Positions 1 to 64,000 of a stretch of DNA of 64,000 bases are shown here, piece after piece (the stretch's first letter is position 1; each line of letters begins with the position of its first letter). The stretch lies in the IMG/VR virus record IMGVR_UViG_3300027848_000009, positions 1 to 64,000 of that record; one strand, 5' to 3'. The position numbers and the translations under genes were made by a program. This stretch comes from a virus. The notes below the pieces were generated by a model, which saw only the letters and a list, made by a program, of their open reading frames with translations, made no database searches and was not told the origin of the DNA.

Positions 1-115
1 CCGAGGCTGAGCGAGCGCGAGGCCGCAACTCGGACAACGTCCAGCGATACGAGGGGATCTCAGACGGCTACCGAAACGCCGCTGGTCACATCCGATCGAA
101 AGGCAAGAGCGCACG

Positions 116-319
116 ATGACCAGCAAGTACGCCGAAGCTGTCGCGTTGATGGCCGAACATATGCCACACTTTGACCGTGACGAGGTTGCAGCGATGATGG
201 AAGCACACGAAAGGGCTCGCCGGGCGGCGAAGATCCGAGCCTTCAAGGCGCAGAACGTTGTGCATATTGCATCTCGGGAGACAAGCCCTGGTCATCCTAC
301 GGAAACGAGCGAGCAATGA
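116..319 (+). CDS. hypothetical phage protein
   Basis: ORF with ATGA overlap into next gene. Confidence 0.55.
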   Translation: MTSKYAEAVALMAEHMPHFDRDEVAAMMEAHERARRAAKIRAFKAQNVVHIASRETSPGHPTETSEQ

Positions 320-867
320 TGACGACAGACCAGAGGGTCCAGCAGGTTGTACTACCGGAAGGCGTGGCCCGCAACATGTTCCCTGTCGTCACCGTCGTTC
401 GTGATCCGCACAACTTGCCGCCGACGATCACGTGGCTGGCAGGCCCGATCGAGTGCGAATGGTGCGTCGGTGAAGGCTGGCTATATGGCGACCCCGACCA
501 TTACGAGCGAGGGACCGAAGCGACAATGGTTTGTGAGGGCGACGACGGTGAGCCGACATGTCTTGGTCTGGGCTATCCGCCCATCGTTGAGGTTGTCAGC
601 GAACGTCTGGTGTGGACACGGGGGCAACCGTTAACCGTTCACGGTCGGCTTGCACTCGGGACACCCGTACCCGTCCACGGTGAGGACGATCAATCGTGGG
701 ATTGGGTGCCGTCGATCGAGATAGGGGACGAGGGCGCATGGTACTACTACGACCAGGCGTACTGCGATGACCCGAGCATCGAGACAAAGCCATCTGACAT
801 CTCGGACACCGTGGCTGGCACGCTCGTGCCTGGCGGTGTCGCCTATCCGGTGACGGTGGCGACATGA
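316..867 (+). CDS. hypothetical protein with CxxCxGxG zinc-finger-like motif (paralog of 41464-41988)
   Basis: CEWCVGEG...CLGLGYPP; C-terminal half identical to 41464 ORF. Confidence 0.7.
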   Translation: MMTTDQRVQQVVLPEGVARNMFPVVTVVRDPHNLPPTITWLAGPIECEWCVGEGWLYGDPDHYERGTEATMVCEGDDGEPTCLGLGYPPIVEVVSERLVWTRGQPLTVHGRLALGTPVPVHGEDDQSWDWVPSIEIGDEGAWYYYDQAYCDDPSIETKPSDISDTVAGTLVPGGVAYPVTVAT

Positions 868-1076
868 GCAACGACCGTGTTTACTTGACTACCAGCCACT
901 ACCGCCACCACTCCACAAAGACGCTTGCCGACACTCTGGCGGAAGCCAGCCGGACCGACTGGACGCCGTTCGATGTCTACGAAATCGACCTAACCCGACC
1001 TGATCGGCCGTCGATCCGTCTTGTCGCTTCACGCAGCAAAGGTGATCCGCCCCCGGTGACGGTGGAGACGCCGTGA
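864..1076 (+). CDS. hypothetical protein (paralog of 41985-42221)
   Basis: ATGA-coupled ORF inside the repeat. Confidence 0.65.
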   Translation: MSNDRVYLTTSHYRHHSTKTLADTLAEASRTDWTPFDVYEIDLTRPDRPSIRLVASRSKGDPPPVTVETP

Positions 1077-1209
1077 GATGCGCACACTGTCACCTGTTGA
1101 TCCATCAGGCGAAAAACACCGACCGGACGTGGCGACATGAAACAACCGGGCGCACCTCATGCGTCTCCAACGTCGCCACACCCCATCACGCACCAGAAAG
1201 GCCAGCACC

Positions 1210-1422
1210 ATGACCACCAACCGAGCAGACACGAAGAACCACTGTGTGCATTGCGAACGCCAGATCACCCTCGATACGAGGTGGGCCCGCCCGAAAGGAT
1301 CATTGGGCATCTGGTATCACGACGACCTCGTGGACTACGACTCCTCAGGAGAGTCGTGCAACATCGACGACGGCGAGGACAATGAAGCCGAGCCTTACCC
1401 AACCCATACGATTCCTCGATGA
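1210..1422 (+). CDS. small Cys/His-containing hypothetical protein (paralog of 42260-42472)
   Basis: AGAAAGG SD then ATG 1210; HCVHC motif; reading frame conserved in copy 2. Confidence 0.7.
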   Translation: MTTNRADTKNHCVHCERQITLDTRWARPKGSLGIWYHDDLVDYDSSGESCNIDDGEDNEAEPYPTHTIPR

Positions 1423-1754
1423 GCGCCTTCCGCCATACCCGCCCGATGGTCGGCCACATGAGCGACCGAGGCTTCTGGCATTCTGGCGCTCGGTCGGTCT
1501 GCTCGAAGTGTGACGACAAGAGCCACTCGGCTCACCCCGGCAAGACTGTCTGCCAGTTTTGTCGGCTCGACCTCGGCGACGTGATCGAGAAGAGAGTCCA
1601 CGCCACGGTCACTCACGGCCGAGGCGAACAGCCAACCAGATTCTCTGCTTGCCGCTCGGGCGATTGCAACGAGCGTGTGTTTGTCGGCTCGACCTGCGAA
1701 GCCTGCAACACCTACCAAGATCCGAACAACCAAACCATAGGAGAAACGAAATGA
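1419..1754 (+). CDS. Cys-rich (multi CxxC) hypothetical protein
   Basis: CSKC, CQFC, CEAC motifs; ATGA overlaps on both sides. Confidence 0.65.
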   Translation: MSAFRHTRPMVGHMSDRGFWHSGARSVCSKCDDKSHSAHPGKTVCQFCRLDLGDVIEKRVHATVTHGRGEQPTRFSACRSGDCNERVFVGSTCEACNTYQDPNNQTIGETK

Positions 1755-2122
1755 GTTACATGACGGTTGCCGAAACGGCCGACCGCCTCGGCGTGTCACG
1801 CCAGGCAGTTCACAAGGCCATCAACAACGGCTCCCTACCGTCCGAGGCCCAGGTGGAGCATGGTCGTGTTGTGCGTTACCTCGTGGCTACTGAAGGAGTC
1901 AAGGCGAGGCTGTCGGCGCAAGCCCGTCCGCCCGGTCATCTGTCGGTGGCCGAGGTCGCCGCCCGGCTCGACGCTGGCACGTCTTCTGTCTCTCGGTGGA
2001 TCTCGTCCGGTCTGCTGCCGACGACGAAGGTTGGTGGGTCGTACCTGATCGACCCAGCCGACATTGTTGCTTTCGATTCGCCTGGCCGGACTGGCTCTGA
2101 CCGGAAGTCGGCAACGGCGTGA
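1751..2122 (+). CDS. tandem excisionase-like helix-turn-helix DNA-binding protein
   Basis: YMTVAETADRLGVSRQAVHKAI..G.LP and LSVAEVAARL..SSVSRWISSGLLP..KVGGSYLI; GGAG SD before ATG 1751. Confidence 0.8.
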   Translation: MSYMTVAETADRLGVSRQAVHKAINNGSLPSEAQVEHGRVVRYLVATEGVKARLSAQARPPGHLSVAEVAARLDAGTSSVSRWISSGLLPTTKVGGSYLIDPADIVAFDSPGRTGSDRKSATA

Positions 2123-2412
2123 GCAGCCAGACGCGCCTCCGACTCACCGATGAGCAGATGATGCACATCTGTACCGGGGCAATAGAGAACTGGGTGGACG
2201 GCATCGTGTTTACCTTCGAGTGCTTCGGCATCGACCTGACCGCCGTGGACTGTCCCTCGATCAAGCCGTCCGATTATGCGATCCCGTCTATCCAGTGGCG
2301 CGCCATCGCCGACTCGATGGTCAAGCCAGGGGTGACCGATCATGTGGCCCTCGCCAATCATGCTCTGGACTGGATGAACCTCGGCCCGAGCGCCTACGAG
2401 GAGGACGCATGA
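2119..2412 (+). CDS. hypothetical protein
   Basis: GTGA-coupled ORF. Confidence 0.6.
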   Translation: MSSQTRLRLTDEQMMHICTGAIENWVDGIVFTFECFGIDLTAVDCPSIKPSDYAIPSIQWRAIADSMVKPGVTDHVALANHALDWMNLGPSAYEEDA

Positions 2413-2435
2413 TGGGGACTCGTCGGTTGGGGATT

Positions 2436-2496
2436 CCAGAATAGTTTCGGGCGAGGGGTTGACGACCCGACTCGGGTCGGATAGAGTGAGGGTATG
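2436..2496 (+). promoter_or_regulatory. conserved leaderless sigma-70-type promoter with 17-bp palindromic operator (copy 1)
   Basis: CCAGAATAGTTTCGGG..TTGACG(2459)-17 bp-TAGAGT(2482)-6 nt-ATG; CGACCCGA-C-TCGGGTCG at 2463-2479. Confidence 0.88.
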
Positions 2497-2886
2497 ACTA
2501 CTACGACAACTCCCTCCCGCCTCGCTACCGAGATCGCCGCCAAGTGCGACGAGAATATGAACGGCTACTCCGTCCACCTCGATCGCCTCAAGGCTATGCC
2601 CCTCACCTCGGTCGAGGAAGCCGCTGAGATCGCCGTCTCGATGGCCGAAGCAAAAGCCTGCGCCACCCTCTACCGCCGTTTCAGCTCGGTCGCCAAGTCG
2701 ATGATCGACGCACCGGACCGTGGCATCTCCGCCGCCGAGATCAAGCTGGAAATGATGAGCGTGCTCGTCAGCCTCGCCGTCGAGGGTGCCGACGATCGCT
2801 GGAGCGGTCGGGGCAACGACCTCGCCCGCTCCGCCAACGATGCCCGGCAGAAGCAGATCTCCCGCATCCAGTCGATGATTAACTGA
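2494..2886 (+). CDS. hypothetical early protein (leaderless)
   Basis: Starts at predicted TSS; Thr-rich N-terminus. Confidence 0.75.
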   Translation: MTTTTTPSRLATEIAAKCDENMNGYSVHLDRLKAMPLTSVEEAAEIAVSMAEAKACATLYRRFSSVAKSMIDAPDRGISAAEIKLEMMSVLVSLAVEGADDRWSGRGNDLARSANDARQKQISRIQSMIN

Positions 2887-2892
2887 TCCCCC

Positions 2893-2967
2893 GTGGCCCT
2901 CGGCTCCCGCCGAGGCGCTGCGATGATCTCCCGAGTTCGCCACAGGCTCGGGAGATCATCGGAGCGA
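2893..2967 (+). ncRNA. candidate cis-acting structured RNA motif, copy A
   Basis: GTGGC-CCTCGGC(tccc)GCCGAGG-C-GCTGC hairpin, then 15-bp stem CGATGATCTCCCGAG/CTCGGGAGATCATCG, then GAGCGA; intergenic. Confidence 0.65.
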
Positions 2968-2995
2968 CCGCTCCACCGACCAGAAGGACAATCAA

Positions 2996-3334
2996 ATGAG
3001 AAATCAGATCGAATCCGAAATCAGGCCTGGCACTTTCGTCGGCTTGTCGGCTCGTTGCGTCGAGGAGAACCGAGCGTCGTACAGACTACTTTCGACAGAG
3101 GTGAGCCGTTGGGAACGAATCGGTGGCCCAGCCGACGGCGAGACATACTTCGGCGGCACGCTCAACTCCGGCCCGATGCACGCTGGCGCTTGGACCGACT
3201 CCGACGGAAAGTTCCGTCACGGCACGTTCAGCTGCCATCAAGTCACCGACGTGGATCTTTCCAATCCTCGCAAGCTCGTCATCATGACGACGGACGGCGA
3301 GATCACCATCGACATCTTCGAGGAGCAGTCGTGA
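2996..3334 (+). CDS. hypothetical protein
   Basis: AGAAGGA SD; ORF. Confidence 0.7.
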   Translation: MRNQIESEIRPGTFVGLSARCVEENRASYRLLSTEVSRWERIGGPADGETYFGGTLNSGPMHAGAWTDSDGKFRHGTFSCHQVTDVDLSNPRKLVIMTTDGEITIDIFEEQS

Positions 3335-3648
3335 GCGAGATACAGACAGCAATCACGAACCCCGACGAGTACAACGGATGGGTCAACCGGGAGACGTGGG
3401 CGGCTGCGCTCCATCTCTCCAACGACGAGGGACTGTACCAGCAATGCTTGGAGCTGGTCGCTGGCAAGCTGCGCTGGTCTGCCGGTGACGCCATCGAAGC
3501 GTTCGTGATGGAGCAGGTCGAGATGATCCTGTTCCCATACGAGCACGACTGGCCGCCGACCGACCTGTGGCGCATGTTCATCTACGATGTCGGCAGCATG
3601 TGGCGTGTCGATTGGCAAGCCGTAGCCGACTCGTTCCTCACGGAATGA
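3331..3648 (+). CDS. conserved phage protein (YNGWxNxETW family)
   Basis: GTG start overlapping previous stop; EYNGWVNRETWAAALHLSNDEGLY motif. Confidence 0.75.
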   Translation: MSEIQTAITNPDEYNGWVNRETWAAALHLSNDEGLYQQCLELVAGKLRWSAGDAIEAFVMEQVEMILFPYEHDWPPTDLWRMFIYDVGSMWRVDWQAVADSFLTE

Positions 3649-3780
3649 CCGTGACGCTGACCCAATGCTCACGCTGCGGCAGATGGATCGCCGCCATGAC
3701 GATCCATCAAGGCATCTGCCCAGCCGATAGGCCAGCCCGAGTCATGAGCTCTGATCCTCTCCCATCCCATTAGACACGAA

Positions 3781-3900
3781 GCGACCTCGGCTCTGACGGC
3801 CGAGCGTTGCGATGAATCCATCAAGCCGAGAACGGTCGCCGCAAGGTCCGTCGGGGTCCGTCTGTTCCCTCATTGAGACTTGGTGGATTCATCGGAGCGA
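3781..3900 (+). ncRNA. candidate cis-acting structured RNA motif, copy B
   Basis: GCGAC-CTCGGC(tctgacg)GCCGAG-C-GTTGC, stem CGATGAATCCATCAAG/CTTGGTGGATTCATCG with a large loop, then GAGCGA. Confidence 0.65.
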
Positions 3901-3930
3901 ACCAGCCCCACCTACAGGAAGCCGAACCTG

Positions 3931-4137
3931 ATGCTCGACGCCATTCTGATCGCATCCATAATCGGCCTGCCCGCATTCGCTGGCATCCGCTGGCTCTACT
4001 ATGAAGCGATCCATTCAGCCGAGATCGACGCCGCCAGCCGCCGAGCCGTCCTGAGCGAGCTGGCAGACATTCGGGTCCATCGGCCCACCCACATCGTCAG
4101 CACCGCCGACAGCGCCGCAGAACAGCCTGAGAACTGA
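3931..4137 (+). CDS. small membrane protein
   Basis: AGGA SD, hydrophobic N-terminus MLDAILIASIIGLPAFAGIRW. Confidence 0.6.
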   Translation: MLDAILIASIIGLPAFAGIRWLYYEAIHSAEIDAASRRAVLSELADIRVHRPTHIVSTADSAAEQPEN

Positions 4138-4166
4138 TCCCTCCGGCACACCCCGAACCCGAAACG

Positions 4167-4196
4167 ACGACCGGAGTCGGGTACGGTGCCGGTATG
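4167..4196 (+). promoter_or_regulatory. leaderless promoter, class 2 (near-identical to 37097-37126)
   Basis: ACGACCGGAGTCGGG-TACGGT-GCCGGT-ATG. Confidence 0.6.
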
Positions 4197-4535
4197 AACG
4201 AAGCCGAGTTCGAGCGACAAGTCGTAGACACTGCCACCATCTTCGGATGGCGCACCGTCGGCCACCGCCCAATGCGAACCAAACAAGGATGGGCGACCGG
4301 CTGGAAATATGAAGGCGTCGGCTGGCCCGACCTCACCCTCATCCACCACACCGGAAAGATCATCGTCGCAGAAATCAAGATCCCACCAAACAAACTGTCA
4401 CCCGAACAAGCCGTCTGGCGAACCACCCTCGAAACATGCGCCACCAACAGCGAAGGCCACATCGAATACCGACTCTGGACACCCGACGACTTCAACGAAA
4501 TACTCCGCCTACTCTCACACGGCCGACAACAATGA
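4194..4535 (+). CDS. VRR-NUC domain nuclease (Holliday junction resolvase-like)
   Basis: MNEAEFERQV...GWPDLTLI...VAEIK...KLSPEQ.W PD-(D/E)xK pattern. Confidence 0.82.
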   Translation: MNEAEFERQVVDTATIFGWRTVGHRPMRTKQGWATGWKYEGVGWPDLTLIHHTGKIIVAEIKIPPNKLSPEQAVWRTTLETCATNSEGHIEYRLWTPDDFNEILRLLSHGRQQ

Positions 4536-4652
4536 ACACCAACCACAACCGCACCACCTGTGGCCCACCCGCCCACACCACCACAATCGCCAACACCCTC
4601 ATAGCGCACACCACCGAAGCCCGCCTCCACCAATGTCCACAGAAAGCCACAC

Positions 4653-5141
4653 ATGCCCAAGAAGCCTGAACCGATTGAACAGCCCTCGATGCTCGACGAG
4701 CACAAGGAGCGGATCATCCAGATGAAGCTGGCCGGTATCAGCGACCGGCAGATTGCTGATTCGCTCGGCGTGTCGAACTCGGCTGTCTCTCGGTATGTGA
4801 AGCGGGCGTCGGTGCAGTCGGCGATCGACGTTGCTCACGGCGCTCTCGTCAAGCGCGCTCAGCATCAGATGGCGATGGCGCTTGGCCTTGCTACGCAGAC
4901 GTTGATTCATTACGCCAGCATGGAGAACTTCGATACGATCCCTCATCAGCATCGGTTGAAAGCGACCGAGCTGCTCATCAGCGCTTCGGGCGCTTCTCGC
5001 TCGGTCGAGGTGAATGCGTTGTTGGCGGTGTCGGTGACGGAGATCGCTGCGAACTCTGCTCGGTCGAAGGCTGCTGCGATCGAGGCGACGTTGGTGGACA
5101 CCCCGGTCGGCGAGATCCCGCCGCTGCGGCTCGCCGAATAA
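4653..5141 (+). CDS. terminase small subunit (HTH)
   Basis: N-terminal HTH (AGISDRQIADSLGVSNSAVSRY); position upstream of TerL. Confidence 0.7.
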   Translation: MPKKPEPIEQPSMLDEHKERIIQMKLAGISDRQIADSLGVSNSAVSRYVKRASVQSAIDVAHGALVKRAQHQMAMALGLATQTLIHYASMENFDTIPHQHRLKATELLISASGASRSVEVNALLAVSVTEIAANSARSKAAAIEATLVDTPVGEIPPLRLAE

Positions 5142-5180
5142 CGCATACGGTACACGGCATCTTCCCGTGTACGGTATGCG
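5142..5180. promoter_or_regulatory. 16-bp inverted repeat overlapping a -10 box (TACGGT 5170-5175); candidate RHH operator
   Basis: CGCATACGGTACACGG-7 nt-CCGTGTACGGTATGCG (1 mismatch). Confidence 0.6.
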
Positions 5181-5182
5181 GC

Positions 5183-5332
5183 ATGTCCAGACCCAAGACC
5201 AAGGGTGACTCGATCTCGCTTCGGCTACCGATCGAACACGACCGGAAGCTCCGAGAGTTCGCTGAGGCGAAGAACGAGACACCCGCCGAAGTGATCCTTC
5301 GGGTCATGGGGCGATCGCTGGACGCCCAGTGA
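5183..5332 (+). CDS. 49-aa ribbon-helix-helix (Arc/CopG-like) DNA-binding protein, not in ORF track
   Basis: MSRPKTKGDSISLRLPIEHDRKLREFAEAKNETPAEVILRVMGRSLDAQ; stop overlaps TerL GTG (GTGA). Confidence 0.72.
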   Translation: MSRPKTKGDSISLRLPIEHDRKLREFAEAKNETPAEVILRVMGRSLDAQ

Positions 5333-6714
5333 CCGAGTCTCGTGCCGACCGGCTCGCCCGAGCGGGCAAGCTTTCGGAACTCTTCGCTCAGCTCGACGAC
5401 GACGAGGCAGCCGAGCTGGCCTACGACTGGTCTTTCTGGCAGCGACCGGAGCAGGCGATCCCGCCCGGCAATTGGGATGTCTGGATGAACCGGGCCGGAC
5501 GAGGGTACGGGAAGACACGCACCGGCTCCGAAACGATACGAGATCTCGCTCACAGCTCCCGTACAGGCTTGCTCGCAGCGGTCGCCCCAACGTCGGGCGA
5601 CGCACGGGATGTGCTTGTAGAAGGCGAATCAGGGATACTCGCTGTCTGCCCTCCGTGGGACCGCCCGAAGTACGAGCCGTCGAAGCGGCGACTGACTTGG
5701 GAATCGACCGGCGCACGACTCACCCTGTTCTCCGGCGAGGAACCCGACCGGCTCCGAGGCCCACAGCACGAGGTCGTATGGGTTGACGAACCAGCCTCGA
5801 TGGACTCGGGCGGCGAGGTGATCGACATGGCCCGCCTCGGCCTTCGGCTCGGCAAGCCGAAACTGATTATCACCGGCACCCCGAAACGGGTGGCTTGGAT
5901 GAAAGCGATCGAAGCGGAAGCGAGGACCGTCACCACGACCGGCTCAACCTACGAGAACCTCGGCAACCTCGCGCCCGCATTCATTCAGGTTGTCCTCGGC
6001 AGATACGAGGGCACCCGACTCGGCCAGCAAGAACTCCACGCCGAATACTTGGACCACGTCGATGGCGCTCTTTGGATCATGGCGACGATGGACGCCTCCC
6101 GCTTCTCCGTATGGGACGCCACGCAACCGGACGTGTCGCTGAGGGACGGGATGATGGCGCACGGCATCGAGGCACCGAAGCCCGACGGACGCATGTGGCG
6201 GACGATCGTCGCCGTTGACCCTCCCGGCGAGACAGCCGAATGCGGCATCGTCGTCGGCACCTCGCCGACCGGAGCGAAAGCGGGCAGGGACCACGCCGTG
6301 ATTCTCGCTGACGAGTCGCTCGCCGGTACACCCGAACAATGGGGAGCCGCCGTCGTCGCCGCCGCTCGCCGCTGGGACGCCCAAGCCATCTACGTCGAGA
6401 AGAACCAGGGCGGCGACATGGTCCGCTCAACGATCCACGCCGTTGACCCGTCGGTCGTCGTCAAGAAGATCACCGCCAAAGAGTCGAAGCAGGCACGAGC
6501 TGAACCTGTCTCGGCGCTCTACGCAAAGGGCTGGATACACCACGCCGGTTTCTTACCGAAGCTCGAAGACCAGATGACCGAGTGGGTTCCGAACGAGTCG
6601 AAGTCCCCTGACCGGCTCGACGCTCTCGTCCATTGTGTCCGTACTCTGCTCGAAGAAGTGCAGCCTCGCAGCGTCGGCCGAGTGGCGAGGTCATTCGGCG
6701 ACCGAAACTTCTGA
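5329..6714 (+). CDS. terL: terminase large subunit
   Basis: Walker A AGRGYGKT, RLRGPQ, Walker B WVDE, nuclease VAVDP, SPDRLDA. Confidence 0.96.
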   Translation: MTESRADRLARAGKLSELFAQLDDDEAAELAYDWSFWQRPEQAIPPGNWDVWMNRAGRGYGKTRTGSETIRDLAHSSRTGLLAAVAPTSGDARDVLVEGESGILAVCPPWDRPKYEPSKRRLTWESTGARLTLFSGEEPDRLRGPQHEVVWVDEPASMDSGGEVIDMARLGLRLGKPKLIITGTPKRVAWMKAIEAEARTVTTTGSTYENLGNLAPAFIQVVLGRYEGTRLGQQELHAEYLDHVDGALWIMATMDASRFSVWDATQPDVSLRDGMMAHGIEAPKPDGRMWRTIVAVDPPGETAECGIVVGTSPTGAKAGRDHAVILADESLAGTPEQWGAAVVAAARRWDAQAIYVEKNQGGDMVRSTIHAVDPSVVVKKITAKESKQARAEPVSALYAKGWIHHAGFLPKLEDQMTEWVPNESKSPDRLDALVHCVRTLLEEVQPRSVGRVARSFGDRNF

Positions 6715-6728
6715 CGTAGACTCGACCT

Positions 6729-7028
6729 ATGTCCGCTCTCTTCGTCGTCGTCCTGCTTCTCGCCTGCTGGCGTGTCGCCCGCTTCTTGGCGCTCGACGAG
6801 CTGAGCCGTCCGGCCCGCGAATGGCTGATCGGCAAGGTCGGTGAGGAGTCGCAACTCGCTTACCTGATCTCGTGCCCGTGGTGCATCTCGTTCTGGTCGA
6901 GCATCCCGCTCGTATGGCTGGCGCTCGTCCATCAGGATCAGCTCGCCGCCCAAGTCATCATGTTGGCGCTCGCCGGTTCGCTCGCCGCCGGACTCGGGCA
7001 GACGATTGAGGATCGGCTCGACCGGTGA
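6729..7028 (+). CDS. DUF1360-like membrane protein
   Basis: TM segments; LISCPWCISFW motif. Confidence 0.75.
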   Translation: MSALFVVVLLLACWRVARFLALDELSRPAREWLIGKVGEESQLAYLISCPWCISFWSSIPLVWLALVHQDQLAAQVIMLALAGSLAAGLGQTIEDRLDR

Positions 7029-7132
7029 GCGATCCGCTGACCTGGACCGACATGCAAATGGTTTTGTTGGGCGTCAGTATTCTCGCTTTCTGTCTCGCCG
7101 TGCTTGTCTGGTCGGAGCGTCGAGAGCGCTGA
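7025..7132 (+). CDS. 35-aa membrane peptide
   Basis: GTG start and TGA both overlap neighbours; LLGVSILAFCLAVLVW. Confidence 0.5.
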   Translation: MSDPLTWTDMQMVLLGVSILAFCLAVLVWSERRER

Positions 7133-7350
7133 TGATGTGGAGAAGGATCGCGGCTCTCTGCATCGTGGTGCCGTGGCTTCTCGTAAAGCTTGCCCGCAAC
7201 ACATACGTCACCAAAAGTGACCTGCTCGCCGAGCGGGAACGAACCGATCATGCTGTCATCGAAGAAGCAGAACTGATTGTCGCTGCCGAGGTCCGACGCC
7301 GATCCCAAGATCAACACCCCTCACAGGAGTACCCTGACAGTCATGGCTGA
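7132..7350 (+). CDS. small hypothetical protein
   Basis: TGATG coupling; hydrophobic N-terminus. Confidence 0.5.
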   Translation: MMWRRIAALCIVVPWLLVKLARNTYVTKSDLLAERERTDHAVIEEAELIVAAEVRRRSQDQHPSQEYPDSHG

Positions 7351-9253
7351 TCGCTCACCCGCACGTTCTACGCCGCACCGGTATTCGCTGGTCGCTGCCG
7401 CCGAGGTAATCGCCTCCGCCGATATCTCCCGCCCGTACACGTCTTCGGGCATGATGCTCGAATGGCAGGAGCGTGCCTGGGGCTACTATGACCGGGTTGG
7501 CGAGTTCCGTTTCGGTGTCGGCTGGTGTTCGAATGCGATGTCGAGAGTGAACCTGACTGCTGCTGCTCCGCCCAGGCAGGTCGGCGACGAGCCGACAGCG
7601 ATCGACGTGGAGAGCGACGAGGTGACGCCATCGCAGCGGCGTGCGATTGAGCTGGTCGAGCAGATCGCGGGCGGAGCTTCCGGCCAGGGGCAACTGTTGG
7701 GCGAGTTCGGTTCGCATCTTTCGATCGCCGGGTTCGGCTGGCTTGTTGCGGAGCCGAGGCTCGGAGATCCGAACTCCGATTCGTATGAGACGTGGCAGGT
7801 GCTGCCGCAGGATGCCCTGAAGTTTGAGGGCACGACCAACCAAAAGATTTTCCTCCGTATCGGAGACGGCAACAAAAGCGACGCCTGGCGACCGGTACAC
7901 CCGAACTCGCTGATCGTCAAAGTGTGGCGTAAGCATCCTCGTAAGCCGTGGCAGCCGGACGCCCCGGTCCGGGCCGTGCTCCCCGTATTGGAGATCATCG
8001 AGCTGCTCACCGATCACATTACAGCGTCGGGCCGCTCACGTCTCGCTGGTGCCGGTCTGCTTGCGATCCCGTCGGAGACAGAGTTTCCGCCACCGCCTCC
8101 GGTCGAGGGTGAGACGACCGTTGCCACCGAGCAGGATCGGTTCGACCATTTCGTCGAAGAGTTGACGAACGCCATGACAACGCCGATCAAGAATCGGCAG
8201 TCCGCTGCTGCTGTCGTGCCTTTGCCGATCGCGATCCCCGGCGAGTTCATCGACAAGATCAAACACATCTCATTCTCGACGCCGTTCGACGCCCAGGTCC
8301 GCGAGCTGATGGAGGATGCGATCAAGCGTCTGGCGCTCGGCCTCGACATGCCGCCCGAGGTGTTGACCGGCATGTCCGGTGTGAATCATTGGACGGCGTG
8401 GCAGGTCGAAGAGACAGCGATCACCCTACACATCGAGCCGAATGCTGAGATCGTCTGCAACGCTCTGACCGAAGCATGGTTGAAGCCTGCTCTGCGTGCC
8501 GAGGGGTTCGATGAGAACGCTGCGATGGTCTGGTATGACACGAGCGACCTGACTTCTCCGCCCGACAAGTCAGGCTCGGCTGTCGAGGTGTACGACCGCA
8601 TCCAGCTATCTGCTCAGGCGTTGCGTCGGGAGACTGGATTCACCGAGGATGACAAGCCGAACGAGGACGAGTTCCGCCAACGGGTTCTGCTCGATGCTGC
8701 GAAGGGCGCTCCGGCGCTCGCACCGTCGATGCTGGCGAAAGCTGGCATCCTCGCCGAAGAGATCGCCGACGCAGTGGCCGACATCCAGGCTCCCGCATCA
8801 GCCCCTATTTCGCCGTCTACGGAGTCGGAAGCCGGATCTGGCCCAGTTAGGTCCGCACCGTCCCGTGACGGCAGGCCGAGCCAGGTTTCTGCGGCGCTCG
8901 ATTCGGCGGTCATCATGGCTTGCGATGGCATCGTGGACCGGGCGATGGAGATGGCAGGCAAACGTCTCCTCGGAGCGATCGGCCGCAAGACCGGGCACGG
9001 TCCACAGGGTGTGGATAAGAAGGGCGATGCCCGCATATTGCATCTCCAATATGATCCGACGGTGTACGCCGACCTCGACCAGCTACTCACCGGCTCGTTC
9101 GATCGGGTCGGAGTCGTCGCCGAATACTTGGGTATCGACGAAGACGCTCTGCTCGCAACATTGAACGCATACTGCCGTGGCCTGCTGGCTGCCCAACACG
9201 AGCACGATCTGATCCGGCTGTCGGCGGCGCTCGGCGCTGACGTAATGGTCTGA
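7343..9253 (+). CDS. portal protein
   Basis: WQERAWGYYDRVGEFRF, RSRLAGAGLLAIP, LALGLDMPPEVLTG..NHWTAW (actinophage portal); TACCCT -10 before ATG 7343. Confidence 0.9.
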   Translation: MADRSPARSTPHRYSLVAAAEVIASADISRPYTSSGMMLEWQERAWGYYDRVGEFRFGVGWCSNAMSRVNLTAAAPPRQVGDEPTAIDVESDEVTPSQRRAIELVEQIAGGASGQGQLLGEFGSHLSIAGFGWLVAEPRLGDPNSDSYETWQVLPQDALKFEGTTNQKIFLRIGDGNKSDAWRPVHPNSLIVKVWRKHPRKPWQPDAPVRAVLPVLEIIELLTDHITASGRSRLAGAGLLAIPSETEFPPPPPVEGETTVATEQDRFDHFVEELTNAMTTPIKNRQSAAAVVPLPIAIPGEFIDKIKHISFSTPFDAQVRELMEDAIKRLALGLDMPPEVLTGMSGVNHWTAWQVEETAITLHIEPNAEIVCNALTEAWLKPALRAEGFDENAAMVWYDTSDLTSPPDKSGSAVEVYDRIQLSAQALRRETGFTEDDKPNEDEFRQRVLLDAAKGAPALAPSMLAKAGILAEEIADAVADIQAPASAPISPSTESEAGSGPVRSAPSRDGRPSQVSAALDSAVIMACDGIVDRAMEMAGKRLLGAIGRKTGHGPQGVDKKGDARILHLQYDPTVYADLDQLLTGSFDRVGVVAEYLGIDEDALLATLNAYCRGLLAAQHEHDLIRLSAALGADVMV

Positions 9254-9255
9254 CG

Positions 9256-10101
9256 ATGGCGACTCCGCCACCACTCAAAGCTGACGAGAATGGCTTCGTC
9301 TCCGAAGCCGACTTCGAGGAGTGGATCGTTTCTTGGGAGGTCGAGTCGGCCCGCCTGATGGGCGACGCCGCAGCGAAGATCGCCGAGGAGCATCTCAACA
9401 TGTACGTCGAGACTTTGGTGGCGGCGGGCGACCCTGCTGTTTTCGATGCGATGACAGCCGAGTGGCAGGTAGCTGTCGATGAGTTCTTGGCGCTCGGTGT
9501 GAAGCCGCTGTATTTGCAAGGTTCGATTGGTGCCCAGTTGGGTGCGCCGTTGATGCCGGTCGATCTGCTGGCGACATGGACCCAGGTCGTGAATGTGAAC
9601 GCAGCGAACTATGTGATGACGGCCAGCAACCGGATCGTTGGTGCGTCGTCGTCGATCTGGTCGCAGGTCCAATTTGCTGCCGAGCAGTCGATCTCATCTG
9701 GCGTCGAGATTCCGAAGCTCCGCAAGGAGGTCGAGAACATCACTGGGTATGCGCGTGGCCGGGCACAGGCGATCGCTCGCACCGAGGTGATGGGCGCATA
9801 CAATGGTGGCGACATGGATGGCGCTCGGGCGCTCGGCGCTTACGGCCCTGTGGAGAAGTCTTGGTTGGCGACGGGTGGGCCGCGTACTCGTGAGAGCCAC
9901 GCCGAGGCTGACGGGCAGACTGTGTTGATGGAGGAGTCGTTCATCGTGGGTGGTGTGGCGATGGATCGCCCGCTCGATCCGTCTGGCCCTGCGGAGGAGG
10001 TCGTGAATTGTCGGTGCGTGATGCAAATGTTTTTCGTGGGCGACACTCGGCCGGATGGGACGACGATCGAGGCGGCGACCGAAGAGGCTCCACCAGAATA
10101 G
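9256..10101 (+). CDS. MuF-like minor head protein
   Basis: RAQAIARTE, KSWLAT..RTRESH..ADGQ, P.DPSGPAEEVVNCRC. Confidence 0.9.
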   Translation: MATPPPLKADENGFVSEADFEEWIVSWEVESARLMGDAAAKIAEEHLNMYVETLVAAGDPAVFDAMTAEWQVAVDEFLALGVKPLYLQGSIGAQLGAPLMPVDLLATWTQVVNVNAANYVMTASNRIVGASSSIWSQVQFAAEQSISSGVEIPKLRKEVENITGYARGRAQAIARTEVMGAYNGGDMDGARALGAYGPVEKSWLATGGPRTRESHAEADGQTVLMEESFIVGGVAMDRPLDPSGPAEEVVNCRCVMQMFFVGDTRPDGTTIEAATEEAPPE

Positions 10102-10154
10102 TTTCGGGTTGAGGGTTGACGACCCGACTCGGGTCGGATAAGATGATTGACATG
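10093..10154 (+). promoter_or_regulatory. conserved promoter/operator, copy 2
   Basis: TTGACG(10116)-17-TAAGAT(10139)-7-ATG; palindrome 10120-10136. Confidence 0.88.
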
Positions 10155-10409
10155 ACCGACACGACAACCTTCCCCATCTCGACCTCCACGACGACCGGCA
10201 CCGACGCCGAGACTGGCCGACGGTGGGCCGAGTTCCGAGTCCTCGCAAACGGCAACTACATCGGCCAGGCAATCGAGATCACGGCGGGCGGCTGCTGGGC
10301 CTCCTTCGGTCACGGTGACCGCCCGGCCGGAACCTTCACCACGAAGACCGACGCCAGCCTCAAGCTCGCCGCCGACTACGCCGCCATGATGGCCACCCGG
10401 CCCTTCTGA
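10152..10409 (+). CDS. moron gene 1, hypothetical
   Basis: Leaderless ATG after conserved promoter. Confidence 0.7.
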   Translation: MTDTTTFPISTSTTTGTDAETGRRWAEFRVLANGNYIGQAIEITAGGCWASFGHGDRPAGTFTTKTDASLKLAADYAAMMATRPF

Positions 10410-10456
10410 TGCCCCTCGCCTCCCGAACCTCGAACCCGACCAGAAAAGAGAATGCG

Positions 10457-10918
10457 ATGACAACCTCCACGACCCTCCGATCCGAAGCCGCCCGGCATGA
10501 GCAGGACGCCGCCGACAGCTTCGACCGCTGCGACACCGACGGCTTCGTCAGCCAATGGGCGTCCGGCTGCATGGCAGCCAAGAAGCGCCTCGCCGCTGCC
10601 ATCGCCGACCGGGGTGGAGTCGCTGAGTTCCCGGCGCTCTTCGATCTCGACGGCAACCTGGTCGCCGCCAAGCTGATCGACGGCAAATACGGGATGGTCT
10701 GGGGCATCCTCGCCTCCGACGATCCGGCGAGCGACATCACCGAATGGGTGACGGCATTCCCGGTGCGTGAGTCCACGATGGCGAAGAAGGGCTACGCCGA
10801 GGGCATGGTCCTCGCACCGGCCTACGCCGACCTCCGAGGTGCCAACGCCTGCAACGTCACCGCCCGCTCCATCCGCACCGACGGCGGATTCTCCCGCAAC
10901 GTCGAGATCGTCGCCTGA
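10457..10918 (+). CDS. moron gene 2, conserved actinophage hypothetical (SFDRCDTDGFxSQWA)
   Basis: ORF with purine-rich SD region; motif recurrent in actinophages. Confidence 0.75.
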   Translation: MTTSTTLRSEAARHEQDAADSFDRCDTDGFVSQWASGCMAAKKRLAAAIADRGGVAEFPALFDLDGNLVAAKLIDGKYGMVWGILASDDPASDITEWVTAFPVRESTMAKKGYAEGMVLAPAYADLRGANACNVTARSIRTDGGFSRNVEIVA

Positions 10919-10936
10919 GTCGATCAGCCAGTCAGC

Positions 10937-10973
10937 GAGCGCCCCGACCGGAACATGGGTCGGGGCGCTCTTT
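10937..10973 (+). terminator. intrinsic terminator closing the moron
   Basis: 13-bp stem GAGCGCCCCGACC/GGTCGGGGCGCTC followed by TTT. Confidence 0.75.
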
Positions 10974-11048
10974 GCGTTCCGGGACACCCACCGGGTTCGA
11001 GCATGACGGTCCACCTCCGATCGGCCCGTATGGGTCTACGCTGTCCGT

Positions 11049-12431
11049 ATGAGGCTCGCACTCGAAGACAACAAGGTCACACTCGCCGAAGATGACGCTC
11101 TCCTGGAGGACTCGCTCGACGACATGGAAGACGCGCTCGACGACGTGGCGGTGGCCGACGACCTCGAACCGGACGACAGCTTCGACGGCCGAACCAAATG
11201 GATTCTGCTCGTCGAGGGCATCGAGACAGGCGACAAACGACTCTTCGAAGAAGGCGCGATCACATGGCGAGATCTCCCGCTCCCGCTCATGGCGACCGAC
11301 ATGACCGGCAACGGCCACGACGGCGCACAGCTCGTCGGCCGGTTCGTCGAGATCTACCGTGAGGGCAACCAGGTCATCGGCGTGTCCGAGCCGATCGACT
11401 CCGACGACGACAACGTGCTCCGACTCCAGAGGCTCATCGACAGCGGCGACCTCAAAGGAATCTCTGTGGACCTCGACAACATCGAAGGCTCGATGATCGT
11501 CGAAGAGATGCCCGACCCGACCGAGAACGAAGACGGCACAATCGGCATTGATATGTCGATGCCGAAGATCCGTATCTCCGCCGCCCGCATCATGGGTGCG
11601 ACCGGCGTCCCGTTCCCGGCGTTCGCCGAGGCCCACCAGATCCAAGCCAGCCTCATCGCCGGAGCGATGTCGCTCGACACCCTCCAGACCGCAGACGTGG
11701 CCCTCATCAATGCGCCAGTCCGACCGCCGCTCCACTGGTTCGATGACCCTGGCTTCGTGGGCCCGACGCCGATGGATGTCGAGTCCGACGGATACATCCG
11801 AGGCCACGTCGCTCTCTGGGCGTCATGCCATCGCGGCTTCGATTCCTGCACCCCTCCGCCTCGCGCCCCATCCGGCAACTACGAGCACTTCCACACCGGC
11901 CAGATCATCACGGCCGACGGCTCGAAGATCGGCGTCGGCAACATCACCGTCGATTCCGGTCACGCCGACATCAGAGCGAATGCCAACCTCGCCAAAGAGC
12001 ACTACGACAACACCGGCTGGATCGGTGCCGACGTGCGTTGCGGCGAGGACAGCTTCGGTATCTGGATGGCCGGTGCGATCCGCTCCGACATCAGCCCTGA
12101 GATGTTGCGGGCGCTGATGGCAACCGACGTTTCTGGGGACTGGAGGTCGATCAACGGACGCTTACGACTGATCGGGCTGGCCTCGATTCCGGTGCCCGGT
12201 TTCGTCAAGACTCAGGTCGCCTCGGGTGAGCTTCTTGCGATGGTCGCCTCGATCCCGGTGTGCGCCGCCGACCTCGACCCGATCGACCTACGAATAGCAG
12301 ACAGGATCGCCCTCTCAGTAGGCCGTACACGAGAGCAAATCATGGCAGATCGAGATCGTGTCGCATACGGCATCGGACGCCACCCAGCGCAGCAGAGAGC
12401 TGCCCTGGCAAACCGGATTCATGGCAAGTAG
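11049..12431 (+). CDS. capsid maturation protease (cluster-B-like)
   Basis: EGIETGDKR...LPLPLM...GHDGA..VG; GATGVPFPAF.EA; GHVALW.SCH; SGDWR; lies between MuF and MCP. Confidence 0.8.
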   Translation: MRLALEDNKVTLAEDDALLEDSLDDMEDALDDVAVADDLEPDDSFDGRTKWILLVEGIETGDKRLFEEGAITWRDLPLPLMATDMTGNGHDGAQLVGRFVEIYREGNQVIGVSEPIDSDDDNVLRLQRLIDSGDLKGISVDLDNIEGSMIVEEMPDPTENEDGTIGIDMSMPKIRISAARIMGATGVPFPAFAEAHQIQASLIAGAMSLDTLQTADVALINAPVRPPLHWFDDPGFVGPTPMDVESDGYIRGHVALWASCHRGFDSCTPPPRAPSGNYEHFHTGQIITADGSKIGVGNITVDSGHADIRANANLAKEHYDNTGWIGADVRCGEDSFGIWMAGAIRSDISPEMLRALMATDVSGDWRSINGRLRLIGLASIPVPGFVKTQVASGELLAMVASIPVCAADLDPIDLRIADRIALSVGRTREQIMADRDRVAYGIGRHPAQQRAALANRIHGK

Positions 12432-12437
12432 CAGCTC

Positions 12438-12629
12438 ATGGCATGAGGCGGCTCCGTTCGGAGAGGTCAGCCCGTGAGGCTTGACGCACAGCAGGCACGC
12501 GCTGCCTCGACGCAAGTGATCCACGAAGTCTTTCGAGATGACGTTTCGACCGGTCGCCGTTTCACTTCCCTGCCAGCAGCACAACGCTACGCACACTCGG
12601 TCGGTGGCACCATTCGCCCGCTGGCTTGA
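12438..12629 (+). CDS. small head-module protein; either ATG 12438 with in-frame TGA at codon 3, or GTG 12474 start
   Basis: MA*GGSVRRGQPVRLDAQQ...HEVFRDD..TGRRFTSLPAAQRYAHSVGGTIRPLA; fills the gap between protease and MCP. Confidence 0.55.
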
Positions 12630-12753
12630 CACGTCTGCTACAGTTACAACTGATCCGCCCCACCGGTATGACCGGTAGCGGTGCGAACATGGGTATGACC
12701 CTGGCGCATGATGATTCCTCAATCTCATACACCCCGCCCAGGAGGCACCCAAA

Positions 12754-14340
12754 ATGGACACCAATCTTCCCGAATCCTTCGACGGCATCACCGATGCTGA
12801 GCTTGACGCAATGGAAGCGTCGATCATCGAAGAGTTCGACGCAAAGTACGACAACGACACCCCGGCACCAGTCGCCGACCTGACCGAGATCGCCGAGGCA
12901 CTCGATGCCGTGCGCTCCGAGCAGGCTGCCCGCACCGAGCAGGCTGACGCCGACTCCGAGGCGCGCGCTGCTCTCGGTGACCGGGTTCGCCCAGTCGCCG
13001 AAGAAGATGTCTTCGAGGAGATCGTCGCCGAAGTCGTCGAAGAGATCGAAGTTGCCGAAGAGCTGGAGTTGGTCACCGCCAGCCTCAAGCCGAAGGCACC
13101 GTCCGCTCGCCGCATGGCGACTCGCGACGTGACTCCTCCCGCTGCCGAAGCGAAGCAGATGACAACGATCACTGCCGCTGCCGACATCCCTGGAATCACT
13201 TCCGGCTCGCAGCTCGACCGCATGGGACTGGCACGAGCATTCGCTGCCCGTTCCCGTGGCCTCGCTGACCACTCGCCTCGTGTGGGTGTCGCAACCGTGG
13301 ACACCGGAATCCCCGAAGAGCACTTCGTGCGTGACGGTGGAGACTCCGCCTCGCAGGTCATGGAAGCGGTCGTCGCTTCCTCGCTCCGTGGCAAAGATGC
13401 CCAGTCCCTCGTCGCTTCGGGTGGCTTCTGCACCCCGTCGGAGAACATGTACGAGCTGTTCAGCATCGAAAGCCGTGACGGTCTTCTCGACCTCCCGACG
13501 ATGGGCGTGTCACGCGGTGGCATCAACATCCCGAGTTACATCGGCTTGTCCGATGTTTCTTCGGCGCTGTGGACCTGGACGGAGGCGACCGACATCACGC
13601 CGGGCGCATCGGTCAAGGCTTGCCTGCAAGTTCCGTGCCCGACCTGGACTGACTACCGGCTCATCGCCGAGGGTCTGTGCTTGACGGCTGGCAACTTCAT
13701 GGACAAGAGCTACCCCGAGATGCTGGCCCGCACGACGGACCTCGCGATGACCGCCCACATGCACCGTGTGTCGGCAGCTCATCTCGCAGCCATCGTCGCC
13801 GGGGCAACCGCGGTCACCGTGACCTCGCTCCCGACCGACGCCGCTGGCGACATCCTGAGCGCCGTAGACCTTCAAGTCGCTGACTACCGGAGCACCTTCA
13901 CGATGTCTCCGAACGCAGTGCTCGAAGCGGTCTTCCCGACCTGGGTTCGTGGAGCAATCCGCTCCACCCTCGCAGCCCGTGCAGGCATCGGATACTTCGA
14001 TGTCAGCGACGAGGACATCACCCGGTTCTTCACGATCCGCGGTGTGCGTCCTCAGTTCGTGACCGGACAAGATCCGATCACGACCGGCACAGCGCTCACG
14101 GCATGGCCGACGACGACCACCTTCCTGCTGTTCCCGGCAGGCGGCTACGTCGCAGGCGACGGCGGCACGATCGACCTCGGTGTCGTTCGTGACTCGACGC
14201 TCAACGCAACCAACGACTTCACGTTGGCTTGGACGGAGCAGTTCATGCTGACCGCCCAGCGTGGTCCTGCTGCACGCAACGTCACCGTCTCGACGGTTGT
14301 TGACGGGCAGACCGGCGGACCTGAGTTCGTCGGAGCCTGA
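12754..14340 (+). CDS. major capsid (hexamer) protein with N-terminal scaffold region
   Basis: AGGAGG SD; LVASGGFCTPSE..Y, DGLLDLP, KACLQVPCP, GTIDLGVVRDSTLN..NDF (cluster B-type MCP). Confidence 0.9.
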   Translation: MDTNLPESFDGITDAELDAMEASIIEEFDAKYDNDTPAPVADLTEIAEALDAVRSEQAARTEQADADSEARAALGDRVRPVAEEDVFEEIVAEVVEEIEVAEELELVTASLKPKAPSARRMATRDVTPPAAEAKQMTTITAAADIPGITSGSQLDRMGLARAFAARSRGLADHSPRVGVATVDTGIPEEHFVRDGGDSASQVMEAVVASSLRGKDAQSLVASGGFCTPSENMYELFSIESRDGLLDLPTMGVSRGGINIPSYIGLSDVSSALWTWTEATDITPGASVKACLQVPCPTWTDYRLIAEGLCLTAGNFMDKSYPEMLARTTDLAMTAHMHRVSAAHLAAIVAGATAVTVTSLPTDAAGDILSAVDLQVADYRSTFTMSPNAVLEAVFPTWVRGAIRSTLAARAGIGYFDVSDEDITRFFTIRGVRPQFVTGQDPITTGTALTAWPTTTTFLLFPAGGYVAGDGGTIDLGVVRDSTLNATNDFTLAWTEQFMLTAQRGPAARNVTVSTVVDGQTGGPEFVGA

Positions 14341-14352
14341 GTAAGTTTCTGA

Positions 14353-14395
14353 GGATCGACGCAACCTTCTCCCCTGGGGGTTGCGTCGGTCCTTT
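14353..14395 (+). terminator. intrinsic terminator after MCP
   Basis: GGATCGACGCAACCTT/GGGGTTGCGTCGGTCC stem plus TTT. Confidence 0.7.
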
Positions 14396-14432
14396 GGTTC
14401 GGTTCAACTAACACGAGATCAAAGAGGCAACA

Positions 14433-15251
14433 ATGGCTGGAGTTCCAGATATCTACGACGTGACCACGGCACCGGTCTCTGCACCACGAGCATTCGGCGG
14501 ATTGAGCGTGTTCGACTTCGAGGACTACGGCGAGCACGCTGGCCTCGGGATGACATGGGATACGACGGCCTGCTTCCAAAGTGGCTTCACATACAACGCC
14601 TGCGTGGATCCCTCACGAGATCCTCTGACCGCCTCGGGTTGCAACATCCAGGGCTACGCCGACCCGTTCGCTGTCTACACTTACGACACCGACTCGATCG
14701 GTGCGGGGAGCCGCAGCATCGCCCAGCACGAGGCCAACGCTACGGCCCGACTCCTCGCCGCTGAGCAATGGGGTTTCGAGCAGTACCTCGTCGCCTACCT
14801 GATCGCAAACAAGACTGACGTGGCGATGGCCGGGCTGGCCCCTGCCGCCGACGGCAACACCACCGCTCAGCGGGCGTTCATCGCACTCGCCACCGCCGAA
14901 GAAGCGACAGCCCAGATCACCAACAACGAACGCACACTGTTCATGAACACCTGGCTCGGCTCGCTGCTGATCTCCCAGGGTGCTCTCAAGCCCTTCGGTG
15001 GCGTCATGAAAACGCAGCTCGGTTCGAGGGTTGCGATCACAGCAACCAATCCGCTGACCGGCACCTCGCCCGCCACGATCTACGGCTCCGGCCCGTGGAA
15101 GACGCATCGGGGTGCAGTCGAAACTCTCAACGGGACGACGGCCCCAGGCACTGCGGTCAACGACGTGTCGATCATCGCCCAACGGGTCTACGCCATCGGC
15201 ACCGCTTGCGGCGTCGTAGCTGTCGATTCGGGCATCCTCAAAGTCCCATAA
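14433..15251 (+). CDS. capsid pentamer-like protein
   Basis: GGLSVF..G.TWDT.AC, DPFAVY, A.ARLLAAEQ..FE; follows MCP as in cluster B. Confidence 0.65.
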   Translation: MAGVPDIYDVTTAPVSAPRAFGGLSVFDFEDYGEHAGLGMTWDTTACFQSGFTYNACVDPSRDPLTASGCNIQGYADPFAVYTYDTDSIGAGSRSIAQHEANATARLLAAEQWGFEQYLVAYLIANKTDVAMAGLAPAADGNTTAQRAFIALATAEEATAQITNNERTLFMNTWLGSLLISQGALKPFGGVMKTQLGSRVAITATNPLTGTSPATIYGSGPWKTHRGAVETLNGTTAPGTAVNDVSIIAQRVYAIGTACGVVAVDSGILKVP

Positions 15252-15285
15252 TTCAACCAATACCCGCCCGTAGGAGGCAACAGCA

Positions 15286-15945
15286 ATGGCAACCAAAATG
15301 CTCAACTCATTGAAGGGCCGGGTCATCCGAATCACCCGTCTCAACGACTGCGGCGTCCCCGTCGTGGGACTCTGCTCGTCAATCGTGACGGCCGGGTTCA
15401 TCACTCTCGGGTTCGCGCCCGAGGTCGAGAGCGGCGAGGAGTACACCCAGAAGAATGCGTGGGGCGATTTCTGTATCAGCGAGAAGGACGCCGACATCAA
15501 CAAATGGGTCAACGTGTCGCTCTCGCTCTGCGAGGTGAACCCCGACATCCTCGACATCGTTGGTGGCGGTAGCCCGATTATTGACGGGACCGACACGATC
15601 GGTTCGAGCTTCGGTGCAGCCAACAACACCGAAGGCTTTGCGATCGAAGTGTGGACGAAGCAGGCTGGCGGCAACTGTGCGGGCGGCGTCGCCGAGTGGG
15701 GTTACTTTGTCGCCCCGTTCTGCATCAACGGCACCCTCGACGGCTCGGTCACAATCGAGAACGGCACGATGGCTGTGGATCTCAAAGGCCAGGGCCAAGC
15801 CGCCGTAGCCGCCTGGGGAGTCAACCCATACGGAGACAATCCGCTGCTCGCCGGAGCCGGGTTCCCGGTCGGCGATATGTGGGCGGTCGTCCGTACCACG
15901 GTCCAGCCTCCCGCTGTCACCGACGGTTGCGTGGCTCTCGCATGA
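15286..15945 (+). CDS. major tail protein
   Basis: GRVIRITRLNDCG, GEEYTQKNAWGDFCISE, FAIEVW. Confidence 0.85.
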   Translation: MATKMLNSLKGRVIRITRLNDCGVPVVGLCSSIVTAGFITLGFAPEVESGEEYTQKNAWGDFCISEKDADINKWVNVSLSLCEVNPDILDIVGGGSPIIDGTDTIGSSFGAANNTEGFAIEVWTKQAGGNCAGGVAEWGYFVAPFCINGTLDGSVTIENGTMAVDLKGQGQAAVAAWGVNPYGDNPLLAGAGFPVGDMWAVVRTTVQPPAVTDGCVALA

Positions 15946-16109
15946 GTCATCCTTTCGCTGACATGCTGCGTGAGGTTGTGGCGGGCACCAGGGTCGATCC
16001 TGGCATGGCGAAGGCCACGCCAGCAGCAAAGCCCGAATCAAAAATTGAGGCGAAGCCCGAGGCGAAGCCCGGACGCCGCAAAGGCAATTCCGCAGCCAGC
16101 GAAGACTGA
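15942..16109 (+). CDS. small hypothetical protein
   Basis: ATGA-coupled 55-aa ORF. Confidence 0.5.
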   Translation: MSHPFADMLREVVAGTRVDPGMAKATPAAKPESKIEAKPEAKPGRRKGNSAASED

Positions 16110-16125
16110 CAAGTAGGATTGGTCC

Positions 16126-16833
16126 ATGAGCCGCACCGTTGCCCAGCCGTGGACCAATCTTGTCACCTATCCGTGCGACGTTTCCGCGGTCACTGCTGAC
16201 ATCCTCGCCCAAGCTTTGAGCATGGCTCAGTCGTGGATGTTTGCTCTGTCCGGTGCTCGCATCGGGATGTTCACAACGACCGACGATATGTACCAGGCCG
16301 AGTGCGGCCCGAGATGTTTCTTCCCGTACAAGGATGCTCAGGGCCAGTGGCGGAACGGTCTTGTCGGGGCGCACGATTGTTGCCGCATCGAAATCTTCCG
16401 GCAGCCGGTCAATGCGATCACCCAGATTAAACTGTCAGGCGTCGTCCTCGACCCGACCGGATATGTGTTGACCTCCAACTCGGTTCGTCGCCTCGATGCG
16501 TGCTGGCCGTGCATCGACAGTTGCGAAGCACCGATCATCCAGTTGGATTACACGTGGGGCGTCACACCGGAGCCGTTGGCGCTGGCTGCTGCTGGCGAGC
16601 TGGCTTGCGAGTTCATCAACATCCTCGTCGGCAGCGAATGCAAGCTGCCGTCGGGTGCTTCGCAGATCGTCCGTCAGGGTGTCACCGTCACCCGACCGAA
16701 CATCGAGTCGATTCTGTCCAACGGTCTGACTGGCTTGCCGATCGTTGATGCGTTCATCCGCACATACAACCCAGCCGGGTTGAGGCAACGTTCTCGTGTC
16801 ATCAGGATTGACGGAGTGAGCGTGGCGACATGA
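16126..16833 (+). CDS. head-to-tail adaptor
   Basis: AAGELACEF...CKLP..ASQIVRQGVT, GLTGLPIVDAFI..YNP. Confidence 0.8.
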   Translation: MSRTVAQPWTNLVTYPCDVSAVTADILAQALSMAQSWMFALSGARIGMFTTTDDMYQAECGPRCFFPYKDAQGQWRNGLVGAHDCCRIEIFRQPVNAITQIKLSGVVLDPTGYVLTSNSVRRLDACWPCIDSCEAPIIQLDYTWGVTPEPLALAAAGELACEFINILVGSECKLPSGASQIVRQGVTVTRPNIESILSNGLTGLPIVDAFIRTYNPAGLRQRSRVIRIDGVSVAT

Positions 16834-17345
16834 CCACGGATGTCACCTTCGGCCCGTACCAGGTCGCAGAGTGGTTTCTTGCGGCGTCGCTCGGCGATCT
16901 CGCTGCGTGTGGATCTGATCCGATCACGACGGCATATGTTGGCGCTGGTCTTGCACCGTGGGACGATTGTTGTGGCCAGCTTGTCGTGACACCGGAGTCC
17001 ATGTTTCGGTCGTCGGCGTTCCCGGCCGAGTCGGCGACGGATGACCATTGCGACGGGGCGACGATCGCAATCGGCATCGTGGCGACTTTGGTGCGTTGTG
17101 TTCCGACATTGTCCGACTCCGGTAAGGCTCCGTCGGCTGAGCAGATCAACGTGGCGCACAAGAAAGTGTTGGATGATGCTGCGATCATGTGGCGTGCGTT
17201 CACGTCGCCGATGCCGGTGGAGAACGAGTGGGATCGGGCACAGGTCCGGCAGGTCATTATTGACACGACGGGCGGGTGCGTTGCGATCGAGACTCGCTGC
17301 ATTGTTGGCGTCGAGTCTTCTCGCTGGTGTGTGCACTGCTCATGA
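16830..17345 (+). CDS. tail terminator/neck protein
   Basis: WDDCCGQLVV, LVRCVP, GGC motifs; position. Confidence 0.7.
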   Translation: MTTDVTFGPYQVAEWFLAASLGDLAACGSDPITTAYVGAGLAPWDDCCGQLVVTPESMFRSSAFPAESATDDHCDGATIAIGIVATLVRCVPTLSDSGKAPSAEQINVAHKKVLDDAAIMWRAFTSPMPVENEWDRAQVRQVIIDTTGGCVAIETRCIVGVESSRWCVHCS

Positions 17346-17647
17346 CTGTTGTTCAGGTCCGGCTCGACTCGCCCGAGCTGGCGCAGCTCTTGTCTTCGCC
17401 GACCGGGCCGGTCGGCCAGGATCTTGTCCGGCGTTTGCAGCGAGTCACGAACAAGGCGCGCACGTTGGCTCCTGTTGACACCGGCAATCTTCGAGGCTCG
17501 ATCGACTGGGAAGTTCTCAAACGTGGGAACCAGTTGGTCGGTGTCGTCGGGACGAATGTGCCGTATGCGCTTTACATCGAGAAGGGCACCAGATACATGG
17601 CCCCTCGCTCATTCCTGAAAGATGCGTTGTCGGCTGCCCGTTTCTAG
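17342..17647 (+). CDS. HK97 gp10-like neck protein
   Basis: APVDTGNLRGSI...VGTNVPYALYIEKGT.YM.PRSFL. Confidence 0.85.
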   Translation: MTVVQVRLDSPELAQLLSSPTGPVGQDLVRRLQRVTNKARTLAPVDTGNLRGSIDWEVLKRGNQLVGVVGTNVPYALYIEKGTRYMAPRSFLKDALSAARF

Positions 17648-17758
17648 CCCCTGAGACGGCGCTATATGCCCGTCTAAGCGCTTCAAGCCGGTATTCGCCG
17701 CCGTTGCCCCGGTCGGGATGGTTGGCTTCTCAGATCGCGCCGACTACTGTCGGGGTTC

Positions 17759-18196
17759 ATGGCACTCTCAAGCAAGAACCTCCAAGCACTCAATCGGGCG
17801 AAGGAAAGGATCGCTGAGTCGGCGATCGTCCTCGAACGCACATACTGGGAGTCGGAGTTCACATTCAGGTTTCGGCCGGTGCTCACGATGCCCGCCCTGG
17901 AGGTCATCTCAAAGATTCAGGCTTCGACCGGCGACGACGTGATGGCGCAGACCGGCAACGTGAAAGATCTGTTGATACTGATGGCGCTCGACGATGAAAC
18001 GGAGGAGCTGATCGACATGCTCATCGTCGAAGGCACTTTGGACATCAAGTCGATGATCGCTTTGCAAGCCGATGTGGTTTCTGCTGCCGCAGCGCGCCCT
18101 ACCGTGAGGTCGTCGTCATCAGCGGATGGATCGCTCTCCAGTGGTCCAGCTTCGACGGCCTCTGCACAGCCCGAGGAATCGACGCTGCCGCTCTGA
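17759..18196 (+). CDS. tail assembly chaperone (gpG-like)
   Basis: Upstream of TMP; ends RPT plus Ser-rich tail. Confidence 0.75.
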   Translation: MALSSKNLQALNRAKERIAESAIVLERTYWESEFTFRFRPVLTMPALEVISKIQASTGDDVMAQTGNVKDLLILMALDDETEELIDMLIVEGTLDIKSMIALQADVVSAAAARPTVRSSSSADGSLSSGPASTASAQPEESTLPL

Positions 18197-18408
18197 GTCT
18201 CGACCGTCTGCTGAATCTGTTTCTTGCGATCGCATATGAGCGGGCCGACGCCGAGATCATCGAGGCGATCGACGATGCGTTGATGCCGCCGAATCAGATC
18301 GACTCGTTGACTGGTTTGCCGTTCGGTTGGGATGAGGAAGACGAACTCGAAGGACTCGGGTCGTTGCTTACAACGGCGCTCCCGGTCGGCGACGCTTCTC
18401 CGAAGTAG
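18097..18408 (+). CDS. tail assembly chaperone -1 frameshift extension (gpGT-like)
   Basis: -1 frame from CGCCCTACC reads PYREVVVISGW..FDGLC..RGID...LSLDRLLN..GWDEE to TAG 18408. Confidence 0.65.
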   Translation, partial: PYREVVVISGWIALQWSSFDGLCTARGIDAAALSLDRLLNLFLAIAYERADAEIIEAIDDALMPPNQIDSLTGLPFGWDEEDELEGLGSLLTTALPVGDASPK

Positions 18409-18417
18409 GCTGCGAGG

Positions 18418-21018
18418 ATGGCTGGTCCTATCGCTGTTGCAACAATCGAGATTGTTCCAGAGCTTGCTACGTTCAATTCTGGAATCAAGGAAGCATTCTC
18501 GAAAGCACAAAGCCAGGCGGCGAAGGCTGGCGAAGATATTGAGGACTCTTTCGGTGAGGCTGCCCGACAGTCAATCGACGAGTTCCAAAAGTTCAACACC
18601 GGCACATTCAAGGATGCAACGGTCGGCGCTGATCGGGCTGGCGAGCAGATCGAGGATTCGTTCAAGGAGGCGCAGCGAACATCGAACAAGGCACTCGGAG
18701 GCATCGATCTCAAGAAGGCTGCTGCTGGCCTCGCAGGCCTATTTGCTGGCGCTCAGCTCGGCTCGTTCTTCAAGGATGCGACGCTCGACGCTCAACGGTT
18801 GAACTCAGCGCTGGCGAACACTGATGTGATTATCACAGCGACGGGCGGCGTGGCCGGTATAACAGCCGACGAGATCCGCAAGTCTGCTCAGGAGTTGTCG
18901 CTGCTGACCGGCGTCGCCGCCGTAGACATTCAGGAAGCATCGAACGTTCTTCTCACATTCAAGAACATCGGTTCCGATACGTTCGATCGCACTACGGCGG
19001 CGGCGCTCGACATGACCGCTGTGCTCGGCGGCGATGCGAAGGGTGCTGCTGTCCAATTGGGCAAGGCTCTGAACGATCCGACTAAAGGCGTGTCGGCTCT
19101 GGCGAAAGCTGGTGTCACGTTCACCGATCAGCAGAAAGAACAGATCAAGACAATGCAGGAGTCCGGCGATCTCGTCGGTGCTCAGAACATCGTGCTGGCC
19201 GAATTGGAGGGACAGTTCAAAGGTGCTGCGGAGGCGTCGGCAGACTCGACCGCAAAGATCGGCGCGGCGTTCACAGCATTGAAGGAGAACGTCGGGCAGG
19301 GTCTGATCGGAGCGCTCGACGAGGTGACCCCTGTCCTGCTCGATCTGATTACCGCCATCACTCCCGCCTTGACTTCGCTCGGCGTGCTGCTGGGCGATGC
19401 GTTCAAAGCTCTGCTCCCGGCGATCAGCGAACTCATCAAGGGACTCACACCGCTCTTCGAGATTTTCGGTGCAATGATCCCCGTGGTCGCACCGATCATC
19501 CAACTAATTGCCGAAGTGCTCGTCGTCGCATTCCAGACGTTGGCCGACGTTCTGGTCCCTGTTCTCGATGCGTTGGCACCGGTCGTCAAGATGATCGCAG
19601 GGAAGCTCGGCGAGGCGCTCACGAAGATCGCTCCGATTCTCGCCGAGGTCGCTGGGATCATCGCCGACGTGTTCGTGAAAGCGATCGAGATAGCAATACC
19701 GATTCTCGATCAACTGTTCCCGATCTTCACTGAGATTGTTGGCATCGTTGGCGGCGCTCTCACACAGATTCTTGGAGTCCTGGCGACAGCATTTCTCGAC
19801 ATATTCACGGCGCTCGCCCCGTTGATCCCGATTCTCGCAGGCGTGTTACTGACGGCCATCGAGCTGCTCGCTCCGCTGTTCACGACGGTCGTCGAAGCCA
19901 TCGTGCCGCTGATCCCGTTGATCGCTGATGGGTTGGTCAAGGCAGTCGAAGGATTGATGCCGCTGCTTACGGTGCTGCTCGATGCGTTCGCGCAGATCGC
20001 ACCGCTGCTGATCGACGCACTCGTTCCGATCTTGCCGATCCTCGTGGATTTGTTTCTGTCTCTGATTGAGGCGCTTCTACCGCTCGTTCCGACGCTTGTC
20101 CTATTGGTCGAATCATTGCTCCCGTTGATGGTCCAAATCATCGAGGCGCTGACACCGCTGCTTGAGGGAGCGGCTGAGATCATCTCCGCCGTTCTGGTCG
20201 TCGCCGTCGAGTTCCTGTCGGACAAGCTGACATGGCTGCTGGAGGAAGTCATTATTCCAGTCGTTGAGTTTCTGGATCAGAACTTCAAACCTGCGCTTGA
20301 AACGCTCGGTGAGAAGGCGGGCGAGGTCGGCGGCTTCTTCGTCACGATGGGAGAGTTCTTCCAGGGTGTCTACGATGACGTGCTGTTGCCGATCAAAGAC
20401 TTCTTTGTTGGTGCGTTCAAAATTGCGATTGAAGCTGCCGGTGTTTACTTCGAGGTTCTCGGCACGGTGTTCGACACTGCGATGGGGGTCATCCAAACAG
20501 TCTTCGACACTGTGCTCATGCCGATATACAATTTCTTCAACGACGTGTTCGGGACGGCGTTCGAGGCTGCCGGTACAGCACTGGAGACGCTGGGCGAAGT
20601 GTTCAGCACCGTGTGGGGCGGGATCACGACGACGGTTGACACGGCTGTCGGTGCTGTCAAGACGGCCATCAATACAATCATCAGCGGATGGAACGCAATC
20701 GAGTTCAAGATCCCCGGCTTCAAGATCGGGCCTATCGGATACGACGGCTTTACACTCGGGCTGCCAAACATCCCGAAGCTCGCGAACGGTGCGATGATTA
20801 ACTCGCCGACGCTCGCCCTGGTCGGCGAGGCTGGCCCCGAGCTGGTGCTGCCACTCAACCGTCCCCGCCGTGCAGCCCAGCTTCTCAACGAGTCCGGTAT
20901 TGGCGGCGGCGGTGCGGTCGTGTCGATCGCCACCGCAAACTTCTACGATGGCACGGACGCCGATCTGGTGGCACAGAAAACGATGCTCGCTTTGAGCGCA
21001 AGGAGGCTGACAGCATGA
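18418..21018 (+). CDS. tape measure protein
   Basis: 866 aa helical repeats, QLGKALNDP, C-terminal LVGEAGPELVLPL. Confidence 0.93.
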   Translation: MAGPIAVATIEIVPELATFNSGIKEAFSKAQSQAAKAGEDIEDSFGEAARQSIDEFQKFNTGTFKDATVGADRAGEQIEDSFKEAQRTSNKALGGIDLKKAAAGLAGLFAGAQLGSFFKDATLDAQRLNSALANTDVIITATGGVAGITADEIRKSAQELSLLTGVAAVDIQEASNVLLTFKNIGSDTFDRTTAAALDMTAVLGGDAKGAAVQLGKALNDPTKGVSALAKAGVTFTDQQKEQIKTMQESGDLVGAQNIVLAELEGQFKGAAEASADSTAKIGAAFTALKENVGQGLIGALDEVTPVLLDLITAITPALTSLGVLLGDAFKALLPAISELIKGLTPLFEIFGAMIPVVAPIIQLIAEVLVVAFQTLADVLVPVLDALAPVVKMIAGKLGEALTKIAPILAEVAGIIADVFVKAIEIAIPILDQLFPIFTEIVGIVGGALTQILGVLATAFLDIFTALAPLIPILAGVLLTAIELLAPLFTTVVEAIVPLIPLIADGLVKAVEGLMPLLTVLLDAFAQIAPLLIDALVPILPILVDLFLSLIEALLPLVPTLVLLVESLLPLMVQIIEALTPLLEGAAEIISAVLVVAVEFLSDKLTWLLEEVIIPVVEFLDQNFKPALETLGEKAGEVGGFFVTMGEFFQGVYDDVLLPIKDFFVGAFKIAIEAAGVYFEVLGTVFDTAMGVIQTVFDTVLMPIYNFFNDVFGTAFEAAGTALETLGEVFSTVWGGITTTVDTAVGAVKTAINTIISGWNAIEFKIPGFKIGPIGYDGFTLGLPNIPKLANGAMINSPTLALVGEAGPELVLPLNRPRRAAQLLNESGIGGGGAVVSIATANFYDGTDADLVAQKTMLALSARRLTA

Positions 21019-21944
21019 CCGTCTACCTGACCGATCCGACGTTGGGTGTTCTCAATCTTGGCCCCACCAGCGAACAGATCGCAGCCGGAGAATGTGGTGG
21101 CACCGGCTACGTCGTTTCGGAGTGGACGGTCGGGTTCCCCGAGGTGCGTGCCGTGTCCCGTGCCAGGGCGCTCTCCGACGGGTCGGTCGATGATTCACGC
21201 TTCGTAGGTCCGAGAGCGATCAGCTTCGGAATCACCATCGACCAAAGAGTGGCTGATCCGCAGGTGCTCGTTGAGCAGCTCACCCCGTACCTGTCGCCCC
21301 GTGTCCGCCCTCGGCTGGTCTGGGCGATCCCTGGGTCCACTCAGGAGCGCTCGGCGGTCGTCCGAGGGCAAGATATGTCGCTATCGATTGTGCGTCCGAA
21401 GTTTCATCAGGTGATCGCTTCATGGGTTGCCCCGAACGGGCTGCTCGAATCCCCGGTCGAGAACTCTCGGACGATCCGGCCGTCCACCGATGTCGAGGAC
21501 GGTCGCCATTACTCGACGCCAGCCGACCAGTACGGCCCGTACTACACGAACGCCACCGGCGACGTTGGCCGACAGTATGAGCCGGGTGCCGGTATCGGTG
21601 CGTACATCATCAACAATGCCGGGAACGCTGTCGCAGACTGGACTGCTGTGATCTTCGGGCCGGTCGAGACACCCAGCTTGACGATCAACGGGACCGAGAT
21701 CATCTTCAACCGTGACGGCGGTCTGACATTGAACGGCGGTACGTCGGTCGTTCTCGATTCTCGTTCTCGGACGATCCTGCGGAACAACGATCCGGCCGAT
21801 TCGCTGTACGGCAAAGTCAACTTTGACGAATGGGCGTGGGAAGATGTGCGGCTCCAGCCTGGACTCAACAGGATCGTCTACGGCGGTGTCGTCATCGGCA
21901 CGTCGTCGTCCGTCGTGTTCAGTTGGCGGGACTCATACTTGTGA
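21015..21944 (+). CDS. distal tail protein (Dit)
   Basis: Follows TMP; N.GNA...W...I.GP..TP, LQPGLNRI, WRD.YL end. Confidence 0.8.
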   Translation: MTVYLTDPTLGVLNLGPTSEQIAAGECGGTGYVVSEWTVGFPEVRAVSRARALSDGSVDDSRFVGPRAISFGITIDQRVADPQVLVEQLTPYLSPRVRPRLVWAIPGSTQERSAVVRGQDMSLSIVRPKFHQVIASWVAPNGLLESPVENSRTIRPSTDVEDGRHYSTPADQYGPYYTNATGDVGRQYEPGAGIGAYIINNAGNAVADWTAVIFGPVETPSLTINGTEIIFNRDGGLTLNGGTSVVLDSRSRTILRNNDPADSLYGKVNFDEWAWEDVRLQPGLNRIVYGGVVIGTSSSVVFSWRDSYL

Positions 21945-23008
21945 GCGCCGTCAATGTCGCTGTGGCCGATGTGTTCACGTTGGGTGTCGGCCCGCATACC
22001 GGCGCTCAACCCATCCAAGAGGTCGGCCTGTTCGGTACGGCTTCGGTGGCGATGTCGCTCGACACCGGCCCGACGGTCACGTTCGATGTAGCAGGCGACT
22101 CTCCTGGCGCACGACAGATTGATGAGCTGGCGACAGATGTCTGGGTGTATCTGAACGGGGCGACGATCGCCCGTTGCCGTGTCGCTTCGGTGCAGCAGAC
22201 GTTCGGGCCGGACGGCGACGATACGGTCAACGTCACCGCCGTCGGCTACGAGGCTTTGATGACGGCCCGGCATGTCCAGTCGCCGCTCGTTTATGCGGGA
22301 GTCGATCAGGCGCAGATCGTGTGGGCGCTGATCCAACATACGCAGGCGCAAGCGGGCGGCGATCTGGGCATCACTGCCGGGACGCTCGACGGTGGCAGCA
22401 TCTTACGGGACCGGGCATATCTGATGGGCGAGAACATCGCTGACATCCTGTCGAATCTGTCGGCGACTTTCGACGGCCCATGGTGGGGGATCGACGGGCT
22501 GCTGAATCTCAACGTCCACCCGTTCTCGACGTTCCCGACTCTGAGCACACCGATCATGTTGGGTGTAACGGCCCGGTCGATGACCCGCAACTCGGGTGCC
22601 TCGACGTTCGCGAACTCGGTGATAGCGGACGGCGACGCCAACTTCACCACCCCTGTCTCGGTCGATGATGCAGGGATCGCCGCCGACCCGCGAGGACGGT
22701 GGGAGAGGATCGCCGGGTTCCCGTTGGTCACTGACCAATCGACGCTCGTGGAGAATGCTGACGGCCTGCTCCAGTCGGCCCGCTCCCCGATTGCGAGCTG
22801 GTCATGCCAGATTGATGCTTCTCGTTTCATCACCGACGCCGGATATATGCCGGGCGACTTCGTCAAGATCGTTGTCCCTGCTTCGACGGTCGCCCCTTCC
22901 GGTGTGCCCGAGTTCTCGGTTGACGGCCAAGTCATGTCGATGACGTTGACGATTGACGCTTCGGGAGAATCGTCTGTCGATGTCCAATGCGTTGAGGTGG
23001 CGACATGA
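21941..23008 (+). CDS. minor tail / baseplate hub protein (ReqiPepy6 gp37-like)
   Basis: GTG start overlapping Dit stop; ELATDVWVY, DQAQIVWALI..TQ. Confidence 0.7.
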   Translation: MSAVNVAVADVFTLGVGPHTGAQPIQEVGLFGTASVAMSLDTGPTVTFDVAGDSPGARQIDELATDVWVYLNGATIARCRVASVQQTFGPDGDDTVNVTAVGYEALMTARHVQSPLVYAGVDQAQIVWALIQHTQAQAGGDLGITAGTLDGGSILRDRAYLMGENIADILSNLSATFDGPWWGIDGLLNLNVHPFSTFPTLSTPIMLGVTARSMTRNSGASTFANSVIADGDANFTTPVSVDDAGIAADPRGRWERIAGFPLVTDQSTLVENADGLLQSARSPIASWSCQIDASRFITDAGYMPGDFVKIVVPASTVAPSGVPEFSVDGQVMSMTLTIDASGESSVDVQCVEVAT

Positions 23009-23229
23009 GTGCCGCACGAGGAGCGAAGCCTGGAGTCCAAGCTCAGGCAGCGTTCTTCGAGGACATGCTTCGGCGGCTCGCTGCACTGGAACGTGCGTCG
23101 GGCGGTACGTCTGGTTTCACCTTCTACGGCGAGGCGACTCCGACGACGACTCGTGACGGACACACCTGGTTCAAGCCATCGACTGCTGCGGCGTCGGTCT
23201 GGTCGGCTGGCGCATGGGTCATCTATTGA
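23005..23229 (+). CDS. small minor tail protein
   Basis: RRLAALER coiled segment; position. Confidence 0.6.
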   Translation: MSAARGAKPGVQAQAAFFEDMLRRLAALERASGGTSGFTFYGEATPTTTRDGHTWFKPSTAAASVWSAGAWVIY

Positions 23230-23256
23230 TCTTGACCGTGTTGTAGGCTCGACGCT

Positions 23257-23892
23257 ATGACGATCGAACTTCCTCTCTGGCTCCAGAACGTCGAGTACAG
23301 CGCACGTCTCGACCGGCTTCTCATCGAGCGTGTCGCCCGAGGCTTGGAGCAGGTGTACGAAGGGTTCGAGGTAACCCAGGACGGTGTCGGCTCGTTCAAT
23401 GTGGATGTTGCTGCTGGAGGCTGTGTCATCCAGGGCGACGATTCTGTCGATCAGGGCATGTATATGGTGCAGTCCACAACGTCCGTAACGGTGCCTGTGC
23501 CGCCGTCTCCGGTGTCCGGTACTCGTACCGATACGGTAATCATCAGGGTCAACGATTCGCAGGCTGGTGGCCTTTCGACTCCAGCCGATCAGGCGGTCAT
23601 CGAAGTGATCGAGGGGACGGTCCTGCCGGATACGTCGATCTCGTTGGCGACGATTGCTCGCATATCATCTGAGTCGGCGATCCTTGATTCTGAGATCACC
23701 GACACCCGAGTTGTGATCCCGAGCACTCTGGTCAACTCGATCAACGGCATGACTGGAGTGGTGACGCTTACTGCTGCCGATGTTGATGCGGTGCCGGTTT
23801 CGTTCGGGTCGGCGATGCGGTTCCGTGGATACGGTGCTGCGGAGCCTGTCACCGACTTACAGGTTGGCGACGTGTTCTTCAAGGAGGCGTAG
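23257..23892 (+). CDS. minor tail protein
   Basis: NVDVAAG, RTDTVIIRVND, VNSINGMTGVVTLTAADV repeat. Confidence 0.75.
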   Translation: MTIELPLWLQNVEYSARLDRLLIERVARGLEQVYEGFEVTQDGVGSFNVDVAAGGCVIQGDDSVDQGMYMVQSTTSVTVPVPPSPVSGTRTDTVIIRVNDSQAGGLSTPADQAVIEVIEGTVLPDTSISLATIARISSESAILDSEITDTRVVIPSTLVNSINGMTGVVTLTAADVDAVPVSFGSAMRFRGYGAAEPVTDLQVGDVFFKEA

Positions 23893-24806
23893 TGACTACG
23901 TTTGCGCCGACAGGTACCGGCCGGACAGGCTCGACTCAGGATTACACGGTCCCAACTACGGCCAGCTTTATTATTACTGCGGTTGGTGCGACTGGAGGAT
24001 ATGCATACTTGAACGGTACGACGACGGTGAATCCTGGCGGTACGGGCACGTCGATGTATGGCGAGTTTGCTCTGACGGCTGGCAACGTGATCCGTTTCAT
24101 GGTCGGGCAAGCGGGCGCTAACAACGCCAGCAACCCAGCCAGCCGTGGTGGTGGCGGTGGCGGCGCAACATTTGTTTACAACGTCACTACGGCCACACTG
24201 TTGATGGTTGCTGGCGGTGGCGGTGGCGGTGGCCAATATGCGAACGGCACATTGAAGAACGCAAACTTGACAGCGGACGGTTCGGCAGGGACGGTCGGCG
24301 GTGGTGCTGCCGGTACTGCCCCGAACGGGGGTGGGGCGACCTCCTACGGCGGCGGCGGCGGCGGCTACAGTGGCAACGGTGCCAACTCTGGATACGGCCA
24401 GGGCGGACTGTCGTACACCAACGGCGGCACGGGTGGTGCGCTTTCTAATGACGGCGCTGACGGCGGCTATGGCGGCGGTGGTGGCAGCTACGCCGGTGCT
24501 GGCGGCGGCGGAGGTTACGGTGGCGGAGGCGCTGGTGGCTGGTCATTGTCTGGCGACGGCGGTGGTGGCGGCTCATATAACACGGGCACCAATCAGACCA
24601 ACATAGCTCAGGTAGGAACAGCGGCAGGCTCGGCTTCGATTGTTGCCGCCAACATGGCCCCGACGGCACCGACTTTGGTTGCTCCAGCAGATTTGGCTGG
24701 AGTCCCAACCGCAGACCCGTTGCTTTATGATTGGACGCCGAACGATCCTGATGTGGGTGACACCCAGTCCGAGTTTGCTTTGGTGCGACGGAAGGTTCCG
24801 CAGTGA
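23892..24806 (+). CDS. glycine-rich tail protein
   Basis: GGGGGGATFV, LMVAGGGGGGG, GGGGSY motifs. Confidence 0.8.
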   Translation: MTTFAPTGTGRTGSTQDYTVPTTASFIITAVGATGGYAYLNGTTTVNPGGTGTSMYGEFALTAGNVIRFMVGQAGANNASNPASRGGGGGGATFVYNVTTATLLMVAGGGGGGGQYANGTLKNANLTADGSAGTVGGGAAGTAPNGGGATSYGGGGGGYSGNGANSGYGQGGLSYTNGGTGGALSNDGADGGYGGGGGSYAGAGGGGGYGGGGAGGWSLSGDGGGGGSYNTGTNQTNIAQVGTAAGSASIVAANMAPTAPTLVAPADLAGVPTADPLLYDWTPNDPDVGDTQSEFALVRRKVPQ

Positions 24807-26611
24807 CAATAATTTCTACGACAGTTAGCAGCGAGGACACCAAGGCGCAGTTCCAACGCAAAATTGACCGATGCCAAAATGGTGTGCTCTGGTCGGTTCT
24901 CCGAGCTGCCAGTAGCAGCGCTTTACAGTTTTGGTTTTCGACCGATGACGGCGCAACATGGACGCTAGATGTTACAACTATTAGCTCTGGCCATAGTCAA
25001 GCAGAGTCGGCGTTCTTTATTGACATCGACGATTATGCGCACGTCACGGTCTATAGCGGCTACTGGAGAGGCACGCCGAACGCTGCTAGAACAGCTTGGA
25101 CGTGGAGTAGTAAAGTAGACTTGTATTGGAATAATGCCACCCCCATGAGTAACACCATTGTTGCTCATAAGGAAGGCACGGGATGGGTGGCCCACATTGC
25201 CCACGTTATCTATTCTTCGGCGTGGTTTTGTGGCTATCGCCGTATCGGAATCAGCTCCTCGGGGGTGCTTACACTAGGAGCGTTTTCATTACTTGGCCTG
25301 GCTGACGACACCCAGCAATCGCTTTGCACGTCGATCGACTTCAACCATACGGGCGACGGGAAAACTGTCGCTAACGGGACTCCAAATGTGTATATGGCTT
25401 GGAACGGCGACGACGGCGCTGGTGTCGGCGGCTACACAGTAAATTATATTGAAGCCGTATATTCGTCAGGCCCGACCTGGACACTTGGGACACGAATGGC
25501 GCTTGGCAATACCGTTGCCCACCAAAATAAAATGTCTATGTACTTTGATGGGACACGAACATGCATAGCTTTCGTTCCTGCTTCCAGCAACGGACAGAGA
25601 CTTGTCGCTGTTTGGGAGGTGCTTCCTGGCGGAACGTCTGCGAGTGGATACAAGGCTCCACCGGAAATGAACAACAACCAAAGAATCAATATTGGGGCGG
25701 CGTATGACAGCGACCAAAATATCTATATCTGGGCGGATGACAACTACCGTGGCAACCTGTACCAGACCATTTTCAATAGGGCCGCAAATGCGTGGGGCGC
25801 ATGGACGCTTGTAGCTGCAGCAGCAATCAACTCCAACACCCTGTCAATTAAGCGTGACTGGTCAAACAATTACATCGAAGCCATTTGGACCAATCACAAC
25901 GGCGCGAATCCCACAGATGTCCGTTACGGCAATTTCGGATTAAACTTCCGTCCGTCTATCCCTACGATCCTGACTCCAGCCGACAACGCAACAGTCGCCC
26001 TCACATCTGGCGTAGATTTCACCTACACTTTCGGTGACCCAGAAGGCGACCTGCAAGTTGGTTACGCCCTTAAACGAAGGGCCCTCACGTTAGATGTCGG
26101 GGTCGTTTACGCCGCTCAAGAATGGTGGAACGGTACAGCCTGGGTTGGTTCGGAAGCGGAAGTCGCATCCACCACGCAGCCGATCTCGATATCGGACTGG
26201 CCTGCCATCGGTGACACGTACCAGTATGCGCTCGCCAACTCGGACGCCTCAGGTTTAGGCCCGTACTCGGCATGGCAGACACTCAACCCTTACGAGTGGT
26301 GGGATGGTACGGCCTGGGTTCCGATGGTCGAGGGGTGGATTGTTTCGACCACCTCCGAAGTCACCCAGTCGGTTGTTCAAGCCGATCTAGAAGTCAGCAC
26401 TTCCTACAATTGGACTGCGGCAACCAAAGACGCTGCCGGTGCCACCGGGCCTTATGCGGCGCTATTCACATTCACCGCAATCGGATCGTTCGCTCGCATC
26501 TGGAACGGCTCGTCGTGGCTCGACCATGAGGTCTTCGTTAGGGTGTCAAGCAATAGTTGGGAGCAGCACTCGGCACTCATCTGGGACGGGTCGGCATGGG
26601 TCAACTACTAA
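24803..26611 (+). CDS. tail fibre / receptor-binding protein
   Basis: STDDGATW BNR-like motif, repeated WW(N/D)GTAW / WDGSAW; last gene of tail module. Confidence 0.7.
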   Translation: MTIISTTVSSEDTKAQFQRKIDRCQNGVLWSVLRAASSSALQFWFSTDDGATWTLDVTTISSGHSQAESAFFIDIDDYAHVTVYSGYWRGTPNAARTAWTWSSKVDLYWNNATPMSNTIVAHKEGTGWVAHIAHVIYSSAWFCGYRRIGISSSGVLTLGAFSLLGLADDTQQSLCTSIDFNHTGDGKTVANGTPNVYMAWNGDDGAGVGGYTVNYIEAVYSSGPTWTLGTRMALGNTVAHQNKMSMYFDGTRTCIAFVPASSNGQRLVAVWEVLPGGTSASGYKAPPEMNNNQRINIGAAYDSDQNIYIWADDNYRGNLYQTIFNRAANAWGAWTLVAAAAINSNTLSIKRDWSNNYIEAIWTNHNGANPTDVRYGNFGLNFRPSIPTILTPADNATVALTSGVDFTYTFGDPEGDLQVGYALKRRALTLDVGVVYAAQEWWNGTAWVGSEAEVASTTQPISISDWPAIGDTYQYALANSDASGLGPYSAWQTLNPYEWWDGTAWVPMVEGWIVSTTSEVTQSVVQADLEVSTSYNWTAATKDAAGATGPYAALFTFTAIGSFARIWNGSSWLDHEVFVRVSSNSWEQHSALIWDGSAWVNY

Positions 26612-26636
26612 CGGTCACTCAGCAGGAATGGAAGGC

Positions 26637-26870
26637 ATGATGAAACTCACAAACATCCCGCAACCGGTTCGGGCCTATGCCTACCGGATCGGTGTCGCCG
26701 TCGTCGGTGTCGCTGTCGTCTACGGCCTCATCGACAAGGGTGACGCACCGTCTTGGCTGCTGCTCGCTGCGGCGATCTTTGGTATCGGCGGGAACGGTCT
26801 TGCTGCCGCCAATACGGTACGCCCGCCACTCCGGTCGTCGGTGGAGCCGAAGCATTTGCCGGAGGCGTAA
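26637..26870 (+). CDS. holin
   Basis: VRAYAYRIGVAVVGVAVVYGLI...WLLLAAAIFG...LAAANT; two TMs; precedes lysin. Confidence 0.78.
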   Translation: MMKLTNIPQPVRAYAYRIGVAVVGVAVVYGLIDKGDAPSWLLLAAAIFGIGGNGLAAANTVRPPLRSSVEPKHLPEA

Positions 26871-28387
26871 TGTTGATGATGCCGACCGGCTCGGCTGGTA
26901 CAGGCTGGGTCGCCACCGGGCCTGGTGTGCTTCGTAATGCCCGTAGCGGCGACGTGAATGGCAGGGGTGTCTACTACCGGTTTCAGTCGGAGCAGGATTA
27001 CGCACCGCCCTACGTCTGGTCTGGTTCTGTCCGCACGATCTCGCTGATGTCGCCGCCCGTATTCGAGGACGGTACGCCAGCGTGGTATCGGCCTGGCCTC
27101 GTCTTTCATCCGATGTACGGCTCCAGCTCGACGCCCGCCGCTGGCAACGAGGAGAATGTGTTGATCGGCCTCGGCACCTACGACCGGCCCGAAGGTCACG
27201 TCGGCATCTCCGCCGAGCTACGCGCCGAGCGACCCGCCGAACCGTACGGTTCCCGTTCAGGGTACGCCCGCAAGCACGCCCGCCAGCCTGCACCGTTCCC
27301 GTTCTGGGATGGACTCTGGCACAATTTTGAGATCGTCGTTCACAGTCACGCCCACTACACGCTTATGTGGGATGGCGTCATGTTGGCCGACGTTCTGGAG
27401 AACTCGCCCGCCACCATGTCGGGACGCAACCGGGTCGGGCTGCGCTGCGACTTCACTGACATCGAGATCCGTGACTGGGCAGTCCAGGAGATTGTGGCCG
27501 AGGCGACCGAGCCGATGGTGTATCGGATCGTGCCACGCACCGAGGTCGGGCTACCCGCCGTGGTTCGAGACTCGACCGGTGCACTCCGCCCACCGCTCTA
27601 CAACGAGCCGATGATGACCGCCCACTACACCGGCAACAACATCGACTACACCGGCAAAGACACTGCCGAGATCACGCGCCAGATCCAACGAGTGTTCAGT
27701 AGCTCAAAGCCGTTCGAGTACAACTACGTGATTGGCCAGAACGACGACGACGAGATCGTTGAGTTTGCCGGAAAGTTCCAAGCTGCACATTCGGGCGGCG
27801 AAAACAACATCTCGTTCGGTGTCCTGTTCTTGCTCGGCGTCGGTGAGCAGGTCACCGACCGGATGATTGACAAGTGGCGGTGGCTGCGTGACGTGTTGAT
27901 CTACACCGGGGCGCTACGGGCCGACGTAGACCAGCGACCACACAAGCTCATGCCTGGAGCGCGCACTGCGTGTGCCGGAGTATCGGTTGACGCGCGCTGG
28001 CCCGAGTTCCTCCCACCGTGGCAGACATCTATTTCAGGTTCAGGAGACAACAAAATGATTACGCTCAACAAACCGATTCGTATGCTCGACACTCGGGACC
28101 AGCGGGCAGATCCGTTGCCGTCGGGGACGTGGCCGCAGACTTTGCCTGCCGGGATACCGGCGAGGGCCGAGGCTGTGTTCGTGACTGTCACGGCGACCGA
28201 CGCAAGCTCTGGCGGATTCATCACGCTGTGGGGTTCGGGTGCCCGGCCGAACACGTCGAACCTGAACTATCCGGCAGGGGCTGGCGCGATCTGCAACACG
28301 ACGCTTACCCGTGTCGTCGGCGGAAAGTTCCAGATGTTCAACGTGTCGCCGTGCCACGTCATTCTCGATGTGGTCGGTTACGCCTGA
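26870..28387 (+). CDS. endolysin: lectin-like N-domain + Amidase_2 (PGRP-like) + C-terminal cell-wall/surface domain
   Basis: TAHYTG, EYNYVIG, AAHSGGEN, PH..MPGARTAC.G; C-terminal P.RMLDTR...TSNLNY...HVILDVVGY. Confidence 0.82.
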   Translation: MLMMPTGSAGTGWVATGPGVLRNARSGDVNGRGVYYRFQSEQDYAPPYVWSGSVRTISLMSPPVFEDGTPAWYRPGLVFHPMYGSSSTPAAGNEENVLIGLGTYDRPEGHVGISAELRAERPAEPYGSRSGYARKHARQPAPFPFWDGLWHNFEIVVHSHAHYTLMWDGVMLADVLENSPATMSGRNRVGLRCDFTDIEIRDWAVQEIVAEATEPMVYRIVPRTEVGLPAVVRDSTGALRPPLYNEPMMTAHYTGNNIDYTGKDTAEITRQIQRVFSSSKPFEYNYVIGQNDDDEIVEFAGKFQAAHSGGENNISFGVLFLLGVGEQVTDRMIDKWRWLRDVLIYTGALRADVDQRPHKLMPGARTACAGVSVDARWPEFLPPWQTSISGSGDNKMITLNKPIRMLDTRDQRADPLPSGTWPQTLPAGIPARAEAVFVTVTATDASSGGFITLWGSGARPNTSNLNYPAGAGAICNTTLTRVVGGKFQMFNVSPCHVILDVVGYA

Positions 28388-28444
28388 CGGCCCTCGCCTG
28401 GCCGATCCCTGCTTCGGTCGTTTCGGACGGGCTACGATGCTGGT

Positions 28445-28858
28445 ATGAGTATCGCTGACGAACTTCGTACCGCTGGCCTCGATGTCATCGAGGGTCGCCC
28501 GTATGGTCGGATGACCGATGTGGGTGGCGTTGATGTTCTCTCGACAGGGACGGGCCGCTCGCATGAGTGTGCCGACGACATCAACAATATCGTCACCCCG
28601 GCGAGGGGCACGGTGTATCTCGAACGGTCTGGTCGGGTCTGGCTGCTCGCTGACGGCCCGGTCGGTTCCGATGAGAATGCGACTGTGTTCTTGGCGCAGT
28701 ATCGGGATGAGGGTTCGGAGGAGCAGGCCGACGCGCTCGCTGTCGTCCTCGCTGTTCTTGATGCGGCTTACGCCACCGTCGCCCCCATTACCGCCTCCGA
28801 CGCCGTAGACGGCGAAATAGGGGCTGATCCGGTCGATCCCGAAGAAGACTCCGAATGA
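28445..28858 (+). CDS. degenerate amidase-like protein
   Basis: IADELRTAGLDVIE and YLERSGRVWLLADG resemble actinophage LysA amidase, catalytic His residues not seen. Confidence 0.45.
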   Translation: MSIADELRTAGLDVIEGRPYGRMTDVGGVDVLSTGTGRSHECADDINNIVTPARGTVYLERSGRVWLLADGPVGSDENATVFLAQYRDEGSEEQADALAVVLAVLDAAYATVAPITASDAVDGEIGADPVDPEEDSE

Positions 28859-28972
28859 GGAACGGCCTGATCTGTTCAGCCGCTATGTCCGGTCAGACTC
28901 CGAGGGTGCCGGTTTTAAGCGCCTACTTTGTTCACGGCTGACGAGCTGGCTGATGTCGGAAGGTTGTTGCTC

Positions 28973-29221
28973 ATGAGCGAAGCAGTATGGGTGTTCCTCG
29001 GCGCAGTTATCTCGACCATCATCAGCTCGTCGATCAGCCTGTACCGTTCTCGGCTGAATGGTGCCAGCAATCAGATCGAGGCGCTCACGGCATCGGACAA
29101 TCTGATCGGCCGACTGGAGACTCGCATCGACAAACTAGAAGAGCGAGTCAAAGCAATGGAAGCGGAGCTTGACAGATATCACGTTCTGTACGGGCCCCTC
29201 CCACCGGCGAAGCTGCATTGA
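28973..29221 (+). CDS. membrane-anchored coiled-coil lysis-module protein
   Basis: N-terminal TM then RLETRIDKLEERVKAME. Confidence 0.65.
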   Translation: MSEAVWVFLGAVISTIISSSISLYRSRLNGASNQIEALTASDNLIGRLETRIDKLEERVKAMEAELDRYHVLYGPLPPAKLH

Positions 29222-29742
29222 TAGACATCGACAAGATCATCGCCATTATCGCCGCCATCGTTTTCGCGATTACGGGTGCTGTGGGTCGAGATCTTGCTCC
29301 AGCAGAGCGGGGTGTCCAGGTGCAAGTTTCGCCGCCTCCGGCACCGTCACCGAATCCGCCCTCGCCACCGCCGAGATATCACCACTCTTCGCCGGACGTG
29401 GACCGCTGGCATGACGAAGCGATCCGGGCTGGATGGCCCGAGGATGAATGGCCGAGGCTGGCCTGCATCATCCATCGCGAATCCCGTGGCGACCCATACG
29501 CCCACAACCCTCGCTACCCAGACGACAGCTACGGGCTGATCCAACTCAACATGCGGGCCCACCGCAAATGGGTTGGGCCGCTCGTCGGCTGGGACTTCAC
29601 GCACCTGTTCGACGGATACACCAACCTGCTCCATGGGCGCACCTTGTTCGACATGGCGGTCGGCTACCACGACGACGGCTGGCGTCCGTGGATCGCGAGC
29701 AACGGGTCATGTTCTGGCGCTCACAGCTACCCGAGTAGCTGA
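29218..29742 (+). CDS. lytic transglycosylase (SLT/lysozyme-like) with signal anchor
   Basis: CIIHRESRG.P.AHN...DDSYGLIQLN...GWRPW. Confidence 0.82.
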   Translation: MIDIDKIIAIIAAIVFAITGAVGRDLAPAERGVQVQVSPPPAPSPNPPSPPPRYHHSSPDVDRWHDEAIRAGWPEDEWPRLACIIHRESRGDPYAHNPRYPDDSYGLIQLNMRAHRKWVGPLVGWDFTHLFDGYTNLLHGRTLFDMAVGYHDDGWRPWIASNGSCSGAHSYPSS

Positions 29743-29748
29743 CGCTCA

Positions 29749-29922
29749 CCCTCGCCGCCCATGCGGTACGGGCGACGAGGGAGGCTGACACCGCGGTAGA
29801 AAGGATCGACTCAATGAAGCCGGAAAGAACCGTGGTGGTCGAATGTCAGCCTTACGAAATGACCAGCCATAGTATGGCAGATCCGGCGACCGCTACCCAC
29901 AGGGCGACGATTGCGAACGCCC
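29749..29922 (+). ncRNA. candidate multi-helix structured RNA between convergent operons
   Basis: AGGCTGACA/TGTCAGCCT, CCGCGGT/ACCGTGG, GCCAT/ATGGC, GGGCG/CGCCC and two possible pseudoknots. Confidence 0.35.
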
Positions 29923-29994
29923 ATCGGATGCAGCCGTAGGCGAGGTCGGTTGAGCGTTGATCGGTCGGCTCGCCCCGGTCGGGTGCAGGCCAGC

Positions 29995-30318
29995 TCACGA
30001 CCAAGACCAAATGTTGGTTCGGGTCTGCGCTGCCTGCTGGCCTGCCTTCGCTCTGGTCGCTCGACGGTGCGCCGAGTCTCTGAGCTTCGATGGATCAACG
30101 ACCTCGATGCGTAGTGACTGCCATTTACCATCGACCTTCCGTTGCCATGTGCCGTCAATCTTCCGCATCGGGAGTCCGGTGTGAGATAGCGTGCCAGCAT
30201 TCCGCTGCTTGATGCACTGCTTGCATCGCTTGCAGCCTTTGCCGTCGATGTAGGTGTTTGCCTTCGTGAATGGGTGCTCGCGCTTGCAATGCGTTGCTAT
30301 GTTTCGTTTTCTTTCCAC
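29995..30318 (-). CDS. zinc-binding protein (THCKRxH...NTY...RCKQC HNH-associated domain)
   Basis: ATHCKREHPFTKANTYIDGKGCKRCKQC. Confidence 0.6.
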   Translation of the reverse strand: MERKRNIATHCKREHPFTKANTYIDGKGCKRCKQCIKQRNAGTLSHTGLPMRKIDGTWQRKVDGKWQSLRIEVVDPSKLRDSAHRRATRAKAGQQAAQTRTNIWSWS

Positions 30319-30320
30319 GA

Positions 30321-30749
30321 TCAGAACGGATCTTCTTCGCCGTACACCGGGTCGGCTGGCTTGGCTTGGCTTCGCTGCGGCGAGCTGGTCCGCTCGGCGC
30401 GAATAACTTCGCATGTCGCCCATCGGAGATCCGGTCCGACGGAATCGGCAACGACCTCGGTGACCGACTTCTCGTTTCCTTCCCTGTCGGTGTAGTTGCG
30501 TTGCGAGAGTCGGCCGATCACGATGAGCCGGTTACCTTTCTGGAGGCTGGCGGCGCAGTTCTCGCCGAGTTCTGCCCAGGCGGTGACGTTGAAAAATGAG
30601 ACTTCCTCTTTCCATTCGTTCGTCGCCTTATCCATCCAGCGTCGGTTGCAGGCGATGCCGAATGAGGCGACGCCTCGACCGCCCGCCGTGTATCTGAGAT
30701 CCGGCTCGCGGGTGAGGTTCCCGACGAGTGTGACTTGTGCGTCGCTCAT
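30321..30749 (-). CDS. ssb: single-stranded DNA-binding protein
   Basis: VTLVGNLTREPDLRYT..G..VASF, FFNVTAW.ELGENC..SL.KG, acidic EEDPF tail. Confidence 0.95.
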   Translation of the reverse strand: MSDAQVTLVGNLTREPDLRYTAGGRGVASFGIACNRRWMDKATNEWKEEVSFFNVTAWAELGENCAASLQKGNRLIVIGRLSQRNYTDREGNEKSVTEVVADSVGPDLRWATCEVIRAERTSSPQRSQAKPADPVYGEEDPF

Positions 30750-30982
30750 GATTTTGATTCTCCTTGTTGATGTTCGATGTTGGACGGCGACCAGATGGTC
30801 ACCGTGTCGTCGTCGGCGTGATGGTCGCTCCATGTGAATGCCATCGGCAAGCCTTGATGTGTGGCCGGTAACCAAATGTGTTCGCCTTCATGCCCGTCAT
30901 AGCCGCAGCATTGGCGGATCATGTCGGGCATCACGAGGGCAGCGGACGGGCAGCGTTGGCCCTCATCTTGATCTTCGATCAC
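30746..30982 (-). CDS. hypothetical protein
   Basis: GTG start overlapping ERF stop; C...GHEGEH motif. Confidence 0.55.
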   Translation of the reverse strand: MIEDQDEGQRCPSAALVMPDMIRQCCGYDGHEGEHIWLPATHQGLPMAFTWSDHHADDDTVTIWSPSNIEHQQGESKS

Positions 30983-31557
30983 TGCCCGGTCCGAGCCTTC
31001 GTCCATGTCAGAGCGTCGCCGTGCTTCGACTCGGGGAGAGCGGACAGGGCTGACCCGAACTCGTCGGTGAATGCTGCGACGAACTCGCCGACCTCGGCCT
31101 TCTGCATCGTGGAGATGATGAGACGGATCTGAGTCTCTGCTTCGGTCCTCATGTTGGGTGTCGCCTCCGCCCGGTGGGCGATGCCTCCATCGTCGTCGTG
31201 GGCTTCGAGAGCGAACAGCGAGGTGAGTGCGTAGCGGCGCATGTAGGTGATCGCCGAGCCTGCCTGCTGTGGGTCGCCTTTGACTGGGAAGCCTGGCCCT
31301 GGGAAGGCGATTCGTTCGCCGGTCTGGGTGCAGATCAGCAGCGTCGTGATGACCATGTTGCCGTCGGCGATCTCGATTGGCTGAGCGAGCGACATCTGGT
31401 GCTGTGCGAGGACAGGTTTGAGTCCAGCCAGGATCTGGTTGATGTCCGCATACTTGTAGCTGAATGTCTCGTTGATCTTGGCCGACTGGTCCTTGACGAC
31501 CTTCTCGACCGAGGCGAGGACGTTGGCGAACCTGGTCATCATTTCTGGCGTGTCCAT
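30979..31557 (-). CDS. ERF-family single-strand annealing recombinase
   Basis: YKYADINQI, DPQQAGSAITYMRRYAL..LF...DDDG. Confidence 0.9.
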   Translation of the reverse strand: MDTPEMMTRFANVLASVEKVVKDQSAKINETFSYKYADINQILAGLKPVLAQHQMSLAQPIEIADGNMVITTLLICTQTGERIAFPGPGFPVKGDPQQAGSAITYMRRYALTSLFALEAHDDDGGIAHRAEATPNMRTEAETQIRLIISTMQKAEVGEFVAAFTDEFGSALSALPESKHGDALTWTKARTGQ

Positions 31558-31583
31558 GTTGTTCTCTTTCTGTTGGGGATGAT

Positions 31584-32159
31584 TCATGACTGGTCTTCGT
31601 CGGCCGCGAATTGGACTGACCATGACGGCTCGGGCATGGATGCTTCGACACCGGGGATGATCTCGCCGTTCCCGTCCACCATGAAGCGGAAGTCGGGCGA
31701 GGTGTTGGCGATCGACTTGATGCCGGTCACGTTGATCGTCCGGCCGAGGATGTCGGGATGATTGATCTCCGCCCAGGCGAGCGTCGCTGCCTTGTCGGTG
31801 AATGTCAGGGTCGGTGTGTTCGACACTCGGATCTTCGACGTGCCGTAGGGCAGCTCGATCGACTTACGCTTCGGGTCGTCTCGGAGGAGGGCACGGTGCA
31901 ATGATTCGATCGGTGCTTGATGCCATGCGATCTGGTTGTTGAAGATGCGGCGGCGGTGGAGGCGGCGGATCTCCAGCCGGTCCATCTCGGCTTGGTACAC
32001 GGCGTCGATCTCGTCACGTTGTGCGGTTGCTCTTGCTGCCATCTTCAGGTGCCAGGATGCACGGTCGAGCGCTTCGGCTGTGCCTTCGGGCATGAGGGCC
32101 GGGGTGTCGTAGTCGATGTCCGGCTCGTCGCCGATGGGGATGTCCATGTCTTCGTTCAT
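31584..32159 (-). CDS. Mu Gam-like host-nuclease inhibitor
   Basis: Helical N-terminus, KSIELPYGTSKIR, GEIIPGV. Confidence 0.75.
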   Translation of the reverse strand: MNEDMDIPIGDEPDIDYDTPALMPEGTAEALDRASWHLKMAARATAQRDEIDAVYQAEMDRLEIRRLHRRRIFNNQIAWHQAPIESLHRALLRDDPKRKSIELPYGTSKIRVSNTPTLTFTDKAATLAWAEINHPDILGRTINVTGIKSIANTSPDFRFMVDGNGEIIPGVEASMPEPSWSVQFAADEDQS

Positions 32160-32216
32160 TGGTTTCTCGTTTCAGGGTTGTCCTCGACGGGGTGCCGAGA
32201 TTGGTGGAACAGCCAC

Positions 32217-32245
32217 AGTCTACCCGACCCGAGTCGGTCTGGCTA
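32217..32245 (-). promoter_or_regulatory. divergent leftward promoter with operator variant
   Basis: Minus strand TAGCCA-GACCGACTCGGGTCGGG(17)-TAGACT upstream of gam-erf-ssb. Confidence 0.7.
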
Positions 32246-32256
32246 CCTCCAATCTT

Positions 32257-32318
32257 CCAGAATAGTTTCGGGTTGAGGGTTGACGACCCGACTCGGGTCG
32301 GATAGAGTGATTGACATG
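32257..32318 (+). promoter_or_regulatory. conserved promoter/operator, copy 3
   Basis: TTGACG(32280)-17-TAGAGT(32303)-7-ATG; palindrome 32284-32300. Confidence 0.88.
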
Positions 32319-32558
32319 ACCAACCAGACAAACTCCACCACCCACCAGTTTGCGGCATCGCAGATCGAGGTCGGCGACGAAATCCTGATCCGAGTTCACT
32401 CGACGAACCCGAACGACTTCCAGCGTCGCCGCCACTACCTGAAAGTGCTCGCCACCAACGGCGACGGATACAAGGTCAAGGTCTTCACCGACCAGGGCGA
32501 GATGTCCTTCCGCAACTCCGACATCGTCGAGATCGTCACCCACGGCTGGACCGCATGA
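32316..32558 (+). CDS. small beta-rich hypothetical protein (leaderless)
   Basis: AASQIEVGDEI SH3-like start. Confidence 0.7.
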   Translation: MTNQTNSTTHQFAASQIEVGDEILIRVHSTNPNDFQRRRHYLKVLATNGDGYKVKVFTDQGEMSFRNSDIVEIVTHGWTA

Positions 32559-32815
32559 TGACCGCCGCAACCACCACCAAAATCGCAGCCGCCAGCCTCG
32601 TTCCCGGCGACTTCATCATCAGCCGTATCGGTATCCCTCGCAAGATCATCGCAGTCTGGGGCAACGTTGAGATCGAGTTCGCAGACGGTTCCACTCAGGG
32701 AATTCACCCCGATCACACCGTCACGATCATCGCCACCGAAGCCCGAGCGATCTGCGATGGCCTCGGCCACGGCTACCCCGGTGGCGGTCCCTGCCCGCTC
32801 GAAGATCGCTGGTAA
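32555..32815 (+). CDS. small hypothetical protein
   Basis: AASLVPGDFI, similar pattern to previous gene; ATGA coupling. Confidence 0.65.
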   Translation: MMTAATTTKIAAASLVPGDFIISRIGIPRKIIAVWGNVEIEFADGSTQGIHPDHTVTIIATEARAICDGLGHGYPGGGPCPLEDRW

Positions 32816-32820
32816 GCGAA

Positions 32821-32883
32821 GCGACCTCGGCTACGGCCGAGCGTTGCGAAGGTCTTCCCGAGTCGGGCGGATCTTCGGAGCGA
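32821..32883 (+). ncRNA. candidate cis-acting structured RNA motif, copy C
   Basis: GCGAC-CTCGGC(UACG)GCCGAG-C-GTTGC, stem CGAAGGTC/GATCTTCG, then GAGCGA. Confidence 0.65.
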
Positions 32884-32917
32884 TCCCCGCTTCCACCAAG
32901 CAAGAAAGAATGGCACC

Positions 32918-34111
32918 ATGCCCACCACCGAAGAACTCTCCACCCGACTCCGAAACGAGACGGACCTTTCCAAGATCAGCGGCACCCTCGCCGCTGTCGC
33001 CTCCTCCCGCTTCGATGTCGTCGCCCCACAATCGGCGCTCCACGTCGAGCGTGACACGGCGACGATCGCCGACCCGAGCGGCGAGCCGCAACTCACCGAC
33101 GATGGAGTCACGTCGCCAGTGATCGTCGCCTCGATGACTCGCATGGCGGAACGGCAGATCGCTGGTCGGCTCAAGATCCCGCTCCAGTACCTCGACCGCC
33201 TCCAGAGCAACGAGGACGCCACCCGCGACCTCGCCGACCACTCGATCAACACGCTGGCCGGGATCGACGACCGCAAGGCGCTCTACCGTTTCTTACGGGC
33301 CGACGATGGCCTGGTGCTCCGCTCCGTCCTCTCCGACTCTTATGGACTCTTCGACAACGACCGGGCGCTCCGTGCTCTCATCGAAGGCCTCGGCGCTTCT
33401 GGCCTCGGCCTCGGCGACTGTCAGGTGAAGGGCGACGTGACGCCGGACCGGCTGCGGCTTCGCATCACGGTCCCGGCGATCGAGCTGGCCGTCCCCGATC
33501 TACTCGGCGACTACCGGATGCCGTTCTCGATGAAACCGGAGAACGGCATGCACGACCGACCCGACGTGGGCGAGACACCTCCCGTGCTGTGGGCCGGTAT
33601 CGAAATCGGCAACTCCGAGACAGGCAACGGAACCTTCTTCGTCAGGCCTCGGGCCGAGGTCGCTGTCTGCCGCAACGGTCTTGTCAAGCCGATCGAGTTC
33701 AAGCGTGCTCACCTCGGCGCTCGGCTCGACGACGGCGAGATCAACTGGTCCGGCGAGACTCGTCAGAACGTGTACAAGCTGGTGGCCTCGCAGGTCGCCG
33801 ACGTGGTGCGTACCTACCTCTCGACCGACTACTTGGTGACGATCGCTGCGGAGATGCGTGCTGCGAAGGGAATCGTTATCGACTCGGCGGCTTCTGCCAT
33901 CGAGATCGTGACCGACCAGATCGGGCTGACCGACGACGAGCAGAGAAACGTCTTCGACTGCTTCGCTCGGGGTGGCGACTCGACGCTGTTGGGGCTGGGC
34001 CAAGCGGTCACGGCTGCTTCCCAGCTGGTCGAAGACGGCGATCGTCAGGCCGAGCTGGAAGGCGAGTTCTGGAACGTTGTCAACTCGCCAGCTCGTTACG
34101 CCTCGGTCTGA
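32918..34111 (+). CDS. DUF932-like protein
   Basis: RSVLSDSY..FDN, IGNSETG.G, VC.NGL, R.HLG. Confidence 0.75.
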   Translation: MPTTEELSTRLRNETDLSKISGTLAAVASSRFDVVAPQSALHVERDTATIADPSGEPQLTDDGVTSPVIVASMTRMAERQIAGRLKIPLQYLDRLQSNEDATRDLADHSINTLAGIDDRKALYRFLRADDGLVLRSVLSDSYGLFDNDRALRALIEGLGASGLGLGDCQVKGDVTPDRLRLRITVPAIELAVPDLLGDYRMPFSMKPENGMHDRPDVGETPPVLWAGIEIGNSETGNGTFFVRPRAEVAVCRNGLVKPIEFKRAHLGARLDDGEINWSGETRQNVYKLVASQVADVVRTYLSTDYLVTIAAEMRAAKGIVIDSAASAIEIVTDQIGLTDDEQRNVFDCFARGGDSTLLGLGQAVTAASQLVEDGDRQAELEGEFWNVVNSPARYASV

Positions 34112-34122
34112 CCCGATAAGCA

Positions 34123-34168
34123 AACCTGCCCGGCCACCTCGCAATCGTGCGGAGTGGCCGGGCAGGTT
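34123..34168. terminator. 15-bp GC-rich hairpin, likely terminator
   Basis: AACCTGCCCGGCCAC/GTGGCCGGGCAGGTT. Confidence 0.6.
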
Positions 34169-34247
34169 AGGGTTGTCGCCCTACCAAGAACTCGAACCGA
34201 GGAGAAGAAGTGTACCAAGAAGTGAATGAACTGGCAGAGGTCGTGGC

Positions 34248-35045
34248 GTGAGCATCGAGCGTGTCGCCCTCGTCCTGAAGAAATCGTGGGGAGTGCCCGG
34301 CACCGCCAAGCTGATCTTGATTGGCATTGCCAACCATGACGGCGACGGTGGGGCGTGGCCGTCGATCGACACGCTGGCGGCATACGCCGAGGTCGATCGA
34401 CGTGGAGTGCAGCGGCACCTCTCGACGATGTCCGAGAAGGGCATCCTGACCGTCCACACCAATCGGGGTGGCACTGATGCCACCCCGGTCGATCGTCGCC
34501 CGAATCGCTACGAGATCGACTACGGATACGAGGCGGCGCGAGCGTCGCCTCGCGGGGCGGTGTCTACGACGGCACGGGGCGGTGTAGAAGGCGCGAACGG
34601 GGCGGTGTCTACGACCGAACGGGGCGGTGTGTGCGCCGCCCTAACCTTCCTTGAACCATCCATAGAACCGTCCATAGAACTGTTTACCTCATCGCAAGCG
34701 ATCGAGGTGCTGCCGCTGGCGAGAGTGCTGGCGTATTCGCTCGACGAAGAGTTCGATCTCTTCTGGCAGACATACGGCCGAGTCGGTTCGAAGAAGAAGG
34801 CTCGCGAATGCTGGGAGCTGGCAATCCGCAAGGCAGCACCCGAGGTCATCCAGGCTGGCTTGGAGCGATGGACAGAATACTGGCTGTCGCCCGACGCCGC
34901 GAATCAGAAGTGGCCGCAAGGATGGCTCAGCGAAGAGCGGTGGAGCGACGAGCCGCCGTTCGCCTCGAAGAAGTCTGTCGCACCGAAGCTCGCAAACTCC
35001 ACCGCCGCTCTCAAGCAGGCCATGCAGAACAGGATGAACCGATGA
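34248..35045 (+). CDS. phage replication initiator (N-terminal wHTH)
   Basis: AKLILIGIANH....AWPSIDTLA, FDLFW..Y.R..SKKKA..W, WL.EERWSDE. Confidence 0.82.
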   Translation: MSIERVALVLKKSWGVPGTAKLILIGIANHDGDGGAWPSIDTLAAYAEVDRRGVQRHLSTMSEKGILTVHTNRGGTDATPVDRRPNRYEIDYGYEAARASPRGAVSTTARGGVEGANGAVSTTERGGVCAALTFLEPSIEPSIELFTSSQAIEVLPLARVLAYSLDEEFDLFWQTYGRVGSKKKARECWELAIRKAAPEVIQAGLERWTEYWLSPDAANQKWPQGWLSEERWSDEPPFASKKSVAPKLANSTAALKQAMQNRMNR

Positions 35046-35476
35046 CCGAAGAAGAATCTTGGCTACTGGTCGGTGATCTCGCCGTTGAGACAAGCGGGTG
35101 GGATGACATCAACATCGAGGCCACTCGTAAACGCATCGAGGGATGGCCCGACTTCAATTGCGGGCGCGAGGCGGTCGAGACTGTCATCGAAACACACGAC
35201 GGTTACGGCCGTCCTCTGTGGGGCGCTCTGAACAATGCGTACCGCTCCTCGGCCCGACGGCGGACGATGGCTGCTCCGGCGCTTCTTTCGGGCGCTGAGG
35301 GACGTATCTTGTCCTTTGCGGAGGGTCGGGTCGTAGCTGCGAAGTCGTACTCTCAATATTGTGTGAAGCGAGATACGAAGACTGACCCGCACATTCTTTC
35401 GGGCTTCCGCTCGACCGAGCCGAACCCGAAGATCCTCGATCAGCTTCTGGGCTTTGTGAAGAGTCCCGAGGAATGA
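35042..35476 (+). CDS. hypothetical protein (helicase-loader position)
   Basis: ATGA-coupled to initiator. Confidence 0.6.
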   Translation: MTEEESWLLVGDLAVETSGWDDINIEATRKRIEGWPDFNCGREAVETVIETHDGYGRPLWGALNNAYRSSARRRTMAAPALLSGAEGRILSFAEGRVVAAKSYSQYCVKRDTKTDPHILSGFRSTEPNPKILDQLLGFVKSPEE

Positions 35477-35516
35477 TGCACTCTGAGTTGTCGGCGACCG
35501 AATACCGGAGCTTGCT

Positions 35517-35783
35517 GTGAGCGTGACGCCACGAGCGCGGGCGCTCAACCGAGGCCACATCATGGACGCCGACGTGAAGAAGGCGGAGCGGGCCGAGGCG
35601 AGGAGGAACGCTCCGAAGTCGTTGGCGATCGTGCGTGGGCAGCGCGTCTTCCTCGACGGCGGCGAGTGGGGGATGGTGTGGTGCAGCGTGTCGCAGGTTC
35701 TGGACGCCCACCGGGCTGAGGTCGTGCTCCCTCACGGCGGTCGTTTGATCGTGCCGAGGTCAATGTTGAGCGGAGGCTTGTGA
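35517..35783 (+). CDS. hypothetical protein
   Basis: ORF in operon. Confidence 0.5.
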   Translation: MSVTPRARALNRGHIMDADVKKAERAEARRNAPKSLAIVRGQRVFLDGGEWGMVWCSVSQVLDAHRAEVVLPHGGRLIVPRSMLSGGL

Positions 35784-35813
35784 TTCTCCTGCGATGTCCT
35801 TCCCAACAACACC

Positions 35814-35838
35814 CGGCTCGACTCGGGTCGATTAGAGT
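35814..35838 (+). promoter_or_regulatory. degenerate operator plus TAGAGT -10
   Basis: CGGCTCGACTCGGGTCG (2 mismatches to consensus), AT, TAGAGT. Confidence 0.6.
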
Positions 35839-35902
35839 GAAGTCGATCGGTTGCTCTGCGTGGCCGACGTAACGGGCTACGGCCCAGAAAGGTTCCGATG
35901 GC

Positions 35903-36271
35903 GTGATTCGCTCTGGTCCGATCAAACGTAAGAAGTCAGCGGATCGGACCAGAGCAGGGTCGCCCGCACAGGGTGCTCAGAGGCCATCTAAGCAACGATC
36001 CCGCCCGAGGAGGGCCGGTGTCGCCCCTGATACCGCTGAGGCTGTGAAGGAGCGAGACCAAGAATGCCAGGCGTGGCCGCTCGGCTTCGCTCTCGATCGC
36101 CGATGTTCGGGCCGAGGCCACATTCACCATCGTGTGCTGAGATCGCAAGGAGGCGAGCACACCGCCGAGAATCTGCTACTGCTATGCGAGGCGCATCACG
36201 ACCTCGCTCATAACTCACGACGGGCCGAGGCTGAGGCAGCGGGCGTCATCATCAGAAGGGGTATCAAATGA
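35903..36271 (+). CDS. HNH endonuclease
   Basis: ERDQECQ...CSG..HIHHRVLRSQGG....NLLLLCEAHH..AH. Confidence 0.88.
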   Translation: MIRSGPIKRKKSADRTRAGSPAQGAQRPSKQRSRPRRAGVAPDTAEAVKERDQECQAWPLGFALDRRCSGRGHIHHRVLRSQGGEHTAENLLLLCEAHHDLAHNSRRAEAEAAGVIIRRGIK

Positions 36272-36702
36272 ACAACATGAGTTTGTTCGACGGAGACGGC
36301 GACGACGAAGGCGACAAGAAGGACGACCGGCTGGCGACGCTAGTGGCCAGAGTGTTCTTCTTGATGAGCGATCGTCACTGGCGTTCGCTCGGCGACATCG
36401 GCGAGAAGGCGGGAGGGTCGGAAGCGTCCGTGTCGGCTCGGCTCCGAGATCTACGGAAGCCACGTTTCGGTGGGCACACCGTCGAGCGTCGCCTGGTTGG
36501 CGGCGGGCTGTACGCCTACCGGCTCCAGCCGAGCGATCTTGGTCTGCTCGACGGCCGGGCCGAGCGGTCGCCGAAAGCCGACGCTCGACGCCGGGTGACC
36601 GAATACCTCGACAAGCGGGAAGGCCAGCTCCAGGCTGATCTGATCGACTGGGCTTGGTCCGGCGAAACACTGTTGATGTCCGATCTTCGGGTGCTGCTGT
36701 GA
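36268..36702 (+). CDS. wHTH DNA-binding protein
   Basis: WRSLGDI....SEASVSARLRDLRKPRFG.HTVERR. Confidence 0.75.
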   Translation: MNNMSLFDGDGDDEGDKKDDRLATLVARVFFLMSDRHWRSLGDIGEKAGGSEASVSARLRDLRKPRFGGHTVERRLVGGGLYAYRLQPSDLGLLDGRAERSPKADARRRVTEYLDKREGQLQADLIDWAWSGETLLMSDLRVLL

Positions 36703-37094
36703 ACGATCACATCCGGCCGGTCATGTCGCAGGCCCAAATCGAACATCAGATCATGGACACCGCCGATGCGTTGGAGCTGCTCGTCGAGCAGTACGCCGAG
36801 ATCGCCGAGGCGGCTGGACTGTCCACGGCGGAGCATCTGAAACAGCAGGCGCTGATGACCTTGGCCGTCATCGAGCATCCGCCGCGCAACGAAAACGGAC
36901 TGGCAATAAAGCAGGATGCGAAGTCTCGTGACGCACGGATCGAGCTGGCATCAAACGACGAGCGGAAGGCGGCTGCGATTGCTGGCGCTCGTCGAGAGTT
37001 CCAGCGAGAAGCGATGTCGATGCAACGGTCACGGCTCGACGCTCTCCGCACCCTCGCCGCCAACGTGCGATACCAGTTGAGTAACAACGGATGA
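36699..37094 (+). CDS. coiled-coil hypothetical protein
   Basis: GTGA coupling; LDALRTLAANVR. Confidence 0.65.
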   Translation: MNDHIRPVMSQAQIEHQIMDTADALELLVEQYAEIAEAAGLSTAEHLKQQALMTLAVIEHPPRNENGLAIKQDAKSRDARIELASNDERKAAAIAGARREFQREAMSMQRSRLDALRTLAANVRYQLSNNG

Positions 37095-37096
37095 GC

Positions 37097-37126
37097 ACGA
37101 CCGTAGTCGGGTATGGTGTTGGCATG
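37097..37126 (+). promoter_or_regulatory. leaderless promoter, class 2, driving the base-modification operon
   Basis: ACGACCGTAGTCGGG-TATGGT-GTTGGC-ATG. Confidence 0.6.
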
Positions 37127-37357
37127 ACCGAGAACGAATCCAAGAAGCTGTCCGCTCTCCAGCTCTCCGTGTGCCGGGGCAACCTGGCGATGCTCGAACG
37201 TAATGCGTTTCTCAAAACGCTGTACGAGAAGGGTGCCACGCAGCCCGAGCTGGCGATCACACTCAACGTAGTGTCACGCACAGTGGGCGACAAGGAGATC
37301 ACGCCGGACGCCGTGTACCGGGCGATCAAACGCATCAACGATCGGAGCGGATCATGA
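37124..37357 (+). CDS. small HTH-like protein
   Basis: GATQPELA...ITPDAVYRAIKR. Confidence 0.6.
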   Translation: MTENESKKLSALQLSVCRGNLAMLERNAFLKTLYEKGATQPELAITLNVVSRTVGDKEITPDAVYRAIKRINDRSGS

Positions 37358-37983
37358 GTGGCTTCACAGTCAACCAAGAGTTCAACGAAGCGATCCCGCT
37401 CAGCCAGCTGACGGAGCACCCCGACAACCCGAGGCGAGGCGACGACGTGGCGGTGGCCGAGTCGGTCGAGGCGAACGGCTTCTACGGCGCGGTCCTCGTC
37501 CACAAGGCGACCGGGCATGTACTCGCCGGTAACACCCGGCTGCGTGTCGCCCGAGAAGCGGGCGAGACAGCGATCCCCGGCTTCTGGATCGACTGCGATG
37601 AGAAGACCGCCAAGCGGATTCTTCTTGCGGACAACCGTGTGTCTGATCTTGCGTACTACGACGACCAGTTGCTGCTCGACATGCTCCGAATGGTGGAGGA
37701 TGAGAGTGGCAACCTGGTCGGCACCGGATACGACAGCTCTTCGATGGAGCTTCTGATGCAGGCTGCTTCGGCGGAAGAGATCATGGGCGGTGTCCGGCAG
37801 GGCGCTACCCCAGAAGACCGTATGGGCGCTTACGTTGCGGCGGACATCCGCTCGCTGATCCTCCCATACGAGCACGACGAGTATGAGATTGTTGCGGACG
37901 GTCTGATTGCTCTTCGCTCGGCGATGAGTTTGGATACGAACGCCGATGTGATCTTGCGGCTCGTCGTCGAAGCCACGGCCTGA
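37354..37983 (+). CDS. ParB/Srx-like N-terminal domain protein
   Basis: LTEHPDNPRRGD..AVAESV..NGF, VLAGNTRLR.A, ILLADNR. Confidence 0.88.
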   Translation: MSGFTVNQEFNEAIPLSQLTEHPDNPRRGDDVAVAESVEANGFYGAVLVHKATGHVLAGNTRLRVAREAGETAIPGFWIDCDEKTAKRILLADNRVSDLAYYDDQLLLDMLRMVEDESGNLVGTGYDSSSMELLMQAASAEEIMGGVRQGATPEDRMGAYVAADIRSLILPYEHDEYEIVADGLIALRSAMSLDTNADVILRLVVEATA

Positions 37984-38963
37984 TGGAGTTGGCGCAGACA
38001 GTCGTCCCGCGCATCGTTCGCAAACGAACATTGAGTCCGCTCGTCCGCTGCACGTTCGCCGAGTTGGACCAACGAATGTTGAACGATTACGGCTCGTGTG
38101 ACGCAATGATCCCATACAGCCCTCGCCACCCGTGCCCGAACTGCGGACACGTCCAGGTCCAGGCGACCGCCTCGGCTCCGCCACCCGACGCCGAAATCAT
38201 CGAGGGCAACGTTGCGCTCATCGACGCCGACACCGGCGAGGTGTCCGCAGTGCAGGTGATCGCCGTCCCCGATCTGGCGAACCGTTTGGCGGTCGATCTG
38301 GGGCACATCAAATGGGATGCACCGGTCAACGCTCGCGGAAAATCAGCGAACGAGGGACGACTGTCCGGCATGGTCGTGACGCACCGGACCTTCGGATACA
38401 CACCTCCCGTCCCGCTCCGCCGTCGGTATGCGTGTGCGGCCGCAAGGTTCAACTTCGATTACCCTTCTGCCTCGGCGGCGATCTCCGAGTACGTCGTGGC
38501 TGCGGAGCATGTGTTCCGTACACAGGCGGGCGACAAGTATGAGGCGACGGCGACCGAGGTGCTGGCGCAGATCCCGGCTGCGTGGCGTATCGCTGGCAGC
38601 CCGTGGACCTCGGGCATTATCAACAACACGGCGGCTCTCCCGTACCATCGAGACTCGAACAACATCAAAGGTTCTTGGTCGGCGATGCTGGCGATTCGCA
38701 ACAACGTCGAAGGCGGTCTGCTGCACCTCGCCGACTACGACGTGTGGTTACGGGTGCCGAACGGTTCGATCTCGATTTTCGATGGACAGTCGGTTCTTCA
38801 TGGCGTATCACCGTTCAAGCTGTCTGGCCCGAATGCTTACCGGTACACGATCGTGTCGTATGCCCGCCGAGGTCTGCGAGTATGTTGCCCAGACCCGAGG
38901 GGCGAGTCGAGGCGCGCCGCTATCGCAGCGACCGCCGCCGACGACAAGAGACGCAACCGATGA
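37983..38963 (+). CDS. TET/JBP-family 2OG-Fe(II) DNA dioxygenase
   Basis: WTSGIINN..ALPYHRD..N (HxD), GGLLHL, FDGQ.VLHGV, RYTIV.Y. Confidence 0.85.
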   Translation: MELAQTVVPRIVRKRTLSPLVRCTFAELDQRMLNDYGSCDAMIPYSPRHPCPNCGHVQVQATASAPPPDAEIIEGNVALIDADTGEVSAVQVIAVPDLANRLAVDLGHIKWDAPVNARGKSANEGRLSGMVVTHRTFGYTPPVPLRRRYACAAARFNFDYPSASAAISEYVVAAEHVFRTQAGDKYEATATEVLAQIPAAWRIAGSPWTSGIINNTAALPYHRDSNNIKGSWSAMLAIRNNVEGGLLHLADYDVWLRVPNGSISIFDGQSVLHGVSPFKLSGPNAYRYTIVSYARRGLRVCCPDPRGESRRAAIAATAADDKRRNR

Positions 38964-39808
38964 GGGTCTTCGTTTTCGGTTACGACAGGTTCGAGAACAT
39001 GACGACCTCGCTGCTGTTGGCGGGCGATGGCGTCGAGCACACGGTTCTTTGTCACAGCGACGAGGACCGGGCGAAGTTCTTGGCTGGCGGCGCTGTCGGC
39101 GGCGAGGTCGTGGCGACCGGGTTGGAGCGTGGCCTCGCTGGTCAACGTAACGCTGCTCTGGACATGCTTGGCGACGGCGAGTGGGGAGTGTTCTTAGTGG
39201 ACGATCTGGTGTCGGTGTCGGAGGTGTCGGGTTACGACGAGCGGCGGCGGACGAGGACGACCGAGCTGGGTATCAACATGGACAATCAGGCTGCGTTCAA
39301 GAACGGCATGGAGTCGCCGATCTCGTGGGACCGATTTATGGTCCGGTGTGCGGAGACGGCGGATGCGTGTGACGCAATCGGCGCTCGGCTCGGCGGCTTC
39401 TGCGGGATTGCGAACCCGCCGTGGCGTGACCGTAAGTGGAAGTTCAATGGTCTGGCCGACGGGCGGGCGTGGGTTGTGAAGCAGGAGCCTGGGTTCCGTG
39501 TCGAGGCTGGCGCTGGTTGCATCGACGATTTCGGGTGGACGGCTCAGCAGATCGAGCGGCACGGTGTGGCCGTCGTGAACCAGTGGGTGTTGCCGACTGC
39601 TCAGAGATACAAGCCTGGCGGCTACGGCTCGATCGACGACCGGCTGGTTGAGAAGCTGGCAGCGGTCAAGTATTTGACGGCTCGGCACCCAGGCCTGTTG
39701 CGTGTGGCTGCGAAGAAGAATGAGCCTGCCGGTTCGCATGTGCAGTTCCGAAGAACGCTGAGTAGGGGTCAGCTCGATCGGGCGCGCAGGGTGCTCTCCT
39801 CGAAATAG
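38960..39808 (+). CDS. TET-associated glycosyltransferase (GT-A fold)
   Basis: GLAGQRN, FLVDD (DxD-like), IDDF.WTA..I...G.AV, Y.PGG.GS..DR. Confidence 0.75.
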   Translation: MRVFVFGYDRFENMTTSLLLAGDGVEHTVLCHSDEDRAKFLAGGAVGGEVVATGLERGLAGQRNAALDMLGDGEWGVFLVDDLVSVSEVSGYDERRRTRTTELGINMDNQAAFKNGMESPISWDRFMVRCAETADACDAIGARLGGFCGIANPPWRDRKWKFNGLADGRAWVVKQEPGFRVEAGAGCIDDFGWTAQQIERHGVAVVNQWVLPTAQRYKPGGYGSIDDRLVEKLAAVKYLTARHPGLLRVAAKKNEPAGSHVQFRRTLSRGQLDRARRVLSSK

Positions 39809-39860
39809 TTTCGGGTTCAGGGTTGACGACCCGACTCGGGTCGGATAGAGTGAGGGTATG
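39804..39860 (+). promoter_or_regulatory. conserved promoter/operator, copy 4
   Basis: TTGACG(39823)-17-TAGAGT(39846)-6-ATG; palindrome 39827-39843. Confidence 0.88.
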
Positions 39861-40103
39861 ACAACGACGACAACCTCAACCGATACCGCCCGAGTGACCG
39901 AGTTCGCCTTGAACGGCTTCGCCGTTTGCGTCGGAAAGAACGTGGTCACCCGTAACTTCCGAACCCGAGCCGAAGCCGAAGTGGCTCTGGCCGAGTGGAA
40001 CGTGACCGCCGCCGACACGACCGACGGCGAGTGGACCTTCGAGGGTTCCGACCTCGAAGCCGAAGCGCTCGCCGCCGATCTCCGCCGGGCGGCACAGTCA
40101 TGA
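39858..40103 (+). CDS. hypothetical early protein (leaderless)
   Basis: MTTTTT start at TSS. Confidence 0.7.
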   Translation: MTTTTTSTDTARVTEFALNGFAVCVGKNVVTRNFRTRAEAEVALAEWNVTAADTTDGEWTFEGSDLEAEALAADLRRAAQS

Positions 40104-40396
40104 TCGCCGAGGGTTCCACGGTCTGGATGACCGACGACGTTCACAACTTCCGCAACGTCATCAAGACTCCGCAGGAGATCAAGCACGGCGACGACGAGTT
40201 CGTCATCTGTAGCTTCTTGGGTTACCGCACGATCGGTCGCCTTACCGGCCGCACCCGTCGATTCTTCGGGTGTGCCTGCCCGACGATCGAGCGGTTCGAG
40301 ATAGACACCGTTGTCATCGACGGGGCGCTCTGGGGAGTCAAGGGTGAGCGCATCGCCGGGACCGTTGCGGTTCACCCCGAACGGATCGTGCGATGA
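40100..40396 (+). CDS. hypothetical protein
   Basis: ATGA coupling. Confidence 0.6.
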   Translation: MIAEGSTVWMTDDVHNFRNVIKTPQEIKHGDDEFVICSFLGYRTIGRLTGRTRRFFGCACPTIERFEIDTVVIDGALWGVKGERIAGTVAVHPERIVR

Positions 40397-40526
40397 GCTT
40401 CATCGACGAGCCTCGGTTCCAAAATCGAGATCACATCGACACCCGCCGAAGCGATGCCGCCGCACCCCGGCGTTACCCCGACGCCGCCCGCCGCAATCGC
40501 GATCACACCGACACAAGGAGAATGAA

Positions 40527-40748
40527 ATGAGCATGACCGCACCCGCCCGAGGCTGGGTCAACAAGCCTCGCTTACACCCCGACGACGATGAGTACAGCGT
40601 CTACGGCTGGGGCCACATCGACTTCCCTGACGATTACAGCCTCGCCCTGTGCGGCATCGTTCTCAACGTCGATGACCTTGCCGAGCACGACGGCGCTGAG
40701 CCGTGCGAGCTGTGCTCCCCCGACCGGTACGAGCGGTGGTCCCGATGA
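40527..40748 (+). CDS. small Zn-binding hypothetical protein
   Basis: AAGGAG SD; H...ALCG...CELC. Confidence 0.65.
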   Translation: MSMTAPARGWVNKPRLHPDDDEYSVYGWGHIDFPDDYSLALCGIVLNVDDLAEHDGAEPCELCSPDRYERWSR

Positions 40749-40999
40749 GCTACGACATCGACATGGCTGACGGCGAGTGGCCGACAGCGAGCATCGACTA
40801 CACGCTCGACATCCCGCCGATCGAAGGAACCGTCGCCGCCCACCCGGCACGATGCGATTGCAGCCCCTGCTCCGACCGGGCCGAGTTCGCCGACTGGACA
40901 CGCAAGATGGATGCACTCCGCCCGACCGGCGACTACGGTTCGGTTGCCGACTGGCAGCGAGAGACAGCCCGAGACGACATCGCAAACGGGTTCGGCTGA
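40745..40999 (+). CDS. hypothetical protein
   Basis: ATGA coupling; HP.RCDC.PC. Confidence 0.6.
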   Translation: MSYDIDMADGEWPTASIDYTLDIPPIEGTVAAHPARCDCSPCSDRAEFADWTRKMDALRPTGDYGSVADWQRETARDDIANGFG

Positions 41000-41211
41000 T
41001 GAGCGGCACGGACGCCCGCCGCCAATGCCCTTGTGGTCGTTGCCAGACGACAACCGGCCGTCGAGCGGACATTGTTGCAGGTGCCGCAGCCGTCGCCCTC
41101 GGCTTCGTACTGTTCGCCGTCGCTGACGGTGGCTGGGTCGCCCTCACCGGCTGGGTCTGCATGATCGCCGCTGGTGGCTTCGGTGTCCGCTACGTGGGAG
41201 ACGGATCGTGA
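40999..41211 (+). CDS. small membrane protein
   Basis: CPCGRC plus two TM segments. Confidence 0.6.
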   Translation: MSGTDARRQCPCGRCQTTTGRRADIVAGAAAVALGFVLFAVADGGWVALTGWVCMIAAGGFGVRYVGDGS

Positions 41212-41463
41212 ACCGTGAAGTCGTGACCATCGACCAGATGGTCAACGGCGACCTGATCGCACTCGCAGGATGGCCCTCAAACCTGTCGGACACGTTTATT
41301 GAGGAGACAGAATGATCCAGCAGTACGTGACCACGAAATGCGATCACAGAGAACGCGCGGCTTGCACCTGCTGGTCGTGTGGCCCAGCCGACGATCCCGT
41401 ATGGGTATGCCGGTGCGGGATGGAGTTCAATAAGAGGGCGCGAAAGCTGCGGAAGAGGACAGC

Positions 41464-41988
41464 ATGATCCCGCAATTGATCTTCCCGGCAGACGTGGCTA
41501 GCAAGATGTTCCCGGCGGACAGCAAATGGCTGCTACCCAACGAGCCGCCGTCGATCACGTGGCTGGCAGGCCAGGTGGTCTGCGAGGCGTGCGACGGCTG
41601 TGGCGACATCAGTTACCCAGAATGGGAAGGCAGGCGCCAGCCGTGTAGCGACTGCGACACGCTCGGCTATCCGCCCATCGTTGAGATCGTCAGCCAACAT
41701 TTTGGTCATCGTCGGGCTGTCCCTGAATTGGGGATTCAGCAGAACGTTGTCATCACCGTGCACGGTCGGCTTGCACTCGGGGCACCTGTACCGGTCCACG
41801 GTGAGGACGATCAATCGTGGGATTGGGTGCCGTCGATCGAGATAGGGGACGAGGGCGCATGGTACTACTACGACCAGGCGTACTGCGATGACCCGAGCAT
41901 CGAGACAAAGCCATCTGACATCTCGGACACCGTGGCTGGCACGCTCGTGCCTGGCGGTGTCGCCTATCCGGTGACGGTGGCGACATGA
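41464..41988 (+). CDS. hypothetical protein with CxxCxGxG motif (paralog of 316-867)
   Basis: CEACDGCG...CSDCDTLGYPP; shared C-terminus. Confidence 0.7.
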   Translation: MIPQLIFPADVASKMFPADSKWLLPNEPPSITWLAGQVVCEACDGCGDISYPEWEGRRQPCSDCDTLGYPPIVEIVSQHFGHRRAVPELGIQQNVVITVHGRLALGAPVPVHGEDDQSWDWVPSIEIGDEGAWYYYDQAYCDDPSIETKPSDISDTVAGTLVPGGVAYPVTVAT

Positions 41989-42221
41989 GCAACGACCGTG
42001 TTTACTTGACTACCAGCCACTACCGCCACCACTCCACAAAGACGCTTGCCGACACTCTGGCGGAAGCCAGCCGGACCGACTGGACGCCGTTCGATGTCTA
42101 CGAAATCGACCTAACCCGACCTGATCGGCCGTCGATCCGTCTTGTCGCTTCACGCAGCAAAGGTGATCCGCCCCCGGTGACGGTGGAGACGCCGCGAGAT
42201 GCGCACACTGTCACCAGTTGA
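41985..42221 (+). CDS. hypothetical protein (paralog of 864-1076, 8 aa longer)
   Basis: CGA replaces the TGA stop of copy 1. Confidence 0.65.
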   Translation: MSNDRVYLTTSHYRHHSTKTLADTLAEASRTDWTPFDVYEIDLTRPDRPSIRLVASRSKGDPPPVTVETPRDAHTVTS

Positions 42222-42259
42222 TCTATCACACCCCATCACGCACCAGAAAGGCCAGCACC

Positions 42260-42472
42260 ATGACCACCAACCGAGCAGACACGAAGAACCACTGCGTGCA
42301 TTGCGAACGCCAGATCACCCTCGATACGAGGTGGCCCCGCCCGAAAGGATCATTGGGCATCTGGTATCACGACGACCTTTTGGACTACGACTCCTCAGGC
42401 TATTCGTGCGGCCTCGACGACGGCGAAGACAACGAAGCCGAGCCTTACTCAACCCAGACGATTCCTCGATGA
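42260..42472 (+). CDS. small Cys/His protein (paralog of 1210-1422)
   Basis: See copy 1. Confidence 0.7.
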   Translation: MTTNRADTKNHCVHCERQITLDTRWPRPKGSLGIWYHDDLLDYDSSGYSCGLDDGEDNEAEPYSTQTIPR

Positions 42473-42669
42473 GTGCCTTCCGCATGGAGCGCGACATGAG
42501 CGACCCGATCCTCATCGGCGGCGACTGGCTCGAAGACCCTGGCAGTCGTTACGTGCCGGTGGACTACCAGTCGGTGTTGGCGACTGTGACGGCTGGTATG
42601 GGGACACGTCAAGTCGATTACGAAGAAGCGTTGCTTTCCCACACAGAGTCAGGTAACCTGTTGACATGA
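42469..42669 (+). CDS. hypothetical protein
   Basis: Shares MSAFR start with 1419 ORF, then diverges. Confidence 0.5.
   Translation: MSAFRMERDMSDPILIGGDWLEDPGSRYVPVDYQSVLATVTAGMGTRQVDYEEALLSHTESGNLLT
42631..42668 (+). promoter_or_regulatory. leaderless promoter for macrodomain gene
   Basis: TTGCTT-17-TAACCT-6-ATG. Confidence 0.65.
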
Positions 42670-43112
42670 TCGAATATCATGAATCCACCGACCTGTTCGA
42701 GATCGACGTAGAAGCAATCTGTCACGGGGTGAACACCCGTGGAATTGCTGGCGGTTTAGCCGCATCCGTGTTCAGCCGGTTCCCCGAGAACTATGAGGCG
42801 TACCAGAGAGAGTGCTCCCAAGGGAGGCTCACCCCCGGCATGATGATGAGCCACTACGAGAAAGACCAGTACGTCTACAACCTTGTGACCCAGAAAGAAC
42901 CCGGGCCTGACGCAAAGATCAACCTGATCGAATATGCGTTCACCGCAATGAGAAGCCATGCCATGGAGAACGATGTGAAATCCATCGGATGCCCTCAGGT
43001 AGGGGCCGGTATCGGAGGTCTTCAATGGAAATATGTGGATCAGGCCATCAAGAAGGTGTGGAGTACGGCACAGGGTGTCACCCTCCACATTGTCACCCGT
43101 GATAAGTTCTGA
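42666..43112 (+). CDS. macrodomain protein (TARG1/DarG/Poa1-like ADP-ribose hydrolase)
   Basis: DLF...AICHGVN.RG.AGGLA...FP, YNLVTQ, CPQVGAGIGGL.W. Confidence 0.88.
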   Translation: MIEYHESTDLFEIDVEAICHGVNTRGIAGGLAASVFSRFPENYEAYQRECSQGRLTPGMMMSHYEKDQYVYNLVTQKEPGPDAKINLIEYAFTAMRSHAMENDVKSIGCPQVGAGIGGLQWKYVDQAIKKVWSTAQGVTLHIVTRDKF

Positions 43113-43115
43113 ACC

Positions 43116-43313
43116 ATGAACGAAAAAGAACTCATCGCTCTACTGAATGGCATGTCCGATGAAGCGTCGAGACTGATGCCGACGATTGAAGGACTCGCAG
43201 AGTATGCGCTGGACAACGAAACGCCGGGGCTCGACGCCATGATCGCTGATGTCATGACCTACATGGCGTGGGTGAGGCAGTCTGTGGTGGGGTTGGCGAA
43301 TGCTTCCGGTTGA
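43116..43313 (+). CDS. hypothetical protein
   Basis: ORF in operon. Confidence 0.55.
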   Translation: MNEKELIALLNGMSDEASRLMPTIEGLAEYALDNETPGLDAMIADVMTYMAWVRQSVVGLANASG

Positions 43314-43440
43314 GAGGTACTCGATCTGCCTTGAGTGTCCTCGGTTCCGCAAGGGTTTGCGTCAATGCAAGGAATGCGGATGTTTCATGCCTGTGAAGGT
43401 CAAGATCAAATCGCAGTCATGTCCGCTCGGCAAGTGGTGA
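43300..43440 (+). CDS. 46-aa Cys-rich protein (DUF6171-like), not in ORF track
   Basis: RYSICLECP......QCKECGCFM..K.......CPLGKW. Confidence 0.75.
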   Translation: MLPVERYSICLECPRFRKGLRQCKECGCFMPVKVKIKSQSCPLGKW

Positions 43441-43450
43441 CGGTCACCCG

Positions 43451-44206
43451 CTAGGCCGCCCAGCCTGCGTTGTAGCCGTACAAAAAGTCGATCTGAGGGA
43501 CCGCATCCAGTTGTGCTGTCATGCGTGTCGCACAGATCGGTGTTCCATGTTCGTTGTACTGGTCGAGCCGTGTGATCACGTTCCCGTAGGCGCGTCCTTC
43601 GATCTGGTGTGTCAGGTACACCTTCTCGAAAGCGGCACCAGTGAACCAGTGGGTGACCAGCGACTGGGTTGATCCGAAGCGTCCGACTAGGTGGGCGAGG
43701 TTGATGGTGCCGAAGTCGGCGAGGACTGCTGACGCGGCGAGGTCGATGTCGTGGCCCTCCAGCCACATCATTGCCCCTCCACGTCGGAACCATCCTTTCA
43801 GATAGTCCCAGATGTTGTCAGCGCCACCGATCCCCCAGTCCCATTCGCTTTCACGGAACTGTGGGACGGTCACGGTTGGTGTCACGACACCATCAGGTTG
43901 GCTGTCTGTTGATGAGAGGACGTTGGAATGTGCGATGAGCCGGTCACCCTGTGTGAGAGTCACTACAGTGACCCGTGACGAGTCAATTCGGTTCCGTGTA
44001 ACAGTCACGGGTTCGTCAGGGTTCGCCTTGGCGTAGAAGAACGTCGATGTGTTGACTGGTCGTCCATCTTGAGCACCTGAAATTGTGGCCACCGCATGAA
44101 GGACTCCACCGAAGACGAACGGCTTTGCACCTCCTGTCCAGATCGAATGCTTCGACTCGGGATGAAAGTGCTCGTCTTCAGCGGAGTGCGATATGAACGT
44201 GCTCAT
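43451..44206 (-). CDS. double-hotdog acyl-CoA thioesterase-like protein
   Basis: W......VFGGVL, VTLTQG, WFR, VLAD, G.PICA. Confidence 0.65.
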   Translation of the reverse strand: MSTFISHSAEDEHFHPESKHSIWTGGAKPFVFGGVLHAVATISGAQDGRPVNTSTFFYAKANPDEPVTVTRNRIDSSRVTVVTLTQGDRLIAHSNVLSSTDSQPDGVVTPTVTVPQFRESEWDWGIGGADNIWDYLKGWFRRGGAMMWLEGHDIDLAASAVLADFGTINLAHLVGRFGSTQSLVTHWFTGAAFEKVYLTHQIEGRAYGNVITRLDQYNEHGTPICATRMTAQLDAVPQIDFLYGYNAGWAA

Positions 44207-44523
44207 TGATCCCTGTCCATGGCGTGACCGATGGCTTTCAATATGTACTGTTCGACAGCGGTACTGATCGTGTCGGTGGCTAAAGGCCCGTCGATGGTGG
44301 CCACATGGCTCCCATCAGTCGACATAATGTTGATGGTGTCTACCCGTAGGCTCCTGATCGTTTCAGCCGATTCTCTCAGCAGATGCGACGTGACGTCCAC
44401 ATGGAAGGTGTTTGCGTCCATCACGTCAGCGAGCGCCGTCAAAGTGTCCTCGATCGGTTCGTCACCTACCTCCACCTTGACGACGGATCTCTCGGCAGCC
44501 TGACACTCTCTCGGTTGATTCAT
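44203..44523 (-). CDS. hypothetical protein
   Basis: ATGA coupling. Confidence 0.55.
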   Translation of the reverse strand: MNQPRECQAAERSVVKVEVGDEPIEDTLTALADVMDANTFHVDVTSHLLRESAETIRSLRVDTINIMSTDGSHVATIDGPLATDTISTAVEQYILKAIGHAMDRDQ

Positions 44524-44798
44524 GGAGTGAATGATAGCGCAATCGACTGACCTACGTAGACGTTCGATGATCCGTTGTTGAGGGTGATCGTGTCATGGAC
44601 GGCGTTCTGGATGTTGCCGTTGCAGTGCTTCTCAACGGTTGACCAGATGGTGGGGTCTTGGTGTGTGACTGTTCCGTATTGGGAGTTGCAGGTGTATGAG
44701 TCGAGGGCTTCGATTCGGTTGAAGATGAATAGGATGGTGAGGAAGGAGGCGGTGAATAGGGCGATGTAGGTGAGGGTGTTGTGGATGCGGTGACTCAT
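44520..44798 (-). CDS. membrane-anchored LysM-like protein
   Basis: TM then TV...TIWSTVEKHC...N....YVGQSI.L; TAACCT-7-ATG leaderless. Confidence 0.6.
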   Translation of the reverse strand: MSHRIHNTLTYIALFTASFLTILFIFNRIEALDSYTCNSQYGTVTHQDPTIWSTVEKHCNGNIQNAVHDTITLNNGSSNVYVGQSIALSFTP

Positions 44799-44958
44799 GG
44801 TGGTTAGGTTATCGCCTCTTCGACTCTAACCTTCCAACAGGCGCCATGCTGCTACATGTCTCTCTTATGCCACGACAGTCACCACGACGTCCATAGCTAC
44901 CCGTGGGCCTCTTGAGCCATCACACACGCCACCACGCTCGACACAGGCGCACACAGGG

Positions 44959-45093
44959 CCACACCTGACCCCTCCATCGCACATCAACCCCAGCACACAC
45001 CGCAGACCCCACACCCCCACCCCCACACCTGACCCCTCCATCGCACATCAACCCCAGCACACACCGCAGACCCCACACCCCCACCCCCACACC
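44959..45093 (+). repeat. 64-bp C/A-rich tandem duplication (2 copies plus partial)
   Basis: CCACACCTGACCCCTCCATCGCACATCAACCCCAGC... at 44959 and 45023. Confidence 0.9.
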
Positions 45094-45260
45094 CACAGCC
45101 CCGACAAACTTTTTCGATCACACAAACAACCAGCGGGGGCCGCTGTGTGGGGTTTTTGTTTTGGGGGGGTTGTGTTTAGTTTTATCTGGGTGGTGTTAGT
45201 GGGTGTAGGGGGGTTTGTGTTTTTTTGTGATGTGGTTCCAGATGTGTTTGATCTATTGTT

Positions 45261-45951
45261 TTATTGTCGTGGGGTTGGTTGTGTGTGGTGTGTTTTGGGG
45301 TGGTTGGTTGGGGTTTGTGGGTTTTGGGGGTTGTGGGGGTGTGGGTGTTTTCGTTGTGGGTGGTGGTGGGGGTGGTGTTTTTTTGTTTGGTCTGGTGGGT
45401 GTTGTTTAAATTTGTGGGCGGTTTTTTGGTGTGTGTGGTGGTTGCGGGTGGTGGGGTTGTACCAGTTTGGTTGGTTGTGGTTGTTGTGGGTTGCCCATGA
45501 TTGTGTGATGTCGGGGAGGCGGATGTGGGTGTGTTTGGGTGTTCCCCAGTGGTGGGTGTGGTTGTGGATGATTTGGATGGTTTGGGCGATTGATGCTCCG
45601 GGCCAGCCGATGTTGTTGAGTGTTTGGTTGGTGTGGTTGGCGAGGATGTGGGGCCATGTGTGTTGGTGGTTGAGGGCGTATCCGGCGGTGATTGAGTTTC
45701 TTGCGGTGGGGAGGTCGGGGTTGGTGGTGGAGTTGGTGTCGTGCCAGTTTTGTTGGTTGACGGTGTAGGTGTGGTTGGGGATGGGGGTGTGCCAGTTTTG
45801 GCCTTGTGTTGTTTTTGTTCCGTTTAGATTTGTTTGTATGTGTGGGGGGGGTGAAGTGTTGGTATTGGATGTTTTTGTGGTGTTCTCATGCGGTGTGGTA
45901 GTCGAAGTCGATGATTGTTGGGGTGGTTTGTTTTAGGTATTCGGAGAGCAT
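45261..45951 (-). pseudogene. hypermutated SGNH-hydrolase-like pseudogene
   Basis: Minus frame YTVN...ARNSITAGYAL...TWPHILA...NNIGWPGASI...GTPK...LPD; internal TGA at 45886-45888 and frameshift at a G8 run 45844-45851. Confidence 0.6.
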
Positions 45952-45995
45952 GGTTTGTCCTGTGGGTTTTGCCGTCGTGTTGGTTGGGTTTAGAT

Positions 45996-46181
45996 TTATC
46001 TGTTCTGTTTGGTTGGTGGGGGTCCGTGTTCGAGGGCCTCTTCCAGAAGTTTCCCGTCAATTGAAAATGTATTTTTTTCCTTGTTGTATCTTTCGCTGTG
46101 GGCGGCGAAAACTATCTCTCCGTCTTCAACGATGGAGAGTGCGGCGTCGTGGCTCGAATCGTTGATGCCGTAGATCCTCAT
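45996..46181 (-). pseudogene. truncated carbamoyltransferase (NodU/CmcH-like N-terminus)
   Basis: MRIYGINDSSHDAALSIVEDGEIVFAAHSERYNKEKN; ends after ~61 aa where low-complexity DNA starts. Confidence 0.75.
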
Positions 46182-46924
46182 CGCGGATCGTCGATATTCC
46201 AGTCGGGCGGAATTTTTTGTGGGTCGACATTTGGGATTTGTTCGGAGGGAATCATGTTTATAATTTCCCTGTAGTTGCTGAATCGTTTCCACCAGTCGTT
46301 GGGTAGATTTGGCAGGAGGTTGTGAATCAGGGTGCGGGCGTGTGGCCAGAATGATGTCATGACGAAACGTTCGCCTGAGGTGACCTCTGTGACTCCATGT
46401 AGGTATTGATGTGAGGCCGGGAACGCGATGAACATTCCGGGTTGTGGCCTGACTTCGATTCCTTGGTGCTCGAAGTAGGTTTGTCCACCTGTGAAGTCGT
46501 TGTTGAAGTAGAGCACGGACGCGATGTCGTATTGGTGGAGGCTGAGCGGGGCGTGTTCGCCCCTGATGGGGCTGAAGATGAGCGTTCCGTCTGAGTGTCC
46601 AACATCTGAGTGTGCTGACTGCTTGTCTCCCTGCACCCATTTACGCATGGCGAAGACGTTTGGTTGGAGAACGGTTTCTCCGAAAAAATCTTCGATGTGT
46701 GTTTTGGCTCGGAGGGAGATTTCCTCAAACAAATCTTGGAGGAAACTCCATTCGTTCTTATCCCTCAGCACGTTGGTGTCTTGTGACCAATGTGAACGCT
46801 CTTGGTAGTCTGCTCCTGCTGGCTGAACCCAAGGACATTCAGTGTTGAAGAAGTGCATGAATGTTCCGCACTCATTCTCTGAGAGGAAATTCGGCGCCAC
46901 GTAAAGTTGGGGGGCGCTACTCAT
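46178..46924 (-). CDS. 2OG-Fe(II) oxygenase (prolyl-4-hydroxylase-like)
   Basis: HSD, SVLYFNNDFTGG, HGVTEVTSGERF. Confidence 0.9.
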   Translation of the reverse strand: MSSAPQLYVAPNFLSENECGTFMHFFNTECPWVQPAGADYQERSHWSQDTNVLRDKNEWSFLQDLFEEISLRAKTHIEDFFGETVLQPNVFAMRKWVQGDKQSAHSDVGHSDGTLIFSPIRGEHAPLSLHQYDIASVLYFNNDFTGGQTYFEHQGIEVRPQPGMFIAFPASHQYLHGVTEVTSGERFVMTSFWPHARTLIHNLLPNLPNDWWKRFSNYREIINMIPSEQIPNVDPQKIPPDWNIDDPR

Positions 46925-46925
46925 G

Positions 46926-47270
46926 TCAGTCGTCTTCTGTTGCGTCGTCTTCTGTTGCGTTTAGGTTGTCATGATAGGAGGCGGCTAGGATTTGCGCCTG
47001 ACGCTCCATCGTGATTGGGTCCAAAATCTTGGGGAGGCTCACTTCAAGATGGCCGATAATTTTGTAGGCGATAACGCTGTTCTCGGTGTCGACGTAGTGG
47101 GGTTGAAGGAGACGAAGGTAGTCCCCGTCCCACATGACCACATAGATGCGTGAATCGTCTCCGTCACCAAACTTGAAGGTACACATTTGCGTGTGCATCG
47201 CATGCCCGGCGGTGCTTAGTTCGGAAATTTGGTCGCTGTCGACGGTTGGGATTTCTGTCTCGTCACTCAT
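46926..47270 (-). CDS. hypothetical protein
   Basis: ORF in operon. Confidence 0.6.
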   Translation of the reverse strand: MSDETEIPTVDSDQISELSTAGHAMHTQMCTFKFGDGDDSRIYVVMWDGDYLRLLQPHYVDTENSVIAYKIIGHLEVSLPKILDPITMERQAQILAASYHDNLNATEDDATEDD

Positions 47271-47299
47271 ACTTTTATCCTAGATGATGGTTGTGTTGT

Positions 47300-47884
47300 T
47301 CATTGTTGGATAGCATAAAAAATTGAAGCAAGTTGATGGATGTATAGGTTCCAACAGTCGGTCCAGAAAACTGTTCCGTTCGTCGGGTCTTGTTGACCGG
47401 CTTTCCAGAACTTTTTGTGCCTATCGAAAATCTGCCTGTTGGCGACTCCGACGACCCATGCCGTGTTGAACCGTTCGATCTCAGAGGAGTTGTTGGCGCT
47501 CCGTTGGAGAGAAACGAAGGCGTAGTAGTCGGCCATTTGATGTTCGTGGTTGTAGGCCGGAAGCGTTGCCTCGTAGTTGGGTCTAGGGGCGACTGTTCGA
47601 TCTTTTGTTTTGACCTCGATGGTCTTTTTTTCGAGTTCAGCGTTGGTGATTCCGAGGTCGTGCTTCGTGGTGTACATGGGCTCGAATTGTATTTTGTTGT
47701 CCTCAAGTACCCGTTCGGACACGATCTCGCCGAGGCATCCGACGATGTTGGCTTCTTCCTTGCGATGTGATCCTCGAAACACCGGGAGGCTTTCAGCCCT
47801 TTCGGTAGCCTTTCGATACATATCGGGGGTGATATTGACTTTCAGGAAACTGGTGTTTTGTCTGCCGGGCACGTCTCGTATCAA
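47300..47884 (-). CDS. PD-(D/E)xK nuclease-like phage protein
   Basis: GCLGE, HDL...IEVKTK.RT..P...YE, DYY.FV. Confidence 0.6.
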   Translation of the reverse strand: MIRDVPGRQNTSFLKVNITPDMYRKATERAESLPVFRGSHRKEEANIVGCLGEIVSERVLEDNKIQFEPMYTTKHDLGITNAELEKKTIEVKTKDRTVAPRPNYEATLPAYNHEHQMADYYAFVSLQRSANNSSEIERFNTAWVVGVANRQIFDRHKKFWKAGQQDPTNGTVFWTDCWNLYIHQLASIFYAIQQ

Positions 47885-47899
47885 CCATACGCAGATCCG

Positions 47900-48592
47900 T
47901 CAACGGTTGTTTTGTTCTGAAGCGAACTGTCCTGTCGTGAGGGCGTAGGGCGGATTGTCGATATGCCATACATTGACCACGATGACCTGCTTGATGCCAG
48001 ACTCGATCGGAGTCGTCTCATGGAGGCGGTGGCCAGCGTCGAATACGACAAGCCGGTCGGGTTTGCACGCGATCCGTTCCCGACGCTCGATCGGAGAGAT
48101 CAAAGATGCGGTGTTTTCCTCTTCGAGTCTCATCGAGCCTTCATCGATGCCGTGTTCGTGAATCTCAAGAAACGACCCTGTTGATTCGCTGAATCCGTAC
48201 CAGACGCAGCCGATCCTCGGACCTTGGAACCATTGAGTGTCCGCGTACAGAAATGTGTCTTCGTCGACGTGCCTAGCAAGAAATTGGCCGTGAACGAAGG
48301 TGCGAACCCAGTATTCGAAGCCTGCCACTTCCTCTTCTGGGAAGGGTAGAAGTCCTGTATCCCGCCATATTTTCTCGATGAGGCGTTGCCGGTTGGTTTG
48401 GGCGGGGGATTCCCACCATCCTGACCAGAAAGCGTATGGCGCGTAGCAGTCAGATTGTTCTGAGTGAAATTCGTTGAGAGTCTTCCCTATGTTTTCTCCG
48501 GGCATTTCCGGAGGGAAGAATGATTGATCTTCTCGTATCGGGTGTTCAAGGTCTGTTCCGGATACGAAATTATCAAAAACGAATAGGGTCAT
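47900..48592 (-). CDS. 2OG-Fe(II) oxygenase-like protein
   Basis: GFEYW...RHVDED, GCVWY, RLVVFDAG..LHETT...K....VNVW. Confidence 0.75.
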   Translation of the reverse strand: MTLFVFDNFVSGTDLEHPIREDQSFFPPEMPGENIGKTLNEFHSEQSDCYAPYAFWSGWWESPAQTNRQRLIEKIWRDTGLLPFPEEEVAGFEYWVRTFVHGQFLARHVDEDTFLYADTQWFQGPRIGCVWYGFSESTGSFLEIHEHGIDEGSMRLEEENTASLISPIERRERIACKPDRLVVFDAGHRLHETTPIESGIKQVIVVNVWHIDNPPYALTTGQFASEQNNR

Positions 48593-48867
48593 TTGTTGAA
48601 GATGGTGACCAGTCGCGCCCGCCAAGATGGCTTCTCAAGGATCGTCACGTAAGTGATTTTTTCCGGCTCGGAAACGGGCGCCGTAACTGTTTCTATGTGT
48701 TGTTTTGGGCGCGGATCGAGGCCAGCGTATGGCCCTACGATCTTCCTAGGTGCAGCTTTTTTTGCGACCGTCTTTTTGACCGTAATCTTCTTAGCGGCAG
48801 ATTTTTTTGCTGCCGGTGTCTTTTTGACCGCTTTCTTGACGGCCTTTTTTTTCTCGCTGTTTGCCAT
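48589..48867 (-). CDS. histone H1-like Lys/Ala-rich protein
   Basis: KKAVKKAVKKTPAAKKSAAKK repeats. Confidence 0.65.
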   Translation of the reverse strand: MANSEKKKAVKKAVKKTPAAKKSAAKKITVKKTVAKKAAPRKIVGPYAGLDPRPKQHIETVTAPVSEPEKITYVTILEKPSWRARLVTIFNK

Positions 48868-48912
48868 TTTGTGTTGCTCCGAATTCTGGTTTATTGAACT
48901 ATTGTACTGGAT

Positions 48913-49542
48913 GTGGATCCGTATTCTGACACATATTCAAAGATCGCGCTGGCACTTACAAGCGCTCAAGTGGCCAAGGAAAGTTTGGTCGCTGAAGAAG
49001 GTGTCGGCAGCGATATTCCCTTCAATTTTTTCGGTTGGAGGGAGTCTGAACTCCTAATGATAGTTCAGTTAGACCCCAGCAAAATGAAAGAGCCAATGGC
49101 CGATCGGTTCGATCTTTGCTGCAGCGCAATGCAGGCCATGAGGCAATATTTCGGATGCACGGAAATAACATTTATTGCAGAAGGTATCCATTCGAGCAAG
49201 CCTGAACTCACCTCGGGGAAAGATCTCGCGCGATTGATGGCTGCCGAGTCTCCGTATGTCCGCGAATGTCTCACCGTGACCCACGTCAAACTGGACGACA
49301 ACTACGTTCCGGAAGCAACATTCGTATCTTGCACTTTCCAGTACCTTGCGGGAGAATTCGTTGTGTGGGACGACGAGAAGGCTTACACCCGTGGTGTTGG
49401 AAAAGTTTTGCGCGAAGTTCCATTCCCGGCTATGATGGCCGCATCCCTACGGATGGGGTTCGAAGATCCTGATGATGAAGAGATAGACAGCATCATGGAG
49501 CACTTCCTTAGTAGGGGATTCAATGTAAATCATTTTGGGTAA
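48913..49542 (+). CDS. hypothetical protein
   Basis: 209-aa ORF. Confidence 0.7.
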   Translation: MDPYSDTYSKIALALTSAQVAKESLVAEEGVGSDIPFNFFGWRESELLMIVQLDPSKMKEPMADRFDLCCSAMQAMRQYFGCTEITFIAEGIHSSKPELTSGKDLARLMAAESPYVRECLTVTHVKLDDNYVPEATFVSCTFQYLAGEFVVWDDEKAYTRGVGKVLREVPFPAMMAASLRMGFEDPDDEEIDSIMEHFLSRGFNVNHFG

Positions 49543-49565
49543 CCTATAGGTAGTAAGGTGGGGGC

Positions 49566-49877
49566 ATGAATCATCCTTTTTACAATTCGGGGAGCAGGTG
49601 GATCGATGGGCTGGAAGTCTCTTTCTCTCAAGCCACACGCGAGCCATGCATGGTGTGTGGCCATCCGACGGGGGATTGTGCGGGAAGCCTTCCGCCACCA
49701 GAAACAATTGCCGGGTTCAACACCATCGAGTCGCTGGTACCGCAGCAAACATTTCTCTTAGAGGAAAACATTTTCGAAGAACGGCAAATAACACCTTTTA
49801 CTGTTGCTCGCGTTTTGAAGTATCCAAAGGGAAAAATCATCCCGCTTCAAGAAGCAAGAAATCTAGGATTGGCTTAA
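49566..49877 (+). CDS. hypothetical protein (PCxVCGHPTGDC motif)
   Basis: TAAGGT-6-ATG leaderless start. Confidence 0.7.
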   Translation: MNHPFYNSGSRWIDGLEVSFSQATREPCMVCGHPTGDCAGSLPPPETIAGFNTIESLVPQQTFLLEENIFEERQITPFTVARVLKYPKGKIIPLQEARNLGLA

Positions 49878-49967
49878 CACTTTCCGTATTTTGTTACCTA
49901 GTACAATCAATAAACGGGCGTTACTAACCCGCAAAAAATCATCCAACTAAATTGAAAGAGTCCAATT

Positions 49968-51893
49968 ATGGCCCTGCTCGCAGAGGAATTCCTAGCCTCG
50001 TACGCCTCAAAGTCGCCTCCATGGGGGTTCAATGGGATGGGGGAAATTGTTTACCTCCGCACCTACAGTCGCCCCAAAGGTGATGGAACCAGCGAAACAT
50101 GGCCAGAAACGGTTCAACGAGTCATTGAAGGCGCCGTTGAAATCGGTGTTCCGTACACTCAGAAGCAAGCCGAAGCTCTCTTCGATCACATGTTCAATCT
50201 GCGATGTTCTTTCTCGGGTAGGGCGTTATGGCAGTTGGGAACTCCACTCGTTAAGGCGTTTAACGCAGCGTCGCTGAACAACTGTTACTTCGTGAACATC
50301 GAGAAGGTGGAAGATTTTGAGTTCCTTTTCGATCATCTGATGCTTGGTGGTGGAGTCGGATTCTCCGTCGAGCGTGCAAAGATTCACGAGTTGCCTAAAG
50401 TCAAGGCGTCAGTCGAAATCACCAATGAGCGAAGCGACGATGCGGACATCATCGTTCCCGACAGTAGGCAGGGGTGGTCTCGTCTCGTCCATTCGGTTTT
50501 GAAGTCCTACTTCTATACGGGCAAGTCGTTCTCTTACTCTACGATCCTCATTCGCGAGTATGGGGCTCCACTGAAGACGTTTGGTGGCACCGCGAGCGGC
50601 CCGGGCGCCCTCATTGATGGCATCGTAGATATCTGCAAGGTGATGGACGCGCGAGTGGGGAAGAAGTTGCGTTCCGTTGACGTCCTCGACATCTGCAACA
50701 TCATTGGTCGCATTGTCGTCTCTGGCTCTAGTCGTCGTTCTGCACAGATCGCTATCGGTGACCCCGATGACGTCCTTTTTTTGCGTGCCAAGAACTGGTC
50801 TAGCGGTTCCGTTCCTGCGTGGCGAGCAAACTCGAACAACTCGGTTTATGCGGACTCTTGGGACGAGATCATCCCCGAGGTTTGGAAGGGTTACGACGGT
50901 TCTGGCGAGCCTTACGGTTTCGTGAATCGCAAGTTGGCCCGTCAATACGGGCGCCTTGGACATAAGAAGCCAGATCCGACCATCGAGGGATACAACCCCT
51001 GCGCTGAGATTGCTCTCGGCGATGGAGAGTCTTGCAACTTGTCAACGATCTTCTTGCCGAAAATCGATTCGTTGGCTCAGTTCCGCGAGGTTTCTGAACT
51101 TCTCTACATGTGTCAGAAGCAGATCACACGGATGGATTACCCGTATGAGAAGACAACGAAGATTGTGTCGAAGAACGCCCGTTTGGGTCAGTCTGTCACT
51201 GGAATTTTGCAGTGCTCAGAGAAGCAACTGTCGTGGCTTGATCCGGTCTACGAGTATCTTGAGGGTCTCGACGAGAAATATTCGGAAGAGCACGGTTTCC
51301 CGAAGTCTGTCCGTCTGACAACAGTTCAGCCTTCTGGCACGTTGGCTCTTCTTCCCGGAGTCACTCCCGGGGTTCATCCCGCTTACTCCCAGCATTACAT
51401 CCGTCGTGTTCGGTTTGGTTCGTCTGATCCGCTCGTTGATTCGTGCCGTAAGCGTGGCTATACGGTCAGGTGGGACGTCGGCATTGACGGGCGAGAGGAT
51501 CACACTCGCTACGTTGTGGAGTTCCCCTGCGAGTCGCCGGAGGGCGCTGTCTTGGCCGCAGATATGACTGCTGTGGAGCAGTTGGAGTGGGTGAAGAAGA
51601 TGCAGACCGACTGGGCCGATAATGCCGTTTCGGTAACAGTCTATTACCGGCTTGAAGAGTTGCCGGAAATTAAGCAGTGGATGTCAGAGAACTACACGAA
51701 TGTCCTGAAGTCGGTGTCATTTTTGCTTCACGCTGACCACAACTTCCCGTTGCCTCCTTACGAGGAATGCACGAAGGAAGAGTACGAGAAGATGCTGGCC
51801 AAGATCGATTTCTCGGTTCCATTGGTCCAGTCGACATTTACGGATGAATTGATGATCGATGACTGCGCCACCGGAGCGTGCCCCATCAAGTAG
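49968..51893 (+). CDS. nrdJ: class II (adenosylcobalamin-dependent) ribonucleotide reductase, monomeric RTPR type
   Basis: RTYSR, GRALW, NNCYF, NPCAEI...CNL, TTVQPSGT, C-terminal CATGACPIK. Confidence 0.93.
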   Translation: MALLAEEFLASYASKSPPWGFNGMGEIVYLRTYSRPKGDGTSETWPETVQRVIEGAVEIGVPYTQKQAEALFDHMFNLRCSFSGRALWQLGTPLVKAFNAASLNNCYFVNIEKVEDFEFLFDHLMLGGGVGFSVERAKIHELPKVKASVEITNERSDDADIIVPDSRQGWSRLVHSVLKSYFYTGKSFSYSTILIREYGAPLKTFGGTASGPGALIDGIVDICKVMDARVGKKLRSVDVLDICNIIGRIVVSGSSRRSAQIAIGDPDDVLFLRAKNWSSGSVPAWRANSNNSVYADSWDEIIPEVWKGYDGSGEPYGFVNRKLARQYGRLGHKKPDPTIEGYNPCAEIALGDGESCNLSTIFLPKIDSLAQFREVSELLYMCQKQITRMDYPYEKTTKIVSKNARLGQSVTGILQCSEKQLSWLDPVYEYLEGLDEKYSEEHGFPKSVRLTTVQPSGTLALLPGVTPGVHPAYSQHYIRRVRFGSSDPLVDSCRKRGYTVRWDVGIDGREDHTRYVVEFPCESPEGAVLAADMTAVEQLEWVKKMQTDWADNAVSVTVYYRLEELPEIKQWMSENYTNVLKSVSFLLHADHNFPLPPYEECTKEEYEKMLAKIDFSVPLVQSTFTDELMIDDCATGACPIK

Positions 51894-52113
51894 ATCGGTT
51901 GTGTTGTTGGCGGAACAGTTGCTCTTTGTTAGCTGGTTCCGCCAACAGTATGCCTTCTTCGTCGCATAGCCAGCAGGTCCGATTGTCGACCCAAAAAACG
52001 AGACATGGGGCGCAACCGTAAACTGTTGAGGTCCATGACATCATCGCCAGTGCGCTGAATCCAACTTTTATCAGGTGGTCCTTGAGGAATTCGGCGGTCG
52101 GGTTGTCAGTCAA
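51886..52113 (-). CDS. small Zn-binding hypothetical protein
   Basis: C.PC...W....CWLC. Confidence 0.5.
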   Translation of the reverse strand: MTDNPTAEFLKDHLIKVGFSALAMMSWTSTVYGCAPCLVFWVDNRTCWLCDEEGILLAEPANKEQLFRQQHNRST

Positions 52114-52472
52114 GGCTTGACACCGAAATAGTTCGTTGCGTGCCCTGAATCTACGAGTTGTTCGTTTAGGGAAATCTCGCATTTTTCGTCGGCGTAGATG
52201 TTGGCAAGAAGACGACCGTATTTGCCTTTTCCGTCTTTGAATGTCTGGACGAAACAGTCCTTGGTCCGGTCGAACCAGTCCTCGACGTAGGCTTTTGCGG
52301 CAAGGCCTAGTTCTTTTTCGGCAAGATTTTTGGTTCTGATCTCAGGGGTATTGATGCCGTACAGTCGGCACCTGACTTTGTGGTGAATGTTGAAACCTAA
52401 ATCGATGGTCAGATCTACTGTGTCACCATCGACAACTCGTTGGAGTTTTGCTTTGTAGGTGTACAGGTTCAT
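52110..52472 (-). CDS. thermonuclease (SNase-like) family protein
   Basis: RVVDGDTVD..IDLGF, RLYGINTPE, GKYGRLLA. Confidence 0.9.
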   Translation of the reverse strand: MNLYTYKAKLQRVVDGDTVDLTIDLGFNIHHKVRCRLYGINTPEIRTKNLAEKELGLAAKAYVEDWFDRTKDCFVQTFKDGKGKYGRLLANIYADEKCEISLNEQLVDSGHATNYFGVKP

Positions 52473-52639
52473 TCGTCGACAAACTTTTCAATCGAGTCCT
52501 TGTTCTTTTTGCGTAAAAAGCGGACACTGTCGTTCTCCACAACAATTTCTTCAAGGTCCTCTGGGGTTCCACGGAAATCTTTTCCGTGACGTTTGTACTC
52601 TTCCCAGTAGTCATTGTCAGCATTACTGTTTCTCGTCAT
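52469..52639 (-). CDS. 56-aa hypothetical protein (leaderless, TATAAT)
   Basis: MTRNSNADNDYWEEYKRHG...; TATAAT 8 nt upstream. Confidence 0.55.
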   Translation of the reverse strand: MTRNSNADNDYWEEYKRHGKDFRGTPEDLEEIVVENDSVRFLRKKNKDSIEKFVDE

Positions 52640-52656
52640 ACAATAACATTATACAT

Positions 52657-52690
52657 AAAAAGAAAATCCCCCGGGTGTTACCCCGGGGGA
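52657..52690 (-). terminator. intrinsic terminator after phage B MCP
   Basis: TCCCCCGGG/CCCGGGGGA stem followed by TTTTCTTTTT on minus strand. Confidence 0.8.
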
Positions 52691-52739
52691 AATTCCACAT
52701 GGTGCGGCATGAATGCCGCCGGTTACGTACCGTTAAACG

Positions 52740-54065
52740 TTAGGCGTCTGCTGGTGCGGAGTTGAAGCTGACGGAGACGAAGGCCTCCGGACGCTTGACC
52801 GCGAGGGCCAGACGCTGCTCTGCGAGCACCACGATCGCGTTGCGAACGAAGAAGTCCGAGTGCTGCTCGGAGATCCGGATGTTCGCTTGCTCTCGATCGT
52901 ACAACTGGGCGCCGGTACCGAACGCACCGACGAGAGCGGTGCCCTCATCGATGGCCGGGGTCTCGACGACCGGGAGACGCCACACACGCGGTTCGCCACC
53001 AAGGGCGACCGAGATGGCTACGAGGTACTGACCGTTGCTGTCCTTGGTCAACTCGATGTCTTCCCAGTCGTTCGGGTGAAGAACGACGCCGGTCGGCTCG
53101 TAGTAGGCAAGGAACGACAGCGTGGCGGCGCGACGAATCGCGTCAGCCTTGGTGTCGGGAACCGGTAAGGTTGCGCCGCTGGACCAGTTGTATGTCTGGA
53201 TGCCAGCAGTGTTCAGCACACCCTCAAGGTTCTCGCCGGTGCCGTCACCAGAGAGGATTTGAGCGTCCTCCTGAAGGCGGAGGCCGTACATCAACTCGTT
53301 GTCGATGATCGAACGCAACTGCGGCTCGTCGGCGAGCACGTTGCGGTGAGCGGCTTCCCAGTGAGCAATGGTCCGCACGGGCGCCTGAACGCCAGTGAAG
53401 GTCATAGCGGACTGCGGCTTGACGCCGAACACGTTAGGCGTACCTGCCGTGCGTTCTGCCACGGTGGCGGCGTTGTTCGTGAATCCTGTCATCCGGAAGT
53501 ACTCGACAATTGCTGCCGAGGTGGTTCGTACCGGGAACAGGTCGCGAACACGCTTGGTGCGCATCGGCGGGATGACGATGGGGTCACGATCGATCGTACC
53601 GAACTGCCCGGGGGTGCCTGAAGGCATAGCCGAGTAGAGGTCCTTGACGTCGTAGCCGTTGGCTGTGGTGAGGGCACCCTTGTACTGGAAGGGCGACGGC
53701 ATGTTGGCGCCGTTACGTCCACCCTGAAGGGTCTTGAACTCTTCTGAGCCGAGGAATGCTTCGCCAACGGACTTGTACCTGGTGCGAGCCTCGCGGAGGC
53801 CCTCTCCGGCGGCGGCGGCGGCGGCGATGGAGTCGCCTTCAGCCTCGGAAGCCCATGCTTCGACGCTCTCAAGCGACTGAAGGCCGGTGATCAATGACTT
53901 GATCTCCTTGATTTCCGTCATGTTGCTGTCGAATGCCGACTTCTGGGCCTGATCGACAATGACAACGCCGTCTTCGATCTGGAATGAATCTGCGATCGCC
54001 TTGTTTGAGGCGGTCTTTTCTCGGAGCGCGGACTGCAACTCCTTGATGCGGTTTGCATCTTCCAT
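52740..54065 (-). CDS. HK97-family major capsid protein
   Basis: AGGAGG SD; VRDLFP, VRTIAHW...R.VLAD.PQL, EDAQIL.GDG, FVRN.IVVLAE.RLALAV.RP.AF. Confidence 0.95.
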   Translation of the reverse strand: MEDANRIKELQSALREKTASNKAIADSFQIEDGVVIVDQAQKSAFDSNMTEIKEIKSLITGLQSLESVEAWASEAEGDSIAAAAAAGEGLREARTRYKSVGEAFLGSEEFKTLQGGRNGANMPSPFQYKGALTTANGYDVKDLYSAMPSGTPGQFGTIDRDPIVIPPMRTKRVRDLFPVRTTSAAIVEYFRMTGFTNNAATVAERTAGTPNVFGVKPQSAMTFTGVQAPVRTIAHWEAAHRNVLADEPQLRSIIDNELMYGLRLQEDAQILSGDGTGENLEGVLNTAGIQTYNWSSGATLPVPDTKADAIRRAATLSFLAYYEPTGVVLHPNDWEDIELTKDSNGQYLVAISVALGGEPRVWRLPVVETPAIDEGTALVGAFGTGAQLYDREQANIRISEQHSDFFVRNAIVVLAEQRLALAVKRPEAFVSVSFNSAPADA

Positions 54066-54176
54066 ATGAATCTCCTCCTTGGAGAAATAATTTGGGTGAA
54101 CGTGGTTGCAAAGACTACGTGAGCACGCGCCCTCTTACATAAAATAATAGACCAACCACAAGGGTTAATATTGCAA

Positions 54177-55844
54177 CTACAGGATTTTTTCTGATTTACC
54201 TTGCGGGGGATTTTGTTGGGCACTTTTCCAACGATTCCTTACATAGTTGGAACCGGTCGACCCAAAGAAGTCATCAAACGACTTGTCATCATTGATCTCA
54301 AAAGCACCATCTCGCGTACGCTTGGCAATGAGCGACGGTGGCTGAACACTATTGTTCCACAGGTAGAAGTCATCAAACATATTGGACGTAATCTGACGTG
54401 GAACAATAGGCTGCAACTCTCCAGCAATTTGGCTACCGAACCACCCCGGGAGAACCGGACCACCAGAAGCCTTATTTATTGCATTGCGAGAAGCTAAGCG
54501 TCGATCGGCCTCAGCGCCCGGAATGTAGACAAAGTGCCCAACCGTCGCGTAACCGTTGTTTCTCGCCCACTTCAGGTGCTCTGTCCGCTTACCCGTTCCG
54601 GTAACGACCACGTCCGTGCCCGCCTCACGGGCAGCATCCATCGCCCTGTCCGTGACGGCCCTCGAAGCAGGGTGAACTGCCGCAGCGCCACGACCACCGT
54701 CCCACCCCTCAAGTTGAGTCTTGATCCAGTCCGGATCAATGAAGGCAGCTGCATTGGACGCTGGAACATCCAGAGTCCCATCCTCGACAAGAGTGGTTTT
54801 TCCTGAGCCGGTTGTTCCGCCAACAAAATGTAGCGTCCTAGCGCCGCCCGGCTTGTTTCTGTGCTCAGGGGCGACCCGATTGATGATTTTAGATGTCGCT
54901 TCTCGGCCACCAGAACCGACCCTGCCGGACCTCATGCCTGAACGGAGTTCTCTATACTTATCTACCGTGTCGCCACTCAACGCCTTTCGGACGCTAGGGG
55001 GAGCCTCTGAGTACCAGCCGGGATCACTGGCGATCAGTTTCTCCCAAGACGCCGCTGACGACTTCTTCGTCTTCGTTGCTTTCTTGACCGCTTTCCCAAC
55101 TTTTCGTACCACTGCAGGTCGCTCGAAAGCTGTTGAGTCCTGAATCAGGCCGTCGTTGTCCCCATCGAGGGCCTTGGGGTCGTATGGCTGAGCGGAGCGG
55201 AGCGCCCTGCCGAGAGACTTGCCATACAACTCTTCGTTGAGAGAAACCTTGCGGCGCGGCTTTTTCTTACCGAGCCTGTCCTGCTCTTCTTCAAGGATTC
55301 GACGGGCCCTTTGACGTTCTAGCCGATCCCGGTATCTCCTGCCCAGCGCGGTCGATCCAGTGCGTCGAGCGTAATCGGTGATATTGCTACACGGTGTCCA
55401 TACTGTATTTCCGCCGGTGGAGCGGCGACGAGCTACCCCGATGCAGCCCATTTGGCGAGCACGCCTGCGGGCGGAGTTTATGTCAGTGAAAACGTCCTCG
55501 TCTCCATCGAATGGAATGGAGGACGCAGCTTTGCCTCCAACTGCTCCTGAAACAAGGCCGCCGCCAGACATTGTGTCGATTGCAATGACGCCACGCTCGC
55601 TGAGTTCTTCCCAGTTCTTTTTGTTCTTAGATTTCTTTTTGCGGCCCTTGCGTTCGCGAACGCTTTCGTAATCACGCATTCTAGAAAGGACAGACTTTTT
55701 TTCCTGTTCGTTTTCGAGACGCTCGTACTCTTCGTGGGTTTTGCAAGCCATCCACGTTCCGTTTGGGTGTTGATGAGCACCAGCACAGCCGAGTTCTTTG
55801 GCTCGGCGCAGAGCCGCTGCCCTGTTTGCGGTGTCTCCGGACAT
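54177..55844 (-). CDS. head-associated multidomain protein: two DUF3721-like Cys modules + zeta-toxin (P-loop kinase) domain
   Basis: RAKELGCAGAH...WMAC and RARQMGC.G...WTPC; GGTTGSGKT, IDPDWIK, DVVVTGT, R...GG..LP, LWNNS. Confidence 0.75.
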   Translation of the reverse strand: MSGDTANRAAALRRAKELGCAGAHQHPNGTWMACKTHEEYERLENEQEKKSVLSRMRDYESVRERKGRKKKSKNKKNWEELSERGVIAIDTMSGGGLVSGAVGGKAASSIPFDGDEDVFTDINSARRRARQMGCIGVARRRSTGGNTVWTPCSNITDYARRTGSTALGRRYRDRLERQRARRILEEEQDRLGKKKPRRKVSLNEELYGKSLGRALRSAQPYDPKALDGDNDGLIQDSTAFERPAVVRKVGKAVKKATKTKKSSAASWEKLIASDPGWYSEAPPSVRKALSGDTVDKYRELRSGMRSGRVGSGGREATSKIINRVAPEHRNKPGGARTLHFVGGTTGSGKTTLVEDGTLDVPASNAAAFIDPDWIKTQLEGWDGGRGAAAVHPASRAVTDRAMDAAREAGTDVVVTGTGKRTEHLKWARNNGYATVGHFVYIPGAEADRRLASRNAINKASGGPVLPGWFGSQIAGELQPIVPRQITSNMFDDFYLWNNSVQPPSLIAKRTRDGAFEINDDKSFDDFFGSTGSNYVRNRWKSAQQNPPQGKSEKIL

Positions 55845-55846
55845 GA

Positions 55847-56215
55847 TTAGGACTCGTTATAGTTGTAGTCCATCGAAAGACGAGCTACTTTCGGGTCGCT
55901 GATCTTCAGTTTCTCAAGTTTCGCTGCAGCCTTTTGAGCCTCAAAGGTCTCGTAGCCGTATCGCTTCCGGTACATCTCTGCTTCTTCAATTTGATCTTCG
56001 TAGTCTTCCCCAATGGCTGCGAACAAATCGTTATCTGGCGGATATGGCTTACCTGCCTCTCGTATTCGCATGATGAACTTTTGACGCATTTCTTGGTCAA
56101 TCGAAAAAGGCGGGTAGTCGATCGCGTGCGAGAAGCGTTTGTGGTAGTCACCGAACTTTTTGCGCTCCTCTACCTCCTCGTCGGTCAGATCAAGATCGTA
56201 GGTATTTACTGTCAT
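55847..56215 (-). CDS. hypothetical protein (possible partner of upstream ART domain)
   Basis: Tightly coupled downstream of the 1633-aa gene. Confidence 0.65.
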   Translation of the reverse strand: MTVNTYDLDLTDEEVEERKKFGDYHKRFSHAIDYPPFSIDQEMRQKFIMRIREAGKPYPPDNDLFAAIGEDYEDQIEEAEMYRKRYGYETFEAQKAAAKLEKLKISDPKVARLSMDYNYNES

Positions 56216-56217
56216 GG

Positions 56218-59200
56218 TTATCCTCTGGCTGCTTTGATCATTACTCTTGCTTCGATACCATCTATCGGCTGAGAGATATCAAGTACTGCGACCGTTCCGC
56301 GGTTATGGACAAGCACAACTTCGCCGTGATCGACGTAGTCGTATCCTAACATAGGGGCATAATAGCCAGCGTCGTGGGCGGACAATGACTGCATGTACCC
56401 CAGCGCATCCCACATTGGTTCGCGACGAGGGTCGTCTGGTTTCAACTTTGAATACTGATCAATCCATTGGTCATAAATTCTGCCCATATCTGACTGCTCA
56501 AGAAGTCCGGCAACTCCAAGACGAGTTTCTGCTTCTTTCAGACGTTTTGTTATTGCCGCCGCAGCGTTTGCTGGATCCTCATTTTTGAGAACATCGGTAC
56601 CCTGCTCAGAGATGAGCGATTCGACCTCTCTGGCCAACTTTTTGTGATCGTTCTGGATGTCATTGAGGTCTTTGCTGTCGATTCCGTTGCCGTCAGGATC
56701 AACGAATCCGACCATTCCCGTACCGTAAGCACCCCAGTGGCTACTCTTTTCTGAAGCCCAGTATTCTCCCACGCCGTAAGCACGAGCACCCTGACCCGGG
56801 ATGAAACGATCGTCGTCCTCCTTGTAGGAGTTGATGTAGCCGAGGGCCTTACTGTTCTCACGGCCGACGCCACGGTGGATGGGCGTCCATCCAGCATCAA
56901 TCAATGTTTCGAATTCGTTCTCCGATAGAAGCACCGGCTTACCGTTCATTTCCCCGTTCTCCCAAAGATTCAGGAGAAGATCGTCAAACGTTTCCTTGTC
57001 GATTTCGCCTTTGTCTCGCCCGATGATCCGAGTCTGAACAAAGGCGAGGAAGTCAATGAAATTGTCATCGACCTTCGGTTTTCCGCCTGCGTCACGGGCA
57101 AGTGGAGTTTTCTGACGTCGATCCTCGAACAGTTTGCGAATACTCTTCTCGGTACGCTCTCCACGCAACTTGCGTCGCGCCCTGCGGAGCAATCGCGCGA
57201 GCTTACGACGCGCCTTTTCGGTGGCAGCAATGTCGGACTGGGTGGCGGTACGACCGAGCAGAGAGTTCCGACGCATACGTCGGTTTTGGCGGCGCTGTTC
57301 GCGATCTGCATCGGGTTGCATGATGCGGTCGGCGAAGTCCCTCCGACGTTTGCCGGCCTTCTTCGCTGCCCTTTCGGAAATTGCACCCCCTACGGCGCTG
57401 GCACTTGATGAACGCTCATCGTTATAGAAGGTCGATTCCTGACCGAGGCCCACCGATGCCGCTGTTGGGACGTCCTTGTTTTCTTTGCGAGCGTCCGTCA
57501 TCACCCGCTTCTGCGTCGTGTCGTGGAGATGCTCCAGCATTGAGTAGTCGCCACGTAAGCGCATCTCGGCAAGAGTCTTGATGTCGTCTAGCTGCTTCCG
57601 CTTACTGGCGTAAACTTCGGGTGTGATTTCACCGTCTCCAAGACTTGAGTCAAGTGCTGACTGCAAAGTTTCCAGTAGGTCATTTTCCGGTACAATTTGA
57701 CGCATCTCGTCTGGCGTCATGCCGACTGTATATAGGCCGTCATCGAGCATGTTTTGACGAGCCCCATCGAGCGGGCCGTTTTTCGTGAGGTCGTAGAACA
57801 AGGCACCTTCTCGCGCCCTTGCTGCATCACGGACAGATGCTTTCTGAGCATCATTCAAGTTGCCCCAAACCTGACCGTCTCTGTCGTTGACCTTGGTTAT
57901 ACCAGCGACGCCTCCGCGTTTCTTCCGTGAGCGCATGCCGCCACCAAGGCCGCGTGTTGCAGTGACGTCCATTTGTGCTGCTTGGCGGTCGGCCCTATCA
58001 ATTCCTCTGTCGGGGGAAAAGCGGGGGGCCGCTTGGCGTGCTGAACGCATTCCATTTCCGGAGGGATCCTTTGGGGGTATCGAGTCGACCTTGCCGACCT
58101 TGCCGACACCACGATCCTTTCCGTTCTTCTTTGCGTTTCGTTCAAGATCGACGATTGCATCGCTGCCCCAGATCCGTCTGATCCAACGTTCGACATCGTG
58201 TTTTAAGGGCTTTCTGGGATTCCAATGCGTTCCCCGAAATAAAATACCTACTCCGATTTTTTCCTCGAACTTTGGGCTATTCGGTCCGGGCCACGTGCTG
58301 GTCACGTCGGTCCCCTGCTTCTTGGTCCAGTCGTACAGGCGGTCGGGAACAATAATTACCGACCCATTTCCGCCCGCATCGTGCAGAACAAAACCATTGG
58401 CCTCAAGCATTTTGAAGAAATTTTGGTCACCGGCCTCGATGCGTTTGTGTTGCGGACGTTTCGCCTCGCCGTTGAGGCCGAAGTAAAGTTCAACCGTCCG
58501 CTTGTTTGAGGTGTCGGTAATTTTGGGTAATTTTTCACTACTGACATTCGATGGATTGCCACTCGTTGGGTTCTTCGGGCTCTTCGGCGCCTTCGGCTTC
58601 TTCGGCCCCCTCCTTGATTGCAACCCGCTGATACTGCTAGAGCGACGCTCAGTCAGCGTGTCGAGAGTGTCATTCAGTATCTGAGAAAGACTAGAACGAT
58701 CCGAATTAGACATGCCATCCAAAGGCCCATCGAGTTCGAGTTGGCGCAGGGCTGCCCGGAGGCGCCCCATGAACTCTGCGTTCGAACCGTAAACACCCTT
58801 TCCATCGAGGACCGTAGCGGCTTCCACGACGGCACTACTAATTCCGTTATTCATTTGCGCGTAGCCACCAAAATTAACGTCGACGCCATCGAGTAGTTCC
58901 CGTACTTCTTTTCCGGTTGCGCGCTCCTTGGAAGGGCGCATGCCCTTCGATTTCCTTATCGATTCGAGACCAAGAGAGTCTTCGACACCACCACCGAATT
59001 CGTAGGTGTTGCCGCTGGGGGTTTCAACGAAAAGCGAATGGTGACCGCCACCGTAGTCGCCGCGGTTACCCCAACTTGCCTCTCGAAAATATTCGTATCT
59101 TGCACCTTTGAGAGGCCCCTTTGTGATGCGTCCACGAACGGTTTCGTCTTCTCCGGGTAGTTGTGCGTCCCAGCCGGTGCGGCGACGGGCTGGTGTGTAA

Positions 59201-61119
59201 TTGTTTGCGTTCTGCAAAATTTCGCCGGGGAATTCGCCGTAGAACTCTCGCACGTTTTCGAGAACTTCGTCGAAAACCATTTCCGTTTCATCGGGGTCAA
59301 ACCCGTCGCGCTCAGCCGTACGCCGCATGTAGTCGACGTTACGGTTGTGTGGGAAGATGTTGTCTGACTCACGTTGCTGCGTTGACCGTCTTCCTCGTAG
59401 GTCGCGTTGGAGTGCTCGCTGGCGACGAAGTTCGTCGGCGACAACCATTCCGTCGCGATAGTCGCCATCAAAATTATTGTCAACCCACTTTTCCCACTTT
59501 TGTGGAAACCATTGGTTTTCTATTTCGGTGGACGGGTCGATGCCGAGTTCGTCTCTAAGTTCTGCGAGGCGTTCATCCGTGGCGCTAATGTACGCGTCCA
59601 TCTCTTCGGGGGCTATGTCGTCAAGTGTGCGACGGCTACGAAGACCCGAGTACAGCTGGGCAATTTGGTCGTCGTCGAATCCAAGTTCGCGGAGACGCTC
59701 CTCGCGTCGATCCGCCATCCGCTTTATCCGTTCGGGGTCCTCAGGGATGATGTTGCCCTTAGAGTCTCGCTTGACTTGCCCGTCTGAGCGGGATAGGCGC
59801 TGTGAGCGCATACCGCCCGCCAGCAGCGGTTGCTCCCTGACCCACCGCTCCAACTCCGCGCCTGTCAGCAGCGGCCTATTTGGGTCCCTTGCCTCATCCG
59901 CTTCCATTTCCGCTAGCGATCGTCGAATTCCGGCGGCGGCGGCGGCGGCGAGCTTCTCGATCTCGTCGAACGGGAGGTCACCGGGGAGGTTGTCCCCGTA
60001 CTTCTCGGGGAGTCCGAGATTTGTCGGGTCGTCCCTGCGCCTCCGCGCCGTCTCCGCTCTCACCCCGGCGCCTCTGCGGGCCTCTTGTTCGGCTGTCAGA
60101 CCGAGGCTGCCGATTTTACCATCATCCCGTTGGCGCCGTTCGGAGCGACGGCCCTGAATCGATGAGCCATCAATGCGGCGAACCAAACTCGACTGATCCC
60201 CAAGCAGCTCCCGCAAGCGGTTCTCGTCGAGGGCCGCGGCCGGATTCCCGGCACGACGCTCCTTTTCGATTTCCATTGAATCGCCGTCAACAAGGGCGGA
60301 GACCCGTCGAGCCATATTCTTTGGGACAGTGAACCGTGGGATGATTGGACGTTCCATTCCGGGCACGCCCTCAAATACGATCCCGTCACTGTCCCCATCG
60401 ACCCGTCCGGTGATGTCAACGAAAGACATTCCTCGCGGTGCGGAACGAAGACCGCCTCCAACTTTTGGTCCAAGCGCTTTGACCTCTGGTTCGAATGGGC
60501 TCAGGCTGTATCCGCCGTGATTTAGGAGGGACTCAGATTTTGCTTTGAGTACTTCCTTGACTGTGCGGCGAAGAATCCCTGTTCCGTTCGCCATATTGGA
60601 AAGATCGCTACCTAGGTGCGGGTTATTGTCCCTCGACTTGAATCGCATTCCCTTGGTCTCGATTCCGAGACCATCAACCCGAACCTTGGCCATAACCGAC
60701 GAACGTGCGGTTTCGTTGAGCAGCGAGCGGACCTTGAATTCGACTGCGGTTTGGAAATGCTCGTCAGGGAAGAACGAGAGAGGGACGCCCGACATGTCGA
60801 GAATTTTGGTGTTCGCCCGAGTTTTAAATGAAGCCACGTGGACCATGTCATCTCGGTTTGGGAGCCTGACATCGAGATTCCCATCGATCATTTCGGCAAG
60901 AAGAGGCTCTTCCGACGCCGACAAGCCTCGGAAGGCGCCGACTTCGATCCCGTATGGGAGTTCGTCTTCGATGCTTTTTGTTTGGATGTCGTTATACGCT
61001 TCCGCCCATGCTTCGCCTTTCGCCGAAAGGCCATAACAGGTTTCAGCAACTTCATCTCGAACGACTAAGCCAAACAGCTTTCCCGAAATTTTGTCTTTTA
61101 CGATTGCGTACTGTTTCAC
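56218..61119 (-). CDS. 1633-aa polyvalent protein with C-terminal ADP-ribosyltransferase-like domain
   Basis: IHRG...G.RAYGVGEYW...GAYG...LGYD....EVVLVHNR; DGDSDG motif; repeated G-x-R-S linkers. Confidence 0.7.
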   Translation of the reverse strand: MKQYAIVKDKISGKLFGLVVRDEVAETCYGLSAKGEAWAEAYNDIQTKSIEDELPYGIEVGAFRGLSASEEPLLAEMIDGNLDVRLPNRDDMVHVASFKTRANTKILDMSGVPLSFFPDEHFQTAVEFKVRSLLNETARSSVMAKVRVDGLGIETKGMRFKSRDNNPHLGSDLSNMANGTGILRRTVKEVLKAKSESLLNHGGYSLSPFEPEVKALGPKVGGGLRSAPRGMSFVDITGRVDGDSDGIVFEGVPGMERPIIPRFTVPKNMARRVSALVDGDSMEIEKERRAGNPAAALDENRLRELLGDQSSLVRRIDGSSIQGRRSERRQRDDGKIGSLGLTAEQEARRGAGVRAETARRRRDDPTNLGLPEKYGDNLPGDLPFDEIEKLAAAAAAGIRRSLAEMEADEARDPNRPLLTGAELERWVREQPLLAGGMRSQRLSRSDGQVKRDSKGNIIPEDPERIKRMADRREERLRELGFDDDQIAQLYSGLRSRRTLDDIAPEEMDAYISATDERLAELRDELGIDPSTEIENQWFPQKWEKWVDNNFDGDYRDGMVVADELRRQRALQRDLRGRRSTQQRESDNIFPHNRNVDYMRRTAERDGFDPDETEMVFDEVLENVREFYGEFPGEILQNANNYTPARRRTGWDAQLPGEDETVRGRITKGPLKGARYEYFREASWGNRGDYGGGHHSLFVETPSGNTYEFGGGVEDSLGLESIRKSKGMRPSKERATGKEVRELLDGVDVNFGGYAQMNNGISSAVVEAATVLDGKGVYGSNAEFMGRLRAALRQLELDGPLDGMSNSDRSSLSQILNDTLDTLTERRSSSISGLQSRRGPKKPKAPKSPKNPTSGNPSNVSSEKLPKITDTSNKRTVELYFGLNGEAKRPQHKRIEAGDQNFFKMLEANGFVLHDAGGNGSVIIVPDRLYDWTKKQGTDVTSTWPGPNSPKFEEKIGVGILFRGTHWNPRKPLKHDVERWIRRIWGSDAIVDLERNAKKNGKDRGVGKVGKVDSIPPKDPSGNGMRSARQAAPRFSPDRGIDRADRQAAQMDVTATRGLGGGMRSRKKRGGVAGITKVNDRDGQVWGNLNDAQKASVRDAARAREGALFYDLTKNGPLDGARQNMLDDGLYTVGMTPDEMRQIVPENDLLETLQSALDSSLGDGEITPEVYASKRKQLDDIKTLAEMRLRGDYSMLEHLHDTTQKRVMTDARKENKDVPTAASVGLGQESTFYNDERSSSASAVGGAISERAAKKAGKRRRDFADRIMQPDADREQRRQNRRMRRNSLLGRTATQSDIAATEKARRKLARLLRRARRKLRGERTEKSIRKLFEDRRQKTPLARDAGGKPKVDDNFIDFLAFVQTRIIGRDKGEIDKETFDDLLLNLWENGEMNGKPVLLSENEFETLIDAGWTPIHRGVGRENSKALGYINSYKEDDDRFIPGQGARAYGVGEYWASEKSSHWGAYGTGMVGFVDPDGNGIDSKDLNDIQNDHKKLAREVESLISEQGTDVLKNEDPANAAAAITKRLKEAETRLGVAGLLEQSDMGRIYDQWIDQYSKLKPDDPRREPMWDALGYMQSLSAHDAGYYAPMLGYDYVDHGEVVLVHNRGTVAVLDISQPIDGIEARVMIKAARG

Positions 61120-63080
61120 TTTTTACCTCCAAGCGCGATTACAATTTGTTCACGCTGGTTTTGAAGAATATCGATTCTATTTTCTACAATAGTCGAAACA
61201 ATATTCAGGTGGGTTTTCTCGGCGGTACTCAACGACCCATCCGAATAGAGCCGATTCCGGTATCGCGTGAAACTAAACTTTCGCGCTTTTTCCAAAAGTT
61301 GAAATACTTGCTGCTGCATCTGACGTTTTTGCGACTCCTTCAACTCTCTATAATACTTGCTGTACACGCCTTCAATATTGACCGATTGAAACTTTCGTAT
61401 GCGGGCTTTTGTTCTCTCGCTGATTTTGATTTCATCCAAATCGTAAAGTTCCGACTGAGCAAACAGTGGAACAGCAGTAGCCGTGTCGCCCTTTTTGAGA
61501 ATGGCGATCGAATTTAGTTTCCGATTGGTAACGTCAGAAAGTAGGTCTGCGACCAGAAGTGCTGCCACTTGGTTCGTGTCAATGTCAGAAAGCGCAATAT
61601 CTGTTGTCAGTTTGGAGCCATCTACGACCGACTCTGGCGACTCGATCAACAGATTTTTCTTTGCCCCAGTGCCGGTAATCCCGTAGTCGGGTGTATCGAT
61701 GCCCAAAAACTTCTGCACTTCAGCGGAAAACCCGTGATTAATATGATCGTTGGGACGTGTCGACTTGCGAAGAGCGTAAGACTTTCCTGATGTCGAGGTG
61801 TACAGATTCCCTTCTCTCTTGAAGATATTTGCTTCGCGAAGTGCTGCCTGCAGGATCGACGGACTGATTTGCGAAAGAGGCCCACCTTTTTTGATGATTG
61901 CAGCAGCTTGGCTTACATCTGTCACATCGTCCGTCGGCGAAGCAGGCTTCTTGGAGGCAGCCGTCTTTGGCTTTTTTGCTTTCTTGAACATGTCCCCGAT
62001 AGTTTTACCTGTGGGGAGTTTCTCCGTGTAGGACATCCCGTCGCCGGTTTCTTCAACTAGGTATTTTAGTCGCGCTGCCGGGTCTGAACTGTTGTCTGTT
62101 TTGATTGCCTTGTTTACTGTTCGACCAAGTTTTCGACGTTCACCAACAGTAAGTTTTCGAACCTTTTTGATTTCGACGACCCCACCGTTGTTCAGGACAT
62201 ACGTCACGTTGGTTACACCAGTATTCGACATCAGGCCAAGTTCTTCCCCACCGAAATTGTCGACCGACTGCAACCGCATGACATAGGTTGCATCCTCCAT
62301 GTCACGGTTGTCTGGAATTGTTCGTAGAACCGCGCTACTCACAACTGGTTCCAGAACGAAACTGTCTCGTCGGACAAGGCGAACAGCGTCTCCATCAACT
62401 TTGCTCATCCCTTTGATGATTTCGCCAACCGCCTTATCGCGGGCGACCGCATTCGTTTTTGGCGAGACCCGAGGAATTTGTGGACGTCGAACCGTCGTTA
62501 CATTGCCCACGCCCGGGGAGCCAGTGATTGGATCGCCCTCAACGGTGTCGACTTGCATAGCACGCGGACCCCTGAGCGCCCTGCGAATGGCGGAAATTGC
62601 CCGACCGAGCGGTCCGGGAAGACCGAACAGTTTTGCTCCACACGTCGACAAACGGTTATCGGTGAAACGGCCACCATACTGGTATCCCTCTGGACATCTG
62701 CTTGTTCCGTTGCCGGGAGACCTGCGCCGTCTCCCACCCCCGCCGCCGGGAGTAAGTGCCCGCGCGATTCCGGAGCGAATGGGGCTCCTGTAGGGGGAAA
62801 TGTTTCCCGGAAGGATTGCTGATCCGACCGACTGGGCGGCCTGTCCGGCCCGGCTACTTGACCCGATGAGCCCAACGCGCTTTACTCGGTAGTTGCCATT
62901 GCGGACCGAAAGACCCTTGTACTCGATGACTTCTTCTAGTCGGGCGCCGACTCCACGCAGATACGGCGTGTTGACTTTCGTGTTCAGATCGACCAGTATC
63001 ACCCTTTTCACGCTGATGGCTGGACACGCCTCGCATCCTGTTTCTTTGTCGTACAAGAATGACTCAACCATCATGCGCAC
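61116..63080 (-). CDS. head-associated protein with degenerate HipA/PI3-4-kinase-like C-terminus
   Basis: RCPEG..YGGRFTD..LSTCG; SAEVQKFLGIDTP, LVADLL....RK.NSI. Confidence 0.55.
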   Translation of the reverse strand: MRMMVESFLYDKETGCEACPAISVKRVILVDLNTKVNTPYLRGVGARLEEVIEYKGLSVRNGNYRVKRVGLIGSSSRAGQAAQSVGSAILPGNISPYRSPIRSGIARALTPGGGGGRRRRSPGNGTSRCPEGYQYGGRFTDNRLSTCGAKLFGLPGPLGRAISAIRRALRGPRAMQVDTVEGDPITGSPGVGNVTTVRRPQIPRVSPKTNAVARDKAVGEIIKGMSKVDGDAVRLVRRDSFVLEPVVSSAVLRTIPDNRDMEDATYVMRLQSVDNFGGEELGLMSNTGVTNVTYVLNNGGVVEIKKVRKLTVGERRKLGRTVNKAIKTDNSSDPAARLKYLVEETGDGMSYTEKLPTGKTIGDMFKKAKKPKTAASKKPASPTDDVTDVSQAAAIIKKGGPLSQISPSILQAALREANIFKREGNLYTSTSGKSYALRKSTRPNDHINHGFSAEVQKFLGIDTPDYGITGTGAKKNLLIESPESVVDGSKLTTDIALSDIDTNQVAALLVADLLSDVTNRKLNSIAILKKGDTATAVPLFAQSELYDLDEIKISERTKARIRKFQSVNIEGVYSKYYRELKESQKRQMQQQVFQLLEKARKFSFTRYRNRLYSDGSLSTAEKTHLNIVSTIVENRIDILQNQREQIVIALGGKK

Positions 63081-63721
63081 TCTCTGCAGTCGTCGTCTCG
63101 CGTGAACTCGTTTACGAGTTTTGTTCCATCAGACATCTCGACCTCAAGTTCCCAGTTATCGTAATCGCGGAGATAGTTGGCAAAGGTTGGCTCCATTGCG
63201 ACAAAGTCGGTTAGCACAGAAAATGCATGCTTGTAATCCATTTCGGTTACGACAGGTGGAATACCGTCGTCGAATCCAAGGCTTTTCATTTCTTGAAAAT
63301 CGCTAAAGAAGACATCATCGCTGTCTTCCCAGTATCCTTCGAGAGACTTCTTGCCCTTTTTGAACCGTTTCTTCATCCTGCGATTGAAGTCGCCGTCGCT
63401 CCAATTCTTCAGTTTCTTGAGTTTCCCTTTACAGTTCTTCATGGTTGGATGGTGGCAGCCTTCATTCGGCCACAAACCAGTAGTTTCATGATGAAGCCAA
63501 GCGCATATTCTGCTCAACGGATACAACTCCGGATGGTTCTTCAGGATTACCCTGCAGCGCGTGAAGCCTCCCGGCTTCCTCATGATTGGGCGCCAGTAGC
63601 GAAGAAGTCGCTCTAGGTTGCCGCGTCTTGGTCCACGTCCGCGAAGGACGTCGCCAGTGATACGCTCCTGAGGGAGGTCCAAAAGTATATCTTGAATTGC
63701 TTTGATCTCTAGATCAATCAT
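63071..63721 (-). CDS. head-associated protein (LxRYW...PGxFxRC...CAxLH..TGxWP domain)
   Basis: Motif resembles that in actinophage minor capsid/MuF fusion proteins. Confidence 0.65.
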   Translation of the reverse strand: MIDLEIKAIQDILLDLPQERITGDVLRGRGPRRGNLERLLRYWRPIMRKPGGFTRCRVILKNHPELYPLSRICAWLHHETTGLWPNEGCHHPTMKNCKGKLKKLKNWSDGDFNRRMKKRFKKGKKSLEGYWEDSDDVFFSDFQEMKSLGFDDGIPPVVTEMDYKHAFSVLTDFVAMEPTFANYLRDYDNWELEVEMSDGTKLVNEFTRDDDCRECA

Positions 63722-63738
63722 GATACCTACAGTTTAGT

Positions 63739-63963
63739 TTATTCAGTGCCTTCTTCGGCGTTGGAACCCGAAGTCAACCGCTTGTGCCGCTCTTGTGATG
63801 CAATGCGTTCTTCGAGGGATCGAGTTGCTATAAGTTTTTTTGGGCGCTGCGATTTAGGTACATTTAGAAAACCGTACCTGAAACTGTTCCAAATCTGCTC
63901 ATCTGTCTCGTCCCTGAATAGATTGGTATGAGAAGTGTAAGAAATGTTGTAATCGTTATACAT
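63739..63963 (-). CDS. hypothetical protein (may begin beyond the window)
   Basis: ORF at window edge. Confidence 0.4.
   Translation of the reverse strand: MYNDYNISYTSHTNLFRDETDEQIWNSFRYGFLNVPKSQRPKKLIATRSLEERIASQERHKRLTSGSNAEEGTE

Positions 63964-64000: not shown

Follow-up and report, generated by a model that had tools for sequence, protein, structure and literature searches.

Background

The early and late RNase III sites of T7 (and T3) include R0.3, R0.5, R1, R1.1 and R1.3. Long polycistronic transcripts carry them between cistrons, with several related copies per genome. Each copy forms a stem with a small internal loop, the copies are alike in sequence, and the cut leaves a 3' hairpin on the upstream message. 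Such a site has a duplex of around 20 bp, or some two helical turns, in which an internal loop is common, and strict conservation of its sequence is not required. Antitermination signals are another kind of phage RNA. The lambda nut sites, built from boxA plus boxB, act as RNA together with a phage protein, and nutR follows cro. The put RNAs of HK022 make RNA polymerase resistant to terminators without protein factors, via the beta' zinc-binding domain. They are about 70 nt long with two stem-loops and occur twice per genome, 0-270 nt downstream of PL/PR, and the putL and putR copies share sequence (PMC9378689).

The SAS/ESAS repeats are known from Cluster K mycobacteriophages (PMC3203893) and Cluster EF Microbacterium phages (PMC7302621). 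They are clade-specific, stand before the start codons of some non-structural genes and have no known function (PMC3203893; PMC7302621). An imperfect inverted repeat with a variable spacer is combined with a strictly conserved asymmetric sequence, and SAS itself is a 13-mer at the RBS with 10-19 copies per genome (PMC3203893; PMC7302621).

Results

The window is a 64,000-nt stretch of a 155,887-nt viral record (IMGVR_UViG_3300027848_000009). The nearest protein matches are to actinophages.

The same folded RNA element is found in three intergenic gaps of one uncultured 41-kb phage (copies A, B and C, Table 1). The pattern CTCGGC-N3-8-GCCGAG-N0-2-CGYTGCGA has exactly 3 matches in the window (2899, 3786 and 32826), all on the + strand, versus 0 in 100 shuffles. 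This agrees with the original prediction of three copies sharing one architecture. There are no copies beyond these in the whole record. Four related phage contigs carry nine more at matching gene positions, for a total of 12 distinct sequences at orthologous positions on 5 contigs. The element is absent from phages whose terminase is at most 73% identical. It is about 80-130 nt long. In copies A, B and C it starts 5-7 nt after a stop codon, and some 20-25 nt separate its end from the start codon that follows. Copies A and B are 0.9 kb apart in one operon. The genes directly downstream of the three copies are unrelated to each other.

The common plan on the + strand is three abutting hairpins joined by two 9-base linkers. 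The first (H1) is a GC hairpin with a bulge, the second (H2) varies in sequence, and the small third one (H3) pairs GGAGCG with CGCUCC. Linker b (GCGYUGCGA) and linker c (UCGGAGCGA) are invariant in 12/12 copies. The 5-bp lower stem claimed for H1 is there in both of its versions, and so are the bulged C, the CUCGGC/GCCGAG upper stem and the C(UACG)G loop of copy C. H2 had been described as directly abutting H1 and keeping its pairing while its sequence varies, and folding bears this out: the sequence is wholly different between copies A, B and C, the length ranges over 29-83 nt, and the pairing is always kept. The description did not mention that in copy B the long stem of H2 carries two further small hairpins as its cap. 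It also lacked H3, in which GGAGCG pairs with a downstream CGCUCC/CGCUUC. An invariant GAGCGA had been placed about 30 nt before the start codon. We find GGAGCGA invariant at 2961-2967, 3894-3900 and 32877-32883, ending 28, 30 and 34 nt before the starts at 2996, 3931 and 32918. After H3 come some 20-25 unpaired, C/A-rich bases with the RBS of the next gene. The RBS (GAAGGA, AGGAAG, AAGAAAGAA) is separate from GGAGCGA and varies between copies. The conserved letters are located in helix strands and junctions, and no ligand-pocket-like conserved loops were seen in the element. This placement suits a site for a protein or nuclease, or a strand-exchange switch, more than it suits a metabolite riboswitch.

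Table 1. Positions of the parts of each copy and of nearby promoters, genes and a terminator in the window
Feature	Position	Strand	Details
Promoter TTGACG-N17-TAGAGT	2459..2487	+	palindromic spacer; ~400 nt 5' of copy A
Leaderless gene after that promoter	2494-2886	+	
Copy A H1	2893..2921	+	lower stem GUGGC/GCUGC (two G·U pairs), bulged C on 3' side
Copy A H1 upper stem	within 2893..2921	+	7 bp CCUCGGC/GCCGAGG, loop UCCC; MFE, RNAalifold (5 orthologs)
Copy A H2	2922..2960	+	perfect 14-16 bp stem GAUGAUCUCCCGAG/CUCGGGAGAUCAUC, loop 7-11 nt; MFE, RNAalifold
Copy A linker c and H3	2961..2974	+	UCGGAGCGA; GGAGC-GACC-GCUCC
Copy A tail	2975..2995	+	ACCGACCAGAAGGACAAUCAA, single-stranded, C/A-rich; RBS of gene 2996-3334
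Copy B H1	3781..3810	+	lower stem GCGAC/GUUGC, bulged C, upper stem CUCGGCU/GGCCGAG
Copy B H2	3811..3893	+	15-19 bp stem capped by junction with two small hairpins
Copy B GGAGCGA and weak H3	3894..3909	+	GGAGCG..AGCCCC; 2/6 H3 pairs broken in the window's copy
Strong intrinsic terminator	10937..10970	+	13-bp GC stem then UUUGCGUU; inside packaging/head operon, 7 kb 3' of copies A and B
Promoter identical to 2459..2487	32280..32308	+	~500 nt 5' of copy C
Leaderless gene after that promoter	32316-32558		then gene 32555-32815
Copy C H1	32821..32847	+	GCGAC/GUUGC, bulged C, CUCGGC/GCCGAG, UACG tetraloop
Copy C H2	32848..32876	+	8 + 4 bp stem, apex CCCGAGUCGGG = 11-mer core of promoter palindrome
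Copy C GGAGCGA and H3	32877..32893	+	GGAGCG-AUCCC-CGCUUC

RNAalifold recovers H1, H2 and H3 unaided for the A-type and B-type orthologs. Covariation had been proposed as a check, and compensatory pairs are present among orthologs in H1 and H2; 97.8-98.1% of cells are paired versus 31-51% with the partners slid, in a sample of 5 closely related contigs where most compensatory changes fall on one split. The ortholog alignments hold no compensatory change supporting H3. In copy A all 12 H1 pairs are invariant among orthologs, while two H2 pairs are altered on both sides and there are G-C/G-U switches. The upper stem of copy B's H1 changes from CUCGGC/GCCGAG to CUCGGG/CCCGAG in three orthologs. 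Its H2 has 7 pairs with changes on both sides, both inner hairpins included (RNAalifold, 5 orthologs), or 4 when counted on the named structure. The G2 ortholog of copy C has A-U changed to G-U in H1, and CCCGACUCGGG in place of the apex CCCGAGUCGGG.

The proteins just downstream of copy A are 54-65% identical to those of three more distant contigs, and those just downstream of copy B are 37-54% identical. Beside neighbours that are only 37-65% identical, the invariant linkers and compensatory changes show selection on the element. Fold energies on the + strand (z = -6.5, -2.0 and -3.8 for the three copies) are lower than on the - strand (-3.0, -0.6 and +0.4). With model R2 the + strand reaches 87-102 bits and the reverse 15-25 bits, and there are 49 G·U pairs versus 3 A·C mismatches. 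All three favour the + strand, so the element is RNA. It is cis-acting, structured and transcribed within polycistronic phage messages.

Linkers b and c can also pair with each other. A CGYU:AGCG alternative had been suggested, and it is real in that RNAalifold chooses it on a mixed alignment. The two states divide four segments differently, as a:b plus c:d in the tandem hairpins or as b:c. In 12/12 copies the b:c fold has nearly the same energy as the tandem hairpins, the difference ranging from -3.2 to +4.2 kcal/mol. Without b:c, H2 has 14-16 bp in copy A, 15-19 bp in copy B and 12 bp in copy C. With it, the duplex runs across a conserved 1x1 G·G loop and reaches 4 + 17 bp (21 bp) in copy A, more than that in copy B, and 4 + 9 + 4 bp (~17 bp) with two 1x1 loops in copy C. 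The a:b helix is supported by covariation, an R-Y switch between copy types. Such support is not possible for b:c because c never varies.

In the window the element is placed in early or middle operons, 3' of repeated promoters. Copy B is about 1.3 kb downstream of a TTGACG-N17-TAGAGT promoter, and copies A and C are closer. The claim that all copies follow early promoters stands in the window, but it needs qualifying for copy A in the relative L040. There the preceding gene directly abuts another gene with no adjoining gap for a promoter, and the nearest promoter-sized gap is at least 2.6 kb away. The operator core CCCGANTCGGG had been reported in the loop of copy C and is indeed in its H2 apex. 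It has 5 sites in all versus 0.12 expected, and the others are at four promoters. The terminator at 10937..10970 follows a small promoter-gene cassette, the whole forming a promoter-genes-terminator unit at 10116-10970. A terminator at 14350-14392 and a U-less hairpin at 34126-34165 are other candidate targets for read-through.

Rfam 15 at gathering thresholds gives 0 matches across the whole window. The best hits of permissive searches around the copies are miRNA-like hairpins at 25 bits (100 required) and an SAH riboswitch at 19 (37 required). The element thus matches no catalogued RNA family, as had been expected. It resembles the T7 RNase III sites in having multiple similar intercistronic copies and a stem with a small internal loop, but there is no sequence relation. 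It has three abutting hairpins, its long duplex exists only in the predicted b:c fold, its internal loop is not an asymmetric bubble but a 1x1 G·G, and the duplex of copy C is short. Like HK022 put it has adjoining stem-loops (H1 bulged) in more than one copy per genome, and in the window these stand between early promoters and terminators. However, it shows no sequence or model similarity to put, it has a third hairpin, an H2 of 29-83 nt and two copies in one operon, and its proximity to promoters is inconsistent. The put analogy that had been drawn is architectural only. Lambda nutL/nutR share with it a conserved linear sequence and a hairpin after the first gene of an early operon, but it lacks similarity to boxA/boxB, no N-like protein was found, and its hairpins are much larger and more stable.

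The likeness to SAS/ESAS is a clade-specific inverted repeat with an invariant sequence before start codons. The element differs in that the start is 28-34 nt or more downstream of its invariant 9-mers, its RBS is separate and variable, and two to three hairpins show clear RNA-type covariation. We do not count it among these repeats, since GGAGCGA ends 28-34 nt before the start and there are only 2-3 copies per genome. Nor is it a canonical intrinsic terminator. No U tract follows any hairpin; the bases are GAUGA/GAAGG after H1, GGAGCGA after H2 and ACC after H3.

Discussion

We tentatively prefer to read the element as an intercistronic processing and stability site, by analogy with the RNase III sites of T7. 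When b and c pair, H2 would become one long duplex of ~17 bp to >21 bp with the conserved G·G mismatch inside. A double-strand-specific endonuclease could cut there, be it the RNase III of the host or a different nuclease that recognises the conserved GGAG linker. The upstream message would retain H1 as a protective 3' hairpin and the downstream message would begin near its RBS, so the expression of the flanking genes would be uncoupled. We infer that the competition of a:b plus c:d with b:c may set the cleavable fraction of the RNA, and that a ribosome terminating just upstream could shift the balance. We favour processing because b:c extends H2 across the G·G loop, because the position is strictly intercistronic and right after the stop codon, and because several similar copies lie between early genes as the T7 sites do. 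The missing U tract, which means it is not a canonical terminator, also counts for processing. It must be noted that, for RNase III, copy C's extended duplex is short at ~17 bp, two mismatches included. RNase III also has no need for sequences as strictly conserved as b, c and the upper stem of H1, a pattern that fits contact with a sequence-specific protein or RNA polymerase equally well.

That conservation would suit a conserved machine, as in a processive antitermination signal whose nascent hairpins or linkers load onto RNA polymerase, in the manner of HK022 put or lambda nut, for read-through of downstream terminators. The adjoining stem-loops with a conserved junction sequence downstream of early promoters in the window would suit this as well. 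Strong terminators do lie downstream in the same direction, and the cassette one is conserved in G1 and L040. However, L052, a relative without the element, has strong internal terminators too. A single signal should be enough, yet copies A and B sit in one operon. The promoters at 10116, 35814 and 39823 have no element behind them, copy A of L040 is far from any possible promoter gap, the promoter-proximal genes showed no arginine-rich N-like protein, and no Rfam model is similar. We consider antitermination unlikely on balance, though worth keeping in mind. One can also imagine a simple U-tract-less terminator or insulator at the end of a short promoter-gene unit, like the genuine unit at 10116-10970. 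Very stable hairpins (to -42.7 kcal/mol in 60 nt) do stand right after the stop codons of promoter-proximal genes. However, 0/12 copies have a U tract and terminator scans report none, while this phage uses canonical U-tract terminators elsewhere. Such a terminator would also sit ahead of the terminase/head genes, which follow A and B without any intervening promoter-like site of the phage's own type, and invariant linkers are superfluous for it. This makes termination quite improbable.

Control of translation has about the standing of antitermination, a modest chance at best. Here the element would tune 30S access to the next start or couple cistrons across the 100-150 nt gap, as a switch whose state depends on a bound protein or on a ribosome that terminates 5-7 nt upstream. 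The element spans the region from the stop codon to ~20-25 nt before the start codon. Segment c contains GGAG, the core of a Shine-Dalgarno sequence, and an anti-SD-like CUCC in d holds it. The two folds are almost equal in energy, and the doubly-pairing segments (b, c) never vary whereas the singly-pairing ones (a, d) do, as a switch predicts. There is even a precedent in the conserved inverted repeats before start codons of actinophages (PMC3203893). However, the true RBS and start codon are unpaired in both folds, so the switch has no obvious output to gate. The a:d helix is in different registers in A and B/C types and is not formed in the window's copy B, H3 lacks compensatory support and is partly broken in that copy, and the three downstream genes are unrelated. 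The last scenario needs no RNA function at all. The element would be a DNA-level feature or relic: a decayed promoter cassette, a roadblock site for a palindrome-reading protein, or a recombination linker between gene modules. The palindrome core in the apex of copy C points this way, as do the CCCGAG and CUCGGG half-sites in copy A's H2. The b-H2-c part of copy C can be aligned by eye with the promoter (GTTG(A)CGA ... CCCGANTCGGG ... CGGAT ... RGAGYGA), but this match is ambiguous because MAFFT aligned H1 to the palindrome instead. Copies A and B have no palindrome core, and the TTGCGA-GAGCGA boxes are spaced 28-80 nt apart, not 17. Loops of 3 to ~50 nt between the arms exclude one fixed double-stranded DNA site, no homology breakpoint between phages falls at the element, and the G·U excess and strand bias indicate RNA. 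The invariant linkers and compensatory changes show selection. We very much doubt a purely DNA-level origin.

There is also a small chance that the element is a bistable RNA device. Its four segments would swap partners (a:b + c:d versus b:c + a:d) around two inserted hairpins, and a terminating ribosome or polymerase would read the state. It could then be a put-like factor-independent polymerase modifier or a translation-sensing switch, self-contained and without a known relative. If so, RNA-only elongation control or long-range coupling of cistrons would extend beyond the lambdoid cases.

Architecture of the element

The original prediction was of a two-hairpin motif in three copies. The three copies are confirmed: the pattern CTCGGC-N3-8-GCCGAG-N0-2-CGYTGCGA matches at 2899, 3786 and 32826, on the + strand only, and never in 100 shuffles. 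Neither this pattern nor the covariance model finds a further copy in the whole record, which is 155,887 nt long in IMG/VR and of which the window is the first 64 kb. The copies occupy rare gaps among otherwise tightly packed genes (see table). Each copy starts 5-7 nt past the upstream stop codon. The architecture is sharper than the first reading had it, with three hairpins, two invariant linkers and an alternative pairing.

The + strand RNA forms three hairpins (H1, H2 and H3) that abut without a spacer. The earlier description of H1 stands: it has a lower stem of 5 bp (GUGGC/GCUGC in copy A, GCGAC/GUUGC in B and C), a bulged C on the 3' side, an upper stem CUCGGC/GCCGAG of 6-7 bp, and a loop of 4-5 nt in the window copies, which is UACG in copy C. 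One G·U pair in the lower stem is invariant across all copies. H2 also has the ends described for it. It begins GA(U/A)G and closes C(A/U)UC, while the rest is wholly different among copies A, B and C, whose H2 lengths are 39, 83 and 29 nt. In H3, GGAGCG pairs with CGCUCC in A or CGCUUC in C; copy B of the window has a poor partner, AGCCCC. Downstream of H3 come about 20-25 unpaired C/A-rich bases that include the ribosome-binding site, ahead of the start codon.

Two 9-mer linkers are invariant in 12/12 copies. Segment b, GCG(Y)UGCGA, provides the 3' strand of the H1 lower stem and the first H2 bases. Segment c, UCGGAGCGA, provides the last H2 bases and the 5' strand of H3. Their partners, segment a (the H1 5' strand) and segment d (the H3 3' strand), are variable. 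The alternative pairing of CGYU with AGCG that had been proposed is upheld: b pairs with c across a G·G mismatch, the helix runs on into H2, and RNAalifold chooses this fold on the mixed alignment. When each fold is forced, the tandem and b:c forms differ by just -3.2 to +4.2 kcal/mol in all 12 copies. Segments a and d can pair in the second fold, with A-type copies using another register than B- and C-type copies; in copy B of the window this helix does not form. Since the registers are inconsistent, the a:d helix may be a by-product of other complementarities. A partner-exchange switch would be expected to fix b and c and to leave a and d free to vary. The same pattern would equally result if the b:c helix, G·G mismatch included, were itself recognised.

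Coordinates of features in phage A, the ~41-kb siphovirus-type genome of the window, and of promoter cassettes in its relatives
Feature	Position	Genome	Remarks
Copy A gap	between genes 2494-2886 and 2996-3334	phage A	
Copy B gap	between genes 3645-3773 and 3931-4137	phage A	
Copy C gap	between genes 32555-32815 and 32918-34111	phage A	
Terminase	5329-6714	phage A	
Portal	7277-9253	phage A	
Mu-F-like head protein	9256-10101	phage A	
Head protease/capsid-type protein	11049-12431	phage A	
SSB/Erf/Gam block	30321-32159	phage A	leftward
phrog_1362 protein	32918-34111	phage A	directly after copy C gap
Replication initiator	34248-35045	phage A	
ParB-like protein	37354-37983	phage A	
Promoter-like cassettes	2459, 10116, 32280, 39823	phage A	TTGACG-N17-TAGAGT (TAAGAT at 10116); spacer is palindrome CGACCCGAcTCGGGTCG; ATG 6-8 nt later
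Variant cassette	35814	phage A	palindrome and TAGAGT kept; longer leader behind
Intrinsic U-tract terminators	10937-10970, ~14350-14392	phage A	
Promoter cassettes	2600-2692, 7330-7398, 13040-13114	L052	AACCGACGA-like palindrome
Promoter cassette loci		L026/L029	

Evidence for a structured RNA

Several lines of evidence point to an RNA rather than a double-stranded DNA site. For copies A, B and C the fold z-scores are -6.5, -2.0 and -3.8 on the + strand versus -3.0, -0.6 and +0.4 on the - strand. A second covariance model gives 87-102 bits forward versus 15-25 bits on the reverse strand. The constrained folds hold 49 G·U pairs versus only 3 A·C single mismatches, and the loops between the arms vary from 3 to ~50 nt.

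The covariation that had been claimed is borne out as well. RNAalifold, unguided, recovers H1, H2 and H3 from clean ortholog alignments. Among the orthologs of copy B 7 pairs are altered on both sides yet still paired, in a sample of five closely related contigs where the majority of double changes fall on one split. They comprise one pair of the H1 upper stem (C-G to G-C), three of the H2 stem and three from the two little hairpins capping H2, which makes copy B a multi-helix RNA of ~125 nt. In L046, a related contig, copy B has GA changed to AG opposite UU, and both pairs are held via wobble. In the orthologs of copy A, two-sided changes affect two H2 pairs (U-A/C-G to C-G/A-U in L046); the carriers G002 and L040 show mismatched intermediates. 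Between copy types, the H1 lower stem goes from A-U to G-C and from C-G to U-G. Paired cells make up 97.8-98.1%, versus 31-51% after a shift of the 3' partners by 1-3 columns. It must be noted that some A-type H1 stems are out of register in the mixed-type model alignment (A6/A8), which inflates the both-sides-changed counts in H1 and is why we rely on the per-type ortholog alignments. H3 has no compensatory support.

Distribution among related phages

Pattern scans of IMG/VR found two related contigs, G001 (40,353 nt) and G002 (24,314 nt). Exact-pattern scans of JGI metagenomes and GTDB genomes returned only these two, with their metagenome twins, plus matches that lack the rest of the element and have a zero model score, and so are due to chance. 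Searches with single proteins of the locus gave no carriers beyond G001 and G002, and BLASTN of 2400-4400 against 50,697 phage records gave no match. Going through terminase homologues added two more carriers, L040 with its near-identical contigs (96% identity) and L046 (84%). No copy is present in five more distant relatives, L048, L049 and L051-L053, with terminase identities of 73%, 71%, 71%, 68% and 65%; the absence in L048 is weak evidence because this contig has just 1.9 kb upstream of its terminase gene. Folding the gene gaps of the more distant relatives yielded no look-alike. A weak model match in G001 (L027 14118-14223) was rejected as an unrelated hairpin.

There are 12 distinct copies in total: each of the five contigs carries A and B, and two of them, the window and G002, also carry C. 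The genes behind them are orthologous. Their proteins are 54-65% identical to those of G002, L040 and L046 after copy A and 37-54% after copy B; in G001, the closest contig, the values are 92% and 80%. The element is confined to a narrow phage clade. In L041, one of the near-identical contigs, a DUF7249 gene call (4469-5005, 178 aa) spans copy B (4847-5000), probably because the frame or a stop codon differs there or because the gene was called too long. In L046 the Mu-F-like head protein is fused to an ADPrib_exo_Tox ADP-ribosyltransferase domain (8223-10586, 787 aa).

Bases 1 to ~43,000 of the window look like a complete siphovirus-type genome of 60-64% GC with nearly all genes on the + strand, and beyond ~43 kb GC falls to ~52%. 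The record is composite in appearance, a ~41-kb phage at 60-64% GC and then phage DNA at ~50-57% GC. Three stretches, 411-470, 634-933 and 1177-1433, have second copies at 41538-41597, 41755-42054 and 42227-42483 (80-99% identity), and phage A modules find short matches around 150.0 and 153.4 kb of the record. It could be a circularly permuted genome from mixed strains wrapping round, or an assembly join.

Promoters, palindrome and terminators

Phage A has five promoter-like cassettes, one of them a variant. The cassette, with its -35 box, palindromic spacer, TAGAGT-like -10 and leaderless ATGAC... start, is also found in more distant relatives. The first codons behind the promoters are alike (MTTTTT, MTDTTT, MTNQTN). 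The palindrome is CGACCCGAcTCGGGTCG in phage A, CCCGAAC-GT-GGTCGGG in G001 and CTCGACTCGGGTCGA in G002, and this difference hints at regulators diverging together with their sites. The element linkers are unchanged in G001 and G002 where the palindrome has changed.

Apart from four promoters, the sequence CCCGANTCGGG is found solely at the apex of H2 in copy C. The G002 ortholog of copy C retains the palindrome core at this apex with its central base flipped, and H2 of copy A has both half-sites 11 nt apart. Aligned by eye, b-H2-c of copy C fits the promoter only if two complementary insertions are allowed. MAFFT favoured an alignment of H1 with the palindrome instead, so the homology of copy C to the promoter is ambiguous. 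Copy C may also serve as a DNA site for the protein that binds the palindrome, an idea that cannot account for copies A and B. The leader of the variant cassette (35840-35900) holds GGGCUACGGCCC, a C(UACG)G-type hairpin that has the 10-mer GGCTACGGCC in common with H1 of copy C; the covariance model does not score it as a copy.

Positions 10116-10970 are a self-contained unit inside the head operon. Its promoter is followed by a gene for 87 aa, a gene for 169 aa (phrog_5855) and a strong U-tract terminator, the last also conserved in both G001 and L040. Transcription that reaches the head genes from upstream has to pass this terminator or restart beyond it. A very stable hairpin without a U tract, CUGCCCGGCCAC CUCGCA AUCG UGCGGAG GUGGCCGGGCAG (34126-34165, -42 kcal/mol within 60 nt), lies between the phrog_1362 and replication initiator genes, 1.2 kb downstream of copy C, and has a second small hairpin behind it.

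Identity and function

The element had not been assignable to a named family, and Rfam agrees, with zero matches at both gathering and permissive thresholds. A canonical terminator is rejected since 0/12 copies have a U tract and phage A has textbook terminators elsewhere. A hammerhead or other ribozyme is rejected as well: CUGCGAUGA resembles CUGAUGA in copy A alone, GAAA is absent, and Rfam is negative. A coding feature in copy B, a 39-codon ORF ending in TGATG at 3929-3933 (by eye), is likewise rejected, being stopped early in the G002 ortholog. The idea that GGAGCGA is a ribosome-binding site elsewhere in phage A fails because the candidate at 36049 falls within an HNH-type gene (35903-36271). 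The start-associated repeats of actinophages (SAS/ESAS) differ in that the invariant letters of the element lie 28-34 nt before the start codon, away from the ribosome-binding site. They are not matched in the strict sense, as the element has only 2-3 copies per genome.

We rank an intercistronic processing and stability site first, though only as a tentative candidate. The copies are strictly intercistronic and directly behind a stop codon, each genome has multiple similar copies, the b:c form is a long duplex with a conserved internal mismatch, and a terminator tail is absent. In build and placement the element appears to agree with the RNase III sites of T7. Two adjoining hairpins in an early operon with terminators downstream would also suit antitermination by an RNA of the HK022 put or lambda nut kind. 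This we consider unlikely, as one operon holds two copies, copy A of L040 has no adjacent promoter, some promoters have no element behind them, and terminators also occur in relatives that lack the element. No N-like arginine-rich antiterminator is obvious among the promoter-proximal proteins, and co-occurrence of the element with internal terminators does not discriminate.

One can imagine a translational switch instead, given near-isoenergetic folds and an element that begins close to the upstream stop codon. It is an improbable reading too; neither fold occupies the true ribosome-binding site. The two readings least consistent with the data are termination without a U tract and a DNA-level site or relic, and we regard each as very improbable. 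A processing site is only the leading candidate, and all functional roles here are candidates for an element whose reach is limited by its narrow clade.

The element is a genuine, uncatalogued, clade-restricted structured RNA. Phage gene expression is rich in short RNA signals, but to our knowledge few have been described beyond the model coliphages. For a phage known only from uncultured DNA, this one is defined unusually well: its 12 copies carry compensatory changes, and its two invariant 9-mers have two pairing options, their neighbours or each other. It offers a concrete, mutable target for asking how such phages partition a long transcript into parts under separate control. As a nuclease site, it would be a useful annotation mark for this phage clade. 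Should it turn out to be an antiterminator made of RNA alone or a switch that senses translation, its class would gain a rare new example.

Follow-up and report, generated by a model that had tools for sequence, protein, structure and literature searches.

Under the theory of leading- and lagging-strand skew, the leading strand is rich in G and T, and skew passes from negative to positive at an origin; the replication skews of bacteria and phages are weak (a few percent) and span whole replichores. In the vertebrate mitochondrial heavy strand, strand-displacement replication is accompanied by C>T and A>G changes on the single-stranded strand. Localised mutagenesis occurs beside the ColE1 origin, where the initial several hundred nucleotides of the leading strand are synthesised by DNA polymerase I; we know of no evolutionary skew of the phage-block kind reported below having been described for ColE1. 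Transcription-associated mutagenesis enriches the non-template strand in G+T. The only published form of local, near-total keto/amino strand skew is GRINS, for which no mechanism is given. GRINS are defined as repeats of more than 500 bp that share more than 80% identity with a second copy in their cluster, with mean absolute GC and TA skews that exceed 0.15 and are positively correlated; they are commonest in Actinobacteria and occur in mobile elements, phages, and endonuclease genes (PNAS, 2021; PMC8256042). Neither later work on the GRINS mechanism nor anything specific on keto skew or strand hypermutation in phages was found in the literature.

The window analyzed here, the whole 64,000-nt stretch that forms positions 1 to 64,000 of IMG/VR record IMGVR_UViG_3300027848_000009, comes from an uncultured actinobacterial phage and contains a skewed block of 1.2 kb. 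Its plus strand is A/C-rich from 44859 to 45130 (short arm; minus strand G/T-rich) and ~90% G/T from 45145 to 46022 (long arm, ~880 bp). In 200-nt windows, GC skew lies between −0.37 and −0.62 at 44800–45099 and between +0.55 and +0.88 at 45100–45999; AT skew is −0.55 to −0.87 across the latter interval and of opposite sign across the former. Few regions exceed 72% keto or amino content in a scan of the whole contig, and both arms are among them. The sign change (flip 1) is the cumulative keto-skew minimum at 45132 and sits on a small hairpin, a terminator-like dyad of the form CAGCGG-nnn-CCGCTG (CAGCGG-GGG-CCGCTG in the window; 45131–45145, minus strand) followed on the minus strand by GTTGTTTGTG. 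The short arm is a non-coding remnant of the DUF5872-bearing block of relatives. It contains a perfect tandem duplication specific to the window genome (44959–45093, period 64, 2.1 copies, 100% identical), and comparison with the relatives' DUF5872 gene, the sense strand of which is G/T-rich, shows that of that gene only the final ~13 nt remain, at 44898–44910. Composition and direct reading thus bear out an earlier note on this DNA, which had described an A/C-rich and then G/T plus strand, the 64-bp duplication, and the dyad at 45131–45145.

Other elements lie close to the flip. The motif AAAAAGTTT reads on the minus strand at 45106–45114, and an 8-nt core at the flip, AAAAGTTT, is invariant in five of five aligned lineages; the dyad of the window is not kept in relatives, and the folds of their flip regions are no better than those of shuffled sequences. 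At 45174–45188 (minus strand), a degenerate copy of CAGATAAATCCAAC, the final codons (TDKSN*) of the relatives' HNH homing-endonuclease gene, is on sequence comparison the remnant of a deleted HNH gene. Megablast of 43.5–47.5 kb found no match among cultured phages, and an Rfam search of 44.3–46.4 kb returned none. Querying the whole 155.9-kb record with both skewed zones by blastn recovered only self matches and the 64-bp tandem copy; no second copy of the block was found there. A zone at 132.4–132.9 kb was rejected as a further skew block, being A/C-rich merely through a Thr/Pro linker, and a zone at 4355–4660 is weakly skewed.

The minus strand of the long arm encodes an SGNH-like protein, as the earlier note had proposed. 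The frame (45261–45951, minus strand; ATG at 45951, stop at 45263–45261) has orthologues of 291–293 aa at 66–74% identity. An AF2 model of one of these, P0002, built from a 49-sequence alignment, has a pLDDT of 87.9 and a pTM of 0.86, and its top Foldseek matches in the PDB are all SGNH esterases (TesA, Est2A, PAF-AH) with probability 1.0, at TM-scores of only 0.28–0.50. The gene family is thus predicted to have an SGNH-type esterase fold. A Pfam search of the window's own frame gave no match, the orthologues fell below the Lipase_GDSL_2 gathering score (21.4 and 19.1 bits vs a cut-off of 32.9), and unskewed SGNH-like homologues likewise had no Pfam match. In Block I, orthologues carry GDS and the wider family GCS, with G and S invariant; the window carries Arg-Asn-Ser. 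The Asp-x-x-His of Block V is deleted in the window; P0002 retains His270, with the family Asp267 replaced by Asn. Values of dN/dS among the orthologues (0.3–0.66) are hard to read, with synonymous sites near biased saturation.

Among the lineages compared, only the window has a decayed copy of the skew block, and the genes of its block died recently. The SGNH-like pseudogene carries a nonsense change at W22 (TGG>TGA, 45888–45886, minus strand), the stop that had been thought likely from the letters alone, and a +1-nt frameshift in a C8 run (plus-strand G8, 45844–45851) that is C9 in a database protein from another contig. Two G>A changes convert GDS to RNS (45701–45696, minus strand), and two internal deletions took out the D..HPG..H..IAE block. 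The HNH and DUF5872 genes are lost. A deletion of ~3.3 kb has also removed the rest of a carbamoyltransferase gene and two further genes; its left edge is the carbamoyltransferase fragment, and the junction shows 9 nt of microhomology (ccctcgaac). That fragment (45996–46181, minus strand) retains ~53 homologous N-terminal codons of a gene that encodes 485 aa intact in relatives, and then reads through into the skew block; homology stops at ~46022, in keeping with the earlier report that the upstream carbamoyltransferase is cut off where the tract starts. DNA brought near the flip by this deletion shows no acquisition of skew beyond noise (oxygenase AC3 of 0.69 vs 0.63 and 0.56 in relatives).

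The earlier note had suggested looking for the zone in related phages, and at least five contigs of related phages, assembled from independent samples, have an A/C-to-G/T flip in the syntenic position (L001–L004, L005, L008, L009, and L027; ENA, Logan, JGI, and IMG/VR). Diverged orthologous sequences (66–91% protein identity) are equally skewed in at least seven independent assemblies from different projects, which confirms the skew block as real. A sequencing or assembly artefact, to which the extreme composition, the homopolymers, and the C8 vs C9 discrepancy might point, is refuted by these assemblies for the block as a whole; as an explanation it is practically out of the question, and only the length of the C run is left to it. 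Mirror skew blocks are inherited in a lineage of ~115–137-kb actinobacterial phages, two per genome, and the flip is kept at syntenic sites across genus-level divergence, with synonymous sites saturated in the flanking genes between carrier lineages. The relatives' blocks have arms of 1.1–1.6 kb and 0.6–0.8 kb and contain intact genes on either strand, including SGNH-like, HNH, and DUF5872 genes at flip 1 and HslV-like, WhiB, and helicase loader genes at the second flip described below. Four-fold sites in relatives are 96–100% A/C in A/C blocks and 81–95% G/T in G/T blocks. The composition is therefore not the product of gene erosion, as first supposed, because intact orthologues are equally or more skewed. 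Blocks of this kind lack both ATG/GTG/TTG starts and stops, whichever strand is read, which defeats gene callers; contig breaks also tend to fall in them. An AAA_25 helicase-type gene lies ~5 kb from flip 1 in relatives.

The skew belongs to the position rather than to the genes. The HNH gene lies within the A/C block of L001, L008, L009/G001, and L027, with a 3′ remnant in L005 and the window; its AC3 is 0.93–0.95 in the block vs 0.60–0.70 in homologues elsewhere, and DUF5872 and SGNH-like homologues elsewhere are unskewed. That the homologues of all three genes are less skewed elsewhere indicates that skew is imposed by position. Co-directional genes at flip 1 have opposite skews (AC3 of 0.94 for the SGNH-like gene and 0.05–0.16 for DUF5872), so translation cannot be the target, because neighbours prefer opposite codons. 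A rule that the sense strand is always A/C-rich, as under selection on RNA, was rejected, being contradicted by the DUF5872 and RHH-Zn-finger genes. A tRNA scan of the record, bearing on a codon/tRNA explanation, found none. A very strong pressure, specific to one strand, pushes the strand running 5′-to-3′ away from a fixed point toward G+T; this pressure is indifferent to gene direction and acts on intact genes, dead genes, and non-coding DNA alike.

These observations bear on two explanations tied to gene expression or function. The skew could be selected as a signal, whether as G-poor, structure-free RNA loading Rho at the ends of late operons, as palindrome-free DNA evading restriction, or as a strand-specific protein-binding tract; the block edges at flip 1, within ~70 nt of gene boundaries, the location of the blocks at the ends of late arms, and conservation across deep divergence would all suit such a signal. 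We nevertheless consider this improbable, given the opposite codon preferences of co-directional neighbours, a second flip inside a gene of a co-transcribed set, and a dead gene and non-coding remnants that still drift the same way; selection would moreover have to act on ~2,000 separate sites and to sacrifice conserved residues (D267>N, C85>D). Still less probable is transcription-associated mutagenesis, in which the non-template strand is deaminated where transcription is very heavy. The blocks are approximately the size of transcription units, and the DUF5872 and RHH-Zn-finger sense strands are G/T-rich as it predicts, but the sense strands of the SGNH-like, HNH, HslV-like, WhiB, and helicase loader genes are A/C-rich, the wrong sign; the sign also changes within one gene, and dominant antisense transcription would have to be assumed.

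The substitution spectrum is strongly polar, as the earlier note had proposed in calling it C>T and A>G on one strand. In the window lineage, the SGNH-like gene has 30 changes from conserved keto to amino bases and none in reverse. These comprise 25 transitions (G>A 11, T>C 14; C>T and A>G when viewed on the plus strand) and five transversions, all polar. In the intact L001 lineage, the ratio of keto>amino to amino>keto changes is 4:9 (Fisher p = 1e−6 vs the window lineage). Over the longer term, 96 of 172 G/T sites of unskewed homologues became A/C in skewed orthologues, and of 144 sites with A/C in both unskewed homologues, none is G/T there. Judged from these substitutions, a strand-specific mutation pressure appears to be ongoing and polar in the window lineage. 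Once the genes had died, this pressure therefore came to take even formerly protected G/T sites, which looks like erosion. The reported worsening of decay toward the flip holds for the window lineage, where loss of conserved G/T sites grows from 0.16–0.18 far from the flip to 0.29 and 0.47 near it; it does not hold for intact relatives, whose blocks are square-edged and show no gradient of skew with distance from the flip. Nor does the deamination signature first proposed fit easily: simple hydrolytic deamination is doubtful because, on the G/T strand, the depletion of A is no smaller than that of C.

The zone does not stand alone: a second flip with the polarity of flip 1 lies at 139347 in the window genome and at 1442 in the 137-kb relative G001, the cumulative keto-skew minima of which are at 104630 and 1442. 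A small RHH gene contains flip 2, and both strands of the A/C block there carry genes, with Pfam matches to HslV-like (Proteasome) and WhiB (Whib) families. A helicase loader (PHROG 2289, E 5e−5) and an O-like replication initiator (PHROG 16167, E 1.5e−14) lie 130–700 nt from it; no replication-initiation gene adjoins flip 1 in the window. The two blocks occupy the far ends of two divergent late-gene arms.

The position of the flips also bears on the origin that the earlier note had inferred, a genome terminus, packaging site, or strand-displacement origin. Were flip 1 a physical genome end or a pac/cos site with deaminated single-stranded or resected ends, strand displacement from linear ends would give the correct polarity. 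In its favour, five of seven relatives' contigs have a break no more than ~2 kb from flip 1, and two contigs of different samples share an end point to the base. However, a terminus or packaging site is unlikely: a circular assembly has the flip in its interior, and 36 kb separate it from the terminase gene (TerL, 81848–82153 in the window phage). Sequence runs through the flip in G000, L005, and L009, and also in G001, the ends of which share a 141-bp overlap at another place; each genome has two flips; 5′-to-3′ resection under a deamination model would give the opposite sign; and the contig breaks fall at varied positions, beside a hypervariable region and an HNH presence/absence polymorphism. 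On balance, this part of the inference is very unlikely to stand. A strand-displacement or bidirectional origin remains viable, and the polarity fits.

We infer from sequence that the fixed point most likely marks a zone of bidirectional initiation of DNA synthesis, whether replicative or recombination-dependent, and put this at slightly short of an even chance. The A/C-to-G/T sign change at the flips has the polarity of a bidirectional origin. The displaced or lagging-template strand might often be single-stranded near the fixed point, or the first 0.5–1.5 kb of nascent strand might be made at low fidelity via G·T-type mispairs; each would yield the observed polarity and limited range. Searches for conventional origin features were negative: no DnaA boxes beyond chance singles were found at the flips (≤1 mismatch), no k-mer of 11 or more is common to both flips in both genomes (only low-complexity A/C words, no iteron-like motif), and, AAAAGTTT apart, flip 1 offers no AT-rich unwinding element. 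The window genome has no long-range replication skew, and the record has no match to Pol A or Prim-Pol. The square edges of the blocks in intact relatives, close to gene boundaries at flip 1, also count against an initiation zone. A fuller version, which we put forward tentatively, would make both flips the phage's fixed bidirectional start sites, with the first 0.5–1.5 kb on each side left single-stranded or copied at low fidelity in every round, giving a ~100-fold strand-specific transition bias under which entire genes come to be written in two letters. If so, replication starts of uncultured phages could be recognised from sequence alone by their mirror blocks, which would also give a mechanistic handle on the unexplained GRINS.

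Breakage and repair could produce a similar tract. Were the flip nicked or cut site-specifically, perhaps by the block's own HNH enzyme, 5′-to-3′ resection would follow in each generation, and low-fidelity refilling would write G for A and T for C, a GRINS-like, recombination-linked process. Strands resected and refilled in this way would carry the observed polarity, and A>G stronger than C>T fits G·T mispairing; an HNH gene or its remnant is present in the block of most relatives and the window. Endonucleases overlap 15% of actinobacterial GRINS, the skews of which are tied to gene conversion (PMC8256042), and both facts support a link to breakage. However, no HNH gene or shared motif was seen at flip 2, and skew is undiminished in the HNH-less L005, although its HNH loss is recent (dS 0.018 to L009). 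We consider this explanation unlikely, if a serious competitor to an initiation zone.

What the locus adds is a fixed polarity that both flips keep in two genomes, syntenic inheritance, and a second flip beside replication-initiation genes. The mobile HNH gene and the conserved, very widespread DUF5872 gene have both been assimilated, and WhiB, an HslV-like protease, and an HNH nuclease show how far functional proteins tolerate being written nearly without G and T. The dead SGNH-like gene amounts to a neutral reporter supplied by nature. With these features, an oddity that could only be described becomes a choice between testable alternatives: an initiation zone, a break-repair tract, or selection.

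Compared with GRINS, their nearest published counterpart, the phage blocks share intense, correlated GC and TA skews (G+T vs C+A) with sign changes on one strand within ~1 kb, and both lie within functional genes, with skew strongest at third codon positions and a shift between Pro/Thr/His/Gln and Gly/Val/Cys/Trp. The phage block shows the skew of GRINS, exceeds 500 bp, and encodes recoded functional proteins in relatives (the window copy being dead), but it has no copy at >80% DNA identity. Unlike GRINS, the phage blocks are single-copy mirror pairs of one fixed polarity anchored at syntenic sites, and they are far more extreme, with four-fold sites up to 99–100% one-sided. A GRINS-type process apart from replication starts or breaks, such as a local deaminase or repair bias, would account for the correlated skews, abrupt sign changes, functional genes, amino-acid shift, and actinobacterial prevalence shared with the published elements; it makes no specific prediction, however, and the fixed polarity at both flips in two genomes, with initiation genes nearby, calls for a directional process. 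It seems to us rather unlikely.

The flips resemble the strand asymmetry of origins in that the sign jumps the same way on either strand read 5′-to-3′, with flip 2 near initiator-like genes. Unlike replication skew, theirs is near-total, extends only 0.3–1.6 kb per side, and has no long-range component. With mitochondrial DNA, the blocks share the same pair of transitions on one strand and a reshaping of the codon and amino-acid usage of functional genes; the mitochondrial bias is graded by single-stranded time and dominated by C>T, whereas the phage blocks are square, with a depletion of A no smaller than that of C. The ColE1 origin resembles the proposed initiation zone in that a polymerase hand-off would leave a limited, mutation-prone nascent tract beside the initiation point; the ColE1 case differs in being a laboratory observation, made with error-prone Pol I, and unidirectional.

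The virus record is 155,887 bp long in total, the window being its first 64 kb, and skew extremes of the size described here are rare in a 200-nt scan of all 155,887 bp. On the plus strand, an A/C-rich arm (44859-45130; GC skew as low as −0.62), which includes a perfect 64-bp tandem duplication (spanning 44959-45093), gives way to a G/T arm running from 45145 to ~46022, with ~90% G/T, GC skew of +0.55 to +0.88, and AT skew of −0.55 to −0.87. The switch falls on the dyad CAGCGG-GGG-CCGCTG (45131-45145), where an earlier note on this DNA had placed it; composition and the minimum of cumulative keto-skew (keto, G/T; amino, A/C), at position 45132, both confirm that placement. In minus-strand orientation, GTTGTTTGTG follows the dyad, which has a terminator-like score.

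The earlier note attributed this composition to the erosion of genes. This explanation is rejected, as the same blocks around this first flip contain intact, equally one-sided genes in related phages. Gene order in these relatives is a 2OG oxygenase, an intact 485-aa carbamoyltransferase, a 401-aa gene, a 266-aa gene, and the SGNH-like gene, followed by a small ORF, an HNH gene (in most relatives), the flip, DUF5872, and a small membrane protein. At four-fold sites, frequencies of A, C, G, and T in the related phage contig L001 are.36,.62,.02, and.01 for the SGNH-like gene and.36,.64, 0, and 0 for HNH; for DUF5872, the next gene on the same strand, they are.02,.13,.29, and.55 in L001 and.01,.04,.36, and.59 in a second relative, L005. 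Translational selection is ruled out because these adjacent, co-directional genes prefer opposite codons; no tRNA genes were found in the record. The DUF5872 protein is very common in phages and well conserved (4,167 matches, with 58-76% identity among the best 120), and in other phages its homologues are of ordinary composition, with no neighbouring flip.

A second flip, at 139347, has the same polarity and a larger mirror-paired block (137986-139908 of the record; 7986-9908 of locus L006), A/C-rich over 137986-139298 and G/T-rich over 139337-139908. A small RHH gene contains this flip, at codon ~45 here and codon ~28 in the related 137-kb phage genome G001. The A/C side of the block carries HslV-like and WhiB genes, with an RHH-Zn-finger gene on the opposite strand, and the G/T side carries a helicase-loader-like gene. 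Four-fold sites are 94-98% A/C in the HslV-like, WhiB, and helicase-loader-like genes; the Zn-finger RHH gene, read in its own sense, is 81% G/T. Because intact genes on both strands and at both flips are skewed in this way, the bias is a property of DNA strand and position, and not of gene, transcription direction, or codon table. The opposite skew of co-directional genes and the dependence on strand and position exclude selection on RNA or codons as the main cause; deamination linked to transcription has the wrong sign in most of the block genes and could not reverse sign within a single gene.

Other A/C- or G/T-rich stretches occur elsewhere in the record. A third G/T-rich block of ~300 nt (140545-140854), with a weak A/C partner, lies just upstream of an O-like initiator gene (140016-140441) and could be that gene's missing N-terminal part or an origin region. 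In the window, a weak A/C stretch (4355-4660; fraction 0.70-0.79) spans a small ORF and the 3' end of a VRR-NUC-like gene, and the fraction drops to 0.39 where the small-terminase region of a separate 41-kb phage begins; this stretch matches the main flips in polarity and is far milder. The candidate block at 132438-132900 was a false positive, reflecting the Thr/Pro-rich linker (ACN/CCN codons) of a structural-region protein.

The gene within the window's G/T tract is a 223-codon stop-to-stop frame on the minus strand (45932-45264), lacking ATG, GTG, or TTG. A database protein of 291 aa (P0002), present on eight contigs, is its true orthologue; a further orthologue of 293 aa (P0003) shares 66-74% identity, both use A/C codons, and IMG/VR supplied two more. 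A full HMMER scan recovered 328 relatives, the closest with normal composition being P0124 and P0125 (38-40% identity); no Pfam model was found for the family. Its members carry the SGNH-like blocks G-[CD]-S-[VI]-T-x-G, N-x-x-G-x-P-G-A-S, and D-x-x-H-P-G-x-H-x-H-x-A-E. For P0002, an AlphaFold model built with 49 sequences (pLDDT 87.9) has SGNH esterases as every best PDB fold match, at modest TM-scores, and the earlier note's label SGNH-like is thus correct at the level of fold and motif.

Judged by alignment to its orthologues, the window's copy is dead. The TGG>TGA stop suspected previously is present at W22 (45888-45886, minus strand); two G>A changes turn GDS into RNS (45701-45696); and two internal deletions have removed the catalytic D..H block. 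There is also a +1 base in a minus-strand C8 run (plus-strand G8, 45844-45851) that stands in place of two Glu/Lys codons of the orthologues. For the database protein P0001, encoded on a 1,231-bp contig, the run would have to be C9, so that its length is unsure and reflects either length polymorphism or sequencing error. A conserved ORF of ~24 aa (W-x-R-x-x-R-x-H-K-P-P-Y-x-Y-stop) overlaps the SGNH-like stop (window 45195-45262, minus strand; L001 10868-10942; L005 3049-3125), and its ATG is destroyed in the window by T>C and G>A. Compared with the related phages the window lacks ~3.3 kb, with 9 nt of microhomology at the junction. As the earlier note had observed, the carbamoyltransferase is truncated at the tract, its homology ending after ~53 codons near 46022; only the last codons of HNH (45174-45188) and the last ~13 nt of DUF5872 (44898-44910) remain. 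Adjoining the carbamoyltransferase remnant are two genes for 2OG-Fe(II) oxygenases (248 and 241 aa; 46178-48625). This pair, the esterase, and the lost 401-aa and 266-aa genes resemble a single tailoring cassette, of which part is now deleted in this genome.

Substitutions in the SGNH-like gene are strongly directional. At sites where two unskewed homologues agree with each other and four skewed orthologues likewise, none of 144 A/C sites changed to G/T in the skewed orthologues, while 43 of 74 G sites and 53 of 98 T sites changed to A or C. A three-taxon comparison in sense orientation assigned 55 private changes to the window lineage: 30 keto>amino (G>A 11, T>C 14, G>C 2, T>A 3), 0 amino>keto, and 25 A<->C, which supports the plus-strand C>T and A>G polarity proposed earlier. 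The intact L001 lineage shows 4 keto>amino versus 9 amino>keto (Fisher p = 1.3e-6 against the window lineage). Successively nearer the flip, the window has lost a fraction of 0.18, 0.17, 0.16, 0.29, and 0.47 of conserved G/T sites, and the stem of the in-block clade of the mobile HNH gene carries 14 keto>amino versus 2 amino>keto changes. These comparisons support a pressure that is polar and still acting. Four-fold sites of flanking genes are saturated between lineages (~69% differ, window versus L001); in-block sites differ by only 16-22%, because A<->C changes alone persist. An equilibrium of ~1% G+T at free sites would imply a roughly hundred-fold rate asymmetry.

Positions 42.7-146.8 kb of the record are colinear with G001 (137,029 bp in IMG/VR). 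In both genomes the two flips flank a long late-gene region, whose two arms run in opposite directions from a point next to the large terminase gene (at 81.8 kb here). The far end of each arm carries one A/C-to-G/T flip, and early and replication genes occupy the other arc. Matches to a helicase loader (PHROG 2289, E 5e-5) and an O-like replication initiator (PHROG 16167, E 1.5e-14) lie to the right of flip 2. The suggestion of a genome terminus or packaging site is unlikely, given the terminase at 81.8 kb and the ends of G001, which overlap by 141 bp. Read 5'-3' on either strand, both flips pass from amino-rich to keto-rich. A bidirectional origin, with the lagging-strand template (or nascent leading strand) running outward from the start, predicts this polarity, as does strand displacement from a nick or end; deamination of 3' tails after 5'-3' resection predicts the opposite. 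Because this polarity fits an origin, and the transcription and selection readings fail, we favor a fixed zone at each flip where DNA synthesis would start, a statement that as a whole we hold tentatively, at a little short of an even chance. The origin-type reading is plausible and unproven: neither DnaA boxes nor iterons were found at the flips, nor any long-range skew, and the blocks are square-edged in intact relatives, all of which count against it. Also against it is the depletion of A on the G/T strand, at least as strong as that of C; G.T-mispair errors in a repeatedly resynthesized strand, or an enzymatic step, fit this better than plain hydrolytic deamination. The description itself, of an ongoing transition pressure tied to position and strand, is much firmer than the origin reading.

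In the main rival reading, which seems unlikely, the resident HNH nuclease would drive a tract of breakage and repair. A 15-mer, CAGATAAATC[CT]AA[AC]C, is repeated 3-4 times across the A/C block, always in one orientation, both in coding sequence and outside it (L001 9640, 10115, and 11443; G001 103088, 103250, 104084, and 104571; window 45988 and 45174); one copy forms the HNH C-terminal codons, another falls inside the SGNH-like gene, and a third sits just 5' of that gene's start. The 15-mer could be an HNH target, or its copies could be conversion tracts. Relatives' contigs from different samples (3' ends of L003 and L004; ends of L001, L002, L008, and L027) often stop no more than ~2 kb from flip 1, two of them on an identical base inside HNH. 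Strain variation (HNH presence/absence, a hypervariable early region) may be responsible, or skewed DNA may be poorly covered.

Positions 1-42.4 kb belong to the separate 41-kb phage, which has its own terminase (the two large-terminase genes of the record lie at 5494-6075 and 81848-82153) and is joined via an imperfect 0.9-kb direct repeat (425-1330 vs 41552-42380), apparently to a ~114-kb phage missing ~20 kb of its relative's early region. Short near-identical segments are common to 3.35-3.63 kb and 150.0-150.3 kb (the latter falling within 149.9-153.6 kb). The join may reflect chimeric assembly or genuine mosaicism.

The closest known features are GRINS (Nivina et al., 2021; PMC8256042), which share with the phage blocks correlated GC/TA skews, abrupt sign changes, functional genes, an amino-acid shift, an Actinobacteria bias, and an unknown mechanism; we found no later mechanistic work on them in the literature. 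GRINS are repeats by definition, whereas the window's block is single-copy, and that paper mentions single-copy skewed regions only briefly. The feature in the window thus represents an extreme, phage-borne, mirror-paired form of a known and unexplained feature type.

Follow-up and report, generated by a model that had tools for sequence, protein, structure and literature searches.

What are the large multi-domain proteins encoded beside the major capsid protein (MCP) gene of this phage, and is the short motif that recurs in them a code by which they are cut apart? The source phage is uncultured, has a 156-kb genome, and probably infects actinobacteria. From a window of 64,000 nucleotides of this genome, the original prediction had proposed that effector polyproteins are targeted to the capsid, cleaved at repeated motifs and injected into the host, a capsid-adjacent cargo reading that is partly supported by the analyses below.

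Organization of the head operon

A 28-kb head operon, of which the region discussed here forms the distal half, runs from the portal gene through genes for a 1652-aa protein with a fused S78 prohead protease, for an acidic scaffold-like protein, and for proteins of 1680, 832, 133, 216, 654, 1633, 122, and 555 aa, to the gene for the HK97-fold capsid protein. The minus-strand ORFs of the window (MCP, 555, 122, 1633, 654, and 216 aa) agree with the earlier description, and all coordinates given here refer to that strand. The 441-aa MCP (52740..54065) has the HK97 fold (Pfam Phage_capsid, 2.5e-45; phrog_10, 5.8e-65) and shows 74-89% identity in relatives. Next to it lie the genes for the 555-aa cargo protein (54177..55844; Pfam DUF3721, 1.8e-12, and Zeta_toxin, 2.5e-09), a 122-aa acidic protein syntenic in all relatives (55847..56215), the 1633-aa multi-domain cargo protein (56218..61119), whose homologs range from 1250 to 2563 aa, a conserved 654-aa protein (61116..63080; 42-77% identity in relatives) for which Pfam and PHROG searches returned no family, and a conserved 216-aa protein (63071..63721; phrog_6439; 60-88% identity in relatives). 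The 3' part of the 133-aa gene (63739..64000) continues beyond the window to 64140, and upstream of it are the 832-, 1680-, and 458-aa genes, the 1652-aa protease fusion and the portal, with Pfam matches among the genome ORFs to Peptidase_S78 (7.4e-11), DUF6321, and Phage_portal (3.9e-49). This head-gene synteny holds across 9 related contigs. The cargo genes occupy a single strand between portal/protease and MCP, a location from which packaging of their products is predicted.

A linker motif confined to head-operon proteins

The 12 head-module proteins (9,041 aa) contain 11 copies of the motif G[ML]RS.[RK], and the remaining proteome (39,118 aa) has none. A count as high was obtained in 0/300 shuffles (mean 0.05); the enrichment is stronger than first stated. 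A sequence scan recovered, at their described coordinates, all nine instances of the looser form G[MLR][RQ]S on which the original prediction was built, eight in the 1633-aa protein (residues 223, 323, 436, 492, 576, 832, 1023, and 1061) and one in the 555-aa protein (residue 303). Count and positions stand, but the GRRS at 576, which is not conserved and falls in a confident helix, is probably not a true motif, and a degenerate copy at residue 726 had been missed.

Four families bear the motif, namely the protease fusion and the 1680-, 1633-, and 555-aa proteins, and the scan found no G-[ML]-R-S in the MCP, the 654-aa protein, or the 216-aa protein, nor in the counterparts of the 654-aa protein in relatives. 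The same partition is seen in a distant relative of 44% GC, where 1680-, 1633-, and 555-like proteins carry the motif and the 832-, 654-, and 216-like proteins and the MCP lack it. Ten homologs of the 1633-aa protein keep the motif at the same alignment columns, with a core more conserved than its flanks at 7/7 sites; aligned copies persist in homologs down to ~27-35% identity, where up to 14 copies are present per protein, and some remote family members are devoid of it. The codons vary synonymously (Gly with four codons, Arg with CGN and AGG, Ser with TCN and AGC), which points to selection at the protein level.

The sites of the 1633-aa protein differ in how closely they follow the consensus. 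The first belongs to the stretch K214-A-L-G-P-K-V-G-G-G-L-R-S-A-P ... VDGDSDGIVFEG..ERP (60334..60480), which joins a K-site, the first GLRS, and a DGD module and is conserved in 8 homologs; L011 has the canonical FKPYDPNAIDGDMDGIVQEG form at the corresponding position. G323-R-R-S (60142..60153) is degenerate and aligns with GLQSRR in two homologs. G436-M-R-S-Q-R (59803..59814), with a glycine invariant in alignment A1, lies in a low-pLDDT segment (model residues 1-19) and adjoins a variable cassette region, the cassettes of homologs being inserted upstream between motif copies. G492-L-R-S-R-R (59635..59646) reads GLR[SN] or GFRS in 9 homologs, the degenerate G726-M-R-P-S (58933..58944) corresponds to GMRS/GLRS in three homologs, and G832-L-Q-S-R-R (58615..58626) is aligned with GMRS, GLRA, and GMMS; all three are in segments with pLDDT<50 (model residues 57-65, 292-299, and 395-433, respectively). 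The motif is present in 10/10 homologs at the columns of both G1023-M-R-S (58042..58053), in a low-pLDDT linker, and G1061-M-R-S (57928..57939; GGG[ML]R[SA]; pLDDT<50, model residues 582-644), and remote homology to the 1633-aa protein starts at these two sites.

Linker position and cassette exchange

The motif families are built of folded units of ~50-300 residues joined by flexible Arg/Gly/Ser-rich linkers, with one G-[ML]-R-S-x-[RK] per linker, and the 1633-aa protein comprises at least 6 folded units with motif-bearing linkers between them. As predicted, the motif falls between domains: in the AF2 model of the 1633-aa protein (residues 434-1633, mean pLDDT 69, alignment of 12 sequences), which like that of the 555-aa protein (mean pLDDT 55, alignment of 5 sequences) is modest in confidence and in which low pLDDT serves as a proxy for disorder, 6/6 conserved sites are in segments with pLDDT<50, and such segments make up 22% of the model.

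Homologs also tend to exchange cassettes at these positions. Of all indel ends, 39% are no more than 10 residues away from a motif, versus 10% for random positions, and a 323-aa insertion in P0011 relative to P0008 spans precisely from motif to motif. These observations support the view that homologs gain and lose cassettes at the G-x-R-S motif, a conserved element of inter-domain linkers that is confined to head-operon proteins.

A second candidate site at the N-termini

During HK97 maturation, the gp4 protease cuts off the gp5 delta domain at K103↓S104. The original prediction had likewise pointed to a lysine motif, which as written ([EQ].K[ASG]) is close to chance, with 21 occurrences against 14.0 +/- 3.4 and 13/300 shuffles reaching 21; the narrower form K[AS][LV]G is enriched in head proteins (9 vs 0.9 expected, 0/300 shuffles). 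In cargo proteins an HK97-like K-[AS]-L-G is found at residue 55-215, a position compatible with a leader that is removed from the N-terminus, and five cargo families have the K-site. The 216-aa protein carries EMK146↓SLGFDD in the K-site alignment, and the 654-aa protein has E-Y-K55-G-L-S near its N-terminus. The MCP begins with a delta-like coiled-coil region followed by a candidate delta-domain cleavage site, K98-S-V-G (RYK98↓SVGEAF, 53763..53774), which aligns with FNK103↓SLGSD of HK97 gp5; two relatives lack Lys98 but carry AAK↓AAAF 14 residues before that position. With RYK98↓SVG as the HK97-like site, the QYKG and DVKD formerly cited in the MCP carry no weight.

The DGDxDG motif that had been noticed in both effector proteins is there, at residues 241 and 227, and is part of a ~40-aa module common to four head proteins, the others being the protease fusion and the 458-aa protein, both outside the window. 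In the 555-aa protein, K-site and EF-hand-like module follow one another (K209-S-L-G-R ... YDPKALDGDNDGLIQD..FERPA, 55116..55220) and are conserved in orthologs; the module cross-matches those of the three other head proteins (E 1e-9 to 1e-13) and gives a weak match to the Excalibur Ca-binding family (E 0.09). G-[ML]-R-S and K-[AS]-L-G may represent two cleavage codes, read by one protease or by two.

The predicted effector domains

An alignment of 5 orthologs and the AF2 model give the layout of the 555-aa protein as two DUF3721 repeats, the K-S-L-G and DGD module, a GMRS linker, and a zeta-like kinase. The presence of this kinase, with a motif just upstream, was correctly anticipated. The zeta/PezT-like P-loop domain (~residues 331-545, 54210..54854) matches Zeta_toxin with 37.3 bits against a cut-off of 22.3, has a Walker A (GGTTGSGKT) followed by IDPDWIK, both invariant in orthologs, and adopts a zeta fold, the best Foldseek matches being 1gvn, 2p5t, 3q8x, and AvrRxo1 4z8t (E 3e-07 to 9e-05), with E ~1e-6 and probability 1.0 for the first three; UDP-GlcNAc and NAD are the candidate substrates. 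Just ahead of it, G303-M-R-S (54927..54938) is GMRS, GMRH, or GLRS in 5/5 orthologs and sits inside a segment with pLDDT<50 (300-310). The gene directly upstream encodes the 122-aa protein, a hypothetical antitoxin which matches no family in Pfam, PHROG, or Atlas, and no recognisable epsilon-type antitoxin was found in the head operon. The window's own copy has zeta and DUF3721 domains only. In the distant relative whose protease fusion reaches 3,661 aa (see below), the zeta-kinase protein is a 2,281-aa polyvalent protein with zeta, pentapeptide repeats, and ArdC-N + MPTase, the motif standing between units; in the L024 ortholog motif sites separate DUF3721, Zeta, Pentapeptide, and ArdcN+MPTase and fall inside 0 Pfam domains.

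Within the 1633-aa protein, conservation is widest in the C-terminal alpha/beta domain (~residues 1393-1633, 56221..56943), which is common to 64 clusters and fused in remote homologs to MuF (P0067) or to an APH/HipA-like kinase (P0066). Its conserved residues are R, G-x-G-x-Y, LGYD, and NR; E-x-E is not conserved. This is a candidate effector domain, and an ART-like identity, as in the earlier proposal of an ART-like effector, is kept as a candidate: the Atlas feature search, based on a language model, scores 0.90 to ART-PolyVal clusters, but a PDB profile search gave no match and the ART-PolyVal HMM (PF18760) none in the 1633-aa protein, its 10 homologs, or the genome. Support was lacking for the HicA-like segment proposed near 58150-58450, a small alpha/beta unit in the AF2 model, as the sole Pfam match of residues 834-1022 at E<=1 is DUF498 (E 0.28).

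Candidate proteases and alternative readings

The protease gene sought beyond the window is located just outside it, where an HK97-type (S78) prohead protease forms the start of the motif-carrying 1652-aa protein. This domain scores 42.9 bits against PF04586 (cut-off 21) and aligns with HK97 gp4 by BLASTP (E 4e-9), its GHN and SIGY, in the catalytic His and Ser regions, facing NHK and SVGF of gp4. All 5 motif copies of the fusion are kept in relatives at 71% and 45% identity, and in the relative G006 the fusion becomes a 3,661-aa ORF with 24 motif sites spaced by 25-293 aa; the densest motif arrays are those of the polypeptide headed by the S78 protease. Since the MCP, the one near-certain S78 substrate, has no G-[ML]-R-S, the motif may belong to another enzyme or may not be a cleavage site.

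That the motif is left uncut seems unlikely to us. In that case the flexible linkers would present a short linear motif for binding or modification, which could anchor internal proteins to packaged DNA, to the inner wall of the capsid, or to the portal, or could be phosphorylated or ADP-ribosylated at Arg/Ser. The Arg-, Gly-, and Ser-rich flanks, the tandem doublets GMRSRSGGMRS of remote homologs and the motif-free MCP fit this possibility, and basic Gly/Ser-rich linkers could serve in DNA or capsid binding. However, the best-kept positions are the Gly and the hydrophobic residue, the charges being less conserved, which suits a protease subsite rather than electrostatic DNA binding, and one motif per linker, domain-sized spacing, and a fused protease together form the pattern of viral polyproteins.

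Quite unlikely is cutting of the linker motif by an embedded zincin-type metallopeptidase, perhaps only after ejection into the host, with S78 acting on K-[AS]-L-G only. The candidates would be the 1680- and 832-aa HExxH proteins, or MPTase-PolyVal in relatives. The HExxH is conserved across relatives in both families, the L024 ortholog of the 555-aa protein has MPTase-PolyVal at its C-terminal end (2.9e-43), the MCP has the K-site and not G-[ML]-R-S, and exactly such a role for MPTase was predicted by Iyer et al. (PMC5512222). Against this, the HExxH proteins match no Pfam peptidase family, MPTase-PolyVal (PF18818) has 0 matches in the whole genome even at E 10, and it is the S78-headed polypeptide that holds the densest arrays.

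A DNA-level junction for module swapping, of which the motifs would be relics devoid of any protein role, is highly implausible: homolog indels do start and stop at the motif, but the codon analysis disfavours this explanation, and the motif persists across genomes of 44% and 55% GC and below 35% protein identity.

Comparison with known systems and proposed model

The 225-aa protease of HK97 offers a close parallel for the enzyme. In both systems an S78 protease, alignable across the catalytic regions, is paired with an HK97-fold MCP that has a delta-like region at its N-terminus and a K-S-[LV]-G tetrapeptide at the delta boundary; unlike in HK97, which to our knowledge packages no cargo proteins, ~25 kb of genes separate protease and MCP here.

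For cargo processing, the parallels are T4, where the prohead protease gp21 processes the IPs and Alt at L/I-x-E sites, and the phiKZ-like phages. In SPN3US, one of the latter, the protease gp245 acts at A/S/G-x-E sites (PMC10052503, PMC5694885), and prohead-protease processing of ejection proteins with propeptides of 111-254 residues is documented (PMC10052503). Similarities are many head proteins encoded beside head genes and sharing a short motif and, as predicted here from sequence, N-terminal propeptides of ~100-250 residues, a self-cleaving protease, and ejection of the cargo into the host. In contrast to these phages, the protease is HK97-type (S78) rather than T4-type and heads a multi-site protein of 1,652 to 3,661 aa, the motifs are G-[ML]-R-S and K-[AS]-L-G, and many sites are predicted per polypeptide, between domains, instead of a single maturation cut.

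Polyvalent proteins, as defined by Iyer, Burroughs, Anand, de Souza, and Aravind in 2017, are giant polypeptides, encoded amid virion genes, that combine disparate effector domains, including zeta-like kinases, and whose processing by embedded peptidases was predicted by explicit analogy to RNA-virus polyproteins (PMC5512222). Zeta-like kinase and ArdC-N+MPTase units are both listed there by name, the cargo genes lie among head genes, and the 555-aa family reaches at least two disparate effector domains through L024 (Zeta_toxin, Pentapeptide, ArdcN, MPTase-PolyVal). Differences are that no cleavage or linker motif was defined there and the S78 prohead protease was not listed as an embedded peptidase (PMC5512222), that most units here are unnamed, and that this genome gives no HMM match to MuF, MPTase-PolyVal, or ART-PolyVal, MuF (searched in every head protein of the operon) and MPTase-PolyVal being present in relatives only. 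As with zeta/PezT/AvrRxo1 kinases, an intact Walker A and a zeta fold occur in a predicted virion-associated protein, and, as with MuF-fused phage toxins, the C-terminal domain of the 1633-aa protein is MuF-fused in a remote homolog; unlike those systems, the operon has neither a MuF domain nor a recognisable epsilon-type antitoxin.

With somewhat better than even confidence, we infer that the head cargo of this phage consists of protease-processed polyvalent proteins, cut at the linker motif and injected. N-terminal leaders would bring the cargo proteins into the prohead during co-assembly, and the HK97-type protease would remove them at E-x-K↓[AS]-L-G, leaving cargo that begins with the Ca-binding-like DGD module. 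The G-[ML]-R↓S linkers would then be cut, probably after Arg, by the same protease or by a second embedded peptidase, freeing internal proteins the size of single domains, the zeta-like kinase and the conserved C-terminal effector-like domain included, which would remain inside the head until they pass into the host together with the DNA.

Genomic setting of the head operon

The window corresponds to positions 1-64000 of a single virus record of 155,887 bp, with a completeness of 98% according to CheckV. The closest matches of its major capsid protein (MCP) are found in actinobacterial myophages, including Brevibacterium phage Cantare (58%) and the Gordonia phages GMA6 and DalanDe (49%). The genes considered here (52740-63721) are all encoded by the minus strand and closely packed. 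The MCP gene (52740-54065) specifies a protein with the HK97 fold (Phage_capsid, 2.5e-45). Head-module proteins are designated below by their length. The 555-aa protein, also encoded within the window on the minus strand, matched DUF3721 (1.8e-12) and Zeta_toxin (2.5e-09; 37.3 bits versus a cut-off of 22.3), and no family match was obtained for the 122-, 1633-, 654- and 216-aa proteins, except for a PHROG of unknown function with the 216-aa protein. Beyond the window, the operon continues with genes encoding, in order, the 133-aa, 832-aa, 1680-aa, acidic 458-aa and 1652-aa proteins and the portal. The protease gene that the original prediction had expected outside the window is indeed present: the first ~190 residues of the 1652-aa protein form an HK97-type prohead protease domain (Peptidase_S78), followed by DUF6321. 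This protease fusion is separated from the capsid gene by about 25 kb of genes, and the large terminase is transcribed divergently from the head operon.

Several other features were observed in this region. The 810-aa large terminase (genome 80555-82987, plus strand; L001:17555-19987 in our locus coordinates), located outside the window, is split between its ATPase and nuclease parts by an intein-like insert that contains the homing-endonuclease domains LAGLIDADG_3 and Hom_end. The acidic 458-aa protein (genome 71709-73085, minus strand; L001:8709-10085) ends with the motif DGSFPI.N..DL.NAI..HGRA.DK..AKKHI..RA, and the same ending is found in the "capsid maturation protease" (1633 aa) of Gordonia phage DalanDe; this is probably a scaffold-type element, which stands apart from the protease in the window phage and forms one protein with it in DalanDe. 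The capsid gene is adjoined by a staphylococcal-nuclease-like endonuclease gene (52110-52472, minus strand; phrog_452, 2.2e-42) and, past it, by a class II (B12-dependent) ribonucleotide reductase gene (49968-51893, plus strand), both kept in relatives. With these two genes coming right after the capsid gene, the MCP marks an abrupt end of the head operon, and head-tail connector genes are absent beyond it on the minus strand. Between about 42000 and 52000, the GC content falls from about 0.62 to 0.50-0.54, and the GC skew climbs sharply at 44-48 kb.

A conserved motif between folded units

The original prediction had listed nine copies of a G-[MLR]-[RQ]-S pattern, eight of them in the 1633-aa protein and the ninth in the 555-aa protein, and both counts and positions were correct. 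The tighter form G-[ML]-R-S, hereafter the linker motif, occurs 14 times in the whole proteome (185 ORFs, 48,159 aa), with 12 copies in head-module proteins: five each in the 1633-aa protein and the protease fusion, and one each in the 555-aa and 1680-aa proteins. Statistical analyses revealed a strong enrichment in head proteins, since G[ML]RS.[RK] was found 11 times in these products (9,041 aa) and never in the rest of the proteome (39,118 aa), for a mean of 0.05 in shuffled sequences and with none of 300 shuffles reaching the observed count. The consensus across 205 distinct contexts is [G/R/S]-G-[M 69%/L 30%]-R-S-[R 43%]-[R 40%], with flanks rich in Arg, Gly, Ser and Asp. The nearest cultured relatives by MCP (Cantare, DalanDe and GMA6) are devoid of the motif, and de novo 4-mer counts in DalanDe revealed no substitute.

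Searches of a 5.8-billion-protein collection identified 11 proteins of 1250-2563 aa matching the 1633-aa protein, and an alignment-based scan found the same gene order on seven IMG/VR contigs. No match was obtained with the 1633-aa protein alone as query against viral contigs, nor in GenBank phages with 54177-61119 (blastn) or the DGD module described below (tblastn). Aligned motif columns correspond to residues 223, 436, 492, 726, 832, 1023 and 1061 of the 1633-aa protein, with the motif at column 1023 in 10/10 sequences. Conservation of the four core residues exceeds that of the 40 flanking residues at each of these sites. The best-kept positions are the Gly and the hydrophobic residue; Arg is sometimes K or Q and Ser sometimes A or N. 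The protease fusion keeps each of its five sites in homologs sharing 71% and 45% identity, and the single site of the 555-aa protein is retained in 5/5 orthologs. When 1.84 billion cluster representatives were scanned in full with HMMER, only 64 clusters were returned, whose common part is mainly the C-terminal ~600 residues; many matches start at query positions 587-633, the exact place of sites 1023 and 1061. The motif is present in members with 27-35% identity, in up to 14 copies, some as tandem GMRSRSGGMRS. A DNA-level recombination signal was considered and rejected in view of the free synonymous codon variation at these sites, which indicates that selection acts at the protein level.

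The AlphaFold2 model of residues 434-1633 of the 1633-aa protein (12-sequence alignment, mean pLDDT 69) displays six confident units with low-confidence stretches between them. As anticipated by the original prediction, the six conserved sites in the model (436, 492, 726, 832, 1023 and 1061) all fall between folded units, in segments with pLDDT <50; these segments represent 22% of the residues, so that a 6/6 outcome has a probability of about 1e-4 by chance. Site 726, with GMRPS in the window phage and the canonical form in three homologs, had been missed, and GRRS 576, which had been included, was dropped as a motif instance, being in a confident long helix and not conserved. For the 555-aa protein, whose model is weaker (pLDDT 55), GMRS 303 lies inside the low-confidence segment 300-310, directly before the kinase domain. 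The suggestion that homologs shuffle domains at these motifs was supported. Two homologs with 95% identity (P0011 and P0008) differ by a single clean insertion of 323 aa in P0011, with ends GGMR|S to GLQ|S, and across 54 indel boundaries from ten pairwise alignments, 39% were within 10 residues of a motif versus 10% for random positions. We are highly confident that the motif is a functional inter-domain element.

K-sites and the DGD module

The K-motif was marginal in the form originally proposed: [EQ].K[ASG] occurs 21 times in head proteins and 15 times in the rest, for a shuffle mean of 14.0 ± 3.4, and 13/300 shuffles reached the observed count. Refined forms were clearly enriched (0/300 in both cases), with K[AS][LV]G found nine times in head proteins and three times elsewhere (shuffle mean 0.9), and K[AS][LVI] 36 and 48 times, respectively (14.4 ± 3.7). 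The sequence E-x-K-[AGS]-L-G-[RP] is kept near the N-terminus in five cargo families, the Lys being at position 55 (654-aa protein), 128 (832-aa), 177 (1680-aa), 209 (555-aa) and 214 (1633-aa); a sixth copy is found within the protease fusion (Lys 573). Where the delta-like region of the MCP is expected to end, the sequence is RYK98|SVGEAF; the equivalent sequence in HK97 gp5 is FNK103|SLGSD, for which cleavage between K103 and S104 is established. In two relatives (loci L005 and L006), the MCP has lost this Lys (RFG-SVG and KFG-TVG; compare 53763-53820 in the window) and exhibits AAK|AAAF 14 residues upstream, where the window phage has AAAAAGEG; from sequence comparison, this may be a shifted cleavage site.

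The original prediction that a DGDxDG motif follows the K-motifs proved correct, with a module of ~40 residues occurring after the K-site in four proteins. The copies of this DGD module, approximately [FY]-D-P-x-A-x-D-G-D-x-D-G-x-[VI]-Q-[ED]-G-x-x-F-E-R-P, cross-match at E-values of 1e-9 to 1e-13. The module resembles a calcium loop of the EF-hand or Excalibur type, the Excalibur match being weak (E 0.09), and could be either a docking element on mature cargo or a protease recognition element.

Identity of the cargo domains

The zeta-like kinase recognized in the 555-aa protein by the original prediction is solidly identified: the HMM score exceeds the cut-off, the orthologs all have GGTTGSGKT and IDPDWIK unchanged, and Foldseek matched zeta, PezT and AvrRxo1 (E 3e-07 to 9e-05). 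Directly upstream of its gene, a 122-aa acidic protein (55847-56215, minus strand) is syntenic in every relative; an epsilon-type antitoxin would be expected at this position, but no match was found, including in the Atlas.

An ART-like identity had been proposed for the C-terminal domain of the 1633-aa protein and is unconfirmed. A language-model search placed this domain near ART-PolyVal clusters (0.90), its conserved residues do not include E-x-E, and no match was obtained by HMM, in the genome (PF18760) or with PDB profiles; PF18760 and PF18818 are both absent from the genome. The domain is mobile, its fusion partner being MuF in the homolog P0067 and an APH/HipA-like kinase in P0066, which fits a delivered effector. 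Pfam searches with pieces of the 1633-aa protein gave no support to the proposed HicA-like segment, and no hit rose above noise, whether with these, with pieces of the 1680-, 832- and 1652-aa proteins or with all 10 homologs; a chorismate-mutase match (17.7 bits, cut-off 27) was discarded as a coiled-coil artefact. The 1200-residue model gave no PDB match by Foldseek at E<=0.001, only generic helical hairpins with VIA-align (Z<=9.2), and only unnamed phage proteins in BFVD.

In the 832-aa (HEMTH; genome 64148-66646) and 1680-aa (HEMGH; 66643-71685) proteins, both encoded by the minus strand, HExxH is conserved in all relatives examined, where the 1680 family reaches 2,364-2,507 aa. Neither protein had a peptidase family match, and BLASTP revealed no paralogy between them apart from HEMxH.

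A low-GC relative as an independent replicate

The contig G006 (125 kb; 44% GC over the fetched locus) encodes an MCP with 74% identity and has kept the gene order. Its motif carriers are the counterparts of the 1680-aa (five sites, partial ORF), 1633-aa (2,543 aa, 16-18 sites) and 555-aa proteins; the motif is absent from its 832-, 654- and 216-like proteins and its MCP. The 555-like protein (2,281 aa) is a textbook polyvalent protein. It comprises DUF3721, a K-A-L-G site with the DGD module, GLRS 268, GFRS 658, Zeta_toxin (688-841), GMRS 926, GMRS 1333, pentapeptide repeats (1473-1675), GFRS 1716, and ArdcN (1981-2097) followed by MPTase-PolyVal (2124-2249). A motif thus separates each pair of successive functional units, save the natural ArdC pair, and none falls within a Pfam domain. 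The S78 protease of G006 heads an open frame of 3,661 aa with 24 motif sites spaced by 25-293 residues; in another relative, the protease frame is 2,887 aa.

KTSC domains (PF13619) were observed as inter-motif units in the G006 1633-like protein and the 3,661-aa protease fusion (loci L024:10001-17629 and L039). Together with the pentapeptide repeats, of the DNA-mimic type, and the ArdC-N+MPTase pair that accompany the zeta domain, these units point to anti-restriction cargo.

Proposed processing and significance

In the most likely account, N-terminal leaders would carry the cargo proteins into the prohead, where the HK97-type protease would trim them at K|[AS]-L-G; the G-[ML]-R|S linkers would then be cut, and the resulting domain-sized internal proteins would exit with the DNA. 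Only the sequence features are shown; that the proteins are cut, at which bond and by which enzyme, and that they are packaged and ejected, we infer from the pattern of these features and from two precedents. In SPN3US and phiKZ, the prohead protease processes ejection proteins with long propeptides (PMC10052503), and the release of polyvalent proteins into separate effectors by embedded peptidases was predicted in 2017, in a work that defined no site code (PMC5512222).

That the linker motif is a cleavage site appears reasonably probable. Both site classes share a basic residue followed by a small one, making a single enzyme possible, whereas a second enzyme is made possible by the difference in flanks and by an MCP devoid of G-[ML]-R-S; cutting of the linker motif by the S78 enzyme is close to an even question, leaning slightly to the negative. 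A true polyprotein strategy in this clade of large lake phages, in which an HK97-type protease heads chains as long as 3,661 aa that bear as many as 24 regularly spaced G-M-R-S sites and the same code is used in three more cargo families, is a tentative proposal, somewhat less than probable.

Protease-processed head cargo and polyvalent proteins are already known kinds. Full-text literature searches found no site code for polyvalent proteins, and the sole result for the peptide motif was GmrS, an unrelated restriction enzyme. Nor did we find a description of a conserved inter-domain site code for such proteins, of an HK97-type prohead protease heading giant multi-site polypeptides, or of the shared DGD module. 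The locus offers a concrete candidate code that can be put to the test, along with a candidate enzyme and well-marked domain boundaries, and the inter-motif units could be individually expressed to learn their function; since most have no known family, they amount to a list of proteins that may act in early infection or against defences. If the polyprotein strategy is true, a single protease would set free, within the head, dozens of different proteins, internal or injected, and further effector cassettes could be inserted between two sites with the processing machinery unchanged. In contrast to jumbo phages, in which multi-substrate head proteolysis relies on T4-type proteases, the candidate protease recognized here from sequence is of the HK97 type. 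These findings would extend multi-substrate head proteolysis to this class of enzymes and would illustrate the expansion of injected cargo by cassette addition in a phage.
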